Assembly: GCA_963707655.1 (NCBI GenBank)
Contig: OY970172.1
Location: 416,001 to 480,000, forward strand
Length of the DNA stretch: 64,000 nt
Direction: 5' to 3'
DNA from: an uncultured bacterium
GTDB taxonomy: Bacteria; Babelota; Babeliae; Babelales; Vermiphilaceae
The notes beneath the pieces were generated by a model that was not told where the DNA came from, did no database searches, and saw nothing but the letters and a program-made list of their open reading frames with translations. Shown here piece by piece: positions 1 to 64,000 of the stretch (position 1 is the stretch's first letter; each line of letters opens with the position of its first letter). The translations under genes were made by a program, and so were the position numbers.

Positions 1-333
1 AAAATAATCGGCGAGCCAATCATGCGGACTACGCGCGCCACTTTGGCTACCAGAAATACCAATTGTGCTTGTTGAGCCACACGTGTTATCCAAACAATCG
101 GCACCAAAAAGAGAATTCGCGATTGCCTGGTTACGCAACGAGTGGTCGTACTGAGGGATAATGGCCAATGTGCCATATTTACTTTCATCTCGCGCAAGAT
201 GTATCTGGTTGGTCCAGCCGACCATAAAGCGCGGCAGGTCAAGAGATTGCGAGCGCGTGTTGACAAGAGACAAGAGTGTATGCGATATCGTTAAGCAGCT
301 GGCGACAAGAAGAATAATGTTTTTTCTATTCAT
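1..333 (-). CDS. 5' part of a sixth, divergent member of the Cys-rich outer-membrane-like paralogue family (runs off the window)
   Basis: Not in the ORF track. Manual translation from ATG 333 gives MNRKNIILLVASCLTISHTLLSLVNTRSQSLDLPRFMVGWTNQIHL...YGTLAIIPQYDHSL...IANSLFG...ISGSQSGARSPHDWLADYF, matching the family motifs RSQSVDTARELxGW, YGTFAITPEYTQSF, SLFG and DLLADYFG. AAGGA upstream. Confidence 0.85.
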   Translation of the reverse strand, partial: MNRKNIILLVASCLTISHTLLSLVNTRSQSLDLPRFMVGWTNQIHLARDESKYGTLAIIPQYDHSLRNQAIANSLFGADCLDNTCGSTSTIGISGSQSGARSPHDWLADYF

Positions 334-391
334 TTTTCATATTCCTTTCTTTTTTCCAACAGCTTAACACTCGCGTAGTGATGAGCACAAC

Positions 392-424
392 AAAAAAGGC
401 CCGGAAGAATTCCGAGCCCTTTTT
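392..424 (-). terminator. Intrinsic terminator after paralogue 450-2438
   Basis: Minus strand GGCTCGGAA-TTC-TTCCGGGCC followed by T6; T-run also on the plus strand. Confidence 0.8.
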
Positions 425-449
425 GCTGTGTTCTATTACTATGTATTAC

Positions 450-2438
450 TTAGAAAGAGAAACCGCCTTTAAGCCAAATACCCCATTCAGATATATTGGT
501 GCGGATCGCTTTATTGTCGGCGCAAACGAAGCTGCCACAGCCGCTATTTGAATTAATGGTTGAGCATCCTGAAGTATTTGAACACGGCGCTATATTGCAG
601 CATTCTTTATTGCTTGCAAACTCAGCCTTGCCACCAATACCAAGGTAAGGAATGTAACATTCGCAATCTTCCCATGTATAACTTACATGAGTGAATACTT
701 TGTTTGATAATCCCTTAGCCCGCGCGCCAACAAGATCAATATCATTATCTGCCAAGAAGATTGGCTGTATTGATGTCTCTGTTTGGTTCGCCACGGTAGC
801 ACCGGCGGTTACGTTTACTAATGGATTATTGGCGGTAAATGGGGCCGCTGCGTCACCATAAGCGTAAAGCGCCGAATCAATGCCAGTATTGACTGCTGGG
901 AACGGGGTAAATGTTCCTACTGGATAGTTACTGCCGGAGCAGATGGTTGCATTGTTGTTGGTTGCAGATAAAGCTATTGGATCATAAGTATTTACCGGAT
1001 CAAAGCCATACACATACGCATCACCTTTGAGCGCATAAGTCGTGTTGCCTGAGAACAATGAAGTGCTGGTGCATGATTTGAACTTTTCAGCGCTGGTCAT
1101 CCAGAAGTTGTACCCAAGATCCCACGTAAAATTGCAATGGGTATAGTTAAACATAGCAGTCAGGTCAACCTGAATATCTTGTTTCACTTTTACATTCTGC
1201 GCTGCAATATTGGCAACAGGCGTGAATATGTTGTCAAACTGATAGTTTGCCGCGAAGTATCCTCCCGTAGGAACAGTTGCCGGGAATGGTGTCCCTGCTG
1301 GCGCTGGATTTCCTTCCAAGTGATCTACCACGGTGCTTGTCAAATTTTCAGCAAGCATATATTTGCTGTTGTCCCCACGAGCACACAGATCAAACACACG
1401 GAACTGGCATGCTGCAAATAAATGAGTGAGATCAACATCTAAATAAAAGCCGAGGCTTTTTTCATAGTCGCAATCTGTCCAGAATGTGTAGTGAGAGGTA
1501 AATTTGCCACCAAATTCCCAGTGATGCCCATTGCCCACCATTGGTTGAAAGAGCAACCGGTCATTCACTCTGTTGCCCGTTGGCGCTGCAACGAGAAGGC
1601 CCAAGCCAACATGGTAGTCTTCATCTTCCGCAAAGTTCCAGCCCAATGCAAAACGTATGTCTGAAAGGCGCGTTGTATGTGATCCGCTATTACATGATTT
1701 TGAACAATTACCATTGCTGGTACCGGTGATTACCTTGCCGGAAGGAATTTTTGCATTTGCCAATGGTTGGAACGTAACCCCACCGTTTAAGATAGGAACA
1801 TTGCCTTGCAAGTATGATACAAAGCTGGTGTTCAAACTGGTATACGGTACTACAGCAGGACTGAAATAACCTGCCGGATAGTTACCGGCAGCGCTACCGG
1901 GGCTTGCTGCTACTTCATTCATGCGCAATTTCCATTTTGCATACACAACCGGCGCATGAATGCGGAACCACAATCCTTCAAGATAATCATCAAGGCCAAG
2001 GAACAAGTCGAAATCAACCAAAAAGTTTTGAATTTCCGGTTTAACATATACGGTTGATTGGTAATCAAGAGGCAAGCCAAAATAATCAGCTAACAAGTCA
2101 CCTGCCTGGCGATTGGGAGATTGACTGCCCGAAACTCTAAACGAAGCCCCATTGTTATTGTTGCAATTATTATTGATAGTCGTAGCAGCATTGTTAATGG
2201 CACTGCCAAATAATGAACGCGCTATCTGGCGCCCATGAAAAGATTGTGTGTATTCTGGGGTGACGGCGAATGATCCATAAAAGCAGCCGACATCATATAA
2301 GTTAACATGATCGGTCCATCCAGCCAACTCACGTGCGGTATCAACACTTTGCGAACGGATTCTAACATCGGCTGCAGTAGCACATCCCATGACACTCAGC
2401 AGCATGCCAAGACCTATATATGAAAACAGTTGCTTCAT
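450..2438 (-). CDS. Cys-rich secreted protein, putative outer-membrane beta-barrel (paralogue A)
   Basis: ATG 2438 preceded by AAGGAG; N-terminal signal peptide; C-terminus SEWGIWLKGGFSF with alternating hydrophobic residues and terminal Phe. Confidence 0.75.
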   Translation of the reverse strand: MKQLFSYIGLGMLLSVMGCATAADVRIRSQSVDTARELAGWTDHVNLYDVGCFYGSFAVTPEYTQSFHGRQIARSLFGSAINNAATTINNNCNNNNGASFRVSGSQSPNRQAGDLLADYFGLPLDYQSTVYVKPEIQNFLVDFDLFLGLDDYLEGLWFRIHAPVVYAKWKLRMNEVAASPGSAAGNYPAGYFSPAVVPYTSLNTSFVSYLQGNVPILNGGVTFQPLANAKIPSGKVITGTSNGNCSKSCNSGSHTTRLSDIRFALGWNFAEDEDYHVGLGLLVAAPTGNRVNDRLLFQPMVGNGHHWEFGGKFTSHYTFWTDCDYEKSLGFYLDVDLTHLFAACQFRVFDLCARGDNSKYMLAENLTSTVVDHLEGNPAPAGTPFPATVPTGGYFAANYQFDNIFTPVANIAAQNVKVKQDIQVDLTAMFNYTHCNFTWDLGYNFWMTSAEKFKSCTSTSLFSGNTTYALKGDAYVYGFDPVNTYDPIALSATNNNATICSGSNYPVGTFTPFPAVNTGIDSALYAYGDAAAPFTANNPLVNVTAGATVANQTETSIQPIFLADNDIDLVGARAKGLSNKVFTHVSYTWEDCECYIPYLGIGGKAEFASNKECCNIAPCSNTSGCSTINSNSGCGSFVCADNKAIRTNISEWGIWLKGGFSF

Positions 2439-2509
2439 AATAACCACTCCTTAAATGTATTTTGGCGTTCATTAACACAAAAAATGCTAGCATAATCGCG
2501 TGATGCTGC

Positions 2510-2555
2510 GCAATGCATAGCTCATTTTCTCTTACAAAAATAAGCCATGCATTGC
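2510..2555 (-). other. Intergenic RNA hairpin without U-tract (copy 1)
   Basis: Minus strand GCAATGCA-TGGCTTATTTT...AAAATGAGCTA-TGCATTGC, fully paired when G-U is allowed. Confidence 0.65.
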
Positions 2556-2581
2556 ATTTTTTACCTGTTATTCAACAGAGA

Positions 2582-4525
2582 TTAATTAAAAGAAACCCCT
2601 CCTTTGAGCCAAATACCCCATTCGGAGATATTGGTTTTTCTGCAGCCGCTGTCACCACAAGAGCTGCACGAAGAGTTATTTACACCGCAACCGGCACTGT
2701 TTGCACACGGCATAACATCATCACCGCAGCCTTTTTTATTGCTGACAAATTCAGCTTTGCCGCCAATACCCAGGTAAGGCACGTAGCATTCACCGTCTTC
2801 CCATGTGTAGCTTATATGGGTAAATATTTTGTTAGATTGTCCCTGTGCACGTGCACCCGCGTAATCAATATTCTCATTGGCCAGGAACACTGATTGTATT
2901 GAAGTGCTGGTTTGAAGAGAACCTGCAGTTGCGGGGGCTTCGTTATATAATAAAGACAGAAAAGTGGAGAATGCCAATTGCGCATTGTCTATATTTGCGT
3001 TCGCTGTTGGGAAAGGGGTAAAAGTTCCTACCGGATAGTTGGTTCCCGAACAGATAGTGGCCATACTTTCTGTTGCACCAAGAGCAACAAGAGTAATAGG
3101 GGTACCACCATCAAATCCGTAGACCGCCGCATCCCCTTTGAGTGCATAGGTGTGATTGCCGCGGAACAATGGCACATTGTTGCCACATGGGGTAATTCGT
3201 TCACAGCTGGTCATCCAGAAATTGTAACCAAGATCCCAGGCAAAACCGCAGTGTGTATAGTTTAACATTGCCGTAAGATCAACTTGAATATCTTGGCTCA
3301 CTTTTACATTTTGTGCCGCAATGTTTGCAACCGGGGTAAATATGCCATCGAATTGATATGTCGACGCAACCACTGGCGCAGGATCTCCACCAAAAAGATT
3401 TCCCGCCGACGTTGTCAATGATTCGGCAAGCATATATTTACTATTGTCACCGGCGCTGCATAGATCGAACACACGGAACTGTTTTGCTTTCAACAAGGTG
3501 GTTACATCTGCATCAACATAGATGCCCCAGCTCTTGTCGTAATCGCAGCTTCTCCAGAATGTGTAGTGTGAAGTAAACTTCGCACCCAACTCCCAGTGAT
3601 GCCCATTACCAACTATTGGTTGGAAAAGATAGGTGTCATTCACTTTATTACCGGTCGGCGCTGCAACAAGAAGACCTACGCCAATATGGTAATCTTCATC
3701 TTGCCAAAAGTTCCAGCCCAAAGCGGCACGGATATCGGAAAGTTTGGTTGTATGTGCGCCGTTATTGCATGATTTTTCACAACAGCCATTTGCAGCGACA
3801 TCAGTATTTATGGTACCACCACATAATTTACCATATTTCAACGGTGCAAACGTAACGCCACCGTTTAACGTTGGCACATTGCCTTGCAGATATGAAACGA
3901 AGCTGGTATTTAAGTCAGTATTTAAAACTATATCAGGAGCAAAATAACCTCCCGGATAGCTACCGCCAGCAGAAGTTCCCGCATCTGCTATTTCTTCATT
4001 CATGCATAATTTCCATTTTGCATAGACAACCGGTGCATGAATCCGGAACCAGAGTCCACACAGCCAATGATCCAAGCCGACAAAATAATCAAAATCAACC
4101 AAGAAGTTTTGGATTTTTGGTTTTACGTATACGGTCGATTGAAAATCAAGGGGCAAACCAAAATAGTCGGCCAGCAAATCACCGGCCATGCGATTTGTTG
4201 ATCGACTGCCCGAAACTCTAAATGAAGCACCGTTCTCATCATTGTTGCAACTGTCGTTACAATCATTATTTGAAGTGTTTATAATAGCACTGCCAAATAA
4301 TGAACGCGCTATCTGGCGACCATTAAAAGATTGTGTATATTCAGGGGTAATCGCAAATGTTCCATACATGCAATTCATATCAAACAAATTCACGTGATTG
4401 GTCCAGCCCGCCAACTCACGTGCCGTATCAACACTTTGCGAACGGATTCTTATATCGGCTGCAGTAGTGCACCCCATGACACTCAGCAGCACGCCAAGAC
4501 CTATATATGAAAACAGTTGCTTCAT
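2582..4525 (-). CDS. Cys-rich secreted protein, putative outer-membrane beta-barrel (chimeric paralogue A/B)
   Basis: ATG 4525 with AAGGAG; signal peptide nearly identical to paralogue A, body nearly identical to paralogue B; ends WGIWLKGGVSFN. Confidence 0.75.
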   Translation of the reverse strand: MKQLFSYIGLGVLLSVMGCTTAADIRIRSQSVDTARELAGWTNHVNLFDMNCMYGTFAITPEYTQSFNGRQIARSLFGSAIINTSNNDCNDSCNNDENGASFRVSGSRSTNRMAGDLLADYFGLPLDFQSTVYVKPKIQNFLVDFDYFVGLDHWLCGLWFRIHAPVVYAKWKLCMNEEIADAGTSAGGSYPGGYFAPDIVLNTDLNTSFVSYLQGNVPTLNGGVTFAPLKYGKLCGGTINTDVAANGCCEKSCNNGAHTTKLSDIRAALGWNFWQDEDYHIGVGLLVAAPTGNKVNDTYLFQPIVGNGHHWELGAKFTSHYTFWRSCDYDKSWGIYVDADVTTLLKAKQFRVFDLCSAGDNSKYMLAESLTTSAGNLFGGDPAPVVASTYQFDGIFTPVANIAAQNVKVSQDIQVDLTAMLNYTHCGFAWDLGYNFWMTSCERITPCGNNVPLFRGNHTYALKGDAAVYGFDGGTPITLVALGATESMATICSGTNYPVGTFTPFPTANANIDNAQLAFSTFLSLLYNEAPATAGSLQTSTSIQSVFLANENIDYAGARAQGQSNKIFTHISYTWEDGECYVPYLGIGGKAEFVSNKKGCGDDVMPCANSAGCGVNNSSCSSCGDSGCRKTNISEWGIWLKGGVSFN

Positions 4526-4597
4526 AATAACCACTCCTTAAATTTGTTTCGGCATTCATTAACACAAAAAATGCTAACACAACCATTCGACAATACA

Positions 4598-4641
4598 CAA
4601 TGCACCACTTGTCTCCCATTACAGAAACAAGTGGTGCATTG
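4598..4641 (-). other. Intergenic RNA hairpin without U-tract (copy 2)
   Basis: Perfect 15-bp inverted repeat CAATGCACCACTTGT (4598-4612) / ACAAGTGGTGCATTG (4627-4641). Confidence 0.7.
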
Positions 4642-4668
4642 CATTTTTTACCTGTTATTTAACAGAGA

Positions 4669-6612
4669 TTAATTAAAGGAAACCCCTCCTTTGAGCCAGA
4701 TACCCCACTCGGAGATATTGGTTTTTCTGCAGCCGCTGTCACCACAAGAACTGCAGGAAGAGTTATTTAGACTACAGCCTGCACTGTTTGCACACGGCAT
4801 AACATCGTCATCGCCGCAGCCTTTTTTATTGTTGGCAAATTCAGCTTTGCCGCCCACGCCAAAGTATGGCACGTAACATTCACGGTCTTCCCATGTGTAG
4901 CTTATATGGGTAAATATTTTGTTAGACAGACCCTGTGCGCGCGCACCCGCGTAATCGATATTGTCATTGGCCAAGAATACTGATTGTATTGAAGTGCTGG
5001 TTTGAACAGCGCCGCCGGGTACGGTGAATAACTCTGGCCCGGTAGGTGAAAAGTCCCCCAAAGCCGCGTTGTCTATATTTGTATTCGCTGTTGGGAAAGG
5101 GGTAAAAGTTCCTACCGGATAGTTGGTGCCTGAACAAATAGTGGCCATGCTTTCAGTTGCACCAAGAGCAACCGGAACAGTGACCCCAAATCCATAGACC
5201 GCTGCATCACCTTTAAGTGCATAAACATGATTGCCTTGGAACAATGGCACATTATTACCGCATGGGGTAATTCTTTCACAGCTGGTCATCCAGAAATTGT
5301 AACCGAAATCCCAAGCAAAGCCGCAGTTGGTGTAATTTAACATCGCCGTAAGATCAACTTGAATATCTTGACTCACTTTTACCTGTTGTGCCGCAATGTT
5401 TGCAACCGGGGTAAATATGCCATCGAATTGATATGTTGAGGCTACGGGGCCCGCACCTGTTGCACCATAAAGGTCCACTGATGGAGTTTTCAATGATTCG
5501 GCAAGCATATATTTGCTGTTGTCGCCGGCGCTGCATAGATCAAACACGCGGAACTGTTTTGCTTTCAACAAAGTGGTTACATCTGCATCAACATAGATGC
5601 CCCAGCTCTTGTCGTAATCGCAGCTTCTCCAGAATGTGTAGTGTGAAGTAAACTTCGCACCCAACTCCCAGTGATGACCGTTACCAACGAATGGTTGGAA
5701 AAGATAGGTGTCATTCACTTTATTGCCGGTTGGCGCTGCAACGAGAAGACCCACGCCAATATGGTAATCTTCATCTTGCCAAAAGTTCCAGCCCAAGGCG
5801 GCACGAATATCAGAAAGTTTGGTTGTATGTGCGCCGTTATTGCACGATTTTTCACAGCAGCCATTTGAAGCGACATCAGTATTTATGGTACCGCCACACA
5901 ATTTGCCATATTTTAATGGCTCAAACGTAACGCCACCGTTTAACGTTGGCACATTGCCTTGCAGATATGAAACGAAGCTAGTGTTTAAGTCCGTATTTGC
6001 CACTGCAGCAGGAGCAAAATAACCGGCCGGATAGCTACCACCAAGAGTAGTGCCCGCGTCTGCTATTTCTTCATTCAAGCATAATTTCCATTTTGCATAG
6101 ACAACCGGCGCATGAATCCGGAACCAGAGTCCGCACAGCCATTGATCAAGGCCAATAAAGAAATCAAAATCAACCAAGAAGTTTTGGATTTTTGGTTTTA
6201 CGTATACGGTTGATTGGTAATCAAGCGGCAAACCAAAATAGTCGGCCAGCAAATCACCGGCTTGACGATTGAGGTTTTGACTACCTGATATTCTAAATGA
6301 AGCACCGTTCTTATCATTGTTGCAGTTATCGTTACAATCATTATTTGAAGTGTTGATAATGGCGCTGCCAAATAATGAACGCGCTATCTGGCGACCATTA
6401 AAAGATTGTGTATATTCAGGGGTAATCGCAAATGTTCCATACATGCAATTCATTTCAAATAAATTCACCTGATTGCTCCAGCCCGCCAACTCACGTGCCG
6501 TATCAACACTTTGCGAGCGTATTCTTATATCGGTGGTTGTGGCTGTGCCAACAAACCCGACTGTGCTGCAAAGAGCAATAAGACTCAGATATTTTTTTAG
6601 CGCTTGTTTCAT
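4669..6612 (-). CDS. Cys-rich secreted protein, putative outer-membrane beta-barrel (paralogue B)
   Basis: 647-aa ORF, AAGGAG RBS, signal peptide, family motifs, ends WGIWLKGGVSFN. Confidence 0.75.
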   Translation of the reverse strand: MKQALKKYLSLIALCSTVGFVGTATTTDIRIRSQSVDTARELAGWSNQVNLFEMNCMYGTFAITPEYTQSFNGRQIARSLFGSAIINTSNNDCNDNCNNDKNGASFRISGSQNLNRQAGDLLADYFGLPLDYQSTVYVKPKIQNFLVDFDFFIGLDQWLCGLWFRIHAPVVYAKWKLCLNEEIADAGTTLGGSYPAGYFAPAAVANTDLNTSFVSYLQGNVPTLNGGVTFEPLKYGKLCGGTINTDVASNGCCEKSCNNGAHTTKLSDIRAALGWNFWQDEDYHIGVGLLVAAPTGNKVNDTYLFQPFVGNGHHWELGAKFTSHYTFWRSCDYDKSWGIYVDADVTTLLKAKQFRVFDLCSAGDNSKYMLAESLKTPSVDLYGATGAGPVASTYQFDGIFTPVANIAAQQVKVSQDIQVDLTAMLNYTNCGFAWDFGYNFWMTSCERITPCGNNVPLFQGNHVYALKGDAAVYGFGVTVPVALGATESMATICSGTNYPVGTFTPFPTANTNIDNAALGDFSPTGPELFTVPGGAVQTSTSIQSVFLANDNIDYAGARAQGLSNKIFTHISYTWEDRECYVPYFGVGGKAEFANNKKGCGDDDVMPCANSAGCSLNNSSCSSCGDSGCRKTNISEWGIWLKGGVSFN

Positions 6613-6786
6613 AATAGCTACTCCTTGTTATCGTTTTTTATTATGCATTATTATATATGCTTTCATTCTCCATCATGTGCGATTTAATTATTTTTTTATC
6701 AGTAAATCTCCTTTTATTATCGGCACAGCTCATCACTTTGATTGATATAAAAAGCATCCTACCATAGCAACAATTAAAGAAACAAC

Positions 6787-6816
6787 AAAAAAAAGACCCG
6801 GATATTTTTCCGGGTC
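6787..6816 (-). terminator. Intrinsic terminator after paralogue C
   Basis: Minus strand GACCCGGA-AAAATA-TCCGGGTC then T8. Confidence 0.8.
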
Positions 6817-6861
6817 CTCTACATTGGTTCTGTCATGCAATTATCGATGCGCTCATTATTA

Positions 6862-8886
6862 TCAATTGAATGAGCAACCGCCTTTGAGCCAAATACCCCA
6901 CTCGGAGATATTGCTTCTTCTACAGCCATTATCACCGCACGATGAAAAACATGAGAAATTATTTCCCGCATTGGTAGCAACCGTGCACCCTGAACTATTG
7001 GCACATGGGGATGCGCCGCATTCTTTCTTATGGAGTGCAAACTCGGCCTTGCCACCTGCACCAAGATAAGGAGTGTAGCAGCCACAATTTTCCCATGTAT
7101 AACTTACATGAGTAAATATTTTGTTGGAAATACCGTGACCGCGACACCCTTGAACATCAACATTGGGCTCTCCCAGAAACAGTGATTGAATTGAGGTATT
7201 GGTTTGGTTGGTAGCAGGAACTCCGCCGGTGGTTACATTAAACAATGCATCATAAGGAGGTACGGCACCCGTTGCATTGCCATACGCATATTGAGGCAAA
7301 TCAATATTCGCATTTACCGATGTTGCTGCCGTTACTGTAGATCCAAGCGGTATATTGGTACCGGAGCAAATAGTTGCCATACTTTCTGTTGCCCCTAAAG
7401 CTATCGGATCATATAAGCCGCCGGTTGCATTGCCATTGTCAAAACCATAGACAGATGCATCACCTTTGAGCGCATACGTGGCGTTACCTTGTAGCAATGC
7501 AGTCGTGTTGCCGCATTGATTTATTCTTTCGCAACCGGTTACCCAGAAATTGTAACCGATATCCCAGGCAAGACTACAATGGGTATAATTAAGCATCGCA
7601 GTAAAATCAATCTGAATATCTTGGCTCACTTTTATATTTTGTGCCGTGATGTTTGCTGCCGGTACAAACACATTACTGAATTGATACACTGAAGGGGTAG
7701 GTGTTTCGCCCACGGGAGCAATATAGGGAGCGGCTCCCGTTGTTGATATGCCATTGCCTGAAAGATCATCTGTTGCAGGAATGTTCATTACTTGCGCAAG
7801 CATATATTTGCTATTGTCACCGGCGCCACACAAATCAAACACACGGAATTGGCGCGTTGCGAACAAGAGGGTTGCATCGGCATCAAAATAAAACCCAACA
7901 CTTCTGTTTAAATCGCAGTTGCGCCATAATGTGTAATGCGAAGTAAACTTACCACCCAGCTCCCAGTGATGGCCATTACCAACGAATGGCTGAAAAAGCA
8001 GCGTATCATTTACTCGAGAACCTGTTGGCGCCGCAGCAAGACCTCCCAAGCCAATATGATAATCTTCATCTTGCCAAAAGTTCCAGCCAAAAGAGAAACG
8101 TATATCAGAAAGCTGAATGGTGTGCGCCTCGCTGTTACATGATATTGAGCCATCAACAGTATTCGTAGTGCGACCACAAATTTTACCATTTTGTAACGGT
8201 TGAAAAGTAACGCCACCATTTAATGTAGGAACGTTGCCTTGTAAATATGAGACAAAGCTGCTGTTTAGATGAGCAACCGGCACTGCAGCAGGAGCAAAAT
8301 AACCGGCCGGATAATAAACAGTGCCCGGTTGTGCTTGCGCTTCATCCATGCGCAATTTCCACTTCGCATACACAACTGGTGCATGGATTCTGAACCAAAA
8401 GCCGCAGAGCCATTGATCAAGGCCAATAAAAAAATCAAAATCAACCAAGAAGTTTTGAATTTCCGGTTTTACGTATACGGTTGATTGGTAATCAAGCGGC
8501 AAGCCAAAATAGTCAGCCAATAAATCCCCTGCTTGACGGTCAACCGCCTGGCTACCCGACACGCGGAATGCAGCACCGTTGTCATTGCAGCCGCTGTTAC
8601 CATTAGTGCCAGTAGTAGTTATTCCGCTAGTAAGTGCGTTGCCAAACAATACGCGCGCTATGTGCCGACCATTAAAAGATTGCGTATATTCCGGTGTTAT
8701 TGCAAATGATCCATGAATGCCGTCAACATTATATAGATTGATATGATTGATCCAGCCAGATAATTCGCGTGCTGTATCAACACTCTGCGAGCGAATCCGC
8801 ACATCATTGGCCACGCTGATGGACGTGAATCCAAGTACGCTAAAAAGAGCGCTACGATATATACACTCTTTTAACATTTGTTTCAT
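6862..8886 (-). CDS. Cys-rich secreted protein, putative outer-membrane beta-barrel (paralogue C)
   Basis: 674-aa ORF, GAGGA RBS, signal peptide, ends WGIWLKGGCSFN. Confidence 0.75.
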   Translation of the reverse strand: MKQMLKECIYRSALFSVLGFTSISVANDVRIRSQSVDTARELSGWINHINLYNVDGIHGSFAITPEYTQSFNGRHIARVLFGNALTSGITTTGTNGNSGCNDNGAAFRVSGSQAVDRQAGDLLADYFGLPLDYQSTVYVKPEIQNFLVDFDFFIGLDQWLCGFWFRIHAPVVYAKWKLRMDEAQAQPGTVYYPAGYFAPAAVPVAHLNSSFVSYLQGNVPTLNGGVTFQPLQNGKICGRTTNTVDGSISCNSEAHTIQLSDIRFSFGWNFWQDEDYHIGLGGLAAAPTGSRVNDTLLFQPFVGNGHHWELGGKFTSHYTLWRNCDLNRSVGFYFDADATLLFATRQFRVFDLCGAGDNSKYMLAQVMNIPATDDLSGNGISTTGAAPYIAPVGETPTPSVYQFSNVFVPAANITAQNIKVSQDIQIDFTAMLNYTHCSLAWDIGYNFWVTGCERINQCGNTTALLQGNATYALKGDASVYGFDNGNATGGLYDPIALGATESMATICSGTNIPLGSTVTAATSVNANIDLPQYAYGNATGAVPPYDALFNVTTGGVPATNQTNTSIQSLFLGEPNVDVQGCRGHGISNKIFTHVSYTWENCGCYTPYLGAGGKAEFALHKKECGASPCANSSGCTVATNAGNNFSCFSSCGDNGCRRSNISEWGIWLKGGCSFN

Positions 8887-8924
8887 GATAATTGTTCCTC
8901 ATTGAATGAATAGTATTCGTTAAT

Positions 8925-8953
8925 AAAAAAGGCCCGGGAAAATTCCCGGGCCC
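8925..8953 (-). terminator. Intrinsic terminator after paralogue D
   Basis: GGCCCGGGAA / TTCCCGGGCC perfect stem with T6 on the minus strand. Confidence 0.85.
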
Positions 8954-9000
8954 TTAGTACTAGTTTTTGTTTGTGCAACAGGTTGATGCACTAACAAATA

Positions 9001-10998
9001 TTAATTAAAGGAGACGCCACCTTTAAGCCAAATACCCCACTCAGAGATATTTGTTCTTCTGCAATTGTTGTCATTGCATGAAGATGAGCATGAAGATGTG
9101 CTAACGATGTTGTTTGCAACAGTACAGCCTGAGCTGTTTGTGCATGAAGCACCGGTAACATTGCAGTTCTTCTTGTCGCTTGCAAATTCAGCTTTACCAC
9201 CCACGCCAAAGTATGGCACGTAGCAGTCATGGTCTTCCCAAGTGTAGCTCAAGTGAGTAAATACTTTGTTAGACATGCCTTTAGCTGTTGCGCTTGCTAC
9301 ATCAATATTAGCATTGCTTAACAATACTGATTGAATTGATGTATGTGTTTGATCAGCTGGAGCAGCAGCGCCAGAAGAGTTATACAATGGGGTAACACCA
9401 GCAGTATTATTTGCAAATTGTGCATTGTCAACACCAGCGTTGATCGATGTTGTTGGGGTTATCGCAGGTGTAACTCCTACTAGAATGTTTGTACCTGAAC
9501 AGATGGTAGCAGCACTTTCTGTTGCACCTAAAGCTATTGGGCCGGTAGGCGCTGCAGCGGTGAATCCGTATACAGATGCGTCACCTTTGAGTGCATAGGT
9601 TGTGTTGCCTGAGAACAATGCAGAAGTATTGCCACATTGTTTGATCTTTTCACAGCTGGTCATCCAGAAGTTGTAACCAAGATCCCATGCAAAGCCACAG
9701 TGTGTATAGTTAAACATAGCGCTCAAGTCAACTTGAACGTTTTGGCTAACTTTTACATTTTGTGTTGCAAGGTTAGCAATCGGGGTAAACACGCCATCAA
9801 ATTGGTAGGTTGAAGCAGTAAGACCAGGAGCTGGAGTTATTGCTGTAGCACCAAAGAGACCTACAGAAGGAGTTAACAATGATTCAGCTAACATATATTT
9901 GCTGTTGTCACCAGCGCCGCACAAGTCAAATGAGCGGAATTGGCGAGTTGCAAACAAGTGTGTTACATCGATATCAAGGTAGAAACCAAAGCTTCTATCG
10001 TAATCGCAGCTTCTCCAGAAAGTATAGTGGGAAGTAAACTTACCACCTAATTCCCAGTGATGACCGTTACCAACGAATGGTTGGAAAAGGAATGTATCAT
10101 TTACACGGTTACCGGTTGGCGCAGCGGCAAGAATGCCTAAGCCAACATGGTAATCTTCATCTTGCCAGAAGTTCCAGCCCAATGCAAAGCGGATGTCTGA
10201 AAGACGGGTTGTGTGTGCACCGCTGTTGCATGAGTTTGAACAGCAACCATTGGTTGTTGTTGAGGTGCTTACATTGCCAGAACCACAGAGTTTATCATAT
10301 TTTAATGGTGCGAAAGTAACGCCACCATTTAAGGTAGGAACATTACCTTGCAAGTATGATACAAAGCTGGTGTTCAAGTCAGCAACTGGTACTGCAGCAG
10401 GGGCGAAATACCCAGCTGGGTAAGCAGCAGCAGCGGTTACTGATTGCACTTCATCCATACGCAATTTCCATTTTGCATAAACAACTGGCGCGTGGATTCT
10501 GAACCAGAGACCACAAAGCCATTCATCAAGGCCAATGAAGAAATCAAAGTCAACCAAGAAGTTTTGAATTTCTGGTCTAACAGTTACGGTTGATTGGTAG
10601 TCAGTCGGCAAACCAAAATAGTCAGCTAACAAGTCGCCAGCTACACGGCCGGTTGCTGTGCTACCAGACACTCTGAATGAAGCAGAATTGTCATTGCAGC
10701 CGCTGTTGCAGTTACCGTTGGTAGTTGTTGATGAATTGTTGGTAATTGCATTACCGAACAATGAACGCGCTATTTGGCGACCATGGAAAGATTGTGTGTA
10801 CTCAGGTGTTATAGCGAATGATCCGTAGATACCGCCCATGTCATATAAATTAACATGATTGGTCCAGCCAGATAATTCACGTGCTGTGTCAACGCTTTGC
10901 GAACGGATTCTTACGTCATTGGCAACTGTTGTGCCAGTGAATCCGATTACGCTAAAAAGAGCGCATAGGCTTAAATATCCTTTTAGCATTTGTTTCAT
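9001..10998 (-). CDS. Cys-rich secreted protein, putative outer-membrane beta-barrel (paralogue D, first in array)
   Basis: ATG 10998 with AAGGAG; signal peptide; ends WGIWLKGGVSFN. Confidence 0.75.
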   Translation of the reverse strand: MKQMLKGYLSLCALFSVIGFTGTTVANDVRIRSQSVDTARELSGWTNHVNLYDMGGIYGSFAITPEYTQSFHGRQIARSLFGNAITNNSSTTTNGNCNSGCNDNSASFRVSGSTATGRVAGDLLADYFGLPTDYQSTVTVRPEIQNFLVDFDFFIGLDEWLCGLWFRIHAPVVYAKWKLRMDEVQSVTAAAAYPAGYFAPAAVPVADLNTSFVSYLQGNVPTLNGGVTFAPLKYDKLCGSGNVSTSTTTNGCCSNSCNSGAHTTRLSDIRFALGWNFWQDEDYHVGLGILAAAPTGNRVNDTFLFQPFVGNGHHWELGGKFTSHYTFWRSCDYDRSFGFYLDIDVTHLFATRQFRSFDLCGAGDNSKYMLAESLLTPSVGLFGATAITPAPGLTASTYQFDGVFTPIANLATQNVKVSQNVQVDLSAMFNYTHCGFAWDLGYNFWMTSCEKIKQCGNTSALFSGNTTYALKGDASVYGFTAAAPTGPIALGATESAATICSGTNILVGVTPAITPTTSINAGVDNAQFANNTAGVTPLYNSSGAAAPADQTHTSIQSVLLSNANIDVASATAKGMSNKVFTHLSYTWEDHDCYVPYFGVGGKAEFASDKKNCNVTGASCTNSSGCTVANNIVSTSSCSSSCNDNNCRRTNISEWGIWLKGGVSFN

Positions 10999-11263
10999 AA
11001 TAACCACTCCTTAGAATTGTTTTGCATTACAGTGTACGATTGCCTCCACTTTTTCTACTTTGCCACAACGCTTTATCGGCGAATGGCGAAGTATTTTTTC
11101 GGAAAACTCGCGCTCAGCAACAGCTTTTTAATCTGCGCAGGTGCGAATATGTATTGTTTTGCTGATCTGTTTTCTCCTTTCGTTTACTTTAATCATTACT
11201 CTATACAGTTTCATTGTCTGATGTCTAGGGTTGAGTGATAAAATGCATTGCCACTCTATTAAT

Positions 11264-11330
11264 GAATAGGCGTATTAATGCTGGAATAGGCGAGTATTGT
11301 TTAGGAGAATTGGCGTATAAGGTTGAATAG
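11264..11330. repeat. Direct repeats GAATwGGCG x3 (11264, 11284, 11307) plus partial GAATAG (11325) in the divergent intergenic region
   Basis: Read directly from sequence; spacing 20, 23 and 18 bp. Confidence 0.5.
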
Positions 11331-11406
11331 AATAGATGTTTGGATTGATGCTTCATTGTTCAACTCCTTAAAACAATCTTGGTTTGCTACTTCACACAAT
11401 AACAAA

Positions 11407-11434
11407 ATCTTACACATTGATAGGATGAAGTCAA
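11407..11434 (-). promoter_or_regulatory. Candidate sigma70 promoter upstream of the paralogue array
   Basis: TTGACT-16 bp-TAAGAT on the minus strand. Confidence 0.4.
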
Positions 11435-11602
11435 CAAGTTGTTCTTACCGCTCAATATGCCGATGTAGCATTTACTTTTTATCGACTAATCTGCGCAGTG
11501 TAATTATTATAATATGATGATATTTTTATTGTAAAGTAAAATTACAAAGATGATTGATGTAGCCGTTGTTAACAAGATTTTTTTATTATAAAAGAGGGAT
11601 CC

Positions 11603-12415
11603 ATGCTCTTTCTGTACCTCTATATTTTTGCACAGATTTTCCTGGAGAGTTTTCCGATTAGTTCCTCGGGACATAGTGCATTGTTGCAACAATGGTATTC
11701 TTTTTTATATCCATCATTTCAAAACCCGCTTTTATCATCTCTATGCACGGGCACCACAATACATCAAGATGTTTTTGATGCGCTGCTGCATGGCCCTACT
11801 CTGCTTATTTTATTCTTTTTTTTCTTTCATCGTTGGTTTTTTCTGTTACGGCATCCGGTGCGATGTCGCTTCATTATAGCAAAATTGATTCTCTACATTT
11901 TTATATCAACAAGCATTGCACTCTTCTTTTATTTTGTTGTGCAGATTCAACACTACCGCCTGCCTTTGGGCATCGGTTTTTTTATAACCGCCTGCGCAGC
12001 ATTGTCTACGCGATGGACCAAAACAGGAACCGGCTCACTCACCCTCTCTTCTTCTTTTATTATAGGCATGGCACAGGCAGTTGCGTTATTGCCGGGCATT
12101 TCTCGACTGGGAACCACCTATGCGGTATCGCGATGGCTCGGCATATCAAGCAGGCGCTCATTTGAAATATCTTTCTTAATGCAAGCTCCTTTAATAGCCG
12201 CCGCGTGTGGAAAAAGCATACTAACCCTGAGCTCCGCCCATCTTCTTGGCAAACTATTGAATTTACCGCTCCTCTTGATTATTATGATCTCGACGGTGGC
12301 AGCATGGTATGGATTACGAGCAAGCTTTTATAGCGCGAATCATGGTTATTGGTGGTACTTTGCTCTGTATATGTTGGCCCCGTTGATCTCTTGGCTGATA
12401 ATTGTATCGCTATAA
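11603..12415 (+). CDS. uppP: Undecaprenyl-diphosphate phosphatase (BacA/UppP)
   Basis: Motifs ESFPISSSGH and PGISRLGTT; multiple hydrophobic helices. Confidence 0.9.
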   Translation: MLFLYLYIFAQIFLESFPISSSGHSALLQQWYSFLYPSFQNPLLSSLCTGTTIHQDVFDALLHGPTLLILFFFFFHRWFFLLRHPVRCRFIIAKLILYIFISTSIALFFYFVVQIQHYRLPLGIGFFITACAALSTRWTKTGTGSLTLSSSFIIGMAQAVALLPGISRLGTTYAVSRWLGISSRRSFEISFLMQAPLIAAACGKSILTLSSAHLLGKLLNLPLLLIIMISTVAAWYGLRASFYSANHGYWWYFALYMLAPLISWLIIVSL

Positions 12416-12437
12416 TGAAACTAAAAAAGGGGGAACA

Positions 12438-14764
12438 ATGCTATACAAAAAAAGAATGGCTGCATCATTCGCGCACCATTATTATCATTATTTCACATTA
12501 ATTCTGATTGTTCTTTTTCTTTTTTTATTACCGGATCTTTACTCACCTACCACGCCTACGATAGCAGCAGCTGGTTTTATTCTACTGCCGCGCAGCACCA
12601 TGCGCGCCATAATATTTTTGGTGCGGCCGGCGCTGAGTGCGCCGCTTTGTTGTGGTATCTTTTTGGCGGGGCTGCCGTTATTATCCCCGGCATGATCATT
12701 TTTTATCTCCGCTGCGCCATACAGAGAATACCGCTCTCATCTGAATATGATCGCTGTGGTGGCTGGTTGCTTTTGCTTATCGGCGCCTGCTCTTTATCAT
12801 CACTCTATCAATATGATCTTATTGCGCATATCACTCCCGGCGGATTATTGGGCCACTATACCGCATCATTGTTAGTGCGCTGCTTTGATCTGCTTGGTGC
12901 TTTTATTTTTTCATATGTGTTGATGAGTATAGCGCTGGTGCTACTCTGCCATTTTATTCTATTTTATCTCTGGCACGCGCTGTTATGGTGCGTTCATCTG
13001 ATATCTTCCAAAGAGCGTTTTTGGACGCCGCTCTATTCTGCCATTTCTTGTTACGCATCTTTGTTTGCGCGCGCGATGCATAAAGCTTCTTCATATATAT
13101 ATACTACTCTGAGCGGTAGCGTAATTAAAGATAACTATTTTCAGCTTACCGAGACTGACTTTGAAGAGATTTTTGTCGCCGATGCACATGAAGAAGATTT
13201 TTGGCTGCAGTTTATGAATACGCCGGCAAAGCCGGCCACTAGTGATCATAAAGAAACCGTGCGCCATACTGCCAATATCAGTTTTCAGCCCGCACAGACA
13301 GAGATAAAAAAAGATGCCGAACAGATAGTTGAGCAAACTCAAACGCTGCATAAAGCAATAGAACCGAACTCGCGCCCCGAGGTCTCCTATGCTTTACCCA
13401 CCATTGATATTTTTATTAATAAAAAAGATGAACAAGACGACCCTCAAATGGTAAAAGATCTTGAAAAGCGTGCCTTAATTTTACAAGAAAAATTAGAACG
13501 CTTTGGTGTATATGGATCAGTCACCGCTATTAAACGGGGCCCGGTGGTTACTTTGTTTGAATATCAACCCGCTATTGATTCAAAGATTAGCAAAATTATT
13601 GCGCTTGAAGATGATTTGGCACTTGCATTGCAAGCATTGAGTATTCGCATTATTGCCCCTATTCCGGGCAAATCGGTAGTTGGTTTTGAAGTTGCCAACA
13701 GCGTCGGCAAAAAAGTGAGCTTTGCCAAAATTATTACCTCTGCCGCGTATCAAAAATTTTCTGGTGCACTGCCATTATTGCTCGGTGAAGATACAATTGG
13801 GGCCGATGTGGTTGTTGACCTTGCTCGTATGCCTCATTTATTAATTGCCGGCTCTACCGGATCGGGCAAATCGGTAGCACTCAATGGCATGCTTACCTCT
13901 TTGCTGTGCGGCATGGCCCCTGATGAGTTGCGCCTTATACTGATCGACCCCAAACGTCTGGAATTTGCTCCTTATGCTGATATTGCGCATCTTATTTTTC
14001 CTATTATTACCGATCCTAAAAAAGCAGCTCCGGTTTTGCGCTTTGTGATTAAAGAAATGGAAGAGCGTTATGAGCGCATGGCAAAACTCAATGCCCGCAA
14101 TATTTTTGATTATCATGCCGCAGTAGGAAGCGTAAGCGCCATGCCGTTTATGGTAATAGTCATTGATGAACTTGCTGATTTGATGATGACCGCCGGAAAA
14201 GAAATTGAATTTCTTATTACCCGCATCACTCAAATGGCACGCGCCGCCGGCATTCACATGATGGTGGCTACGCAGCGCCCTTCCGTTGATGTAATTACCG
14301 GCTTGATTAAAGTTAATTTCCCCAGCCGCATCTCTTTTAGGGTGACTTCAAAAATCGATTCGCGCACTATTCTAGATAGCGGCGGCGCTGACAAATTATT
14401 GGGCCGCGGCGATATGCTCTTTTTAGATTCAACATCGGCAATGATCAGACGCGTGCATGGCGCTTTTGTTTCTGACCAGGAAATAGCAAAAGTTGTTGGC
14501 CATATTCGCGCACAACAAGCGGTATCGTATCTTGAGCTTCCTTCAGAATCAAACCAAGACGCGCATTCTTTGGAAGATGCTGATGATCAACTGTATCAGG
14601 AAGTGCTTGGTTTTTTAAAAACGGTTGATGAAATTTCAATTTCTCTCCTTCAGCGCAAATTCAGAATCGGCTTCAATCGCTCTGCCCGCATTATCGATAT
14701 GCTTGAAGCGCAGGGATTAATTTTACCCGGCCATGGAGGCAAAACAAGAAAAGTAATTCATTGA
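12438..14764 (+). CDS. ftsK: DNA translocase FtsK (apparent frameshift near the T-run at ~12520-12526)
   Basis: ATG 12438 with GGGGG RBS; N-terminal TM region continues in the second frame (SLLTYHAYD...NIFGAAGA...LFG); PHLLIAGSTGSGKS, IDELADLMM, ARAAGIH, ATQRPS; gamma domain SISLLQRKFRIGFNRSARI. Confidence 0.93.
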
Positions 14765-14888
14765 AAATTAAAATTATGATCTGATCGACCCACAGAAGAA
14801 GCAATCGCTTTTCTCTTGTAATTACAAAAAAAATATATGAGTATTAATTCAAAATAAGAATGAAAAGCACCCAAAAAAAAGGAAAAGT

Positions 14889-17800
14889 ATGAATAATGTA
14901 ATGCGTGTTGTTTTAATGAGTATTGTACTGCTTTCTGTGAGCATCGCTGCGCCGGATCAGATTGCGTCGCAAGGCACACAAGAAAATCAGATTATCCTAC
15001 CGGCCGGCACGGTGCAGGCTCTTGCACAATTATCTGAAATTATTAAATCTGACCCAACAAGAACAATGCCACGCTCACTTGAATTGTTGAATCAGAGTGC
15101 TGTTTTGCAAGATGCAGCAACGCTGAACAGCTGCTTGCAAGAGGTCCGTGTAAGTATTGATGACATGCTTGACAATCAGCACTATGATGCTGCACTTAAA
15201 ATAACACTCATACGCATAAAAAATATCATCATCGCGCATGAGCTAGCGCTGAACATACAAGAAATAGATGAAACCGACCTAGATGAAGAAAGCACTCGTG
15301 TGCGCCCATACGGCACACCGGCGCTCTTTTATGGTCCGGTAGTTATTGATGACCCGACAGGAAATCCGGCATTATTGGTTGACGGACCAACGAGCTTGAG
15401 CGAACTGGCCGCAGGTGTTATTACGGCGCAAACCATTAATGTTGATATAGCTTCATTTACCGATCTTACTGTTGATAATTTAACCGTGGTAGATTCATTG
15501 ACTTTAGAATATACAACGCCAGGAGATTTTCTTTATGTAAGTCCTAATGGACAAATTGTTTCACGAAACGTAATTCCCGGCTCCGGTATTCAATCGGTCA
15601 ACAGCGGCGTTAATATTTTTGTTAACAACACATCACCCACGGCACCAATAGTGAATGTTGCTGGCACTACGCCTCTTGCGGTACAAATTGGCAATGCCAC
15701 AAATGGTGGATTGCAATCATTATCATTTGGCACAAGTGGTCAAGTATTAACATCTAATGGCGCGGGAAGTTCTCCATCATGGCAAGCAGCCCCTGCTTCA
15801 AGTATTACCATTACCGGCGATACGGGAGGCGCATTAACCGGAGACAGCTTCACCTTTACCGGCGGCACAACCGGATTAAAATTTAATGGCGGCGGCACAA
15901 CAGAAACCTTAGGTGGTACATTAGCTGTTGCCAATGGCGGTACCGGTGCGACGAGCTTTGGCACAATCGATGGTACCGTATATTATAACGGAACCAATCT
16001 TACGACCACCGCTACGGGAGCCACCGGACAAGTTCTTACTTCCAACGGTACTGGCGCTGCGCCGACATATCAATCAATCAGCGCTATCGGCGCCGTCACT
16101 TCAGTAAACGCCGGGACAGGCATTGACATTACCGGCACGGCCACTGCGCCGATCGTAAATCTTATAACACCGGTGAGTATCGCCAATGGCGGTACCGGTG
16201 CTACGAGCCTTGCTGCCAACGGTATTATTATTTCAAACGCGGGGGGCACTGCGCTCACTTCGCAACAATTAACCAACGGACAACTCTTGATTGGCAATAG
16301 CGGAAATGCTCCATCTGCTGCTCAATTGACTGCCGGAACCGGTATAGTTATTAGCAACGGGGCAGGAAGCATATCAATTAGTGCAAATGGCGGCGGCACA
16401 GTGCCAAATACATTTGTCACCCCTAATGGGACTGCAACACCGGCCGGCGGTGTCATCAATATTAACGGCTCCCCATCGCAAGGTATTACTACCTCTGGCG
16501 CCGGTAATACGGTAACTATCAACGCAACCAATGCAAGCGCTACTGCTAAGGGTGTCGCTTCATTTAGTGCAACAAATTTTACGGTAACCGGCGGCAATGT
16601 GGCCTCAAACAATTTCTCTATTAATCCGGGCACCGGCTTGACCGGTGGCGGCTCATTGACTTTGGGCGGATCAACCACTATCTCATTATCTACGCCGGTT
16701 TCTGTTACCAATGGTGGTACCGGATTATCAACACTCACCGCACATAACGTGCTTCTTGGTGAAGGCACTGCAAATGTTGGCTTTGCGACACCAACGACTA
16801 CTACGGGCATTCCATTAGTATCCACCGGCCCGACTAGTGACCCTGCATTTGGTACTGCATCGGTACAAGGCGGCGGCACCGGATCAACAAGTTTTACCGC
16901 CAATGCACCGGTTATTGCCGGCGCTACTGCAACAAGCGCTCTTACTACTGCAACAACCGGCATAGCTAATAGTGGCTATGTATTTACCAGCACCGGTTCA
17001 TCATCCGCGCCCACATGGCAACCGATCAGTGCAGCCGGCGCAGTAACTTCGGTCAAGGCCGGCAACAATATATCAGTTACCGCCGGAACATCTCCTATCG
17101 TAAGCGTTGCCGGAACAACAACCAATGCGGTGCAAATCGGTAATGCTACAGGATCGTTAACATCACTTGCCGTTGGCACTAATGGCCAGGTATTGCTGGG
17201 CGCTTCCGGGGCTGCGCCTGCGTTCGCAAATCTTACCTCCACTAGTGGCACCCTTGCGTTCACCACCGGGGCAAATAGTCTAAGCATTGACGTTAATGCA
17301 CCACTTCCTATTGCCTATGGGGGCACCAATGCAACGTCAATGACCAATACGGATGGCGTTGTCTATTTTGATGGAACACTATTGAATACCACCACCGTGG
17401 GGACCTCAGGACAAGTATTAACATCACAAGGCGCAGGAATGCCACCAACATTTCAATCAATGCCGGCATCAAGTTCAGCCGATGTTCCCAATACATTGGT
17501 ATTGCGCGATGGCAGCGGTGATTTTGCCACCAACATGATTACTATTGACGGCACACCCTCAGCATCAACCGATGTCGCTACCGTTGCGTATGTGCTGGCA
17601 CATGAAAGTACCGGCCTGGTTGTGCATTCTCCAGCCGTGCTCGTGGGCACCGTCGATGAACCCATTGCCGGACCGGCAACTATTGATGGTTCACCGGTCG
17701 TTTCAGGAGAGCGCATATTGCTGGTTGATCAGACCACCTCAACGCAAAACGGATTATGGCTCGCCGCAGTAGGAGCAGGAAGTCCGTGGAGCAGACCAGA

Positions 17801-20800
17801 TGATTTTTCTAACGGCACTGAAGCAGGTACCGCCTATGTATTGATAACCAACGGGCAAACTTATGCCGGCTCCAGCTGGGTCTGCTCAACACCGACGGCT
17901 ATTATTGGCTCAAGTCCCATCTTCTTCAATGAATTTTCGCTCCCCAGCCAAATAAATGGCGCCAATGTTGGCTCCGGTCCCGGGCAAGTTTTTCAAGGTA
18001 AATCAGGGACTCACTCTCAATTTCAGAACTATTATCGGTGATCCTTATATAGCCGTCGACCACGAGCGCAAGTGAGTTAGCATTACCAGCGATGCAACAA
18101 GTAGCAATACCGCATCAACCATTGTTGCGCGTGATGCAAGCGGCAATTTTTCTGCCGGCACCATCAGCGCAACCAATCTGGTTGATACCGGCGTTAACCA
18201 GTACGCGGTGGTTGTTGGCGGCGGCACCAATCCGTTGACAGGCATTGCCCCTTCTACCGCAGGAAGCGTACTTGTATCAGGCGGTTCTGCCGCTAACCCT
18301 GCATTTGTTGTACCAAGTGTGAACGGCAACGGCCTGAACGTAACGCATACTGCTTCAACCTTGGCATATGGATTGGTTACGCCAGTCATTGTTGCCAATG
18401 GCGGCACCGGCTCAGAATTGTTTAATACTAACGGGATCGTTCTTTCAGGCGCAAGCAGCACAACACCATTAGTTGCACAACAGCTAACGGCGGGAGAACT
18501 GTTGATAGGTACAGCCGCAGGAACGGCACCCTCAGCAGCTCAATTAACCGCAGGGACCGGTATAGCTATTACCAATGGCGCAGGCAGTATATCGATTAGT
18601 GCAAGTGGCGCGCTTCCCGGCACATTTGTAACGCCCAATGGCAACGCAACACCTGCTAGCGGCATCATTAATATTAACGGCTCACCATCACAAGGTATTA
18701 CTACCTCCGGCGCCGGTAATACCATCACCATTAATGCAAACAATGCAAGCACCACCGCTAAAGGTGTGGCATCATTTAATGCAACCAACTTTAGCACCGC
18801 CGCTGGCGTAGTATCATCAAATCCTATTGCCATAAATACGGGTGCCGGCTTGAGCGTAAGCAGTGGCAGCGTAAATTTAGGCGGCACCACCACGATTAGC
18901 CTTACAACAGTTCCTGTTGCCAATGGTGGTACCGGATTATCAACACTCACCGCACACAACGTGCTTCTTGGTGAAGGCACTGCAAATGTAGGCTTTGCTG
19001 CGCCAGGAACTGCCGGACAAATACTCGTTTCAAATGGAGCAGCTGCTGATCCGTCATTCAAATCATTGAGCACTGCTGGCGCAGTTACTCAGATTAATGG
19101 CGACACCGGGTCAGCAATGCCAGCTTCGGGGATCATTACCTTCAATGCAAATTCAAACGCAGGATCAACGGTGGAGTTTAGCGCCTCAGGATCAACGGTT
19201 GATTTATTGGTTACCAATCCAACGACACAAAACACATTCATAGGTCTTATTGCAGGAAATACTAGTTCACCATCGGCGACCGGCAACACCGGCATAGGCT
19301 ATGCTGCCTTGAACAGCAACAAGGGCTCTTCTAACACAGCCTTAGGATTTGAGGCGCTGCTTGACAACACCAGCGGCTCCGGTAATACCGCCATAGGATA
19401 CATTGCTTTGCCAAGCAATAGCACGGGCTCTTCCAATACCGCCTATAGGATACGCTGCCTTGAACAGAAACACCACCGGCTCCTCTAATGTTGCTATCGG
19501 TAACAATGCACTCCAAAATAGTAACGGCAATAATAATGCCGCTTTTGGCTACCAGGCTTTGACTGCGAATACTACCGGATCAAACAATACCGCTGTTGGT
19601 ACCAGTGCTCTGGCAGCAAATACTACCGGCACTCCCAACACCGCTGTTGGTTATCAGGCATTGCTGGTCAACAACACCGGTATAAATAACGTTGCTGTCG
19701 GCTACAATGCCCTTGTTGCAAACACAACCGGTTCTACCAATGTCGCAGTCGGCAACAATGCTTTGGGCACCAATGTCACCACTTCAAATAGTGTTGCTAT
19801 TGGTAATAGCGCCCTGGCTGCTAACACCGCAGCAAACAATACCGCTGTTGGTACCAGTGCTCTGGCAGCAAATACTACCGGCACTCCCAACACCGCTGTT
19901 GGTTATCAAGCATTAAAGCTGAACACCACTGGTGCGAATAATGTTGCGGTTGGCTATGAAGCATTAGCAGTCAATACAACTGGTTCTGCCAACGTCGCGA
20001 TGGGCAACAATGCCTTGGGTGCCAATGTCACCGCTTCAAATAGTGTTGCTATCGGTAACAGTGCTCTAGCTGCTAACACCGCGGCAAACAATACTGCTGT
20101 TGGGTATGACGCCCTGGCTGCCAATAAAACCGGATCTCCCAACACCGCTATTGGTTATAATGCCCTTACTGCTAATACCACCGGCATTAATAACGTTGCT
20201 TTGGGTTATGCCACCCTTGATGCAAATACAACAGGTTCTGCCAACGTGGCGGTAGGTAATAATGCCTTGGGTACCAATGTCACTGCGTCAAATAGTGTTG
20301 CTATTGGTAACAGTGCCCTGGCCGCTAACACCGCATCAGACAATACCGCTGTCGGTACCAGTTCCTTGGCCGCCAATACTACCGGCTCTGGTAATACTGC
20401 CGTTGGAGCTCAAGCATTAAGCCTGAATCAAGGCGGAGCAAGTAATGTCGCCATGGGTTATGAAGCATCACAAAGCAATGTAACCGGATCGAATAACGTC
20501 GCCATAGGATACCAGGCAGCACAACTCGGTACCGGTGGAGGAAACAACGTCGCTATAGGCTTTTTAGCTTTAAATAGTGGTGGCGCTTCATTCGCCAATA
20601 CAGCCATAGGATTTGAGGCATTAGCCGCTAACACCACTGGCACATTTAATGTTGCGATTGGATTTGATGCATTAGAGGCTAATTCAAGAGGTTCTAATAA
20701 TACTGCTGTTGGCTATTCTGCTTTAACGAGTAATGGGGTGTCTAATAATACCGCTGTCGGATATAATGCTCTTGCTAGCAACAGCACCGGCAGCCCCAAC

Positions 20801-21748
20801 ACTGCTATTGGTTACAATGCACTTACCGCTAATAGTACTGGTAGCGCCAATACCGCTGTTGGCTACAATGCGCTTGCATCTAACACGACCGGCGTGAGCA
20901 ATTCAGCTATCGGTGAGGCGGCACTCTTTGCGAACATGACTGGCGGATTCAATACCGCCCTTGGCGTAAGTGCCCTGTCTGCAAACGTATCCGGTTCTCA
21001 AAATACCGCCCTTGGCGTAAGTGCCCTGTCTGCAAACCCATCCGGTTCTAATAACACTGGAGTAGGTTATTGGGCGGGCCAAAGTCTTACGACAGGCAGT
21101 AACAATATTTTTGTAGGCGATTTATCCGGCGGCGCAATGACAAACGGCAGCGGAAACGTGATAATTGGTGTCAATTCAGTACCGGGCACCGGTGCCACAG
21201 CGTGGAACAATAATATATATCTGGGAAATGGTATCACTAATACCGCAGACTCGAACTACATAAGAATAGGAACTCCATCGATTACTTACAATGGATGCTT
21301 CATTCAGGGCATATATGGCGTGGCGGCCACCGGAGCCGGCGTTACGGTCACTAGCAGCGGACAACTGGGCGGCATTATTTCATCCCGCCGCTATAAAGAT
21401 GACATTGTATCACTCAGTCCCGTAACAGACAAGCTTGCACAGCTCAATCCGGTCAGCTTTGCCTATAAAACTGATGACAATAAAACTAAGAACTATGGGC
21501 TCATTGCAGAAGAAGTAGAAGAAATTGATCGCTCATTGGTCATGTACAACGATAACGGCTCCCCTGAGACCGTCTACTACCAGTTCCTGCCACCATTGCT
21601 CCTCAAGGGTTGGCAAGAATTACATGCTCATATGCAGGAGCAAGATGCAGTAATCAAAAAACAAGAAGGTGACATTAACAGGCTGACACAAGAATCTGAA
21701 AACCAACTTGCGATGATTAATGAGTTGTATGCAAAAATAATTGGATAA
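14889..21748 (+). CDS. Giant secreted tail-fibre-like protein 1 (~2,285 aa; joins ORFs 14889-18041, 18208-19488, 19403-21748)
   Basis: Signal peptide; VxxGGTG / GQVLTSNG shaft repeats; NTAxGxxAL beta-roll repeats; C-terminal SSRRYKDDI...LNPVSF...YGLIAEEV (Peptidase_S74-type) plus coiled coil. Indels located by comparison with paralogous blocks: ~18005-18080 net +1, ~19444 +1. Confidence 0.85.
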
Positions 21749-21766
21749 CATTTTTTAAGCGCGGTA

Positions 21767-21803
21767 AGGGGCCAGTTTGATATCAAGCTGGCCCCTCTTT
21801 TTT
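21767..21803 (+). terminator. Intrinsic terminator after giant gene 1
   Basis: AGGGGCCAGTTTGA-TA-TCAAGCTGGCCCCT followed by CTTTTTT. Confidence 0.85.
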
Positions 21804-21991
21804 ATGGTCACAACCCCCTGTGTTATTAATGCCACAATCTAGCCAGTGTACTTGGTTTTTAAAATAATTGATGAAATTTTAATCTATTTTTCCTACCACA
21901 TAAATATTATTTCTCACTTGCCATTGCGAAAAAAATATATAAGTATTAATCCAAAAGTAATGATGAAAAATATCCCCAAAAAAGGAAAAGT

Positions 21992-24900
21992 ATGAACATT
22001 GTATTGCGCGTTTTTTTAATGAGTACCATAGTACTTTCTGTAAGCATCGCTGCGCCCGCTGTACCGGACCCGATTGCGTCACAAGACACACAAGAAAAGC
22101 AGATTATCCTACCAACCGGGGCAACACAAGCTCTGGTGCAATTATCTGAAATTATTAAATCTGACCCGACAAGAAAAATGTATGGCTCACTTGCATCGAT
22201 GAATCAAAGTGCAGCTTTTCAAGACGCTGCAGCAGTGAACAGCTGCTTACAAGAGGCCTGTGTAATTATTGATGACTTACTTGCCGATCCGCAGTCTGAT
22301 GCAACACTCAAAATAACACTTATACGTATAAAAAATATCATCATAGCGCATGAGTTAGCACTGAACGCAGAAGAAGCAGATGAAGAAAGCACACGCATGC
22401 GCCCATACAATACGCCGGCAGCTTTTTACGGTTCGGTAGCTATTAATGACCCGGCAGGAAATCCGGCATTATTGGTCGACGGACCAACGAGCCTGAGCGA
22501 ACTGGCCGCCGGTGTTATTACGGCGCAAACAATTGCTATTGATACCGCTTCATTTACTGATCTCACTGCTGATAATTTAACCGCAGTCGATTCATTTGCC
22601 TTGGATTATGCAACGCCGGGAGATTTTCTTTATGTAAGTCCTAACGGCACCATTGTTTCACGCACAGTAATTCCCGGATCCGGTGTTCAATCGGTCAACA
22701 GCGGCAATAATATTTCTGTTAACAACACGTCGCCCAACGCACCGATAGTAAATGTTGCCGGTACCACAACCAATGCGCTACAAGTTGGTAGTCCAAATGG
22801 GGCACTGCATTCATTATCATTTGGTACAACCGGCCAAATATTAACATCAAATGGCGCAAACAATTCTCCTTCATGGCAAGCAGCGCCTTCTTCAAATGTT
22901 ACCATTACCGGTGATACGGGAGGTGCATTAACCGGAGACAGCTTCACCTTTACCGGCGGCACGACCGGTTTAAAATTTAACGGGACGGGAGCAACGGAAA
23001 CATTAAGTGGTACATTAGCTGTTGCAAGTGGTGGTACGGGGACAATAACCTTTGCAACATATGCACCGGTGATCGGTGGCGTAACAAATCAAGGAGCATT
23101 GCAAAGCGCGTCAACCGGTCAATCGATAGCTGGCTCTGTTTTCACCAGTAACGGTTCAGGGGCGGCGCCAAGCTGGCAACCGATCAGTGCAACCGGCGCG
23201 GTAACATCAGTAAAAGCGGGCAATAATATATCTGTCACCGGCACCGCAACATCACCTACGATAAGTGTTGCAGGCACCACAACCAATGCGGTGCAGATCG
23301 GTAATTCATCAGGATCATTAACATCGCTAGCTCTGGGCAGCAATGGCCAAGTATTACTGGGTGCAACAGGAGCAGCGCCTGCTTTTGCGTCGCTCACGTC
23401 TGCCGGCGGCACAGTCACGTTCACTCCCGGTACAAATTCATTGAGTATCGATGTAACCGCTCCTTTGAATGTTTCTCATGGCGGTACCGGATTAACGAGC
23501 ATTTCACAATATAATGTATTGGTCGGTAACGGCACTTCGGCAATAGCAACTATTGTTCCATCAACAACCATCGGCATTCCGTTAATTTCCAACGGCGTTG
23601 CAGCACAACCTTCATTTGGCACAGCCGTAGTAGCGGGTGGCGGTACGGGTGAGACAAGTTTCACTTCATACGCACCAATTGTTGGCGGAACAACGGGAAC
23701 AGGAGCACTCCAAAGTGCATCAACGGGACAATCGAATAATGGCTATGTTTTCACCAGCAATGGCTCATCTGCTGTTCCTTCTTGGCAGCCGGTTAGCGCA
23801 AGTGGTGCAGTAACCACGGTTGTCGGTGGAACCGGTATAAATATTACCGGCACTACAACTGCTCCTATCGTAAATCTTAATTCTCCCGTCACTGTGTCTC
23901 ATGGCGGTACTGGCTTATCATCACTCGCAGCACACAATCTTTTAGTCGGTGAGGGAACCGCACAAGTTGCTCTGATTGCTCCGGGCTCTGCTGGTCAAGT
24001 ATTAATATCCAACGGTGCAAGCGCGGATCCTTCATTCGGCACAGCAACCGTTCCCGGCGGGGGTACCGGACAAACCAGTTTTACGGCTCATACTGTTTTG
24101 CTTGGTGAAGGGGCCTCATCTATCGCTTCTGCCGGTCCAGGAAATGCCGGCCAGATATTGGTAGCTGCCGGCGCATCGGCCGATCCTGCATTTGTAACAC
24201 CAACTGCGGGCACCGGATTATCTTTGAGTTCCAATTCAACCACATTGCAATATTCATTGTCTATTCCTGTTGCTATCGCCAGCGGCGGAACCAATGCAAC
24301 ATCTATGGCCAATACTGATGGAGTTGTCTATTTTGACGGCACCAAGTTGAATACCACTGCTGTTGGCGCAGCCGATTATATATTGACTTCTAATGGTTCT
24401 GGCAATGCGCCCTCTTTTCAACCGGCGAGCACCTCGGTCTCGTAACTTCAGTGAAGCCCGGCAATAATATATCTGTCACCGGCACCGCAACGTCTCCGAT
24501 AGTTAACGTTGCAGGCACCACAACAAATGCCGTGCAGATCGGCAATGCTTCCGGATCACTAACCTCATTAAATGTCGGAAGCAGTGGACAAGTATTGCTC
24601 GGCGCAACCGGAGCGGCACCCGCTTTTGCTTCGCTCACATCTACCGGCGGCACACTCACGTTTACTCCCGGAGTCAATTCATTGAGTATCGATGTAACCG
24701 CACCCTTGAATGTTTCTCATGGCGGCACTGGATTAACGACAATATCCCAATACAACCTTCTCACTGGCAATAATACTTCAGCTCTTTCACTCATTGCTCC
24801 ATCATCAACAAGCGGCATTCCGTTAATTTCTAACGGCGTTGCAGCACAACCTTCATTTGGCACAGCCGTAGTGGCGGGTGGGGGTACCGGTCAGACGAGT

Positions 24901-27900
24901 TTCAATCCCTATGCTCCCGTAGTCGGCGGAGCAACAGCGACTACAGCCTTACAAAGCGCTTCAACGGGACAATCGAATAATGGCTATGTTTTCACCAGCA
25001 ATGGCTCATCTGCTGTACCTACATGGCAACCAGTTAGTGCTAGTGGTGCGGTCACCACGGTCATCGGCGGCACCGGTATCAACATTACCGGCACTACAAC
25101 TGCTCCTGTCGTAAATCTTAATTCTCCCGTTACTGTGTCTCATGGCGGTACCGGCTTATCATCACTCACGGCACACAATCTTTTAGTCGGTGAAGGAACT
25201 GCACAAGTTGCTCTGATTGCTCCGGGATCTGCCGGTCAAGTATTAATCTCCAACGGTGCAAGTGCAGATCCTTCATTTGGCATAGCAACCGTTCCCGGCG
25301 GCGGTACCGGACAAACCAGTTTTACGGCTCATGCTGTCTTGCTTGGTGAAGGAGCCTCATCTATCGCTTCTGCAGGTCCAGGAAATGCCGGTCAGATATT
25401 GGTGGCTGCCGGTGCATCGGCCGATCCTGCATTTGTAACACCAACTGCGGGCACCGGATTATCTCTAAGTTCCAATTCAACCACATTGCAATATTCACTC
25501 TCAGTACCGGTAGCAATAGCAAGCGGCGGTACCAATGCAACATCTATGGCCAATACTGATGGAGTTGTCTATTTTGATGGCACCAAATTAAATACCACCG
25601 CTGTTGGCGCAGCGGATTACATATTGACCTCTAATGGTTCCGGCAATGCGCCATCTTTTCAACCGGCAAGCACTCTTGGTCTCGTAACTTCAGTAAAGCC
25701 CGGCAATAATATATCTGTCACCGGCACCGCAACATCTCCGGTGGTTAATGTTGCAGGCACCACAACAAATGCGGTGCAGATCGGTAATTCATCAGGATCA
25801 TTAACATCGTTAGATCTTGGCAGCAATGGCCAAGTATTACTGGGTGCAACAGGATCAGTACCCGCTTTTGCGTCGCTCACGTCCGCCGGCGGCACACTCA
25901 CATTCACTCCCGGTGCAAATTCATTGAGTATCGATGTAACCGCACCCTTGAATGTTTCTCATGGCGGCACTGGATTAACGGCAATATCCCAATACAACCT
26001 TCTCACTGGCAATAATACTTCTGCTCTTTCACTCATTACTCCATCATCAACAAGTCGGTATTCCGTTAATTTCTAATGGCGTTGCAGCACAACCTTCATT
26101 TGGCACAGCCGTAGTAGCAGGTGGCGGCACCGGTCAGACGAGTTTCAATCCCTATGCTCCCGTAGTCGGCGGAGCAACAGCGACTACAGCCTTACAAAGC
26201 GCTTCAACGGGACAATCAAATAATGGTTATATTTTCACGAGTAATGGCTCATCTGCTGCTCCTTCATGGCAACCAGTTAGCGCAAGTGGTGCGGTAACCA
26301 CGGTCATCGGTGGGACCGGTATCAACATTACCGGCACTACAACTGCTCCTGTCGTAAATCTTAATTCTCCCGTTACTGTGCCTCATGGCGGTACCGGCTT
26401 ATCATCACTCACGGCACACAATCTTGTGGTTGGTGAAGGAACTGCACAAGTTGCTCTGATTGCTCCGGGATCTGCCGGTCAAGTATTAATCTCCAACGGT
26501 ACAAATGCGGATCCTTCATTTGGCATAGCAACCGTTCCCGGCGGCGGGACCGGACAAACAAGTTTTACCGCTCATACTGTTTTGCTTGGTGAAGGAGCCT
26601 CATCTATCGCTTCTGCCGGTCCAGGAAATGCGGGTCAGATATTGGTAGCTGCTGGCGCATCGGCCGATCCTGCATTTGTAACACCGACTGCGGGCACCGG
26701 ATTATCTTTAAGCTCTAATTCAACAACATTGCAATATTCACTCTCAGTGCCGGTCGCAATAGCAAGCGGAGGTACCAATGCAACATCTATGGCCAATACT
26801 GATGGAGTTGTCTATTTTGATGGCACCAAATTAAATACTACGCTGTTGGCACTACAAATTATGTATTAACCTCAAATGGCGCGGGCAATGCTCCCTCATT
26901 CCAAGCGGTGAGCACAAGCGGTGCAGTTACCTCGGTTAATAAAGGCAATAATATATCAATTACCGGTACTGCAACAGCGCCAGTCGTAAATGTTGCCGGA
27001 ACGGCAACCAATGCAATACAAATTGGCAGTCCAAACGGCGCGCTCCATTCATTATCCTTTGGTACAACCGGCCAAGTATTAACATCAAATGGTTCAGGCA
27101 GTTCTCCGTCATGGCAAGTGGTACCTTCTTCAAGTATTACCATTACCGGTGATACGGGAGGTGCGTTAACAGGAAATAATTTTACTTTTACCGGCGGCAC
27201 AACAGGATTAAAATTTAACGGCACAGGAACAACAGAAACATTAGGCGGTACATTAGCTGTTTCCAATGGCGGCACGGGGACAATAACCTTTGCGCCATAT
27301 GCACCGGTTATTGGTGGTGTAACAACTCAAGGAGCCCTGCAAAGCGCGTCAACTGGTCAATCAACGCCTGGCTCTGTTTTCACCAGCAATGGCTCAGGTG
27401 CGGCACCCAGCTGGGAGCCAGTAAGCGCAATAACATCAGTTCTTGCAGGGAACAATATATCAATTACCGGCTCTTCTGCAACATCACCAATCGTAAATGT
27501 TGCCGGAACAACAGACAATGCGTTACAAATTGGGAGTCCAAACGGCGCGCTTCATTCATTATCATTTGGCACGACCGGTCAAATATTAACCTCAAATGGC
27601 GCGGGAAGTTCGCCATCATGGCAAGCAGTACCTTCTTCAAGTATTACCATTACCGGTGATACGGGAGGCGCGTTAACCGGAGACAGCTTCACCTTCACCG
27701 GCGGCACAACCGGTCTAAAATTTAATGGTGCCGGCACAACAGAAACCTTAAGTGGCACATTAGCTATCGCCAATGGCGGTACCGGTGCTACAAGCCTTGC
27801 TGCCAACGGTATTATTATTTCAAATGCGGGGGGCACGACCCTTACTTCGCAACAATTAACCAACGGACAACTCTTGATCGGCAATAGCGGAAATGCTCCG

Positions 27901-30900
27901 TCTGCAGCTCAATTGACTGCCGGAACCGGTATAGTTATTACCAACGGTGCGGGAAGCATATCAATTAGTGCAAATGGCGGCGGCACAGTGCCCAATACAT
28001 TTGCTACCCCTAATGGTACTGCAACACCGGCCGGCGGTGTTATCAATATTAACGGCTCCCCATCGCAAGGTATTACTACCTCCGGCGCCGGCAATACAGT
28101 AACTATCAACGCAACCAATGCAAGCACCACTGCTAAGGGTGTCGCTTCATTTAGTCCAACAAATTTTACGGTAACCGGTGGCAATGTAGCCTCCAACAAT
28201 TTCTCTATTAATCCGGGCACCGGCTTGACCGGTGGCGGCTCATTGACTTTGGGCGGATCAACCACTATCTCATTATCTACGCCGGTTTCTGTTACCAATG
28301 GTGGTACCGGATTATCAACACTCACCGCACATAACGTGCTTCTTGGTGAAGGCACTGCAAATGTTGGCTTTGCTGCCCCACCTGCTACTACGGGCATTCC
28401 ATTAGTATCTACCGGCGTGACTAGTGACCCTGCATTTGGTACAGCATCGGTACAAGGTGGCGGCACCGGATCAACAAGTTTTACCGCCAATGCACCGGTT
28501 ATTGCCGGCGCTACCGCAACAAGCGCTCTTACTACTGCAACAACCGGCATAGCTAATAGTGGCTATGTATTTACCAGCACCGGTTCATCATCCGCGCCCA
28601 CATGGCAGCCGATCAGTGCAAGTGGTGCCGTAACTTCAATAAAAGCGGGCAACAATATATCAGTTACCGCCGGAACATCTCCTATCGTAAGCGTTGCCGG
28701 AACAACAACCAATGCGGTGCAAATCGGTAATGCTACAGGATCGTTAACATCACTTGCCGTTGGCACTAATGGCCAGGTATTGCTCGGCGCTTCCGGCGCT
28801 GCGCCTGCGTTCGGAAATCTTACCTCCACCAGTGGCACCCTTGCGTTCACCACCGGGGCAAATAGTCTAAGCATTGACGTTAATGCACCGCTGCCTATTG
28901 CCTATGGGGGCACCAATGCAACGTCAATGACCAACACTGATGGTGTTGTCTATTTTGATGGAACACTATTGAATACCACCACCGTGGGGACCTCAGGACA
29001 AGTATTAACATCACAAGGCGCAGGAATGGCGCCAACATTTACCTCATTGCCGGCATCAAGTTCAGCCGATGTTCCCAATACATTGGTAATGCGCGATAGC
29101 AGCGGTGATTTTGCCACCAACATGATTACTATTGACGGCACACCCTCAGCATCAACCGATGTTGCTACCGTTGCGTATGTGCTGGCACATGAAAGCACCG
29201 GCCTGGTGGTGCATTCTCCAGCCATACTCGTGGGTACCGTAGATGAGCCTATTGCCGGACCGGCAACTATTGATGGTTCACCCGTTGTTTCCGGCGAACG
29301 CATATTGTTAGTTGATCAGTCCACCTCAACGCAAAATGGCCTGTGGATAGCCGCGGTCGGTGGAACATCGCCTAGCTTTTCTCCTTGGTATCGCCCTGAT
29401 GATTTTTATACTGGAACTCAGGCAGGTACCGCCTATGTATTAATAACTGGCGGGCAAACCTATGCCGGCTCCAGCTGGGTCTGCTCAACACCAACGGCGA
29501 TTATTGGCTCAAGTCCCATCTTCTTCAATGAATTTTCGCTCCCCAGCCAAATAAATGGCGCCAATGTTGGCTCCGGTCCCGGACAAGTTTTTCAAAGCAA
29601 ATCGGGACTCACTCTTAATTTTAGAACTTTGACCGGTGATCCTTACATAACGGTTGGCACAACCGGGAATGAAGTTACCATCACCAGTGATGCAACTTCT
29701 CTCAATACAAGCTCTACGATTGTTGCTCGTAATAGTTCTGGCAATTTTGCTGCCGGCACTATTAGCGCAACCAATCTGGTTGATACCGGCATTAATCAAT
29801 ATGCCGTAGTGGTTGGCGGCGGCACCAATCCGTTGACAGGTATTGCGCCTTCTACCGCGGGAAGCGTATTGATATCAGGCGGTTCATCGGCCAATCCTTC
29901 ATTTGTTGTACCAACGGCAGGTACCGGCCTGGCCGTAACACAAAACGCAACAACCTTGTCATATGGGTTAGTTACACCGGTCGTTATTGCCAATGGCGGA
30001 ACCGGCTCAACATCGTTTAATCCCAATGCTATTGTTCTTTCAAACGCAGCCGGCACGGCCCTCACGTCGCAACAATTAACTAACGGACAATTACTCATCG
30101 GCAGTACCGGCGCAGCACCCTCAGCAGCTCAATTAACCGCAGGAACCGGCATATCTATTGCCAATGGCGCAGGAACTATCTCGATCAGCACCAGTGGTGC
30201 AGTTCCCGGCACATTTGTAACGCCCAATGGGGACGCAACACCAGCCGGCGGCATCATTAATATTAACGGCTCCCCATCACAAGGTATTACTACCTCCGGT
30301 GCCGGCAATACAGTCACTATCAGTGCAGCCAATGCAAGCACTACTGCTAAGGGTGTCGCTTCATTTAGTCCAACAAATTTTACGGTAACTGGTGGCAATG
30401 TGACTTCAAACCCATTTACTATCGCTGCAGGAACCGGATTGACCGGCGGCGGCTCATTCACTTTGGGCGGGTCTACCACACTCGCATTATCCACACCGGT
30501 TTCAGTTACCAATGGTGGTACCGGATTATCAACATTAACGGCACACAACGTGCTTCTTGGTGAAGGCACTTCAAATGTAGGTTTTGTTGCGCCCGGAGCA
30601 GCAGGCATCCCCTTAATTTCAAATGGCGCCAGTAGCGATCCTATATTTGGCACAGCGGTTGTAGCCGGTGGTGGCACGGGTTCAACTTCGTTTAATACTC
30701 ATGGTGTTGTCACTTCAGGCTCTTCAGCCACATCCCCTTTAACCGCGCTCACCCTAACTAACGGTCAACTGGTGATCGGTAGCACCGGAGCCGATCCAAT
30801 CGCGGCTACCTTAACTCAAGGAACCGGTATCTCTATTACCAATGGCGCAGGAAGTATTACTATCGCATCATCCGGATCGGTACCAACAATGTTTACTGAA

Positions 30901-33900
30901 AATAGCGGAACCGCAACCCCGGCAAGTAACAACTTGAATATTCTCGGCTCACCTACTCAGGGGATTACCACTGCGGGTAGCGGATCAACCATTACTATCA
31001 GCGGCATTAATGCGACATCATCACAAAAAGGTATCGCTTCGTTTAGTCCGACAAATTTTACGGTGACCGGCGGCAATGTAGTCTCCAAGATTTTCTCCAT
31101 TAATCCGGGCACTGGCTTGACCGGTGGCGGCTCATTGACTTTGGGCGGGTCAATAACCATCTCATTATCTACACCAGTTTCAGTCGCCGACGGCGGAACC
31201 GGACTATCAACATTGACCGCACACAACGTGCTTCTTGGTGAAGGCACTTTAGATGTAGCCTTTGCTGCGCCAGGAGCGGCAGGAATTCCATTAATTTCAA
31301 ATGGCGCTAGCAGCGATCCATCATTTGGCACCGCGGTTGTAGCCGGTGGTGGAACGGGCGCAACAACATTAACAACGCATAATGTGATCTTGGGTGCAGG
31401 CACCGCAGCTGTAGGCTTTGCTGCCCCAACCGCTACAACCGGTATACCGTTAATTTCTAACGGTTCTTCTGCCAATCCATCATTTGGCACCGCGGTTGTA
31501 GCCGGTGGCGGTACCGGGCAAATAAGCTTTACACCCTATGCGCCCATTATTGCCGGCGCTACTTCAACAAGCGCTCTTTTAAGCGCAACAAGCGGCATAG
31601 CAAACAGTGGTTATGTGTTCACCAGCACCGGCGCGTCAACATCACCAACATGGCAAGCGGTTCCTGCTTCAAGCATTACCGTTACCGGTGATACCGGCGG
31701 CCCGTTAACCGGAAATAGCTTCACGTTCACCGGCGGCACCACCGGATTAAAGTTCAACGGCGCAGGAACAACAGAAACATTAGGCGGTACATTAGTCGTT
31801 GCCAATGGGGGCACCGGTGCAACAACCCTTACCGGTGTTCTTATTGGCAATGGCGCATCTGCCATTACCGGCAATCCAATTACCCAATATGATGTGTTGG
31901 TTGGTGGCGCGAGTAATGCTATTAGTTCTGTTGCCCCTTCAACAACAACTGGCATACCGTTAATTTCTAATGGTTCTTCTGCCAATCCATCATTTGGTAC
32001 CGCTGTTGTAGCCGGTGGTGGAACGGGTTCAACTTCGTTTAATACTCATGGTGTTGTCACTTCAGGCTCTTCAGCCACATCCCCATTAACCGCGCTCACC
32101 TTAACTAATGGTCAACTAGTGATTGGTAGCACCGGAGCCGATCCGATCGCTGCTACATTAACTCAAGGCACCGGTATCTCTATTACCAGTGGTGCAGGCA
32201 GTATTACTATCGCATCATCCGGATCGGTACCCACAACGTTTACTGAAAACAGCGGCACCGCGACGCCGGCAAGCAATAATTTAAATCTTTTGGGCTCGCC
32301 TACTTTCGGTATTACCACTGCGGGCAGCGGGTCAACCGTTACTATCAGTGGCATTAATGCAAGCACATCCCAAAAAGGTGTCGCCTCATTTAGCCCAACC
32401 AATTTTACGGTAACTAGCGGCAACGTTGTCTCAAACAACTTTACTATCACCGCTGGCACCGGATTAACCGGTGGTGGCGCACTGACCTTGGGCGGATCAA
32501 CCACTATCTCATTATCTACACCGGTTTCAGTGACCAATGGCGGTACCGGATTATCAACATTAACGGCACATAATGTGCTTCTTGGTGAAGGCACTTCAAA
32601 TGTAGGCTTTGTTGCTCCTGGATCTGCGGGCATTCCATTAATTTCTAATGGCGCTAGCAGCGATCCTATATTTGGCACAGCTGTTGTAGCCGGTGGTGGA
32701 ACAGGCGCAACATCATTTACTTCATTCGCGCCACTTATTGGTAATGGAACAAGCGCGGTGCAAACTGCTTCCAGTGGACAATCTACTAGCGGCTACGTTT
32801 TCACCAGCACCGGTTCATCATCCGCTCCAACATGGCAGCCAGTAAGTGCAAGTGGCGCGGTAACTTCAGTAACTGGTGGCAATAATATAGCAATTACCGG
32901 CACTGCAACGGCACCAGTCGTGAACGTTGCCGGAACAACAGCCAATGCTGTGCAGGTTGGCTCTCCAAACGGCGCGCTTCATTCATTACCGGTCGGCACC
33001 AATGGCCAAGTGTTATTAGGGGCTACCGGGGCGTATCCTGCATTTGGCACCTTAACTTCTACAAGCGGCACGATCAGCTACACAACCGGCGCAAATTCAT
33101 TATCTATTGATCTTGTACCCGTTACCGTTGCTCATGGTGGCACCGGTGCAACAACTCTTACGCAATACGATGTGTTAGTCGGCAACGGTACTTCTGCGAT
33201 AACAACCGTAGCTCCTTCTGCGACAACGGGCGTTCCATTGATTTCAAACGGTTCTGCAGCTAATCCATCATTTGGCACCGCATTAGTAGCGGGTGGTGGC
33301 ACGGGTTCGACTTCATTCAATGCCAATGGAGTAGTGATTTCAGGAACAACGGGAACTTCAGCATTGAGTTCGCTCAGCTTGACTAACGGACAAGTAGTAA
33401 TTGGTAGTAGCTCCGGCGCACCTGCAGCTGCTACTTTGACAAATGGCACCGGTATTTCTATTACCAACGCGGCCAACTCTGTTACCATTGCAGCTTCTGG
33501 AGCAGTTCCTACAACGTTCACTGAAAACAGCGGCACCGCAACCCCGGCAAGCAACAACTTAAATATTATCGGATCACCTACTCAAGGCATTACCACTGCG
33601 GGCAGCGGATCAACCGTTACTATCAGTGGCATTAATGCGACATCAACACAAAAAGGTATCGCATCGTTCAATTTAACCGAGTTCACGGTAGCCTTGGGAG
33701 CTGTAACTTCAAATCCATTCACCATCACTGCCGGCACCGGCTTAACCGGCGGCGGGTCGTTGAATTTGGGTGGATCAACAACAATCTCATTATCTACACC
33801 GGTTTCAGTAGCCAATGGCGGCACCGGTTTGCCAACACTCACCGCGCACAATGTTCTTCTTGGTGAAGGCACTTCAAATGTAGGCTTTGTTGCACCCGGA

Positions 33901-36900
33901 TCTGCAGGCATACCATTAATATCAAATGGGGCTTCAAGTGATCCAATCTTTGGCACCGCGACGGTACCCGGCGGCGGCACCGGCGATACGAGCTTTACTG
34001 CCTATGCACCAATTACCGGTGGTTCGACATCCACAGGAAATTTACAAAGCGCTTCTTCAGGACAAAGCAATGTGGGTTATGTGCTCACCAGCACCGGTAC
34101 AACCTCTCTGCCAACATGGCAAGCAGTTACCGCAGGTGGCGGCATTGTTACTTCAGTTAGCGCGGGAAATAATATAGCAATTACCGGCACCGCAACGGCG
34201 CCAATAGTAAATGTTGCCGGAACAACACCAAATGCGGTACAGGTTGGTTCTCCCGATGGGGCGTTGCATTCATTACCGGTCGGTACCAATGGTCAAGTAC
34301 TTATTGGGGCAACCGGGGCGTATCCTGCATTTGGCACCTTAACTTCTACAAGCGGCACGATCAGCTACACAACCGGCGCAAATTCATTATCTATTGATCT
34401 TGTACCGGTTACCGTTGCTCATGGTGGCACCGGTGCAACAACTCTTACGCAATACGACGTGTTGGTCGGCAACGGCACTTCTGCCATAACAACCGTGGCA
34501 CCTTCTTCAACAATCGGGGTCCCGTTAATTTCCAACGGTTCTTCTGCCAATCCATCATTTGGCACCGCATCGGTAGCGGGTGGTGGCACGGGTTCAACTT
34601 CATTCAATGCTAATGGAGTAGTGATTTCAGGAACAACGGGAACTTCAGCATTAAGTTCGCTCAGCTTGACTAATGGACAAGTAGTAATTGGTAGCAGTTC
34701 TGGCGCGCCTGCAGCTGCTACGTTGACAAATGGCACCGGTATTTCTATTACCAATGCAGCCAACTCTATTACCATTGCAGCTTCTGGAGCGGTTCCTACA
34801 ACTTTCACCGAAAATTCAGGTACTGCAGCCCCGGCAAGTAACAACTTAAATATTATCGGCTCACCAACCTTCGGCATTACCACTGCGGGCAGCGGATCAA
34901 CCGTTACTATCAGCGGCATTAATGCGACATCAACACAAAAAGGTATTGCGTCGTTCAATTTAACCGAGTTCACGGTAGCCTCGGGAGCTGTAACTTCAAA
35001 TCCATTCACCATCACTGCCGGCACCGGCTTAACCGGCGGCGGGTCGTTGAATTTGGGTGGATCAACAACAATCTCATTATCCACGCCAGTTTTAGTTACC
35101 AATGGCGGTACCGGCCTATCAACATTGACCGCGCACAATGTACTTCTTGGTGAAGGCACTTCAAATGTTGGCTTTGTTTCGCCCGGAGCGGCAGGCATTC
35201 CATTAATTTCTAATGGCGCTAGCAGCGATCCGATATTTGGCACAGCTGTTGTAGCCGGTGGCGGAACGGGCGCGACATCATTTACTTCATTCGCGCCACT
35301 TATTGGTAATGGAACAAGCGCTGTGCAAACCGCTTCCAGTGGACAATCTACTAGCGGCTATGTGTTCACCAGCACCGGTTCATCATCCGCTCCAACATGG
35401 CAGCCAGTAAGCGCAAGTGGCGCGGTAACTTCAGTAACTGGCGGCAACAATATAGCAATTACCGGCACCGCAACGGCGCCAATAGTGAACGTTGCCGGAA
35501 CAACACCAAATGCAGTACAGGTTGGTTCTCCCGATGGCGCGCTGCATTCATTACCGGTCGGTACCAATGGTCAAGTATTACTCGGGGCAACCGGCGCAAA
35601 TCCTGCATTTGCCACACTGATCTCTACCGGCGGAACACTCACTTATACACCAGGCGCCAATTCACTCAATATTGATCTTACCATACCGGTTACCGTTGCT
35701 CATGGTGGAACCGGCGCAACGACTCTTACCCAGTACAATGTGCTGCTTGGCGAGGGAACAGCAGCTGTTGGTTTTGCCACACCAGGATCTGCGGGCATTC
35801 CATTAATTTCTAACGGTTCTTCTGCCAATCCATCATTCGGCACCGCATTAGTAGCAGGCGGTGGCACGGGCCAAACAAGCTTTACCCCATATGCGCCCAT
35901 TATTGCCGGTGCTACTTCAACAAGCGCTCTTATAAGCGCCACGAGCGGCATAGCAAACAGTGGTTACGTGTTCACCAGCACCGGCGCATCAACGTCACCA
36001 TCGTTCCAATCTCTCGGCTCTCTAGGAGCAGTTACAAGCGTTAACGGTGATACCGGATCTATAACACCGACCTCAGGTGTAATAGCATTCAATGCACTGT
36101 CTACCGCCGGTTCAACGGTGATGTTCTCACCAACCAATAGTTCAACAATGGCATTGTATACAACCTCACCAACGCTGCTCAACACGCTCATTGGTCTAGG
36201 TGCAGGCAATAGTAGTGTAACGGGTACTGAGAATACCGGTGTTGGCTATCAAGCATTAAATAAATTAACTTCAGGATCAAACAATACGGCTTTTGGTTAT
36301 CAGGCTTTGACTGTGAATACTGGCGGATCAAACAATATTGCTATGGGAAACAAGGCCCTGGCAGCTAATGTCACTGCATCAAATAGTGTTGCTGTTGGTA
36401 ATAGCGCTCTGGCCGCTAACACCGCAGCAAACAATACCGCTGTTGGTACCAGTGCTCTGGCAGCAAATACTACCGGAACTCCCAACACCGCTATTGGTTA
36501 CAATGCATTGCTGGTCAACAACACCGGTATAAATAACGTTGCCCTTGGTTATAGCCCACTCGTACACAACACAACCGGCTCTGCAAATATTGCTATAGGG
36601 AACAAGGCTCTTGCAGCGAATACCACTGCATCAAATAGTGTTGCTGTTGGTAATAGCGCTCTGGCCGCTAACACCGCAGCAAACAATACCGCCGTTGGTA
36701 CCAGTGCCCTGGCAGCAAATACTACCGGCACTCCCAACACCGCTGTTGGTTACCAAGCATTAACAGCAAATACTACCGGTATGAATAATGTTGCTATAGG
36801 TGATCAAGCATTAGCTGCAAATACTACAGCTGTTCAAAGCACCGCTGTGGGTCATGTTGCGTTAACGCTCAGTAACGGTAGCTATAATACTGCCGTGGGA

Positions 36901-39900
36901 TCTCAAGCATTAACTGCAAATACAACAGGCATTGCTAACACGGCTATAGGGACGGCTACAATGCAAAGCAATACAACAGGGACGAACAATACTGCTGTTG
37001 GATTCCAAGCACTAAACGCCAACATAGGTGGAGGAACCAATACCGCTGTGGGCTATCAAGCCCTTAAATTAAACACATCCGGTCAAAATAACGTTGCAAT
37101 TGGTAACCTTGCCTTGGGCGCAAATCTCACTGCTTCAAATAGTGTTGCTGTTGGTAACAGCGCTCTAGGTGGTAACACCGTTGCAAACAATACTGCTGTT
37201 GGCACCGGCGCTTTGGCCGCCAATACCACCGGATCTCCCAACACTGCTGTTGGTTATAATGCCCTTACAGCTAATACTACGGGCATCAATAACGTTGCTT
37301 TGGGTCATCAAACTCTTGATGCAAACACAACCGGTTCCGCCAACGTCGCGATAGGTAATAATGCCTTGGGTGCCAATGTCACCGCTTCAAATAGTGTTGC
37401 CGTTGGTAGCAGTGCCCTTGCTCTTAACACGTCGTCAAATAATACCGCTGTTGGCTGGAACGCTTTAACGAGCAGCACTGCGAGTCCAAACAGTGCATTT
37501 GGCTATGCTGCATTGCAAAATACTACAACAGGTACCGGTAATACTGGCATCGGCTATGAGGCTTTACAAAACAACAGTTCCGGTGCCACCAATATTGCTC
37601 TTGGTTATCAAGCCGGTTCTGCTTTAACAACCGGATCCAACAATATTGATATTGGCAATAGCGGAGTAGCGGCTGAATCAAACACCATACGTATTGGTAC
37701 TCAAGGCACTCAAACATCGTGCTACATTAGCGGTATCACCGGAATAACCACCGCAAATACCAACATTGCTACTATCAATTCATCAACGGGACAGCTTGGC
37801 GCGACTAATACCGTTTCAGTTGCCAATGGCGGAACCGGCGCGAACAGCCTTACTGGTGTGCTTATTGGCAATGGCACATCTGCAGTTACCGGAAATCCGA
37901 TTACCCAGTATGATGTGTTGGTCGGTGGTGCAAGCAACGCGATTAGCTCTATTGCTCCTTCAACAACAACCGGCATTCCGTTCATTTCTAACGGTTCTTC
38001 TGCCAATCCAGCATTTGGCACCGCTGTTGTAGCAGGCGGTGGCACGGGCTCAACTTCGTTTAATACTCATGGTGTTGTCACTTCAGGCTCTTCAGCCACA
38101 TCCCCATTAACAGCGCTCACCTTAACGAATGGTCAACTGGTGATCGGTAGCACCGGAGCCGATCCAATCGCCGCTACCTTAACTCAAGGAACCGGTATCT
38201 CTATTACCAATGGCGCAGGAAGTATTACTATCGCATCATCCGGATCGGTACCAACAACGTTTACTGAAAATAGCGGAACCGCAACCCCGGCAAGCAACAA
38301 CTTAAATATTCTCGGCTCGCCTACTCAGGGCATTACCACTGCGGGTAGCGGATCAACCGTTACTATCAGCGGCATTAATGCGACATCAACACAAAAAGGT
38401 ATTGCGTCGTTCAATTTAACCGAGTTCACGGTAGCCTCGGGAGCTGTAACTTCAAATCCATTCACCATCACTGCCGGCACCGGCTTAACCGGCGGCGGGT
38501 CGTTGAATTTGGGTGGATCAACAACAATCTCATTATCCACGCCAGTTTCAGTTACCAATGGCGGTACCGGCCTATCAACATTGACCGCGCACAATGTACT
38601 TCTTGGTGAAGGCACTTCAAATGTTGGCTTTGTTTCGCCCGGAGCGGCAGGCATTCCATTAATTTCTAATGGCGCTAGCAGCGATCCGATATTTGGCACA
38701 GCTGTTGTAGCCGGTGGCGGAACGGGCGCGACATCATTTAATACTCATGGTGTTGTCACTTCAGGCTCTTCAGCCACATCTCCATTAACAGCGCTCACCT
38801 TAACTAATGGTCAACTGGTGATCGGTAGCACCGGAGCCGATCCAATCGCGGCTACACTAACTCAAGGCACCGGCATCTCTATTACCAATGGTACAGGAAG
38901 TATCACTATCGCATCATCCGGATCGGTACCAACAACGTTTACTGAAAACAGCGGCACGGCAACCCCGGCAAGTAACAACTTGAATATTCTCGGCTCGCCT
39001 ACTCAGGGCATTACCACTGCGGGTAGCGGATCAACCGTTACTATCAGCGGCATTAATGCGACATCAACACAAAAAGGTATCGCTTCGTTTAGTCCAACAA
39101 ATTTTACAGTAACCGGCGGCAATGTAGTCTCCAAGATTTTCTCCATTAATCCGGGCACTGGCTTGACCGGTGGCGGTCATTGACCTTGGGTGGTTCAACC
39201 ACCCTCTCATTATCTACACCGGTTTCAGTCGCCAATGGCGGCACCGGATTACCAACATTGACCGCGCACAACGTGCTTCTTGGTGAAGGCACTGCAAATG
39301 TAGGCTTTGCTGCGCCAGGAACTGCCGGACAAATACTCGTTTCAAATGGAGCAACTGCTGATCCGTCATTCGAATCATTGAGCAGCGCTGGCGCAATTAC
39401 TCAGATTAATGGCGACGCTGGATCAGCAACGCCGGCTTCGGGGATCATTACCTTCAATGCAAATTCAAACGCAGGATCAACGGTTGAGTTTAGCGCCTCA
39501 GGATCAACGGTTGATTTATTGGTTACCAATCCAACGACACAAAACACATTCATAGGTCTTGCTGCAGGAAATACTAGTTCACCATCGGCGACCGGCAACA
39601 CTGGCATAGGCTACGCTTCCTTGAATAACAACAAGGGCACTTCTAACACAGCCTTAGGATTTGAGGCCCTGTTTGCCAACACCACCGGTGGCGGCAACAC
39701 CGCCATAGGATACATTGCTTTGCCAAACAATAGCACGGGCTCTTCTAATACCGCCATAGGGTACGCTGCCTTGAACAGCAACACCACTGGCTCCTCTAAT
39801 GTTGCTATTGGTAACAATGCACTCCAAAATAGCAACGGCAATAATAATGTTGCTTTTGGCTATCAAGCAGGTTCTGCATTGACAACCGGATCTAACAATA

Positions 39901-42500
39901 TTGATATCGGCAATAGCGGTGTAGCTGCTGAATCAAACACCACTCGCATCGGCACTCAAGGAACTCAAACATCGTGCTATATTAGTGGTATAACCGGAGT
40001 AACCACTGCCAATACCAACATTGCTACTATCAATTCATCAACCGGACAGCTTGGCGCGACTACTACAGTTTCCGTCGCCAACGGCGGAACCGGCGCTAAC
40101 AGCCTTACCGGCGTTTTAATAGGTAATGGCACATCTGCAGTAACCGCTAATCCGATTACCCAATTTGATGTGTTAGTTGGTGGCGCAAGCAACACGATTA
40201 GCTCGATTACACCAAGCACCGCGGATTTTGTATTGACCTCCAACGGCACAAGCGCCAACCCATCGTTCCAATCTCTCAGCTCTTTAGGAGCGGTTACAAG
40301 TGTTAATGGTGATACAGGATCTATAACACCGACCTCGGGTGTAATAGCATTCAAGGCACTTTCTACTGCCGGGTCAACGGTAATGTTCTCGCCAACCAAT
40401 AGTTCAACAATGGCATTGTATACCACCTCACCAACACTGCTCAACACGCTCATTGGGTTAGGTGCAGGCAATAGTAGTGTAACGGGTACTGACAATACCG
40501 GTGTTGGCTATCAAGCATTAAATAAATTAACTTCAGGTGCGAATAATACCGGTATCGGCTATCAGGCTTTGGCTGCGAATACTACCGGATCAAACAATAT
40601 TGCTATGGGAAACAAGGCCCTTGCAGCTAATACCACTGCAGCAAACAATACCGCTGTTGGTACCAGTGCTCTGGCTGCAAATACTACCGGCACTCCCAAT
40701 ACCGCTATTGGTTACAATGCATTGCTGGTCAACAACACCGGTGTAAATAACGTTGCTCTGGGCTACAGCCCACTGGTAAGCAACACAACCGGCTCTGCAA
40801 ATATTGCTATAGGGAACAAGGCCCTTGCAGCGAATACCACTGCATCAAACAATACAGCCGTTGGCACCAGTGCTCTGGCAGCAAATACTACCGGCACTCC
40901 CAACACCGCCATTGGCTACAATGCGTTGCTGGTCAACAACACCGGTGCTAACAACGTCGCTCTTGGGTATACAACTTTAGATGCAAACACAACTGGTTCT
41001 GCCAACGTTGCGGTAGGTAACAATGCTTTGGGCGCCAATGTCAGCGCTTCAAATAGTGTTGCTATCGGCAACAATGCTCTAGCTGCTAACACCGCTTCAA
41101 ACAATACCGCTGCTGGTACTAGTGCTCTGGCAGCAAATACTAGCGGCACCCCCAATACCGCTATCGGTTACAATGCGTTGCTGGTTAACAATACCGGTGC
41201 GAATAACGTCGCCCTTGGTTATCAAGCTCTCAAAGCAAACACAACAGGTTCTACCAACGTCGCGATAGGTAATAATGCTTTGGGCGCCAATGTCAGCGCT
41301 TCAAATAGTGTTGCTGTTGGTAACGGTGCTCTGGCTGCTAACACCGCTGCGGATAATACCGCCGTTGGCGCTAGCTCTCTCGCTGCCAATACCACTGGAA
41401 TCGAAAATAGTGCCGTGGGCTTTCAAGCGTTACAAAATAATACAACAGGAACTTGTAATAATGCGTTGGGATGCTTTGCATTACAAGATAATACTGGCGG
41501 ATCATTTAACATTGCCATAGGACATGATGCATTACTAACGAATACCAGTGCTTCTAACAATGTCGCTATCGGAGAAAGCAGTTTGAAAGCAAATACCGCA
41601 GCAAACAATACCGCTGTTGGGTATAGCGCTTTGACCGCCAATACCACCGGATCTCCCAACATTGCTGTTGGTTATAATGCCCTAACTGCCAATACTACGG
41701 GTATAAACAATGCCGCTGTTGGTTACAATGCTCTTTATATAAATACCACTGGTTCATACAATACCGCTCTGGGAATGCTTGCGCTAAGCACCATTGCTAC
41801 AGGGTCTAACAACACAGCAATAGGTTTTGATGCTGCCCAAAGTCTTACAACGGGCAGTAATAATATTTTTATTGGTGTAGGATCCGGTGGCACCCTAGGA
41901 AACGGCAGCAACAACGTGATAATCGGTAATGAGGCGCAGCCCGGCAGCCCCACTGGTACCTGGAGCAATAATATATACCTAGGAAATGGCATCACTAATT
42001 ACGCGGACCAGAACTACATCAGAATAGGAAATCCCTCAACCGGTTACAACGCATGCTTCATTCAGGGCATATATAATATGACAAATTCTGGACTCCCAAA
42101 CGTCTATGTGGATGTCAATGGACAACTCTGGAAATCTACCACCCCTTCATCACGTCGCTACAAAGACGACATTGCATCGCTCAGTCCCGTGACAGGCAAG
42201 CTTGCTCAGCTTAATCCGGTCAGCTTTGCCTATAAAACTGATGACAACAAAACTAAGAACTATGGGCTTATTGCAGAAGAAGTACAGGAAATTGATCGCT
42301 CATTGGTCATGTACAATGATAACGGCTCCCCTGAGACCGTCTACTACCAGTTCCTGCCACCATTGCTCCTCAAGGGTTGGCAAGAACAGCAGCATGAATT
42401 AATGGCACAACGCGCCGAGCTTGACGAATGCAAGCGCATCATGGCAGAACAACAAAAAAGACTCGATGCACTCTATGCGCATATGGGATTAGCAGCATAA
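21992..42500 (+). CDS. Giant secreted tail-fibre-like protein 2 (~6,836 aa; joins ORFs 21992, 24451, 26378, 26908, 39180)
   Basis: Signal peptide and N-domain paralogous to gene 1; same repeat types; C-terminal S74-type chaperone. Single-base indels at ~24432 (-1), ~26055 (+1), ~26840 (-1) and ~39178 (-1) are each visible against an intact repeat copy and match the ORF frame changes. Confidence 0.85.
23222..26946 (+). repeat. Three tandem ~1,242-bp (414-aa) intragenic repeat units
   Basis: Anchor AATAATATATC recurs at 23222, 24463, 25705 and 26947. Confidence 0.85.
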
Positions 42501-42526
42501 CAAAAATCGAATGTATTGTACCCGCT

Positions 42527-42560
42527 AAAAAAGGGGCCTTCAGAAATGAGGGCCCCTTTT
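42527..42560 (+). terminator. Intrinsic terminator after giant gene 2 (possibly bidirectional)
   Basis: AAAAAA-GGGGCCTTCA-GAAA-TGAGGGCCCC-TTTT. Confidence 0.85.
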
Positions 42561-42675
42561 GTTATTTCACTCGCAGCTTATTATATTTTTGCTAAACTTG
42601 ACTATGGCGCAAAAAAGAAATCTTTTTACCGCTTATCATCTGAAAAAATTTTATTCGGTCACACGGGAGACATTA

Positions 42676-44136
42676 ATGCTTTTGGACCATCAGTTTTTGC
42701 AGTTAGCTGTTCCGGAATTAGAATTGATAACATCATTCTTTCCTGAAAACTATGTTTTTTCTATCGATTCTCGCACGATCAAACGGGGAGAATTGTTTGT
42801 CGCGTTGACGGGAAAAAAAGTTGACGGACATATGTTTTGCGAGCAGGTATTGCGCTCCGGCGCAGCCGGCTTGGTTATAGAAAAGAACAAAAAAAATCTG
42901 CTCAAAAACATTTCTTCCGATTTATTAGACAATAAACTCATTATCGCGGTGCCCGACACAAAACAAGCATTGGTGCAATGGGCAACTACATGGAGACAGC
43001 AATTTTCTATCCCGGTAGTTGGCATAACCGGCTCTGTAGGAAAAACGTCAACCAAAGAGCTTTTATCTGCAATTCTTGCAGCCGAATCCATTCATCATCT
43101 CTCTTCCGCCGATAATCAAAATACGCTCCTGGGTATTTCATTAAACATGTTGCGATTGCGCACAGAGCATACCGTTGCCATTTTTGAAATGGGCGTGAGC
43201 AAGCGCGGTGAAATGGCTCAATTGGCACACTTGGTAAAACCAACATTGGCGCTCATTACCACGATTGGCCATTGTCATATGGAAGGACTTGGCTCATTGC
43301 AAGATATTGCGCTTGAAAAGCGTGACATCTTTAAATTTTTTACCGAACAGAGCATTGGCGTTATTAATGGTGATGTGCCGCTTCTTTCGCAAGTAAGCTA
43401 TATTCATCCGGTAGTTAAATTTGGTTCAAAAACTATTAATCAAGTGCAAGCGCGCAAGATTGAGATCGGTGACAAACAGACTAATTTTGTGATGAAAGTA
43501 TATAAAAAAAAGTATGCGGTGTGTGTACCGCAGACGCATGAAGGAGCAGTATCAAATGCTTTGTCGGCAGCAACTCTTGCTCATATGCTTAATATTCCAG
43601 TTGAAACCATTATACAGACTATTCAGAAGCCGCTAACCATCAGTGGCCGCTTTGAAGAAAAAAAATTACGCAATAATGCGGGAACAGTTATTAATGATTG
43701 TTACAATGCAAACCCGGAAAGTATGAAAGCAGCGTTACTGGCTTTTGAAAAATATGACACCGATGCACAAAAGGTAGCAATTTTGGGCGACATGCTTGAA
43801 CTCGGTATTAACAGTGCATTTTGGCATCGACAATTGGGCAGATTTTTGCGCAAAGTTCCTTCATTGAAAAAATTAATTTTGGTTGGCTCGTGGGTGCAAT
43901 GCACAAAAAAAACCGCACCTATCACTTTACCTGTTGAAATTGTTGCAACATGGCAAGAAGCGCTTGAAAAAGCACAAGACGCCATGAAACAAGCCAAGTC
44001 GGCAATATTGGTTAAAGCATCGCGCGGTATGCAATTGTCTTTGTTGGTTGACGGCTTAATGGTGGCTGATGAGACAATAAATGCGAGCCCCCTGCTCACA
44101 AAAACAAACAACGCTACTCCCTTAATACATGGATAA
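42676..44136 (+). CDS. murF: UDP-N-acetylmuramoyl-tripeptide--D-Ala-D-Ala ligase
   Basis: IDSR...GELFVAL...DGH, GITGSVGKTSTK, NDCYNANPESM, LGDMLELG, KASRG; ATG 42676 has a GGAG RBS. Confidence 0.93.
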   Translation: MLLDHQFLQLAVPELELITSFFPENYVFSIDSRTIKRGELFVALTGKKVDGHMFCEQVLRSGAAGLVIEKNKKNLLKNISSDLLDNKLIIAVPDTKQALVQWATTWRQQFSIPVVGITGSVGKTSTKELLSAILAAESIHHLSSADNQNTLLGISLNMLRLRTEHTVAIFEMGVSKRGEMAQLAHLVKPTLALITTIGHCHMEGLGSLQDIALEKRDIFKFFTEQSIGVINGDVPLLSQVSYIHPVVKFGSKTINQVQARKIEIGDKQTNFVMKVYKKKYAVCVPQTHEGAVSNALSAATLAHMLNIPVETIIQTIQKPLTISGRFEEKKLRNNAGTVINDCYNANPESMKAALLAFEKYDTDAQKVAILGDMLELGINSAFWHRQLGRFLRKVPSLKKLILVGSWVQCTKKTAPITLPVEIVATWQEALEKAQDAMKQAKSAILVKASRGMQLSLLVDGLMVADETINASPLLTKTNNATPLIHG

Positions 44137-44142
44137 TTATTA

Positions 44143-45044
44143 ATGTCTGAAATGCAGCTTTTTCATAAAACAGTTCTTGTACAGGAAGTTCTTGAATATC
44201 TTAATCCTCAACCGGGAAAAACCTACCTTGACGTAACGTTTGGTTCAGGTGGCCATACCCGCGCTATTTTGGAAAAAGAGCCAACATGCAAGGTTATAGC
44301 TCTTGATTGGGATCAGGTCGCTCTTGATACCTACGGACCGGCACTCAGAGCAGAGTTTGGTGATAGGATCAGACTTGTGTGGGGTAACTTTGCGCTTCTC
44401 TATAAATTATTACGCAGTGAAAAAATAGACAATGTTGACGGTATCCTGGCCGATTTTGGAACCTCTCAAATTCAAATTATTAATCGCGCCGGTTTTTCGG
44501 TGCATAGAAATACGCCGCTTGATATGCGCATGTCTCCATCACATCAAAAAATAACTGCTGCTGAGTTATTAAATAAAGCCACGGAGGAAAAGTTACGTGA
44601 GCTATTTTGGCAATTTGGTCAAGAAAGAAACGCTCGGCAAATAGCTGCTGCCATTATTCAGGAGCGCGCAATTAGACCATTTAAAATGACTAAAGATTTA
44701 GCAGATCTCATCGCGCGCATTGCACCGAGCAAAAACCGCCGCATTCATCCGGCAACGCAAGTTTTTCAGGCATTGCGTATTTATGTAAACAAAGAGCTTG
44801 ATAACATTAGCGCTTTTTTGGCTGCAGCAACTTCAGCATTGAATGATGAAGGCGATTGGTATGCATCAGCTTTCATTCCTTGGAAGACCGCATCGTCAAA
44901 CAGTTTTTCAAAGAAAAAGAGCAAGAGGGAATTCTTACTATACTTACTCCCAAGATGATAAGCGCCGGTGAAGAAGAGCTCAAAGCAAATCCGTCATCAC
45001 GCTCTGCATGTTTGCGCGCTGCTCAGAAGAATGAAGCTAAATAG
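44143..45044 (+). CDS. rsmH: 16S rRNA m4C1402 methyltransferase (frameshift ~44855)
   Basis: [35 protein letters not shown]; second frame [12 protein letters not shown]...NPSSRSA. Confidence 0.93.
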
Positions 45045-45056
45045 CGAGAATTTTTG

Positions 45057-45084
45057 TTGACAAAAAAGGGGCGTTGTATACAAT
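45057..45084 (+). promoter_or_regulatory. sigma70-type promoter for spoVG / tRNA-Gln
   Basis: TTGACA-16 bp-TACAAT. Confidence 0.65.
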
Positions 45085-45149
45085 TAAGGGACAATTATAT
45101 ATTGTACTCACACTAAAAAGGGATTGTAGTATCTCTAAGGGTTGCGACC

Positions 45150-45443
45150 ATGGAAATAACAGAAGTAAAAGTATATCCGGCAAAAGAAAATGGTAGACTT
45201 AAAGCATATGCAACGGTGGTCTTTGACAATAGCTTTATTGTACGCGATTTAAAAATAATCGAAGGCAATAAAGGTTTCTTCGTATCGATGCCATCGCGTC
45301 GTAGAAAAGATGGAACATTCCGAGATATAGTTCATCCGCTGAATTCTGACACTCGCAAAAGAATTGAAGATGCCATCACCAAGGAATATGAGCGCATTTT
45401 GGCAACCGGTGAAACATATACATCGGCAGAAGACGAAGAATAA
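45150..45443 (+). CDS. spoVG: SpoVG family nucleic-acid-binding protein
   Basis: MEITEVKV...LKAYATVVFDN.FIVRDLKIIEG..GFFVSMPSRR.KDG.FRDIVHP. Confidence 0.93.
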   Translation: MEITEVKVYPAKENGRLKAYATVVFDNSFIVRDLKIIEGNKGFFVSMPSRRRKDGTFRDIVHPLNSDTRKRIEDAITKEYERILATGETYTSAEDEE

Positions 45444-45497
45444 TAATCGTTTCTGAGTAGTAAAAAAGTTCTTTTTTTAGCACATCAAAAAATTTGT

Positions 45498-45572
45498 TGG
45501 GGCGTGGCCAAGTGGTAAGGCACCGGTTTTTGGTACCGGCATTCGGAGGTTCGAATCCTTCCGCCCCAGCCA
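45498..45572 (+). tRNA. tRNA-Gln (anticodon TTG), CCA encoded
   Basis: Acceptor TGGGGCG/CGCCCCA, anticodon arm CCGGT-TT-TTG-GT-ACCGG, T-arm GGAGG-TTCGAAT-CCTTC, 3' GCCA. Confidence 0.96.
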
Positions 45573-45631
45573 GTCTTCGCTCTTACGAGCTGCGCCTGGC
45601 GCGGCCATCAAACTGGATCCTTCGCTTAGAA

Positions 45632-45883
45632 TTAACGGTGAGGACACCCGGGCCAACAGCATGGTCGTCGCTTTCCATTTTTAAGGCTTGAACAGCCCCA
45701 CTTGATCCGGTGACTTCTAGTTTCTGATTTTTTAGCTGATTCAATCCAACATATCCACTCATTGCGCGCGAGTGCCGTGATATCCTCCCACATTGCTAAT
45801 GCCTTCGGGTTGGCTATAAGCGCTTCTTTCAGATCCGCGGGCAACTCATGTACTATTCCGCTAGCAATATTTTTTTGTGTCAT
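45632..45883 (-). CDS. YdeI/OmpD-associated (OmdA-like) small protein
   Basis: LPADL..AL...P.A...W..IT.LARNEWICWI.SAKK.ETR..RI...L..GKRRPCCWPGC.HR. Confidence 0.8.
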   Translation of the reverse strand: MTQKNIASGIVHELPADLKEALIANPKALAMWEDITALARNEWICWIESAKKSETRSHRIKWGCSSLKNGKRRPCCWPGCPHR

Positions 45884-46323
45884 GGATCATGTAACCATAA
45901 TTAAGAATCTGTTTGTAATTTTTTAATAAATATAGTTATTAATATAATATCAATGCAATAGATTTGCAATGTGCCGTACTGGTATACACGGAGTGTCTAT
46001 TTATGGGGAGTCTTATCACCGCTGTAGGAAAACTTTAATAATACATAGCGAAGACGGGCCGGCCTCTTTACCTGTATCATATAAATAACCCCCCCTTCTT
46101 TCAGACCCTCTGATCACCAACGCTAACCGGATTGTTATCAAGCATCGTTACTATCGTGCTTTCTGATGCTCACAACTTCTCTGGCTCACTATTCAAGATG
46201 TCGACAGTTGTCGATATTTTGCTTATACTATCCATGTCATTCACTTTTATACCGCTCCTTTGTTAATATTTCTCTTAGCATTTAAGGGATGGTGTTATAC
46301 ATTTTTTCATATAGGTTGTTATT

Positions 46324-48193
46324 ATGAACAATAAAAAAGGCAAAAAAAATCAATTTTTTAATGGCGGACCGGGCAATATGTTTCTGTTGGCAATTATCTT
46401 TCTTGCCGGCATTGTACTGCTCGCCAAAATGACTGAATTCACCCGCCATACTAAAACTCTCGCCTATTCGGAATTTTTAGAAAAAGTTGAGCGCAACGAA
46501 GTCAAAGAGGTTCAGTTAGTTGGTCAAGATGTCTATGGCATTCTTGCCGATGATAGCCGCTTTGAGGCAACAGTAGCCAATAACCCAAACGATTTAGAGC
46601 TCTTAAAAAAGCATAACGTAAAGATGTCGGTGGTCAGTGCTGCCAGTCAAAACTTCTTATGGTATTTACTCCCCTTCATTGGACTCTTGCTTGCCTTGGG
46701 CGCAGCGGTCTGGTTCTTTATTAAGCAGACCAGAGGTAGCGGCAACGGCAATGGCAACAATACTATTTTTACTATGGGTAAAAGCCGTGCTCGTTTGTAT
46801 ATGCCCTCGACCATTAAAGAAAAATTTAGCTCCGTAGCCGGAGCCGCAGAGGCAAAAGAAGAGCTGCAGGATGTGGTAGAATTCTTGAAAAACCCTGAAA
46901 GATATCAGTCGCTTGGGAGCAAAAATTACCCGCGGCGTATTATTGGTGGGTGAGCCAGGAAATGGTAAAACATTGTTGGCAAAAGCGGTTGCCGGTGAAG
47001 CAAATTGCCCATTCTTCAGCATTAGTGGATCAGATTTTATAGAAGTTTTTGTGGGCGTTGGTGCTTCTCGTGTGCGTGATTTATTTGCACAGGCGCGCAA
47101 ACAATCCCCCTGCATCATCTTTATAGATGAAATTGATGCAGTCGGCCGCCAGCGCGGTGCCGGATTGGGTGGTGGTCATGATGAGCGTGAGCAGACCCTG
47201 AACCAGTTATTAACAGAAATGGATGGCTTTCAAACCATCGGTGGATCAGTCATCGTTATAGCGGCGACCAACAGACCTGATGTTCTTGATAAAGCACTGT
47301 TGCGCCCCGGCAGATTTGATCGCCAAGTGATAGTACCGTATCCCGATGCAAAAAGCAGAGAACAAATCTTACGTCTTCATGCACAGGACATTAAACTTGC
47401 TTCTGATGTTGATTTTGAAAAACTTGCCCGCGCTACTCCCGGATTTACCGGTGCCGATTTAGCTAATTTGCTTAATGAAGCAGCGCTTCAGGCATCAAAA
47501 AACCCTAACAAGCAGCTGGTTACCGAAGCAGACATTGAAGAGGCCCGTGATAAAGCGATTATGGGTAAAAAATGGCAAACAAAGGTGATGACCGAAGAAG
47601 ACAAGCGGGTTACAGCGTATCATGAGGCAGGACATACCCTGATGATTGTTATGCAACCCGATTGTACCGACCAACTGCACAAAGTAACCATTTTGCCTCG
47701 TGGTAACTCATTGGGCTCAACCCACCCGCTCCCTGAAAAAGAGAAATTTACTGATTCCAAAGAGCAAAAACTTGCTACCATCAGAATCGCTTTGGGTGGA
47801 CGTGTCGCAGAAGAACTTGCATGCAATATTAAAGGCAGCGGCGCATACAGTGATTTTAAAAAAGCAACCGAACTCGCCCGTCGCATGGTATGCTTGTATG
47901 GCATGAGTGATGAAATGGGTACGGTGGTTTATAGCCAAGAAGAAGGCGCATATCAATATTCCCCAAACATAGCGTCAAAAATAGATGCTGCAGTTGAAAA
48001 GATGATGAATCAGTGTATGCAAGAGACCAAGGATCTTTTAATACAGAACCGCGACAAGCTGGAAATTGTGGCGCAAGCCCTTTTAGAGCGTGAGACTCTT
48101 GATAAAAAAGATATTTACGCCCTTTTAGCTATCAAGGAGCCGGCTCAAGAGCAAGAATCTGCTTCAACTATGGAGAGTCAACCGACAGCGTAG
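46324..48193 (+). CDS. ftsH: ATP-dependent zinc metalloprotease FtsH (frameshift ~46916)
   Basis: Two TM helices; [49 protein letters not shown]; extra G in CTTGGGAGC. Confidence 0.95.
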
Positions 48194-48267
48194 GGCTAAA
48201 TGCTCCCCTGGGAATGAGGGGGGTGACAATGGATTTGATAGAAATTGTGGAAAAAACACTATTACAT

Positions 48268-48295
48268 TTGAAAAAAATGACTTTTTTAGTACACT
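48268..48295 (+). promoter_or_regulatory. Candidate promoter for rpmB-rpsT
   Basis: TTGAAA-16 bp-TACACT. Confidence 0.5.
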
Positions 48296-48336
48296 AGAGA
48301 AGTAAATAGATTTTTCGATTGAAAGGATAAACATCA

Positions 48337-48540
48337 ATGGCAAGAGTGTGTGCGGTGTGTGATAAAGGACCGCAAGTTTCAAACTTAGTGAGCCACGCTA
48401 ACAACAGAGTGAAGCGATGGGTGTATCCTAACGTGCATCGTATGCGTTTCATAGAAACAGATGATGTTAAATGCAGGGTGCAACAGGCTAAGGTCTGCAC
48501 TAAATGTGTTAAAGCTGGCAAAGTAAAAAAAGTTGTATAA
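48337..48540 (+). CDS. rpmB: 50S ribosomal protein L28 (Cys4 form)
   Basis: MARVCAVCDK...VSHANNRVKR...PNV...KVCTKCVK. Confidence 0.93.
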   Translation: MARVCAVCDKGPQVSNLVSHANNRVKRWVYPNVHRMRFIETDDVKCRVQQAKVCTKCVKAGKVKKVV

Positions 48541-48560
48541 ATTAGATCAAGGTTTTATCG

Positions 48561-48863
48561 ATGGCCAATATTAAATCTGCCAAGAAACAAGCAAAACAAA
48601 GCGAACAAAGAAGAAAGATTAATCTTTCTCGTAAAACAGCGATCAAAACAGCAGTTAAAAAATTATTGACTGAGATTGCCAATAGCGATGTTACCAAAGC
48701 TCAAGAAGCGCTCAAAGATGTTGAAGCAAAATTAGCGCGCGCTAAAGGTAAAAGTGTTATGCACAAAAATACCGTTGCACGCAAAGTGAGCCGTTTGGCA
48801 AAACGCGTTGCTGCAACAAAAAAAAGCTGCCACAAAGACAAAGTAAGCTTTTTGTTACGATAA
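48561..48863 (+). CDS. rpsT: 30S ribosomal protein S20 (true stop may be 48846 if the A-run has one extra A)
   Basis: MANIKSAKK...N.SRKTAIKT.VKK...HKN..ARK.SRL. Confidence 0.93.
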   Translation: MANIKSAKKQAKQSEQRRKINLSRKTAIKTAVKKLLTEIANSDVTKAQEALKDVEAKLARAKGKSVMHKNTVARKVSRLAKRVAATKKSCHKDKVSFLLR

Positions 48864-48868
48864 CATTG

Positions 48869-48906
48869 AAGAGCAGGACTTTTAAAAAAGTTCTGCTCTT
48901 TTTTTT
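48869..48906 (+). terminator. Intrinsic terminator after rpsT
   Basis: AAGAGCAGGACTTTT / AAAAGTTCTGCTCTT followed by a T-run. Confidence 0.85.
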
Positions 48907-49129
48907 GTGCAAAAATAATCAACGATTGACTTTGTGTATTGAAGGTAGTTTAAAGTGAAAAGCCCCTCTTATTATCGCTGATAAAAGGGGCTTTGTTTTT
49001 TTAATACACTTCTCTTGTGATTGCCTTCAAAATTAAACAGATCCTGAATAGATATTTGTTTTCGTGCAAGATCGGTGCTACGATGAGTCGATAATTTTCA
49101 TTATTTGTTTAAAGACTAAGGAGCAAACC

Positions 49130-49576
49130 ATGTCTTTTAAGCGTTTATTTATCACATTAACCTGTGTTGTCTCACTTTCATTGGCTGCGCATGAGGGTGA
49201 AAAAGAAGCACAATGGGGTAAGTTTGTACAAAAATATGGCGCATCGCTTGCCTTGGGCACTGCAATTGGGGCCGCCTCCGGAACCGCTTGTTTTCACATG
49301 GATCAATTGATTCCTTTTCCCATCGATTGGTCTTTATGGTACGCAATCCGCTGGCAAACGATCTCTTCATGCGAAGAGACTCTGCGCGAAGCCGATATAG
49401 AATTTGATGCCGGCGTTGTTGAAAATAGCGCCTGGGCAGCCGCATGGCTTTCCTATTTTACGGTGAATGCCCACTATGCATGCAACCCCGTAGAAAAAGT
49501 TTTTGCCCCCATAGAAAAAGTTTTTGCGCCCATAGAAAAAGTTTTGATCTTCTGTAAGGATTTGGAAAATATTTGA
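49130..49576 (+). CDS. Hypothetical signal-peptide/membrane protein with C-terminal 7-aa tandem repeat
   Basis: AAGGAG before ATG 49130; MSFKRLFITLTCVVSLSLAA; PVEKVFA-PIEKVFA-PIEKVL. Confidence 0.65.
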   Translation: MSFKRLFITLTCVVSLSLAAHEGEKEAQWGKFVQKYGASLALGTAIGAASGTACFHMDQLIPFPIDWSLWYAIRWQTISSCEETLREADIEFDAGVVENSAWAAAWLSYFTVNAHYACNPVEKVFAPIEKVFAPIEKVLIFCKDLENI

Positions 49577-49578
49577 TA

Positions 49579-51288
49579 TCAATAAGCTTTTTTATATTTA
49601 ATTAAAAAGTTTTTGGCAATATCGGTGGCAACGCGGGCAGTGCCTGCATGCTCAACTAAAATTACCAGCGTAAGTGGTCGGTGATCTTTGTATTTAAAGT
49701 AGGCCACGAACCAACCATGTTCCAAATATATACTGCCCATGCAGCGCTTGTTATAGGTGCTCGTTTGGGCAGTACTTGTTTTTGCGTATAGTTCTATATC
49801 TTTAATTTTAGCCCCTCTGCCGGTACCGTCTTCTACCACGTAGCGCATTGCTTCTTGCAAAAACTCTCGTGTACTTTGAGCAATAGCCAAGGGTTGTTTA
49901 ACGATCGGCTCATTCATGAGTATGCGCGGCGTTACCAAATAGCCGGTAAAAATGCTCGCAATCATGCGGGCCACCTGAATTGGCGTTACCAATAAATAAC
50001 TTTGACCGATAGCGGCAGATAATGTCTCTCCCGGCCACCAGCGTTCACCCTTTGTTTGCAGTTTCCAACGCATTGAAGGAATAAGGCCTGTTTTTTCCGG
50101 GAAAATAATATTGGTCGGTTGGCCAAGACCAAACCTGTGCGCGTAATCTGCCAACAAATCAATGGGTATCTGTTTGCCTATCTCAAAGAACATGGCATTG
50201 CATGATTTGACCAACCCCGAATGCAAGGAAAGCTTTCCATGACCATCTCGATTACTGCAATGGTACTGACGATTGGCGAAAGATACATGACCCTTACAGT
50301 ACCATGTTGCATCGGGCTGTATAATGCCCTGCTCGAGTGCGGCACTCGTAGTGACTAATTTAAAAATAGATCCGGGTGGATACGATGCATTAAAGGCACG
50401 GTTTAAAAAGAGCTGTTTTTCTTGTAATTGTTGCCAACTTTCTTTTTTCATATGTTCTAAAAACAATGCCGGATCAAAATTGGGGCGTGAAACAATACCA
50501 AGAAGATCCCCATCATGTGAATCCATAACAATAAAGGTACCGCTATACTCTTGAGGAAATACTTCTTCCAGCATCTGCTGCAATTCAATATTGATGGTAA
50601 TTTTAATATTATTACCGGCAAGCGATTGTTTTATTTCTTGCTGATCCAAATGTCTGCCCAAAGAGTTAATCGTATTAAGGATAACCCCCTGCTCCCCTTG
50701 CAGCATATTTTCAAAAAGCTGTTCCAATCCCATCTTGCCAACCGCTTTTAATTCAAAATTCCCCAAATAGCCCACAATATGACTTGCGTATGAATGAAAG
50801 GGATAAAAACGTTTAAAGCTGCTCCGCAGCAGAATATTGGGATTACCTGAGCATTGTTCTTCAATTTTGCAAATATGCTCAAAAGGCATATCAAGTGCAA
50901 GCGGAATTGCCTTGTGCCGTTTTTCGCCCAATTTTATGGTATGCATGAGCGGTTCATTGCTCATAATAGGGGTGCCAAGAATATTTTCAAGACGTTTTAA
51001 TGTTTCACATTGATCAACGCTTATGCTGTTTTTTCCGCTCCCCTGCCAATAAAGGTCTATGGTTGGGCGGTTTGTCGCCAAGAAAAGGCCATTTCTATCA
51101 AGAATGTTGCCGCGGGGAGAAGGTATTTTTTCTGTGCGCAGAAAGTTTTTCTTACTTTGAATTGAAAAAAAATCACTCAACGTAATCTGCAAATAAAAAA
51201 GACGTAAAACAATAATGCTGCTTAAAATACAAACGACAATGATAATTTTTACTATTTTATTGCTGGGGTTCGGCCAGATAATTTGCAT
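49579..51288 (-). CDS. mrdA: Penicillin-binding protein 2 (class B)
   Basis: RLFYLQI, PRGNILDRNG, R.YP...SHIVGY, YPPGSIFK, SCN; third motif reads KTS; start 51288 or 51297. Confidence 0.88.
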   Translation of the reverse strand: MQIIWPNPSNKIVKIIIVVCILSSIIVLRLFYLQITLSDFFSIQSKKNFLRTEKIPSPRGNILDRNGLFLATNRPTIDLYWQGSGKNSISVDQCETLKRLENILGTPIMSNEPLMHTIKLGEKRHKAIPLALDMPFEHICKIEEQCSGNPNILLRSSFKRFYPFHSYASHIVGYLGNFELKAVGKMGLEQLFENMLQGEQGVILNTINSLGRHLDQQEIKQSLAGNNIKITINIELQQMLEEVFPQEYSGTFIVMDSHDGDLLGIVSRPNFDPALFLEHMKKESWQQLQEKQLFLNRAFNASYPPGSIFKLVTTSAALEQGIIQPDATWYCKGHVSFANRQYHCSNRDGHGKLSLHSGLVKSCNAMFFEIGKQIPIDLLADYAHRFGLGQPTNIIFPEKTGLIPSMRWKLQTKGERWWPGETLSAAIGQSYLLVTPIQVARMIASIFTGYLVTPRILMNEPIVKQPLAIAQSTREFLQEAMRYVVEDGTGRGAKIKDIELYAKTSTAQTSTYNKRCMGSIYLEHGWFVAYFKYKDHRPLTLVILVEHAGTARVATDIAKNFLIKYKKAY

Positions 51289-51309
51289 GGGCGCCAATCG
51301 ACATCGTAA

Positions 51310-52273
51310 TTAAGTAATTTTTTTTGGATTTAAGCTGTCGTTTATTGGATGAATATTCTCACATAAATCAGCCAAATCTTCAAGAGACACATGGGTATAC
51401 TTTTCCGTGCTCGATAATGTTTTGTGACCCAAAAGCTCTTGCACAACGCGAAGGTCTGCCCCTTGATTAAGGAGATGAGTAGCAAATGAATGACGTATTT
51501 TATGCGGAGTAATAGGACGCTCTACCTTTAAGAAATTTTCTAAAATGTTCGCAAATTCTTTGAATGCTTCGTGCAGTAAGCGGTTGATAACGGCAGTTTA
51601 AAAAGAGTTTTTCTTCACCGTCGCGCACCAATGAGCGTTCTTGAGCTAAATAATCGGTTATTCGTTGATGTGCCTTTTGGCCAAAGAGAACGATCCGTTC
51701 TTTATTTCCCTTCCCCATTATTCTGATTGTTTTTTCATGCATATCAATGTCTTTAATGCTGATGTTAATCAACTCGGAGCAGCGAATGCCGGTTGCGTAG
51801 AGCAATTCTAAAATTGCTTTGTCGCGTATTGGATTGCGGGTGAGTAGATCAGCATTGCTTACCGAATCAAGAAGATAAAATATCTCATCAACACTGAGAT
51901 AAATGGGTAATTTTTTATCCAGCCGAGGACGTTGTAATTTTAAACTGAGGGTTATCCCTTGTGAGCGTAAAAATTTTTCAAATGATTTAAAGCAAGAAAA
52001 TTTACGGGCAATTGAACTTTTATCTATTTTTTTGTAAAACAAACTCATCAGATAACGTTCGATCATCTGACGCAATGATAAATGCTCTTTATTATCTTCA
52101 GGTGATGATTCCCAAAAGAAAATGAATTGTTCCAAATCACTTTCGTATGCTTTTCTGGTATTGACCGCGAGATTTTTTTCTACGGTGAGATACTGTATAA
52201 ATTCTTTTTTCTTATCTTTAAATTGAGACAATGAAAAAGAATTGTCTGGCGCGGTTTCTTGTTTTATATTCAT
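51310..52273 (-). CDS. xerC: XerC/XerD-type tyrosine recombinase (frameshift ~51527)
   Basis: [28 protein letters not shown]; second frame [42 protein letters not shown], stop at 51310. Confidence 0.88.
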
Positions 52274-52368
52274 ATACCGTATCCCTTTTTGAGAAATTGC
52301 ATGACTTGTATATACCTATTATACTGATTCATAATATTTTCACCCCAATTATAACAAGTCTGCCCGGC

Positions 52369-52797
52369 ATGGCCCATACAATTGAACAATTACTCGATAA
52401 AATTCTTGCATCTGATGAGAGTTGGCACCATATGCTTATTCGCAATTGGCACACTGTCATCGGCGCATTGCACAACAAGGTGCAACTTGAAAAAATAGAA
52501 GATGATATGCTCTTTTTAGGAGTCTATGACGCATGCTGGATGCAGGAATTATATCTTTTAACCCCACTGCTGTTGCGTACCATTAATCAAAAGCTAGACC
52601 GCCCGCGCATAAAACAGCTACGCTTTAAAATGGTAGGCAAACAGAAAGCAAAAAAAATTACATCAAGCGCCCCGCCCAAAGCTGAGAAAGTGGTGGTGCT
52701 GAACAGGCGCGAGCTAGAAGCATTAAAAAACGTAGACGATCCGCAACTACAAGAGGCATTGAAGCGATTTTTAATTCGCTGTTATCAGGAGAAGTAA
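52369..52797 (+). CDS. DciA / DUF721-like protein
   Basis: NWHTVIG...L.LGV.DACWMQEL......L..INQKL....IKQLRF pattern. Confidence 0.7.
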   Translation: MAHTIEQLLDKILASDESWHHMLIRNWHTVIGALHNKVQLEKIEDDMLFLGVYDACWMQELYLLTPLLLRTINQKLDRPRIKQLRFKMVGKQKAKKITSSAPPKAEKVVVLNRRELEALKNVDDPQLQEALKRFLIRCYQEK

Positions 52798-54437
52798 TGA
52801 AAAACGTAGTAAGAAGCATTTTTTTGATAAGCACCCTAACTCTTGTTGCAACGGATAAAGAAAGCATACATCGCTATGTATGGGCCAATTATCAGCAATA
52901 TAAAAACAATCTTCCTCAAGCAAAACAACTCTACGAAGCGTTACTCAAAAAAGAAAATTCTCCCTATGCATATAAAGGGTACATTCATCTATTACAGGAA
53001 GGCAACCTGTGGCAACCCATTGCTCAGCTCATTCCCAGCCTTGATAGCACATTTGCCGATGATCTTGAAATGCAGATGATTTTTGCACAGGCATTGGAGA
53101 ACACCGGTGACCATAGCGGCTGTGATGAACGTTTAATAAAAATTAATGAGAAGCATAAAAACAATCAGGATATCGCTTTTGCTACGGTACAGTGCTATAT
53201 TCGCCGCAAGGAGCCGGAAAATGCTTTGCGGGTGATTAACGATTTTCTTAACAGCGTGCCGAGTAGGCCAAATAATTTTGTTTTTTATTTTATCAAATCA
53301 CAAATCTACGTGCAGCTGAATAAAAAAAGTGAGGCACTTGAATCGGTAAAAAAGAGCATTGAGCTCTATCCTAAGTTTGATAAAAGTTGGCTCATGTTTG
53401 CCATTCTTGAAGAGCAAGCGGGACAGATTGAGCAAGCCATTAAAGGTTATTCGCATTTCTTGGAAGAAACAAAAGAAGGCGCTGAAGCAGTTAAAAAACA
53501 TCTCATGGAACTCGCCTTAAAACATGAGGTGAAGGTACCTGACAAGAAGTCAGACACCAAAATTTCTTCTTTTGAACAGGCGCTTGTCTGCGCGCACGGT
53601 AAAGAGCATGACAAAGCGTTGGGATTGGTTGAAAATTGCCTGAAGCAAAAGCCGGATAACATGCAGTATCGCTTATTTAAACTAGATATGCTTGCAGCAC
53701 TTAAAAAGCATGATGCTCTGCTCAATGTATTAAAAGGGTGGATCCTTGAAGTTCCCTCGCATGATTTTTGGTACAACACATTGCATATAGCGACGAGGCA
53801 AAGCGCCAGTCTGCAGGGAGCTATTGATATTCTCAGGCATGTTGAATCAAAAGATCCAACCAATGTATTGCCTGTTTTATATCTTGCTGATTTATATATT
53901 CGTGCGAAAAAAGAATCAATGGCATTATCGTATTTAAAAAAAGCACTGAATCTTACGAGTAATAAAGAAACTAAGGCAAAAATTTTGTATCAAACGGCGC
54001 TCATCTATTATGATAAACGTCAGTTTCAACTCATGAAAAAAACATTGCTCACTGCGCAGCGATTACAAGCATCATTTTTGCCACCGTTAAACTTGTTGGC
54101 CTATCATTACGCGAGTAAAGAAAATCATGCCGATAAGGCATTGGCATTAATAGAACAGGTGGTGAGCAAAGACAGCACCAATCCCCATTATCTTGATACG
54201 AAAGCTTTTGTTCTGTATAAAAAAGGTGATTATGCGGGTGCAATAGCTATTTTAGAAAAAATCGTTGACCAGGCTCCCAAAGATGTTACTATTTTACGAC
54301 ATCTGGCAAAGGCATTGAACAAGCAAGGGGAAAAACAAAGGGCACATGCCATGATTCAACAAGCTATGCATCTTGCCGTTCCAATACATGAAAAACAAAA
54401 ATTACAAAGAATAGCTCAACGATGGAACAAAAAATAG
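52797..54437 (+). CDS. Exported tetratricopeptide-repeat protein
   Basis: N-terminal hydrophobic signal; repeated A...Y/L..A...P helical units; LNLLAY, YLDTKAFVLYKKG. Confidence 0.8.
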   Translation: MKNVVRSIFLISTLTLVATDKESIHRYVWANYQQYKNNLPQAKQLYEALLKKENSPYAYKGYIHLLQEGNLWQPIAQLIPSLDSTFADDLEMQMIFAQALENTGDHSGCDERLIKINEKHKNNQDIAFATVQCYIRRKEPENALRVINDFLNSVPSRPNNFVFYFIKSQIYVQLNKKSEALESVKKSIELYPKFDKSWLMFAILEEQAGQIEQAIKGYSHFLEETKEGAEAVKKHLMELALKHEVKVPDKKSDTKISSFEQALVCAHGKEHDKALGLVENCLKQKPDNMQYRLFKLDMLAALKKHDALLNVLKGWILEVPSHDFWYNTLHIATRQSASLQGAIDILRHVESKDPTNVLPVLYLADLYIRAKKESMALSYLKKALNLTSNKETKAKILYQTALIYYDKRQFQLMKKTLLTAQRLQASFLPPLNLLAYHYASKENHADKALALIEQVVSKDSTNPHYLDTKAFVLYKKGDYAGAIAILEKIVDQAPKDVTILRHLAKALNKQGEKQRAHAMIQQAMHLAVPIHEKQKLQRIAQRWNKK

Positions 54438-55492
54438 TTACTGCCGCGCATCCGGTTATCTGTTTTGTTGCCGGTAGATCCGGTGGTCATATTATCCCGT
54501 GTTTAACGCGAGCCAGAGAACTGATTAAGCGCTATCCGCAATATCAAATTCTCTTTTTTTCAACACATGTACCACTTGATATGAAAATTATTGGTCAGAG
54601 CGACCTTGTCTGGCAACATGTCTCATTAACGCTAGACAATTTTCCTTATAAAAAAGTGCTGCGCTATCCCCATTTTTTGTGGCAATTCATACGATCATTT
54701 TTTGCAAGTTTATATTGGTTAAAAAAGGCGGCCCCCACACAAGTGATAACCACCGGCGGTTATGTTGCCATTCCCGTCTGTTTAGCAGCGCGATTGTTAA
54801 AAATTCCGGTAGAACTGCAACTGCTCGACTTAGTGCCGGGAAAAGCATTGAGCCTTCTTACACCACTCGCACAGTCGATTGCTATCTGCTTTGAGGAAAG
54901 CACAAAATTTTTGCCAAAAAATAAATGTATGATAACCGATTATCCGGTGCGCTTTAATAAACAAAATAAACAGATGAGTAAAGAGTCTGCACGCGAACTT
55001 TTGCAGCTTGACCAGAAAAAATATCTTATTTTTATTTTGGGCGGTTCACAAGGGTCACTATTTTTAAATAATGTATTCAAAGCATGGCTGGAAAGCAATT
55101 CTGGCATGCATGGCCATATTCAAGTTATCCATCAAACCGGACCGCATGAAACAGATGAATGGCAGCAGTTGTATGCCGCTCACGGCATTACCGCGTTTGT
55201 ATTTGATTATTATCATGAATTACACAACTGTTATCGCGCAGCTGATATTGTCATTTGCCGTGCCGGAGCGGGAACTTTGTTTGAGATTCAATTTTTTGAT
55301 CTACCGTGCATCACCATTCCACTTGAAACCGCCACAACAGCTCATCAGAAAGATAATGCTTTGGCGTTTGCTCAACGCCTACCACATAGAGTTACGGTGC
55401 TCATGCAAACCAATCTTGAGCAAACAAAAGAAAAACTCGCGCAGTTATTAGCCCCTTCTATCATGGCCAGACAAAGTAATCAAATCACTTAA
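54422..55492 (+). CDS. murG: Lipid II GlcNAc transferase
   Basis: AGRSGGHIIP, TGGYVA.P, PVR, GGSQGS, HQTG, ICRAGAGT.FE. Confidence 0.9.
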   Translation: MEQKIVTAAHPVICFVAGRSGGHIIPCLTRARELIKRYPQYQILFFSTHVPLDMKIIGQSDLVWQHVSLTLDNFPYKKVLRYPHFLWQFIRSFFASLYWLKKAAPTQVITTGGYVAIPVCLAARLLKIPVELQLLDLVPGKALSLLTPLAQSIAICFEESTKFLPKNKCMITDYPVRFNKQNKQMSKESARELLQLDQKKYLIFILGGSQGSLFLNNVFKAWLESNSGMHGHIQVIHQTGPHETDEWQQLYAAHGITAFVFDYYHELHNCYRAADIVICRAGAGTLFEIQFFDLPCITIPLETATTAHQKDNALAFAQRLPHRVTVLMQTNLEQTKEKLAQLLAPSIMARQSNQIT

Positions 55493-55507
55493 TAAAAAGG
55501 ATTGTAT

Positions 55508-55828
55508 ATGTTAAAAGCAATGCTCCTCTCTTTAAGTCTAATAACAACCGCCCTGGTTGCGATGAGTGATAGTGATGATGAAGCTGGTTATGTGGGTGAT
55601 ATTGATGATGAACTCGCCACGGAGCCCCTTTCAAAGCAAAGGCCATCCAAAGCAAAAAAAATTACTCGCCCTGGCGCAGCGCCATCCGTTTTTGTAACTC
55701 TGCTACTCCCTGTCGATGCTGATGAAGCGAGCAGACATACGCCGCGCAGAGAACAAAGCACACTTGGCACAATACCAGAAACCGGAATAGAAGAAGAGGA
55801 AGAAGGGTCAACAGAAAAAACAGACTGA
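55508..55828 (+). CDS. Small secreted acidic hypothetical protein
   Basis: AAGGA RBS; MLKAMLLSLSLITTALVA then MSDSDDE; acidic and low complexity. Confidence 0.65.
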   Translation: MLKAMLLSLSLITTALVAMSDSDDEAGYVGDIDDELATEPLSKQRPSKAKKITRPGAAPSVFVTLLLPVDADEASRHTPRREQSTLGTIPETGIEEEEEGSTEKTD

Positions 55829-55839
55829 AAGGATTATCT

Positions 55840-56223
55840 ATGTTAAAAAAAATTATATGTTTATCACTGCTCACCACGTTACCCATAGCATCACGATACA
55901 TTAAACCGACACTGCACAGCGTTCCAGCGTCATACATTGCCATTGCAAAACTATTTCCCGACGCCAATTTGCAGCTTAAATTGAACGATACTATGACCAT
56001 ATTAGATGTTAAACAAACTTGTTTTAAATCGAAAAACAGTTCATGCAAAGGTGCACTCAAAAACATTGATGAACTGATTATAATGCCGGTTCTCTCTGAA
56101 GAAAAAATATGTATACCGCTGCAAGAACTATCTTTGCCAGACGACGCGCTGGTGTGTGAAGTTATACGCTGTTATAAAACAGCAAAATTTCAAGCGCTTA
56201 TTGCCAGTGAAATACCGCAGTAA
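55840..56223 (+). CDS. Small secreted hypothetical protein
   Basis: AAGGA RBS; MLKKIICLSLLTTLPIA signal-like start. Confidence 0.6.
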   Translation: MLKKIICLSLLTTLPIASRYIKPTLHSVPASYIAIAKLFPDANLQLKLNDTMTILDVKQTCFKSKNSSCKGALKNIDELIIMPVLSEEKICIPLQELSLPDDALVCEVIRCYKTAKFQALIASEIPQ

Positions 56224-56253
56224 TACCTATTTTCTAGCAAATCCCCTTTGCTT

Positions 56254-56826
56254 TTATTTTCCGTATACGACGAGTATCTTTTTCCAATCAATAAACACTT
56301 TTTCATAGGTTGTATCAAGAAAGAGAGCAAGTCTATTTACGACTTCGCGTGCATTTTTGTGATTCGATTTTTCAAATAACGGCGCTTTTTCAGAATCTTT
56401 GAATATTTCTTTTATTTTTTTCTGGATATCGCGCAAGTCAGCAAGTCTTTTTTCAACTCTTCCTCTATTTGCATCATTTAGGGCAAATGGCTTTTTGCTG
56501 AATGTTGTTGCATAGAATTCTTTTAAAGAATTAGTTAAATCAGCGCTTGCTTGCCAGAGATCATCAACTTTTTTATTAAGAGAAGATGAAGGAACTTGCT
56601 CTTTAACAAAAGTGCGTATCTCTTTTATCAGATCAAACCATTTATTTGAGTCTTCCGGCTTCATCCGTTCAAGCAGAAGGTTATCTTTACCGAACACAAG
56701 AGTGTGAGTGCTGGTGATTGCCATAAAAAGACTGTCTTTGGTCACTGCGGGTTTAGCTGGTGCGGCGTGGGTTAAAGGGCTGATGCCGGCTAGCACGAGA
56801 GCGAGTGAAATAAGTACTTTATTCAT
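56254..56826 (-). CDS. Secreted helical hypothetical protein
   Basis: AAGGAG RBS; MNKVLISLALVLAGISPLTHA signal peptide. Confidence 0.7.
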   Translation of the reverse strand: MNKVLISLALVLAGISPLTHAAPAKPAVTKDSLFMAITSTHTLVFGKDNLLLERMKPEDSNKWFDLIKEIRTFVKEQVPSSSLNKKVDDLWQASADLTNSLKEFYATTFSKKPFALNDANRGRVEKRLADLRDIQKKIKEIFKDSEKAPLFEKSNHKNAREVVNRLALFLDTTYEKVFIDWKKILVVYGK

Positions 56827-57041
56827 TATAGAACTCCTTATTTTTCTTTTTTTAATGAAGCATTATTAGACTAACTGAAGTGAATATTAGTTTTCAATAA
56901 AAAATTACCCCTACCGTGTAAGCCCCCACACAATCATTAAGGAAACAGGGCAAAATGGGGTTATACCCCTCACAAACATTTCTATATGAATTTTTATTGA
57001 TTAATTGATAGTTAATAAAATTCATTTTTACAATAATAAAA

Positions 57042-57069
57042 TTGCTATTTTCGTGAAAATCGTTATATT
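57042..57069 (+). promoter_or_regulatory. Candidate promoter for the triple-AAA gene
   Basis: TTGCTA-16 bp-TATATT. Confidence 0.45.
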
Positions 57070-57114
57070 TAGGGGATAAATGGTCAGGTTATATTATAAA
57101 ATGTGAGGATACGA

Positions 57115-64000: not shown

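Follow-up and report, generated by a model that had tools for sequence, protein, structure and literature searches.

The first eleven kilobases of this stretch of DNA raise a simple question: what are the cysteine-rich proteins encoded there in tandem, and what do they do for the cell that makes them? The window, by which we mean the whole 64,000-nucleotide stretch analysed, corresponds to G000:C1:416001-480000 of a 1.09-Mb single-contig genome (89%-complete), and its source organism is a tiny, likely parasitic bacterium of the Dependentiae/Babelota. A first-pass annotation made from the sequence had described six tandem Cys-rich paralogues, and this description held: five full open reading frames were verified in the window and the sixth is intact in the genome.

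9001..10998, minus strand: g1, first gene of the array; 665 aa, 21 Cys, four of them in predicted periplasmic turns.
6862..8886, minus strand: g2; 674 aa, 21 Cys, five predicted periplasmic.
4669..6612, minus strand: g3; 647 aa, 23 Cys, five predicted periplasmic; 87% identity with g4.
2582..4525, minus strand: g4 (P0001, the protein modelled); 647 aa, 23 Cys; a chimera.
450..2438, minus strand: g5; 662 aa, 19 Cys; lacks C441 and C628.
1..333, minus strand: 5' part of g6, a divergent paralogue with 12 Cys that continues beyond the window edge.

The full-length g6 encodes 613 aa (G000:C1:414492-416333), and each of g1 to g5 has an ATG start and an AGGAG/GAGG-type ribosome-binding site. Identity is 63-87% among g1 to g5 and 41-43% between these and g6, far above chance. 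The shared blocks and Cys/Asn-rich segments quoted in the first-pass annotation are all present in array genes: RSQSxD, LADYF, GNGHHWE, ALKGDA and WGIWLKGGxSF(N) are common to the five full genes, GNGHHWE and ALKGDA also occur in g6, and of the Cys blocks CNDSCNN is found in one array gene and CCEKSC and CSSCGDSGC in two. The Cys content of g1 to g5 is 19-23 per protein (2.9-3.6%), compared with a median of 1.1% over the 402 open reading frames of at least 300 aa. Besides the array, the genome encodes four dispersed paralogues (483-629 aa) and three shorter, mutually related barrel-like proteins (424-434 aa), one of which is related to the array family (hhalign 95.6%). Codon adaptation, scored on 19 short reference genes and thus a weak proxy for expression, declines along the array, from rank 15 of 787 for g1 through 138-322 for g2 to g5 to 680 for g6; g1 has the highest value within the family, which lends slight support to the earlier description of a major protein.

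With one array protein as the query, the family was matched in all 151 Dependentiae/Babelota genomes searched, covering all 18 families sampled, usually in multiple copies, and 1,946 representatives at 50% identity match it at an E value of 0.001 or better. The named homologues are from Candidatus Dependentiae, while many of the best 80 of 264 matches in a one-motif search carry uninformative or other-phylum titles. The proteins had been called uncharacterised, which is correct for the databases searched: Pfam, in a scan that excluded two open reading frames outside the array (49064, 51500), contains no family for the six array proteins and gave only eight scattered single-member matches for 40 divergent members (E 0.017-0.24), and PDB profile searches with the family returned zero and one chance match. 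However, the family had been noted in Babela massiliensis in 2015. There, the text of Pagnier et al. (PMC4378268) lists "7 large secreted proteins", to which it assigns a "beta-barrel" preceded by a Cys-rich domain at the N-terminus, whereas the supplement labels the same proteins as beta-propellers with an N-terminal Cys-rich domain, so that the two folds conflict. Expanded family 6 of that organism (BAB00329-331, 487, 957, 960) is, like the array, tandem, secreted and Cys-rich, and its motifs (RSQ...ARELVGW, ADYFGLP, PTG, FEP..GNG.HWELG) match those of the array; judged by these printed motifs, not by alignment, it is the same family. As described in that text, its members carry a long N-terminal Cys-rich extension that the window's proteins lack. 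Beyond this report, a literature search that covered mostly papers outside subscription found no paper on the family, and a term search of PMC12172432 gave no match.

To define the fold, we combined a mean-field coevolution analysis of 422 family sequences (effective number 306), in which ladders were read by eye among the top 150 pairs, with an AlphaFold2 model of g4 built on 150 sequences, the two sharing much of their alignment input. The model (pLDDT 87.4, pTM 0.88) contains 12 long strands at positions that agree with the coevolution analysis, which itself gives antiparallel ladders for 12 strands. Strand 1 closes on strand 12 through the coevolving pairs G55-F646, T56-S645 and E62-G637. 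Residues 31-37 show contacts to several strands (S31-S263, D33-K590, T34-T418 and E37-H163), which marks this segment as a predicted plug.

4388..4453, minus strand: predicted lumen plug, g4 residues 25-46 (RSQSxD...GW), with coevolution contacts and a helix at 34-38.
3650..3658, minus strand: PTG motif, g4 P290-T291-G292, which ends strand 5 and forms part of the 5-6 loop base.
2588..2632, minus strand: g4 strand 12 (ISEWGIWLKGGVSF), with a beta-signal-like end, predicted to close the barrel on strand 1.

The plug and the PTG loop are the most conserved parts of the family: PTG is present in 365 of 422 sequences, PxG in 410 of 422, and PTG again in 26 of the 40 members of the divergent set. 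Model confidence is low at residues 88-94 and 608-625, which are two of the Cys-rich blocks quoted earlier. The features expected of an outer-membrane barrel were found together, namely a signal peptide in the array proteins (seen by eye), amphipathic antiparallel strands that close, a C-terminal aromatic beta-signal and BamA, the genome encoding two Omp85 proteins. Coevolution, the AlphaFold model, Foldseek and the wide structure matches agree, and the proposed identity as outer-membrane beta-barrels is borne out. The family thus almost certainly consists of 12-stranded outer-membrane barrels with an N-terminal plug, as predicted from the model and contacts. The beta-propeller label of the 2015 supplement is not supported, given the single closed 12-strand barrel in the model and contacts and top structural matches that are outer-membrane barrels.

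Foldseek with the g4 model ranked FapF first (E 5e-7). A wide structure search gave the COG4313 protein Pput2725 (4rl8; Z 21.7, rmsd 2.9, 260/267 aligned), FapF (Z 21.5, rmsd 2.6, 257/276) and autotransporter barrels (Z ~17), the alignments of g4 beginning at residues 34-40. MOMP is absent from the fold matches listed, which carries no weight because the structure library may not include it. Pput2725 (PDB 4RL8; COG4313, SphA/TcpY family, PF13557) resembles the array proteins in its 12 strands, its N-terminus in the lumen and a PTG at strand 5. It differs from them in that they share 11% identity with it, have ~350 extra extracellular loop residues and ~20 Cys, and are multicopy and phylum-wide. 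FapF (PDB 5O65, 5O67) likewise has 12 strands, a helix that plugs the barrel and a PTG at the 5-6 loop base. The array proteins depart from it in having no N-terminal periplasmic coiled coil (the mature chain starts from the plug, at about residue 25), in carrying one PTG rather than two, and in their neighbours, bacA and ftsK. PMC5557850 locates the FapF PTG on the extracellular side, at the base of the loop between strands 5 and 6, and states that Pput2725 shares it; PMC4493636 proposes the PTG region of COG4313 as a lateral gate. The common PTG position suggests remote homology and fixes the orientation of the barrel, with long loops outside and short turns on the periplasmic side. The PF13557 HMM matched none of the six array proteins, nothing in the genome at E 10 and none of the 40 divergent members, and we therefore file the family as a probable remote homologue of COG4313 and not as a member. 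A stepping-stone search from the distant 433-aa barrel collected 109 relatives, none with a Pfam domain, and gave no sequence bridge to COG4313. On the modelled structure, the family is probably a variant of the COG4313/FapF barrel type with a large cap.

The closest folds are uptake or secretion channels, and conservation is highest in the plug and PTG loop; both points would fit a role in transport and count against a mainly structural one. The strongest rival on this side is that the proteins are plug-gated uptake channels for host lipids or hydrophobic nutrients, as in the COG4313 proteins SphA and TcpY, with each paralogue suited to its own substrate, a cap that serves as a funnel for binding, and Cys whose role is only structural. 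It draws on Pput2725 as the best structural match, on the invariance of the PTG region (the proposed lateral gate), on the lack of lipid and other biosynthesis in TM6 genomes, and on the weak pointer that the nearest named Atlas clusters have PF13557 on 21-24% of members. However, the array proteins themselves have no PF13557 match, Pput2725 is only half as large as they are, and genes for catabolism or transport were not seen next to the array. Lateral diffusion serves LPS bypass according to PMC4493636, yet Babeliales are mostly without LPS. We consider this reading unlikely. A second rival, improbable in our view, holds that the barrels are FapF-like or autotransporter-like secretion pores for the parasite's many signal-peptide-bearing effectors. 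The Z scores for FapF and autotransporter barrels favour it, as do signal peptides on 44% of Chromulinavorax CDS, but neither a passenger nor an N-terminal coiled coil precedes the plug, with which the mature chain begins, no conserved cargo gene lies beside the array, and the large extracellular loops may cover the pore.

The reading that the barrels are mainly structural and host-facing surface proteins directs attention to their Cys, which fall into two sets. Across 414 of the 422 aligned rows (eight incomplete rows were dropped), Cys per 100 aa is 6.7 in periplasmic turns and the plug linker, 4.0 in extracellular loops and 0.43 in strands; the background, from a rough sorting rule, is 1.38 for proteins that look signal-peptide-bearing (214) and 1.16 for cytoplasmic ones (312). 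In g4, the two sets are represented as follows.

2642..3205, minus strand: C441 (3203-3205) and C628 (2642-2644), a co-varying, predicted extracellular pair.
2786..4372, minus strand: span of five predicted periplasmic Cys, one per turn or linker.
4370-4372, minus strand: C52, predicted periplasmic.
4058-4060, minus strand: C156, predicted periplasmic.
3545-3547, minus strand: C327, predicted periplasmic.
3248-3250, minus strand: C426, predicted periplasmic.
2786-2788, minus strand: C580, predicted periplasmic.

On the extracellular side, the column pairs 441-628, 75-631 and 231-352 co-vary (phi 0.68-0.75). Columns 441 and 628 both hold Cys in 305 sequences, neither does in 40 and a single one does in 29; the two Cys of the 441-628 pair are missing together from g5 and g6, as are those of the 75-631 pair from g4. 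From this covariation, these pairs are likely intramolecular disulfides. The total number of extracellular Cys shows no bias towards even values (195 members even, 219 odd). On the periplasmic side, each turn usually has one Cys at a loosely fixed position with no exclusive partner; columns 426 and 580 pair loosely (both in 89 sequences, a single one in 102). All six array genes have four or five predicted periplasmic Cys. In the family, 328 of 414 members have at least one and 86 have none, and some array genes of relatives contain only 0-3 Cys in total, so that cross-linking is not what the family as a whole mainly does. The inside and outside sets are decoupled, with 0-2 Cys inside and up to 26 outside in genome G093 and five inside and 5-8 outside in G121. 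The Cys of older paralogues track those of their own genome (rho 0.76, 16 genomes), while those of flanking genes do not (rho 0.19, 18 loci); Cys is a clade trait by the tree, so few independent events lie behind the rho of 0.76. Predicted periplasmic-turn Cys are also a feature of another, distinct family of small barrel-like proteins (~200 aa, 8-strand topology read by eye), present in 7 of 18 genomes; counted by eye, at least two such Cys occur in 14 of 15 sequences. We expected genomes whose main family is poor in periplasmic Cys to lack them in the small barrels as well. This failed in the two such genomes with a match, where three of the four genes have turn Cys, a result that speaks against a cross-linked coat.

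The first-pass annotation had suggested a redox-switchable, cross-linked coat on the strength of its Cys-rich blocks. These blocks lie on the predicted extracellular side, and the coat possibility rests on the periplasmic Cys instead. For a redox switch we found no support: no DsbB scored above the cut-off in any of the 151 phylum genomes, and the Cys load is independent of VKOR. The latter enzyme is present in 44 of 151 genomes, the source genome included, and a proposed link between it and Cys load was rejected on a comparison of nine with nine genomes, the periplasmic count being no higher with VKOR (1.8 versus 2.6). DSBA and Thioredoxin_4 had no match in the 89%-complete source genome. In chlamydiae, the disulfide-forming machinery is DsbA/DsbB. 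The source genome further encodes an OmcA-like candidate, a secreted-looking 156-aa open reading frame with 14 Cys and codon rank 2 of 787, which a single query found in just 3 of 151 genomes. These findings count against the coat as well. LpxC was not found in the source genome, and PMC4776705 and PMC6561590 report that Babeliales lack most LPS genes and have a Gram-negative, LPS-poor envelope with a visible outer membrane. By analogy, the envelope of this clade could tentatively be an independently evolved, Chlamydia-style disulfide cross-link in which plugged barrels and small barrels with unpaired periplasmic-rim Cys replace LPS and are oxidised without DsbB. Were this so, the rim Cys might, equally tentatively, link barrels with one another or with small Cys-rich proteins and armour the infectious particle. 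The functional analogy is with chlamydial MOMP of an intracellular bacterium which, according to PMC13254160, is also a closed barrel whose extracellular part folds into a cap, with five of its eight Cys periplasmic and expected to form intermolecular bonds. MOMP has 10 strands and eight Cys, seven of them highly conserved, whereas the array family has 12 predicted strands and Cys that are gained and lost between clades. Identity with the 10-stranded MOMP is excluded by the 12 strands of the model and coevolution analysis.

The array also bears on how such surface proteins multiply. A strong hairpin is present in every spacer.

8928..8955, minus strand: terminator-like hairpin and U-tract after g1.
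6791..6820, minus strand: terminator-like hairpin and U-tract after g2.
4599..4644, minus strand: hairpin of ~20 bp in the g3/g4 spacer; its g4/g5 counterpart keeps the stem with a changed sequence.
2514..2555, minus strand: hairpin of ~18 bp in the g4/g5 spacer.
386..430, minus strand: terminator-like hairpin in the g5/g6 spacer.

A promoter scan gave 22 sites where 26.9 were expected, and the best, at 11506-11535, is a candidate only. Over its upstream spacer and first 25 codons g4 resembles g5 (86-100%) and thereafter g3, so that its leader and signal peptide are g5-like and its body g3-like; this g5/g3 chimera carries the mark of an unequal crossover within the conserved plug block. Pairwise dN/dS is 0.13-0.26 for whole genes, 0.03-0.07 for strands, 0.16-0.22 for all loops together and 0.05-0.29 loop by loop in the computable pairs. 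Synonymous sites are near saturation in all array pairs except g3/g4, and identical runs of at least 40 nt are absent from nine of ten gene pairs. Thus, the array loops are under relaxed constraint within purifying selection and not under diversifying selection; of the hypervariable surface loops first proposed, the variability stands, but positive selection does not. These data also weigh on a third rival, an antigenic-variation or host-range-switching cassette system, to which the tandem copies, variable loops and single chimeric gene could point. All six genes are intact, however, the five in the window have ribosome-binding sites, and the low loop dN/dS (from pairwise counts, which leave room for selection at single sites), the near saturation and the lack of long identical runs are not those of a cassette system, which we judge more improbable still.

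The neighbours of the array are conserved, with one exception.

11603..14764, plus strand: divergent neighbours bacA (PF02673) and ftsK, the conserved array context.
14889..42500, plus strand: fibre/S74 cluster of 27.8 kb between ftsK and the Mur ligase, outside the system.

Among the arrays of 18 same-family genomes, picked from the top matches on long contigs, 16 of 18 loci have the array divergent from (bacA)-ftsK-Mur ligase-rsmH. In all 16 syntenic loci the Mur ligase follows ftsK directly or after one short gene, with no fibre there, and the S74 matches listed for these genomes are separated from the array by distances between 19 kb and several hundred kb. Since ftsK and the Mur ligase are near-adjacent in relatives, the fibre genes were most plausibly inserted later. 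The giant S74 fibres do lie two genes away, bacA and ftsK being between, but the idea drawn from this proximity, that the barrels anchor or export them, is very improbable and as a dedicated pairing largely refuted, for Peptidase_S74 is found in 43 of 151 phylum genomes against 151 of 151 for the barrel family, and fibres in 0 of the 16 syntenic loci.

Taken together, we favour, at a probability of roughly 0.55, the reading that the array is a tandem set of six members of a phylum-wide family of predicted plugged barrels, and that this family probably supplies Dependentiae with their main surface proteins, both structural and host-facing. Under this reading, Sec would export each barrel by means of its signal peptide, BamA would insert it via the C-terminal strand, and the RSQSxD...GW segment would fold back into the lumen, leaving the pore closed. 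Some 300-350 loop residues would form an extracellular cap, partly stapled by intramolecular disulfides. In the clade of the source genome, single periplasmic-rim Cys may be free to bond neighbouring barrels or periplasmic proteins, and such bonds would stiffen an outer membrane that is probably without LPS. The array would grow by unequal crossing-over and diverge under purifying selection, with g1 likely the most expressed of its genes.

A multicopy barrel family present in each of the genomes sampled is probably what protist hosts meet at the surface of Dependentiae. The only published description we found gives it two conflicting folds, and the corrected anatomy is that of a plugged COG4313/FapF-type barrel with a large cap. 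The division of its Cys into an outer and an inner set makes cross-linking simple to test on cultured members. If cross-linking proves true, the disulfide envelope known from chlamydiae would have arisen a second time by convergence, and the survival between hosts of bacteria whose envelope is degenerate and LPS-poor would be explained.

Beyond the tandem array, the genome (G000, GCA_963707655.1; contig OY970172.1, here C1) encodes two further groups of barrel-like proteins, located partly in local stretches (L) with their own coordinates:

C1:516408-517709, C1:927762-929036 and C1:986988-988292 (L130-L132), three barrel-like proteins of 424-434 aa
L136:551-1162 (C1:747551), small barrel-like protein 1, ~200 aa
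L137:612-1205 (C1:321612), small barrel-like protein 2, ~200 aa
L138:514-1179 (C1:1029314), small barrel-like protein 3, ~200 aa

The 424-434-aa proteins are related to one another and distantly to the main barrel family. Pfam domains are absent from all 109 relatives of the first. The small proteins, which are mutually related, have no Pfam match and look like 8-stranded outer-membrane barrels with cysteines in predicted periplasmic turns. Their relatives occur in 7 of the 18 same-family genomes compared.

Within the array, twin intergenic hairpins of 18-20 bp (window 2514-2555 and 4599-4644) preserve pairing though many bases differ and have no U-tract directly after the stem. Possibly, they are mRNA stabilisers or processing sites. 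The fibre cluster (window 14889-42500) forms a 27.8-kb block separating ftsK from the Mur ligase, and no fibre block lies there in any of the 16 syntenic relatives. Several of its ORFs adjoin in differing frames, and these abutting ORFs may be genes split by assembly errors. Two apparent housekeeping genes (L128:143-1880 and 3539-6001), presumably recJ-like and lon-like, are disrupted across reading frames, which suggests indel errors in the assembly.

Candidate disulfide machinery and secreted-looking ORFs were located as follows:

L121:1477-1887 (match at C1:325861-326226), stand-alone VKOR
C1:945107-945670, WCGPC thioredoxin with signal peptide
C1:402704-406122, run of short secreted-looking ORFs (133-197 aa), downstream of a dnaK-like gene
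L128:2601-3071 (C1:11600-12070), minus strand, 156-aa Cys-rich ORF flanked by cmk and lon

Searches of 151 phylum genomes recovered VKOR in 44, and DsbB exceeded the cut-off in none. Several ORFs of the short run begin MFKK/AMD. The secreted-looking 156-aa ORF contains 14 cysteines, has the second-highest codon score among 787 ORFs and has homologues in two further genomes of the 151 searched, at the same locus in one. It is a candidate OmcA-like protein, OmcA being a Cys-rich periplasmic partner in the chlamydial disulfide-linked outer membrane complex.

Follow-up and report, generated by a model that had tools for sequence, protein, structure and literature searches.

Two large paralogous genes lie side by side on the forward strand of the 64-kb stretch of DNA analysed here (the window), between the genes for FtsK (12647-14764) and MurF (42559-44136). 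Gene 1 runs from an ATG at 14889 to a stop at 21748, in three frames due to four single-base indels, and gene 2 from an ATG at 21992 to a stop at 42500, in five pieces due to four more; coordinate arithmetic with the net indels gives ~2,285 and ~6,836 codons, respectively. An AGGA ribosome-binding site is found 5 nt upstream of each ATG (14880-14883 and 21983-21986), and each gene is followed by a terminator-like hairpin with a T tail (13 pairs at 21767-21796 for gene 1, 14 pairs at 42529-42560 for gene 2). An earlier note on this DNA, made from the letters alone, had described just such an adjacent pair between ftsK and murF, each with its own ribosome-binding site and terminator and both filled with repeats. 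Both the arrangement and the repeats were recovered here, the latter as motif counts by regular expression: 6 GGTG motifs in gene 1 and 46 in gene 2, and 35 and 57 NTAxG-type motifs with a period of 51 nt (17 residues).

Both proteins begin with a signal-peptide-like N-terminus (in gene 1 at 14889-14951, residues 1-21), recognised from sequence features: hydropathy and inspection by eye give an 11-residue hydrophobic core with Kyte-Doolittle values of 2.5-3.0, followed by SIA-A, and a basic-then-hydrophobic start was present in all seven full N-termini examined (the four paralogues of this genome, P0124, P0125 and P0126). We saw no lipobox at the fibre N-termini, and scans of gene 1 up to 18003, its first piece, and of a complete 7,366-residue paralogue revealed no further transmembrane-like segment. 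The next ~110 residues are acidic (pI 4.2-4.3; in gene 1 the variable region at 14952-15293, residues 22-135, pI 4.2) and are absent from the 399-residue relative P0125. They are followed by a conserved core (in gene 1 at 15297-15563, residues 137-225, RVRPYGTPAxFYGPVxIDDPxGNPA...LTVDNLTV), which could be aligned across eight sequences and is present in all four paralogues and in relatives of 399 to 3,047 residues. In the trimer structure prediction that the earlier note had suggested for the N-domain, three copies of residues 110-234 gave an ipSAE of 0.91 in each of three runs against 0.00 for the best of three controls. In the calibration of the tool, its mark was reached by 20 of 30 solved one-chain pairs and by 1 of 23 single chains, which applies only roughly here, a custom alignment and three copies having been used. 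The runs agreed in at least 84% of contacts with a pLDDT of at least 79, and the interface was formed by residues 137-225. The core is thus predicted to form an intertwined homotrimer, a candidate for the cell-proximal base of the fibre. An exhaustive phmmer search with residues 1-230 returned only five matches at E <= 0.001 among 1,835,955,588 representatives (113 to 3,047 residues, none named in the cluster look-up), and no viral relative of the core was present among 21 pattern matches in viral contigs. Judged by its sequence, the core appears almost unique to the source genus. Both the predicted trimer and the lack of viral relatives strengthen the shared N-domain as the candidate anchor that it had been proposed to be.

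Downstream of the core, gene 1 carries a first block of GGTG / GQVLTSNG-type repeats (approximate limits 15600-17460; weak match to the PHROG tail-fibre family phrog_31660), a collar domain (17469-17999; RDGSGDF...NGLWLAA...FNEFSLP), a second block of GGTG-type repeats (approximately 18100-19280) and an array of ~35 NTAxG units (19285-21100). The collar of gene 2 (29056-29601) is 93% identical to that of gene 1; a first internal NTAxG array (36232-37700) ends in a neck motif, IRIGT...CYISGI, with no Peptidase_S74 (S74) domain behind it, and a second and a third array (39597-42030) have their neck motifs at ~39942 and ~42018. The collar is a phage-fibre module (phrog_2647, E 9.4e-15): of 76 pattern matches in viral contigs, 15 encode relatives of it, and a search with its structure model (pLDDT 85-96 across residues 51-160) found 92 predicted structures of viral proteins at E <= 0.001, the majority from tail-fibre proteins. 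Against PHROG, the NTAxG array matched families of tailspikes and virion proteins, with E values of 1e-92 to 1e-103. Taken together, sequence and models point to shaft, collar and tip modules that are phage-like, in line with the phage origin previously put forward for them.

At both C-termini the SSRRYK-containing domain, earlier identified as a Peptidase_S74 intramolecular chaperone, matches Pfam PF13884 over profile positions 1-57 of 58, with 43.6 bits in gene 1 (21380-21541) and 41.0 bits in gene 2 (42147-42308) against a cut-off (gathering score) of 22 bits. No other Pfam family was found in the fibre-gene pieces scanned. The S-x4-K dyad is in place, the first serine of SSRRYK falling on profile position 1 and the lysine five residues on (codons 21380 and 21395 in gene 1, 42147 and 42162 in gene 2). 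The domain implies trimer folding at the C-terminus, and self-cleavage of the fibre S74 domains is suggested by analogy, K1F endosialidase and T5 pb1 (the L-shaped fibre) being precedents for S74 chaperone activity.

The two genes belong to a family of four in this genome (543, ~2,285, ~6,836 and 7,366 residues), found at three loci and in every case among housekeeping genes; all four S74 matches of the genome sit at the end of proteins of this same plan. The dyad motif reads SSRRHK in the third paralogue and SSRRYK in the small copy. One paralogue is an unbroken frame of 7,397 codons, and a single fibre gene can fill 22 kb of the 1.09-Mb genome, or 2%. Among named giant relatives, a 'tail fiber domain-containing protein [Candidatus Dependentiae bacterium]' comes closest, at 58% identity, and the genome has BamA, Tol-Pal genes, two secretins and four matches to the TLC ATP/ADP translocase in three open frames. 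From this one named homologue and the genome traits, the source bacterium is probably a small-genome diderm of the Dependentiae (TM6), energy parasites of protists, and it probably has an intracellular life in such hosts. Across 261 genomes of the phylum (probably Dependentiae), 70 have Peptidase_S74 genes, with up to 17 matches in one genome, of ~1.5 Mb, and the module of NTAxG repeats and S74 has at least 7,872 relatives.

Our data suggest, with fair though far from complete confidence, that the product of each gene is a homotrimeric fibre resembling phage tail fibres, exported through Sec by a small-genome diderm bacterium and likely serving attachment. The N-terminal signal peptide, as judged from sequence features, would carry each chain over the inner membrane. 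Three C-terminal S74 domains would then associate and nucleate trimer folding of the preceding NTAxG beta-helix and of the rest of the shaft, and each would cut itself off at the serine of SSRRYK with the help of the lysine five residues on; the domain and its dyad were found here, and the activity is extrapolated from K1F endosialidase, T5 pb1 and Bd3182 of Bdellovibrio. The N-core (residues ~137-225), predicted to trimerise, would remain at the cell as a trimeric base, and the processed C-terminal beta-helix would be the distal binding tip, an orientation taken from phage fibres and from the mosaic adhesive trimer (MAT) fibres of Bdellovibrio. If the figure of 150 A per 370 residues, reported for the tip of a fibre from Bdellovibrio, is extrapolated to the 543, ~2,285, ~6,836 and 7,366 residue paralogues, these would have a graded reach of ~20, 90, 280 and 300 nm. 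They would likely serve in binding to a host or to other cells; the export route, like surface location and host attachment, is an inference. The earlier note had found neither an autotransporter barrel nor a sortase motif, and the wider searches came back equally empty: the YadA anchor (PF03895) had no match in the genome with a positive control in E. coli, no autotransporter barrel was found in the genome, and the LPxTG motif was not found. The only outer-membrane channels found were the two secretins, and to our knowledge no known system has been shown to move such a trimer across the outer membrane. This speaks against the proposed mechanism, as does the Sec route, by which chains as long as 7,366 residues would have to stay unfolded in the periplasm for as long as the C-terminus is still to come.

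Full-length proteins presuppose that the frameshifts are errors of the assembly, and the reading in which both genes are decaying pseudogenes, with real frameshifts and no full-length product, has to be weighed. Single-base indels lie at ~18005, ~18057, 18074/75 and 19440 in gene 1 and at ~24435, ~26055, ~26845 and ~39170 in gene 2, none within a long homopolymer; the first three form a cluster (18005-18075) that, read straight, gives an in-frame TGA at 18073-18075, and the one-base insertion at 19440-19441 is lacking in the paralogous repeats and in P0127. Their density favours decay, eight in the 27.4 kb of both fibre genes against none in the 22.2-kb third paralogue and two sure cases in the remaining ~36 kb of the window, and pseudogenes do occur in the reduced genomes of host-dependent bacteria. 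However, P0127, a protein of 2,260 residues from another assembly (245,884-bp contig), is collinear with gene 1, is 99.5, 97.0 and 99.0% identical to its three pieces and reads across both break sites, while it carries its own frameshift near the C-terminus, as expected of random errors. A short-read contig of run X2, single and of low depth (2-4x), departs from the window at 18049-18075 by a missing base, a substitution and an extra base, whereby the TGA is gone and the frame stays open; none of the run X2 pieces listed (29 of 50) spans 18005 or 19440. The essential ftsH (split into 209 and 426 residues) and xerD are also frameshifted in the window, yet the sister assembly has an intact FtsH of 622 residues. 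All paralogous repeat copies contradict each indel, and no stops have gathered behind the breaks, the frame after ~26845 remaining open for 4,120 codons. For gene 2 the sister assembly speaks for decay, since the gene is fragmented there too (820, 1,883 and 460 residues) and the first piece stops within ~5 codons of the break at 24435, where a real lesion and a systematic error cannot be told apart. The indel repair proposed earlier thus stands for gene 1, through P0127 and the run X2 contig, and is left in doubt for gene 2. We regard the frameshifts as probably mostly or wholly sequencing errors, with the independent support coming from the gene 1 sites, and consider decay of both genes quite unlikely; the split gene calls of this assembly are unreliable.

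With intact genes, the fibres could still belong to a prophage, a tailocin or a contractile injection system whose other genes lie elsewhere in the genome, given that all modules but the N-terminal part have phage relatives and that the closest homologue bears the NCBI name 'tail fiber domain-containing protein'. This is highly improbable: the window and the surroundings of the other two family copies are free of phage genes, with housekeeping neighbours at all three loci, and the search for three marker families of phage particles (HK97 capsid, contractile sheath and TerL ATPase; PF05065, PF04984 and PF03354) found them in none of five genomes, this one included, with positive controls. Moreover, a signal-peptide-like start is unneeded by virion fibres assembled in the cytoplasm, and the N-core has no viral relatives. 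The absence of a phage context stated in the earlier note is thereby borne out, and the gene content supports cellular fibre genes. It is harder to separate anchored adhesins from real trimeric proteins that are released, form a coat or matrix, or have a role within the host cell rather than in first attachment, such as the tethering of its membranes or organelles. No YadA anchor, autotransporter barrel, lipobox or LPxTG motif would hold such proteins, no later transmembrane segment was seen in the parts scanned, and the two secretins could release folded periplasmic proteins; the title of a preprint (10.1101/379388) also has a Dependentiae isolate targeting the host mitochondrion. Nevertheless, the trimeric N-core, kept in the four paralogues and in the relatives of 399 to 3,047 residues, fits a docking base as argued for MAT, the S74-bearing phage and MAT fibres attach through their N-terminus, and nothing points to release either, so that we hold these non-anchored roles to be unlikely.

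Fibres anchored at the cell, which we prefer, have a close parallel in the MAT fibres of Bdellovibrio, as described by Caulton et al. 2024 (PMC10769870): surface-located proteins with a signal peptide, a conserved N-domain, a trimeric beta-helix and S74, of which Bd3182 (S74 subfamily) self-cleaves at the S74 serine. The catalytic motif given there is SDxxxK, and the N-domain, which has neither a solved structure nor a solved homologue, is proposed there to keep the fibre attached to the cell. In view of these fibres, of the at least 7,872 relatives and of S74 genes in 70 of the 261 genomes, fibres of this kind have precedents. As in the MAT account, we find a chromosomal multigene family in a cell living on other cells, a signal-like start and a conserved N-domain common to the paralogues, a beta-helical fibre, a C-terminal S74 with S-x4-K, and homotrimers, here in the form of a predicted N-core trimer and the S74 domain. 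However, MAT proteins are given as ~600-1,150 residues against up to 7,366 here, which is about two to seven times longer, and the present proteins differ further in an acidic region of ~110 residues upstream of the conserved core, in shafts with GGTG repeats, a phage collar and several internal NTAxG arrays, and in a probable Dependentiae source with protist hosts rather than Bdellovibrio with bacterial prey. As far as the phmmer search with residues 1-230 goes, which gave five unnamed proteins, no likeness to the MAT N-domain surfaced.

The S74 domain and dyad are common to K1F endosialidase, T5 pb1 and other phage fibres or tailspikes, as are the tailspike-like NTAxG beta-helix and a collar fold found in many viral fibre proteins. 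Unlike them, the present proteins have no virion context, possess a signal-like start and an N-terminal part without a viral relative, and exceed the viral proteins found here (600-1,900 residues) several-fold in length. With YadA-family trimeric autotransporter adhesins they have in common long trimeric fibres of diderms and short head-like repeats, whereas the defining C-terminal membrane anchor is missing from the proteins and from the genome, and the polarity would be the opposite, with the C-terminus cut off and the N-terminus likely the base. Several homologues are labelled 'trimeric autotransporter adhesin' by JGI.

The Dependentiae occur widely and have hardly any cultured members. S74 genes are present in 70 of the 261 species genomes, where a genome can have up to 17 matches and a single gene can fill 2% of it; reduced genomes thus devote much to this family, which makes these fibres a concrete candidate for a host-recognition apparatus, and the portions of the Dependentiae genome literature searched hold no mention of them. 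The MAT principle, in which parts of phage fibres are reused as cellular adhesins, would hold in a further phylum and for much longer proteins, and the question common to both, how a trimer folded from its C-terminus leaves a diderm cell and stays on it, becomes sharper. More speculatively, and in a form that we think doubtful, Dependentiae may have built length-graded fibres of ~20 to ~300 nm from phage modules and a lineage-specific trimeric base, exported through Sec and then the outer membrane as a C-terminus-nucleated trimer, perhaps by the two secretins, a route not yet described for diderms; the longest, near cell size, could like the fibrils of giant viruses provoke uptake by amoebae or other protists. 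The collar fold also occurs in 'tail fibre' proteins of mimivirus-like viruses, a hint that parasites sharing their hosts have exchanged modules.

The two giant genes are real as observed, and lie co-directionally between FtsK (12647-14764, forward strand) and MurF (42559-44136, forward strand) on a genome that consists of a single contig of 1,091,075 bp with a completeness rating of 88.6%. Gene 1 extends on the forward strand from an ATG at 14889 to a stop at 21748 and gene 2 from an ATG at 21992 to a stop at 42500, and once net indels are allowed for we computed 2,285 and 6,836 codons, respectively, which agrees with the lengths estimated in the earlier note. In both genes AGGA stands 5 nt upstream of the ATG, the 5′ leaders are similar, and a strong terminator-like hairpin follows on the same strand (21767-21796 and 42529-42560, respectively). 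Both proteins begin with a basic N-terminus and a hydrophobic segment ending in SIA-A, followed by an acidic region some 110 residues long (pI 4.2-4.3) and by a conserved core, RVRPYGTPAxFYGPVxIDDPxGNPA...LTVDNLTVxDSLTLxY (the N-core, aa 137-225 of gene 1). Behind the N-core come long runs of GGTG / GQVLTSNG-type repeats (the GGTG motif occurs six times in gene 1 and 46 times in gene 2), one collar domain per gene (17469-17999 and 29056-29601, forward strand) and NTAxG arrays whose 17-residue units recur every 51 nt (a regular expression matches 35 and 57 times, respectively). Every NTAxG array closes with the neck motif IRIGT...C.I.GI, and of the three arrays in gene 2 only the last has the C-terminal domain behind it. 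This domain is Pfam Peptidase_S74 (S74), matched at 43.6 bits in gene 1 and 41.0 bits in gene 2 against a cut-off of 22 bits, and in its SSRRYK motif the first serine falls on profile position 1 with the lysine five residues downstream, so that the chaperone domain with a Ser-Lys dyad proposed earlier is borne out in both genes at the level of sequence. The S-x4-K arrangement matches the SDxxxK given for Bdellovibrio fibres in the text of PMC10769870. Apart from Peptidase_S74 no Pfam family was matched in the pieces of the two proteins scanned, and no further TM-like segment was found in gene 1 up to its first break, nor in the whole 7,366-aa paralogue encoded elsewhere in the genome.

In this assembly the frames are interrupted by four single-base indels in gene 1 (at about 18005, about 18057, 18074/75 and about 19440, forward strand) and four in gene 2 (at about 24435, 26055, 26845 and 39170, forward strand). 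Each indel is a lone base contradicted by all paralogous repeat copies, and none lies within a long homopolymer. On four lines of evidence these breaks are probably, for the most part, assembly errors. A related protein of 2,260 aa on a 245,884-bp contig of another assembly (P0127), with 99.5, 97.0 and 99.0% identity to three pieces of gene 1, reads uninterrupted across both gene 1 break sites and has its own, different frameshift near the C-terminus. Short-read contigs from four soil-metagenome runs, compared over gene 1, match the window (33 of the 49 aligned pieces are at least 99% alike), and at 18049-18075 a contig of run X2 departs from the window by a missing base, a substitution and an additional base, so that the frame is open and the TGA of the unrepaired reading is gone; this read support is one contig at a depth of 2-4x, and among the pieces listed (29 of 50) none spans 18005 or 19440. 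Frameshifts also affect housekeeping genes in the window. An extra base near 46915 splits ftsH (46324-48193, forward strand) into 209 and 426 aa, and xerD (51300-52273, reverse strand) has a frameshift near 51500 that puts its C-terminal catalytic part in another frame; since FtsH is whole (622 aa) in the sister assembly, indel errors of the present assembly extend to ordinary genes. In FtsK, by comparison with the N-terminus of the E. coli protein, the first membrane helix also lies apparently in a different frame (ORF 12402-12695, within 12402-12700, forward strand), and the probable cause is again a single-base error, here in T-rich sequence. Behind the breaks in the fibre genes the frames have gained no stops, and one frame is open across 4,120 codons.

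Against assembly error, gene 2 is fragmented in the sister assembly too, into 820, 1,883 and 460 aa, and the first of these pieces stops a few codons from the window break at 24435. Since the sequence at that end resembles the third paralogue, the sister assembly may be chimeric. The indels are also denser in genes 1 and 2 (8 in 27.4 kb) than in the third paralogue, which has none in 22.2 kb. As other readings, programmed frameshifting and phase variation were both rejected because the indels lie outside repeats and slippery runs and differ between assemblies. An alternative code was considered for the middle pair of gene 1 indels, whose unrepaired reading leads to a TGA at 18073-18075; here TGA would be sense, and this reading was rejected since TGA ends other frames, and is also contradicted by the site being open in two other data sets. 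A genome-wide frameshift count from overlapping same-strand frames gave 235 candidate pairs, mostly ordinary operon neighbours, and was dropped in favour of cases in the window. Gene 1 is very probably intact in the cell, and gene 2 is fairly likely to be so.

Four matches to S74 are present in the genome. The third paralogue (G000:C1:555819-577919 of the same genome, reverse strand, unbroken, 7,366 aa) lies between Ku and Tol-Pal genes and has a more divergent N-core, TYGPVSINSQDNRPGLVVNG, and a fourth, minimal copy (G000:C1:~45,553-47,184, reverse strand, intact, 543 aa) is found near thioredoxin, CysS and BamA; in their plan both agree with genes 1 and 2. The earlier note reported no phage context, and this extends beyond the locus: there is no phage gene within the 64-kb window or beside the other two copies, and HK97 capsid, contractile sheath and TerL ATPase were matched in none of five genomes searched, the organism's own included, in which the controls matched. 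The lack of phage context, together with the putative signal peptide, makes it very unlikely that these proteins are fibres of a virion.

In regard to the origin of the modules, the PHROG families hit by the NTAxG arrays are 'tail spike' and 'virion structural protein' (E 1e-92 to 1e-103), and the one hit by the collar is phrog_2647 (E 9.4e-15). Among 76 pattern matches, 15 viral contigs encode collar relatives at 26-38% identity, which sit in fibre-like proteins of 600-1,900 aa. A model of the collar built from 21 sequences (mean pLDDT 74.4; 85-96 for residues 51-160), which replaced an unusable one from seven sequences (pLDDT 35.8), gave 92 matches at E <= 0.001 to predicted viral structures (BFVD), among them tail-fibre, 'Mtd N-terminal domain' and S74-bearing proteins. 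Against the PDB, none of 101 Foldseek matches of the model reached E <= 0.001 and none of the 48,161 chains compared by VIA-align wide reached Z >= 5 (best Z 4.8, a siphophage baseplate chain); PDB sequence searches gave no hit with a 781-aa piece and, with a 1,050-aa piece, one chance-level hit to flagelliform fibroin (E 0.004). Two of the 92 come from giant viruses that infect protists, namely a 'tail fiber protein' (Mimivirus LCMiAC01) and a collagen-repeat protein (Indivirus), and on these matches parasites of the same hosts may have fibre modules in common.

With aa 1-230 as query, 1.84 billion representatives were searched exhaustively and gave five proteins: one near-identical, one 113-aa fragment, and proteins of 399, 2,234 and 3,047 aa whose overall plan is that of genes 1 and 2. 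The N-terminal part has no relatives in viral contigs among 21 pattern matches, and within the phylum it was found in two of 261 genomes, its own and, as a weak match, one of the same genus. An Edaphocola MAG was rejected as an N-core relative, being a weak 19-residue hit (one of 17 pattern matches with a 4-row alignment in genome contigs). Since the shaft and tip have viral relatives and the N-terminal part has none, the label of 'domesticated tail fibre' from the earlier note is fair for the shaft and tip, which stand on a non-viral base. The shaft of the 3,047-aa relative (P0126) has additional modules inserted within the fibre, a run of YVTN/NHL-like beta-propeller repeats (ITPDGSTAYVSNNNGNSVSIIDIATNTVTG...) and a right-handed beta-helix-like segment.

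Three copies of aa 110-234, modelled with an 8-row alignment, gave a predicted ipSAE of 0.91 in all three runs vs 0.00 for the best of three controls, a score that is model confidence and not measurement, and whose calibration (20 of 30 solved pairs reach the mark vs 1 of 23 single chains) applies only roughly to three copies with a custom alignment. Contact agreement between runs was at least 84% and pLDDT at least 79, and the predicted interface is unbroken over aa 137-225 with an inter-chain register shift of about 5 residues, which suggests that the N-core would be an intertwined trimer. The shared N-domain had been put forward as the best candidate anchor. Within it, the acidic region upstream of the core varies, and the 399-aa relative lacks it. 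If an anchor exists at all, the N-core is the better candidate.

Of 8,000 candidates scored, at least 7,872 are relatives of the NTAxG+S74 module; the sources call them 'tail fiber domain-containing protein' or 'trimeric autotransporter adhesin', and some are located on megabase-size contigs. Within the phylum, 70 of 261 genomes carry S74 (48 of the 189 of high quality; 39 of 145 genera), with up to 17 matches per genome, and among the 150 matches listed four genomes have frames of at least 5,000 aa (7,397, 7,403, 6,614 and 5,700 aa). Some genomes of the same family (G244, G247, G256 and G255) have 14-17 Peptidase_S74 matches, which at G244:C1:1,135,000-1,216,000 are packed into about 80 kb with frames of 515 to 5,700 aa; such clusters look like large fibre-gene islands in genomes of 1.3-1.7 Mb. 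Other giant relatives have different N-terminal domains. Three proteins of 2,982-5,619 aa from one 220,632-bp metagenome contig (P0134, P0135 and P0137) have the collar and repeats in common and a different, Cys-rich N-terminus (CPLVPCSPF...VDAVPRFADTNCRTIQKNLGPV), which suggests that base domains may be exchangeable on similar shafts.

The closest described system is the family of mosaic adhesive trimer (MAT) fibres of Bdellovibrio bacteriovorus. According to the text of PMC10769870 this family has 21 proteins, 13 of them with an S74 end, all with a signal peptide and a conserved beta-rich N-domain of about 130 aa that has no solved homologue and whose surface partner is unknown; they are trimeric beta-helical fibres at the predator surface, and self-cleavage of Bd3182 was shown experimentally. 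Genes 1 and 2 and their paralogues have the same overall plan; they are up to seven times longer than MAT proteins, their N-domain is apparently unrelated in sequence to that of MAT, and their shafts have additional modules. The earlier interpretation was largely right on the identity of the proteins and overstated their singularity, given that the MAT plan was already described and that module relatives number in the thousands. Trimeric autotransporters differ from the present proteins in their defining anchor, the absence of which here rules out that identity. On the 150 A per 370 residues of the MAT fibre tip stated in PMC10769870, the lengths of the four proteins would come to about 22, 93, 277 and 299 nm, rough values that assume a like rise per residue throughout. 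As their likeliest function we lean towards host contact, by trimeric surface fibres of graded length that S74 matures. No description of such fibres in Dependentiae was found in the literature searched, whose coverage leaves subscription journals outside: the sole paper with both 'Dependentiae' and 'tail fiber' has them in unrelated passages, the main texts of two Dependentiae genome papers have no occurrence of fibr-/fiber, and the text supplements of the MAT paper do not contain 'Dependentiae', 'TM6' or 'Babela'.

The genome has four TLC ATP/ADP-translocase matches in three open frames, BamA and Tol-Pal genes, and two secretins, and the closest named giant relative (2,268 aa, 58% identity) goes by the name 'tail fiber domain-containing protein [Candidatus Dependentiae bacterium]'. 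Because of these genome traits, the named relative and the two gspD copies which, in the text of the comparative TM6 paper (PMC4776705), are present in all TM6 genomes, we infer that the organism is a Dependentiae bacterium; the cultured members are protist-infecting according to published abstracts. TolC/OEP had no match in the genome, with controls working, and no YadA anchor was found there. Neither an autotransporter barrel in the genome nor an LPxTG motif is present, in keeping with what had been claimed earlier on barrel and sortase motif. The secretins are the sole outer-membrane conduits found and may be a route for the fibres.

Elsewhere in the window, an 826-aa protein (57103-59583, forward strand) has three AAA+ modules of FtsH/CDC48 type, an unusual architecture, and no FtsH protease domain is reported in its match. 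Just upstream of the fibre locus, at 450-11007 on the reverse strand, five paralogous ORFs stand in tandem (450-2447, 2582-4534, 4669-6612, 6862-8886 and 9001-11007; 647-674 aa); they have no NCBIfam or Pfam match and form an expanded lineage-specific family.
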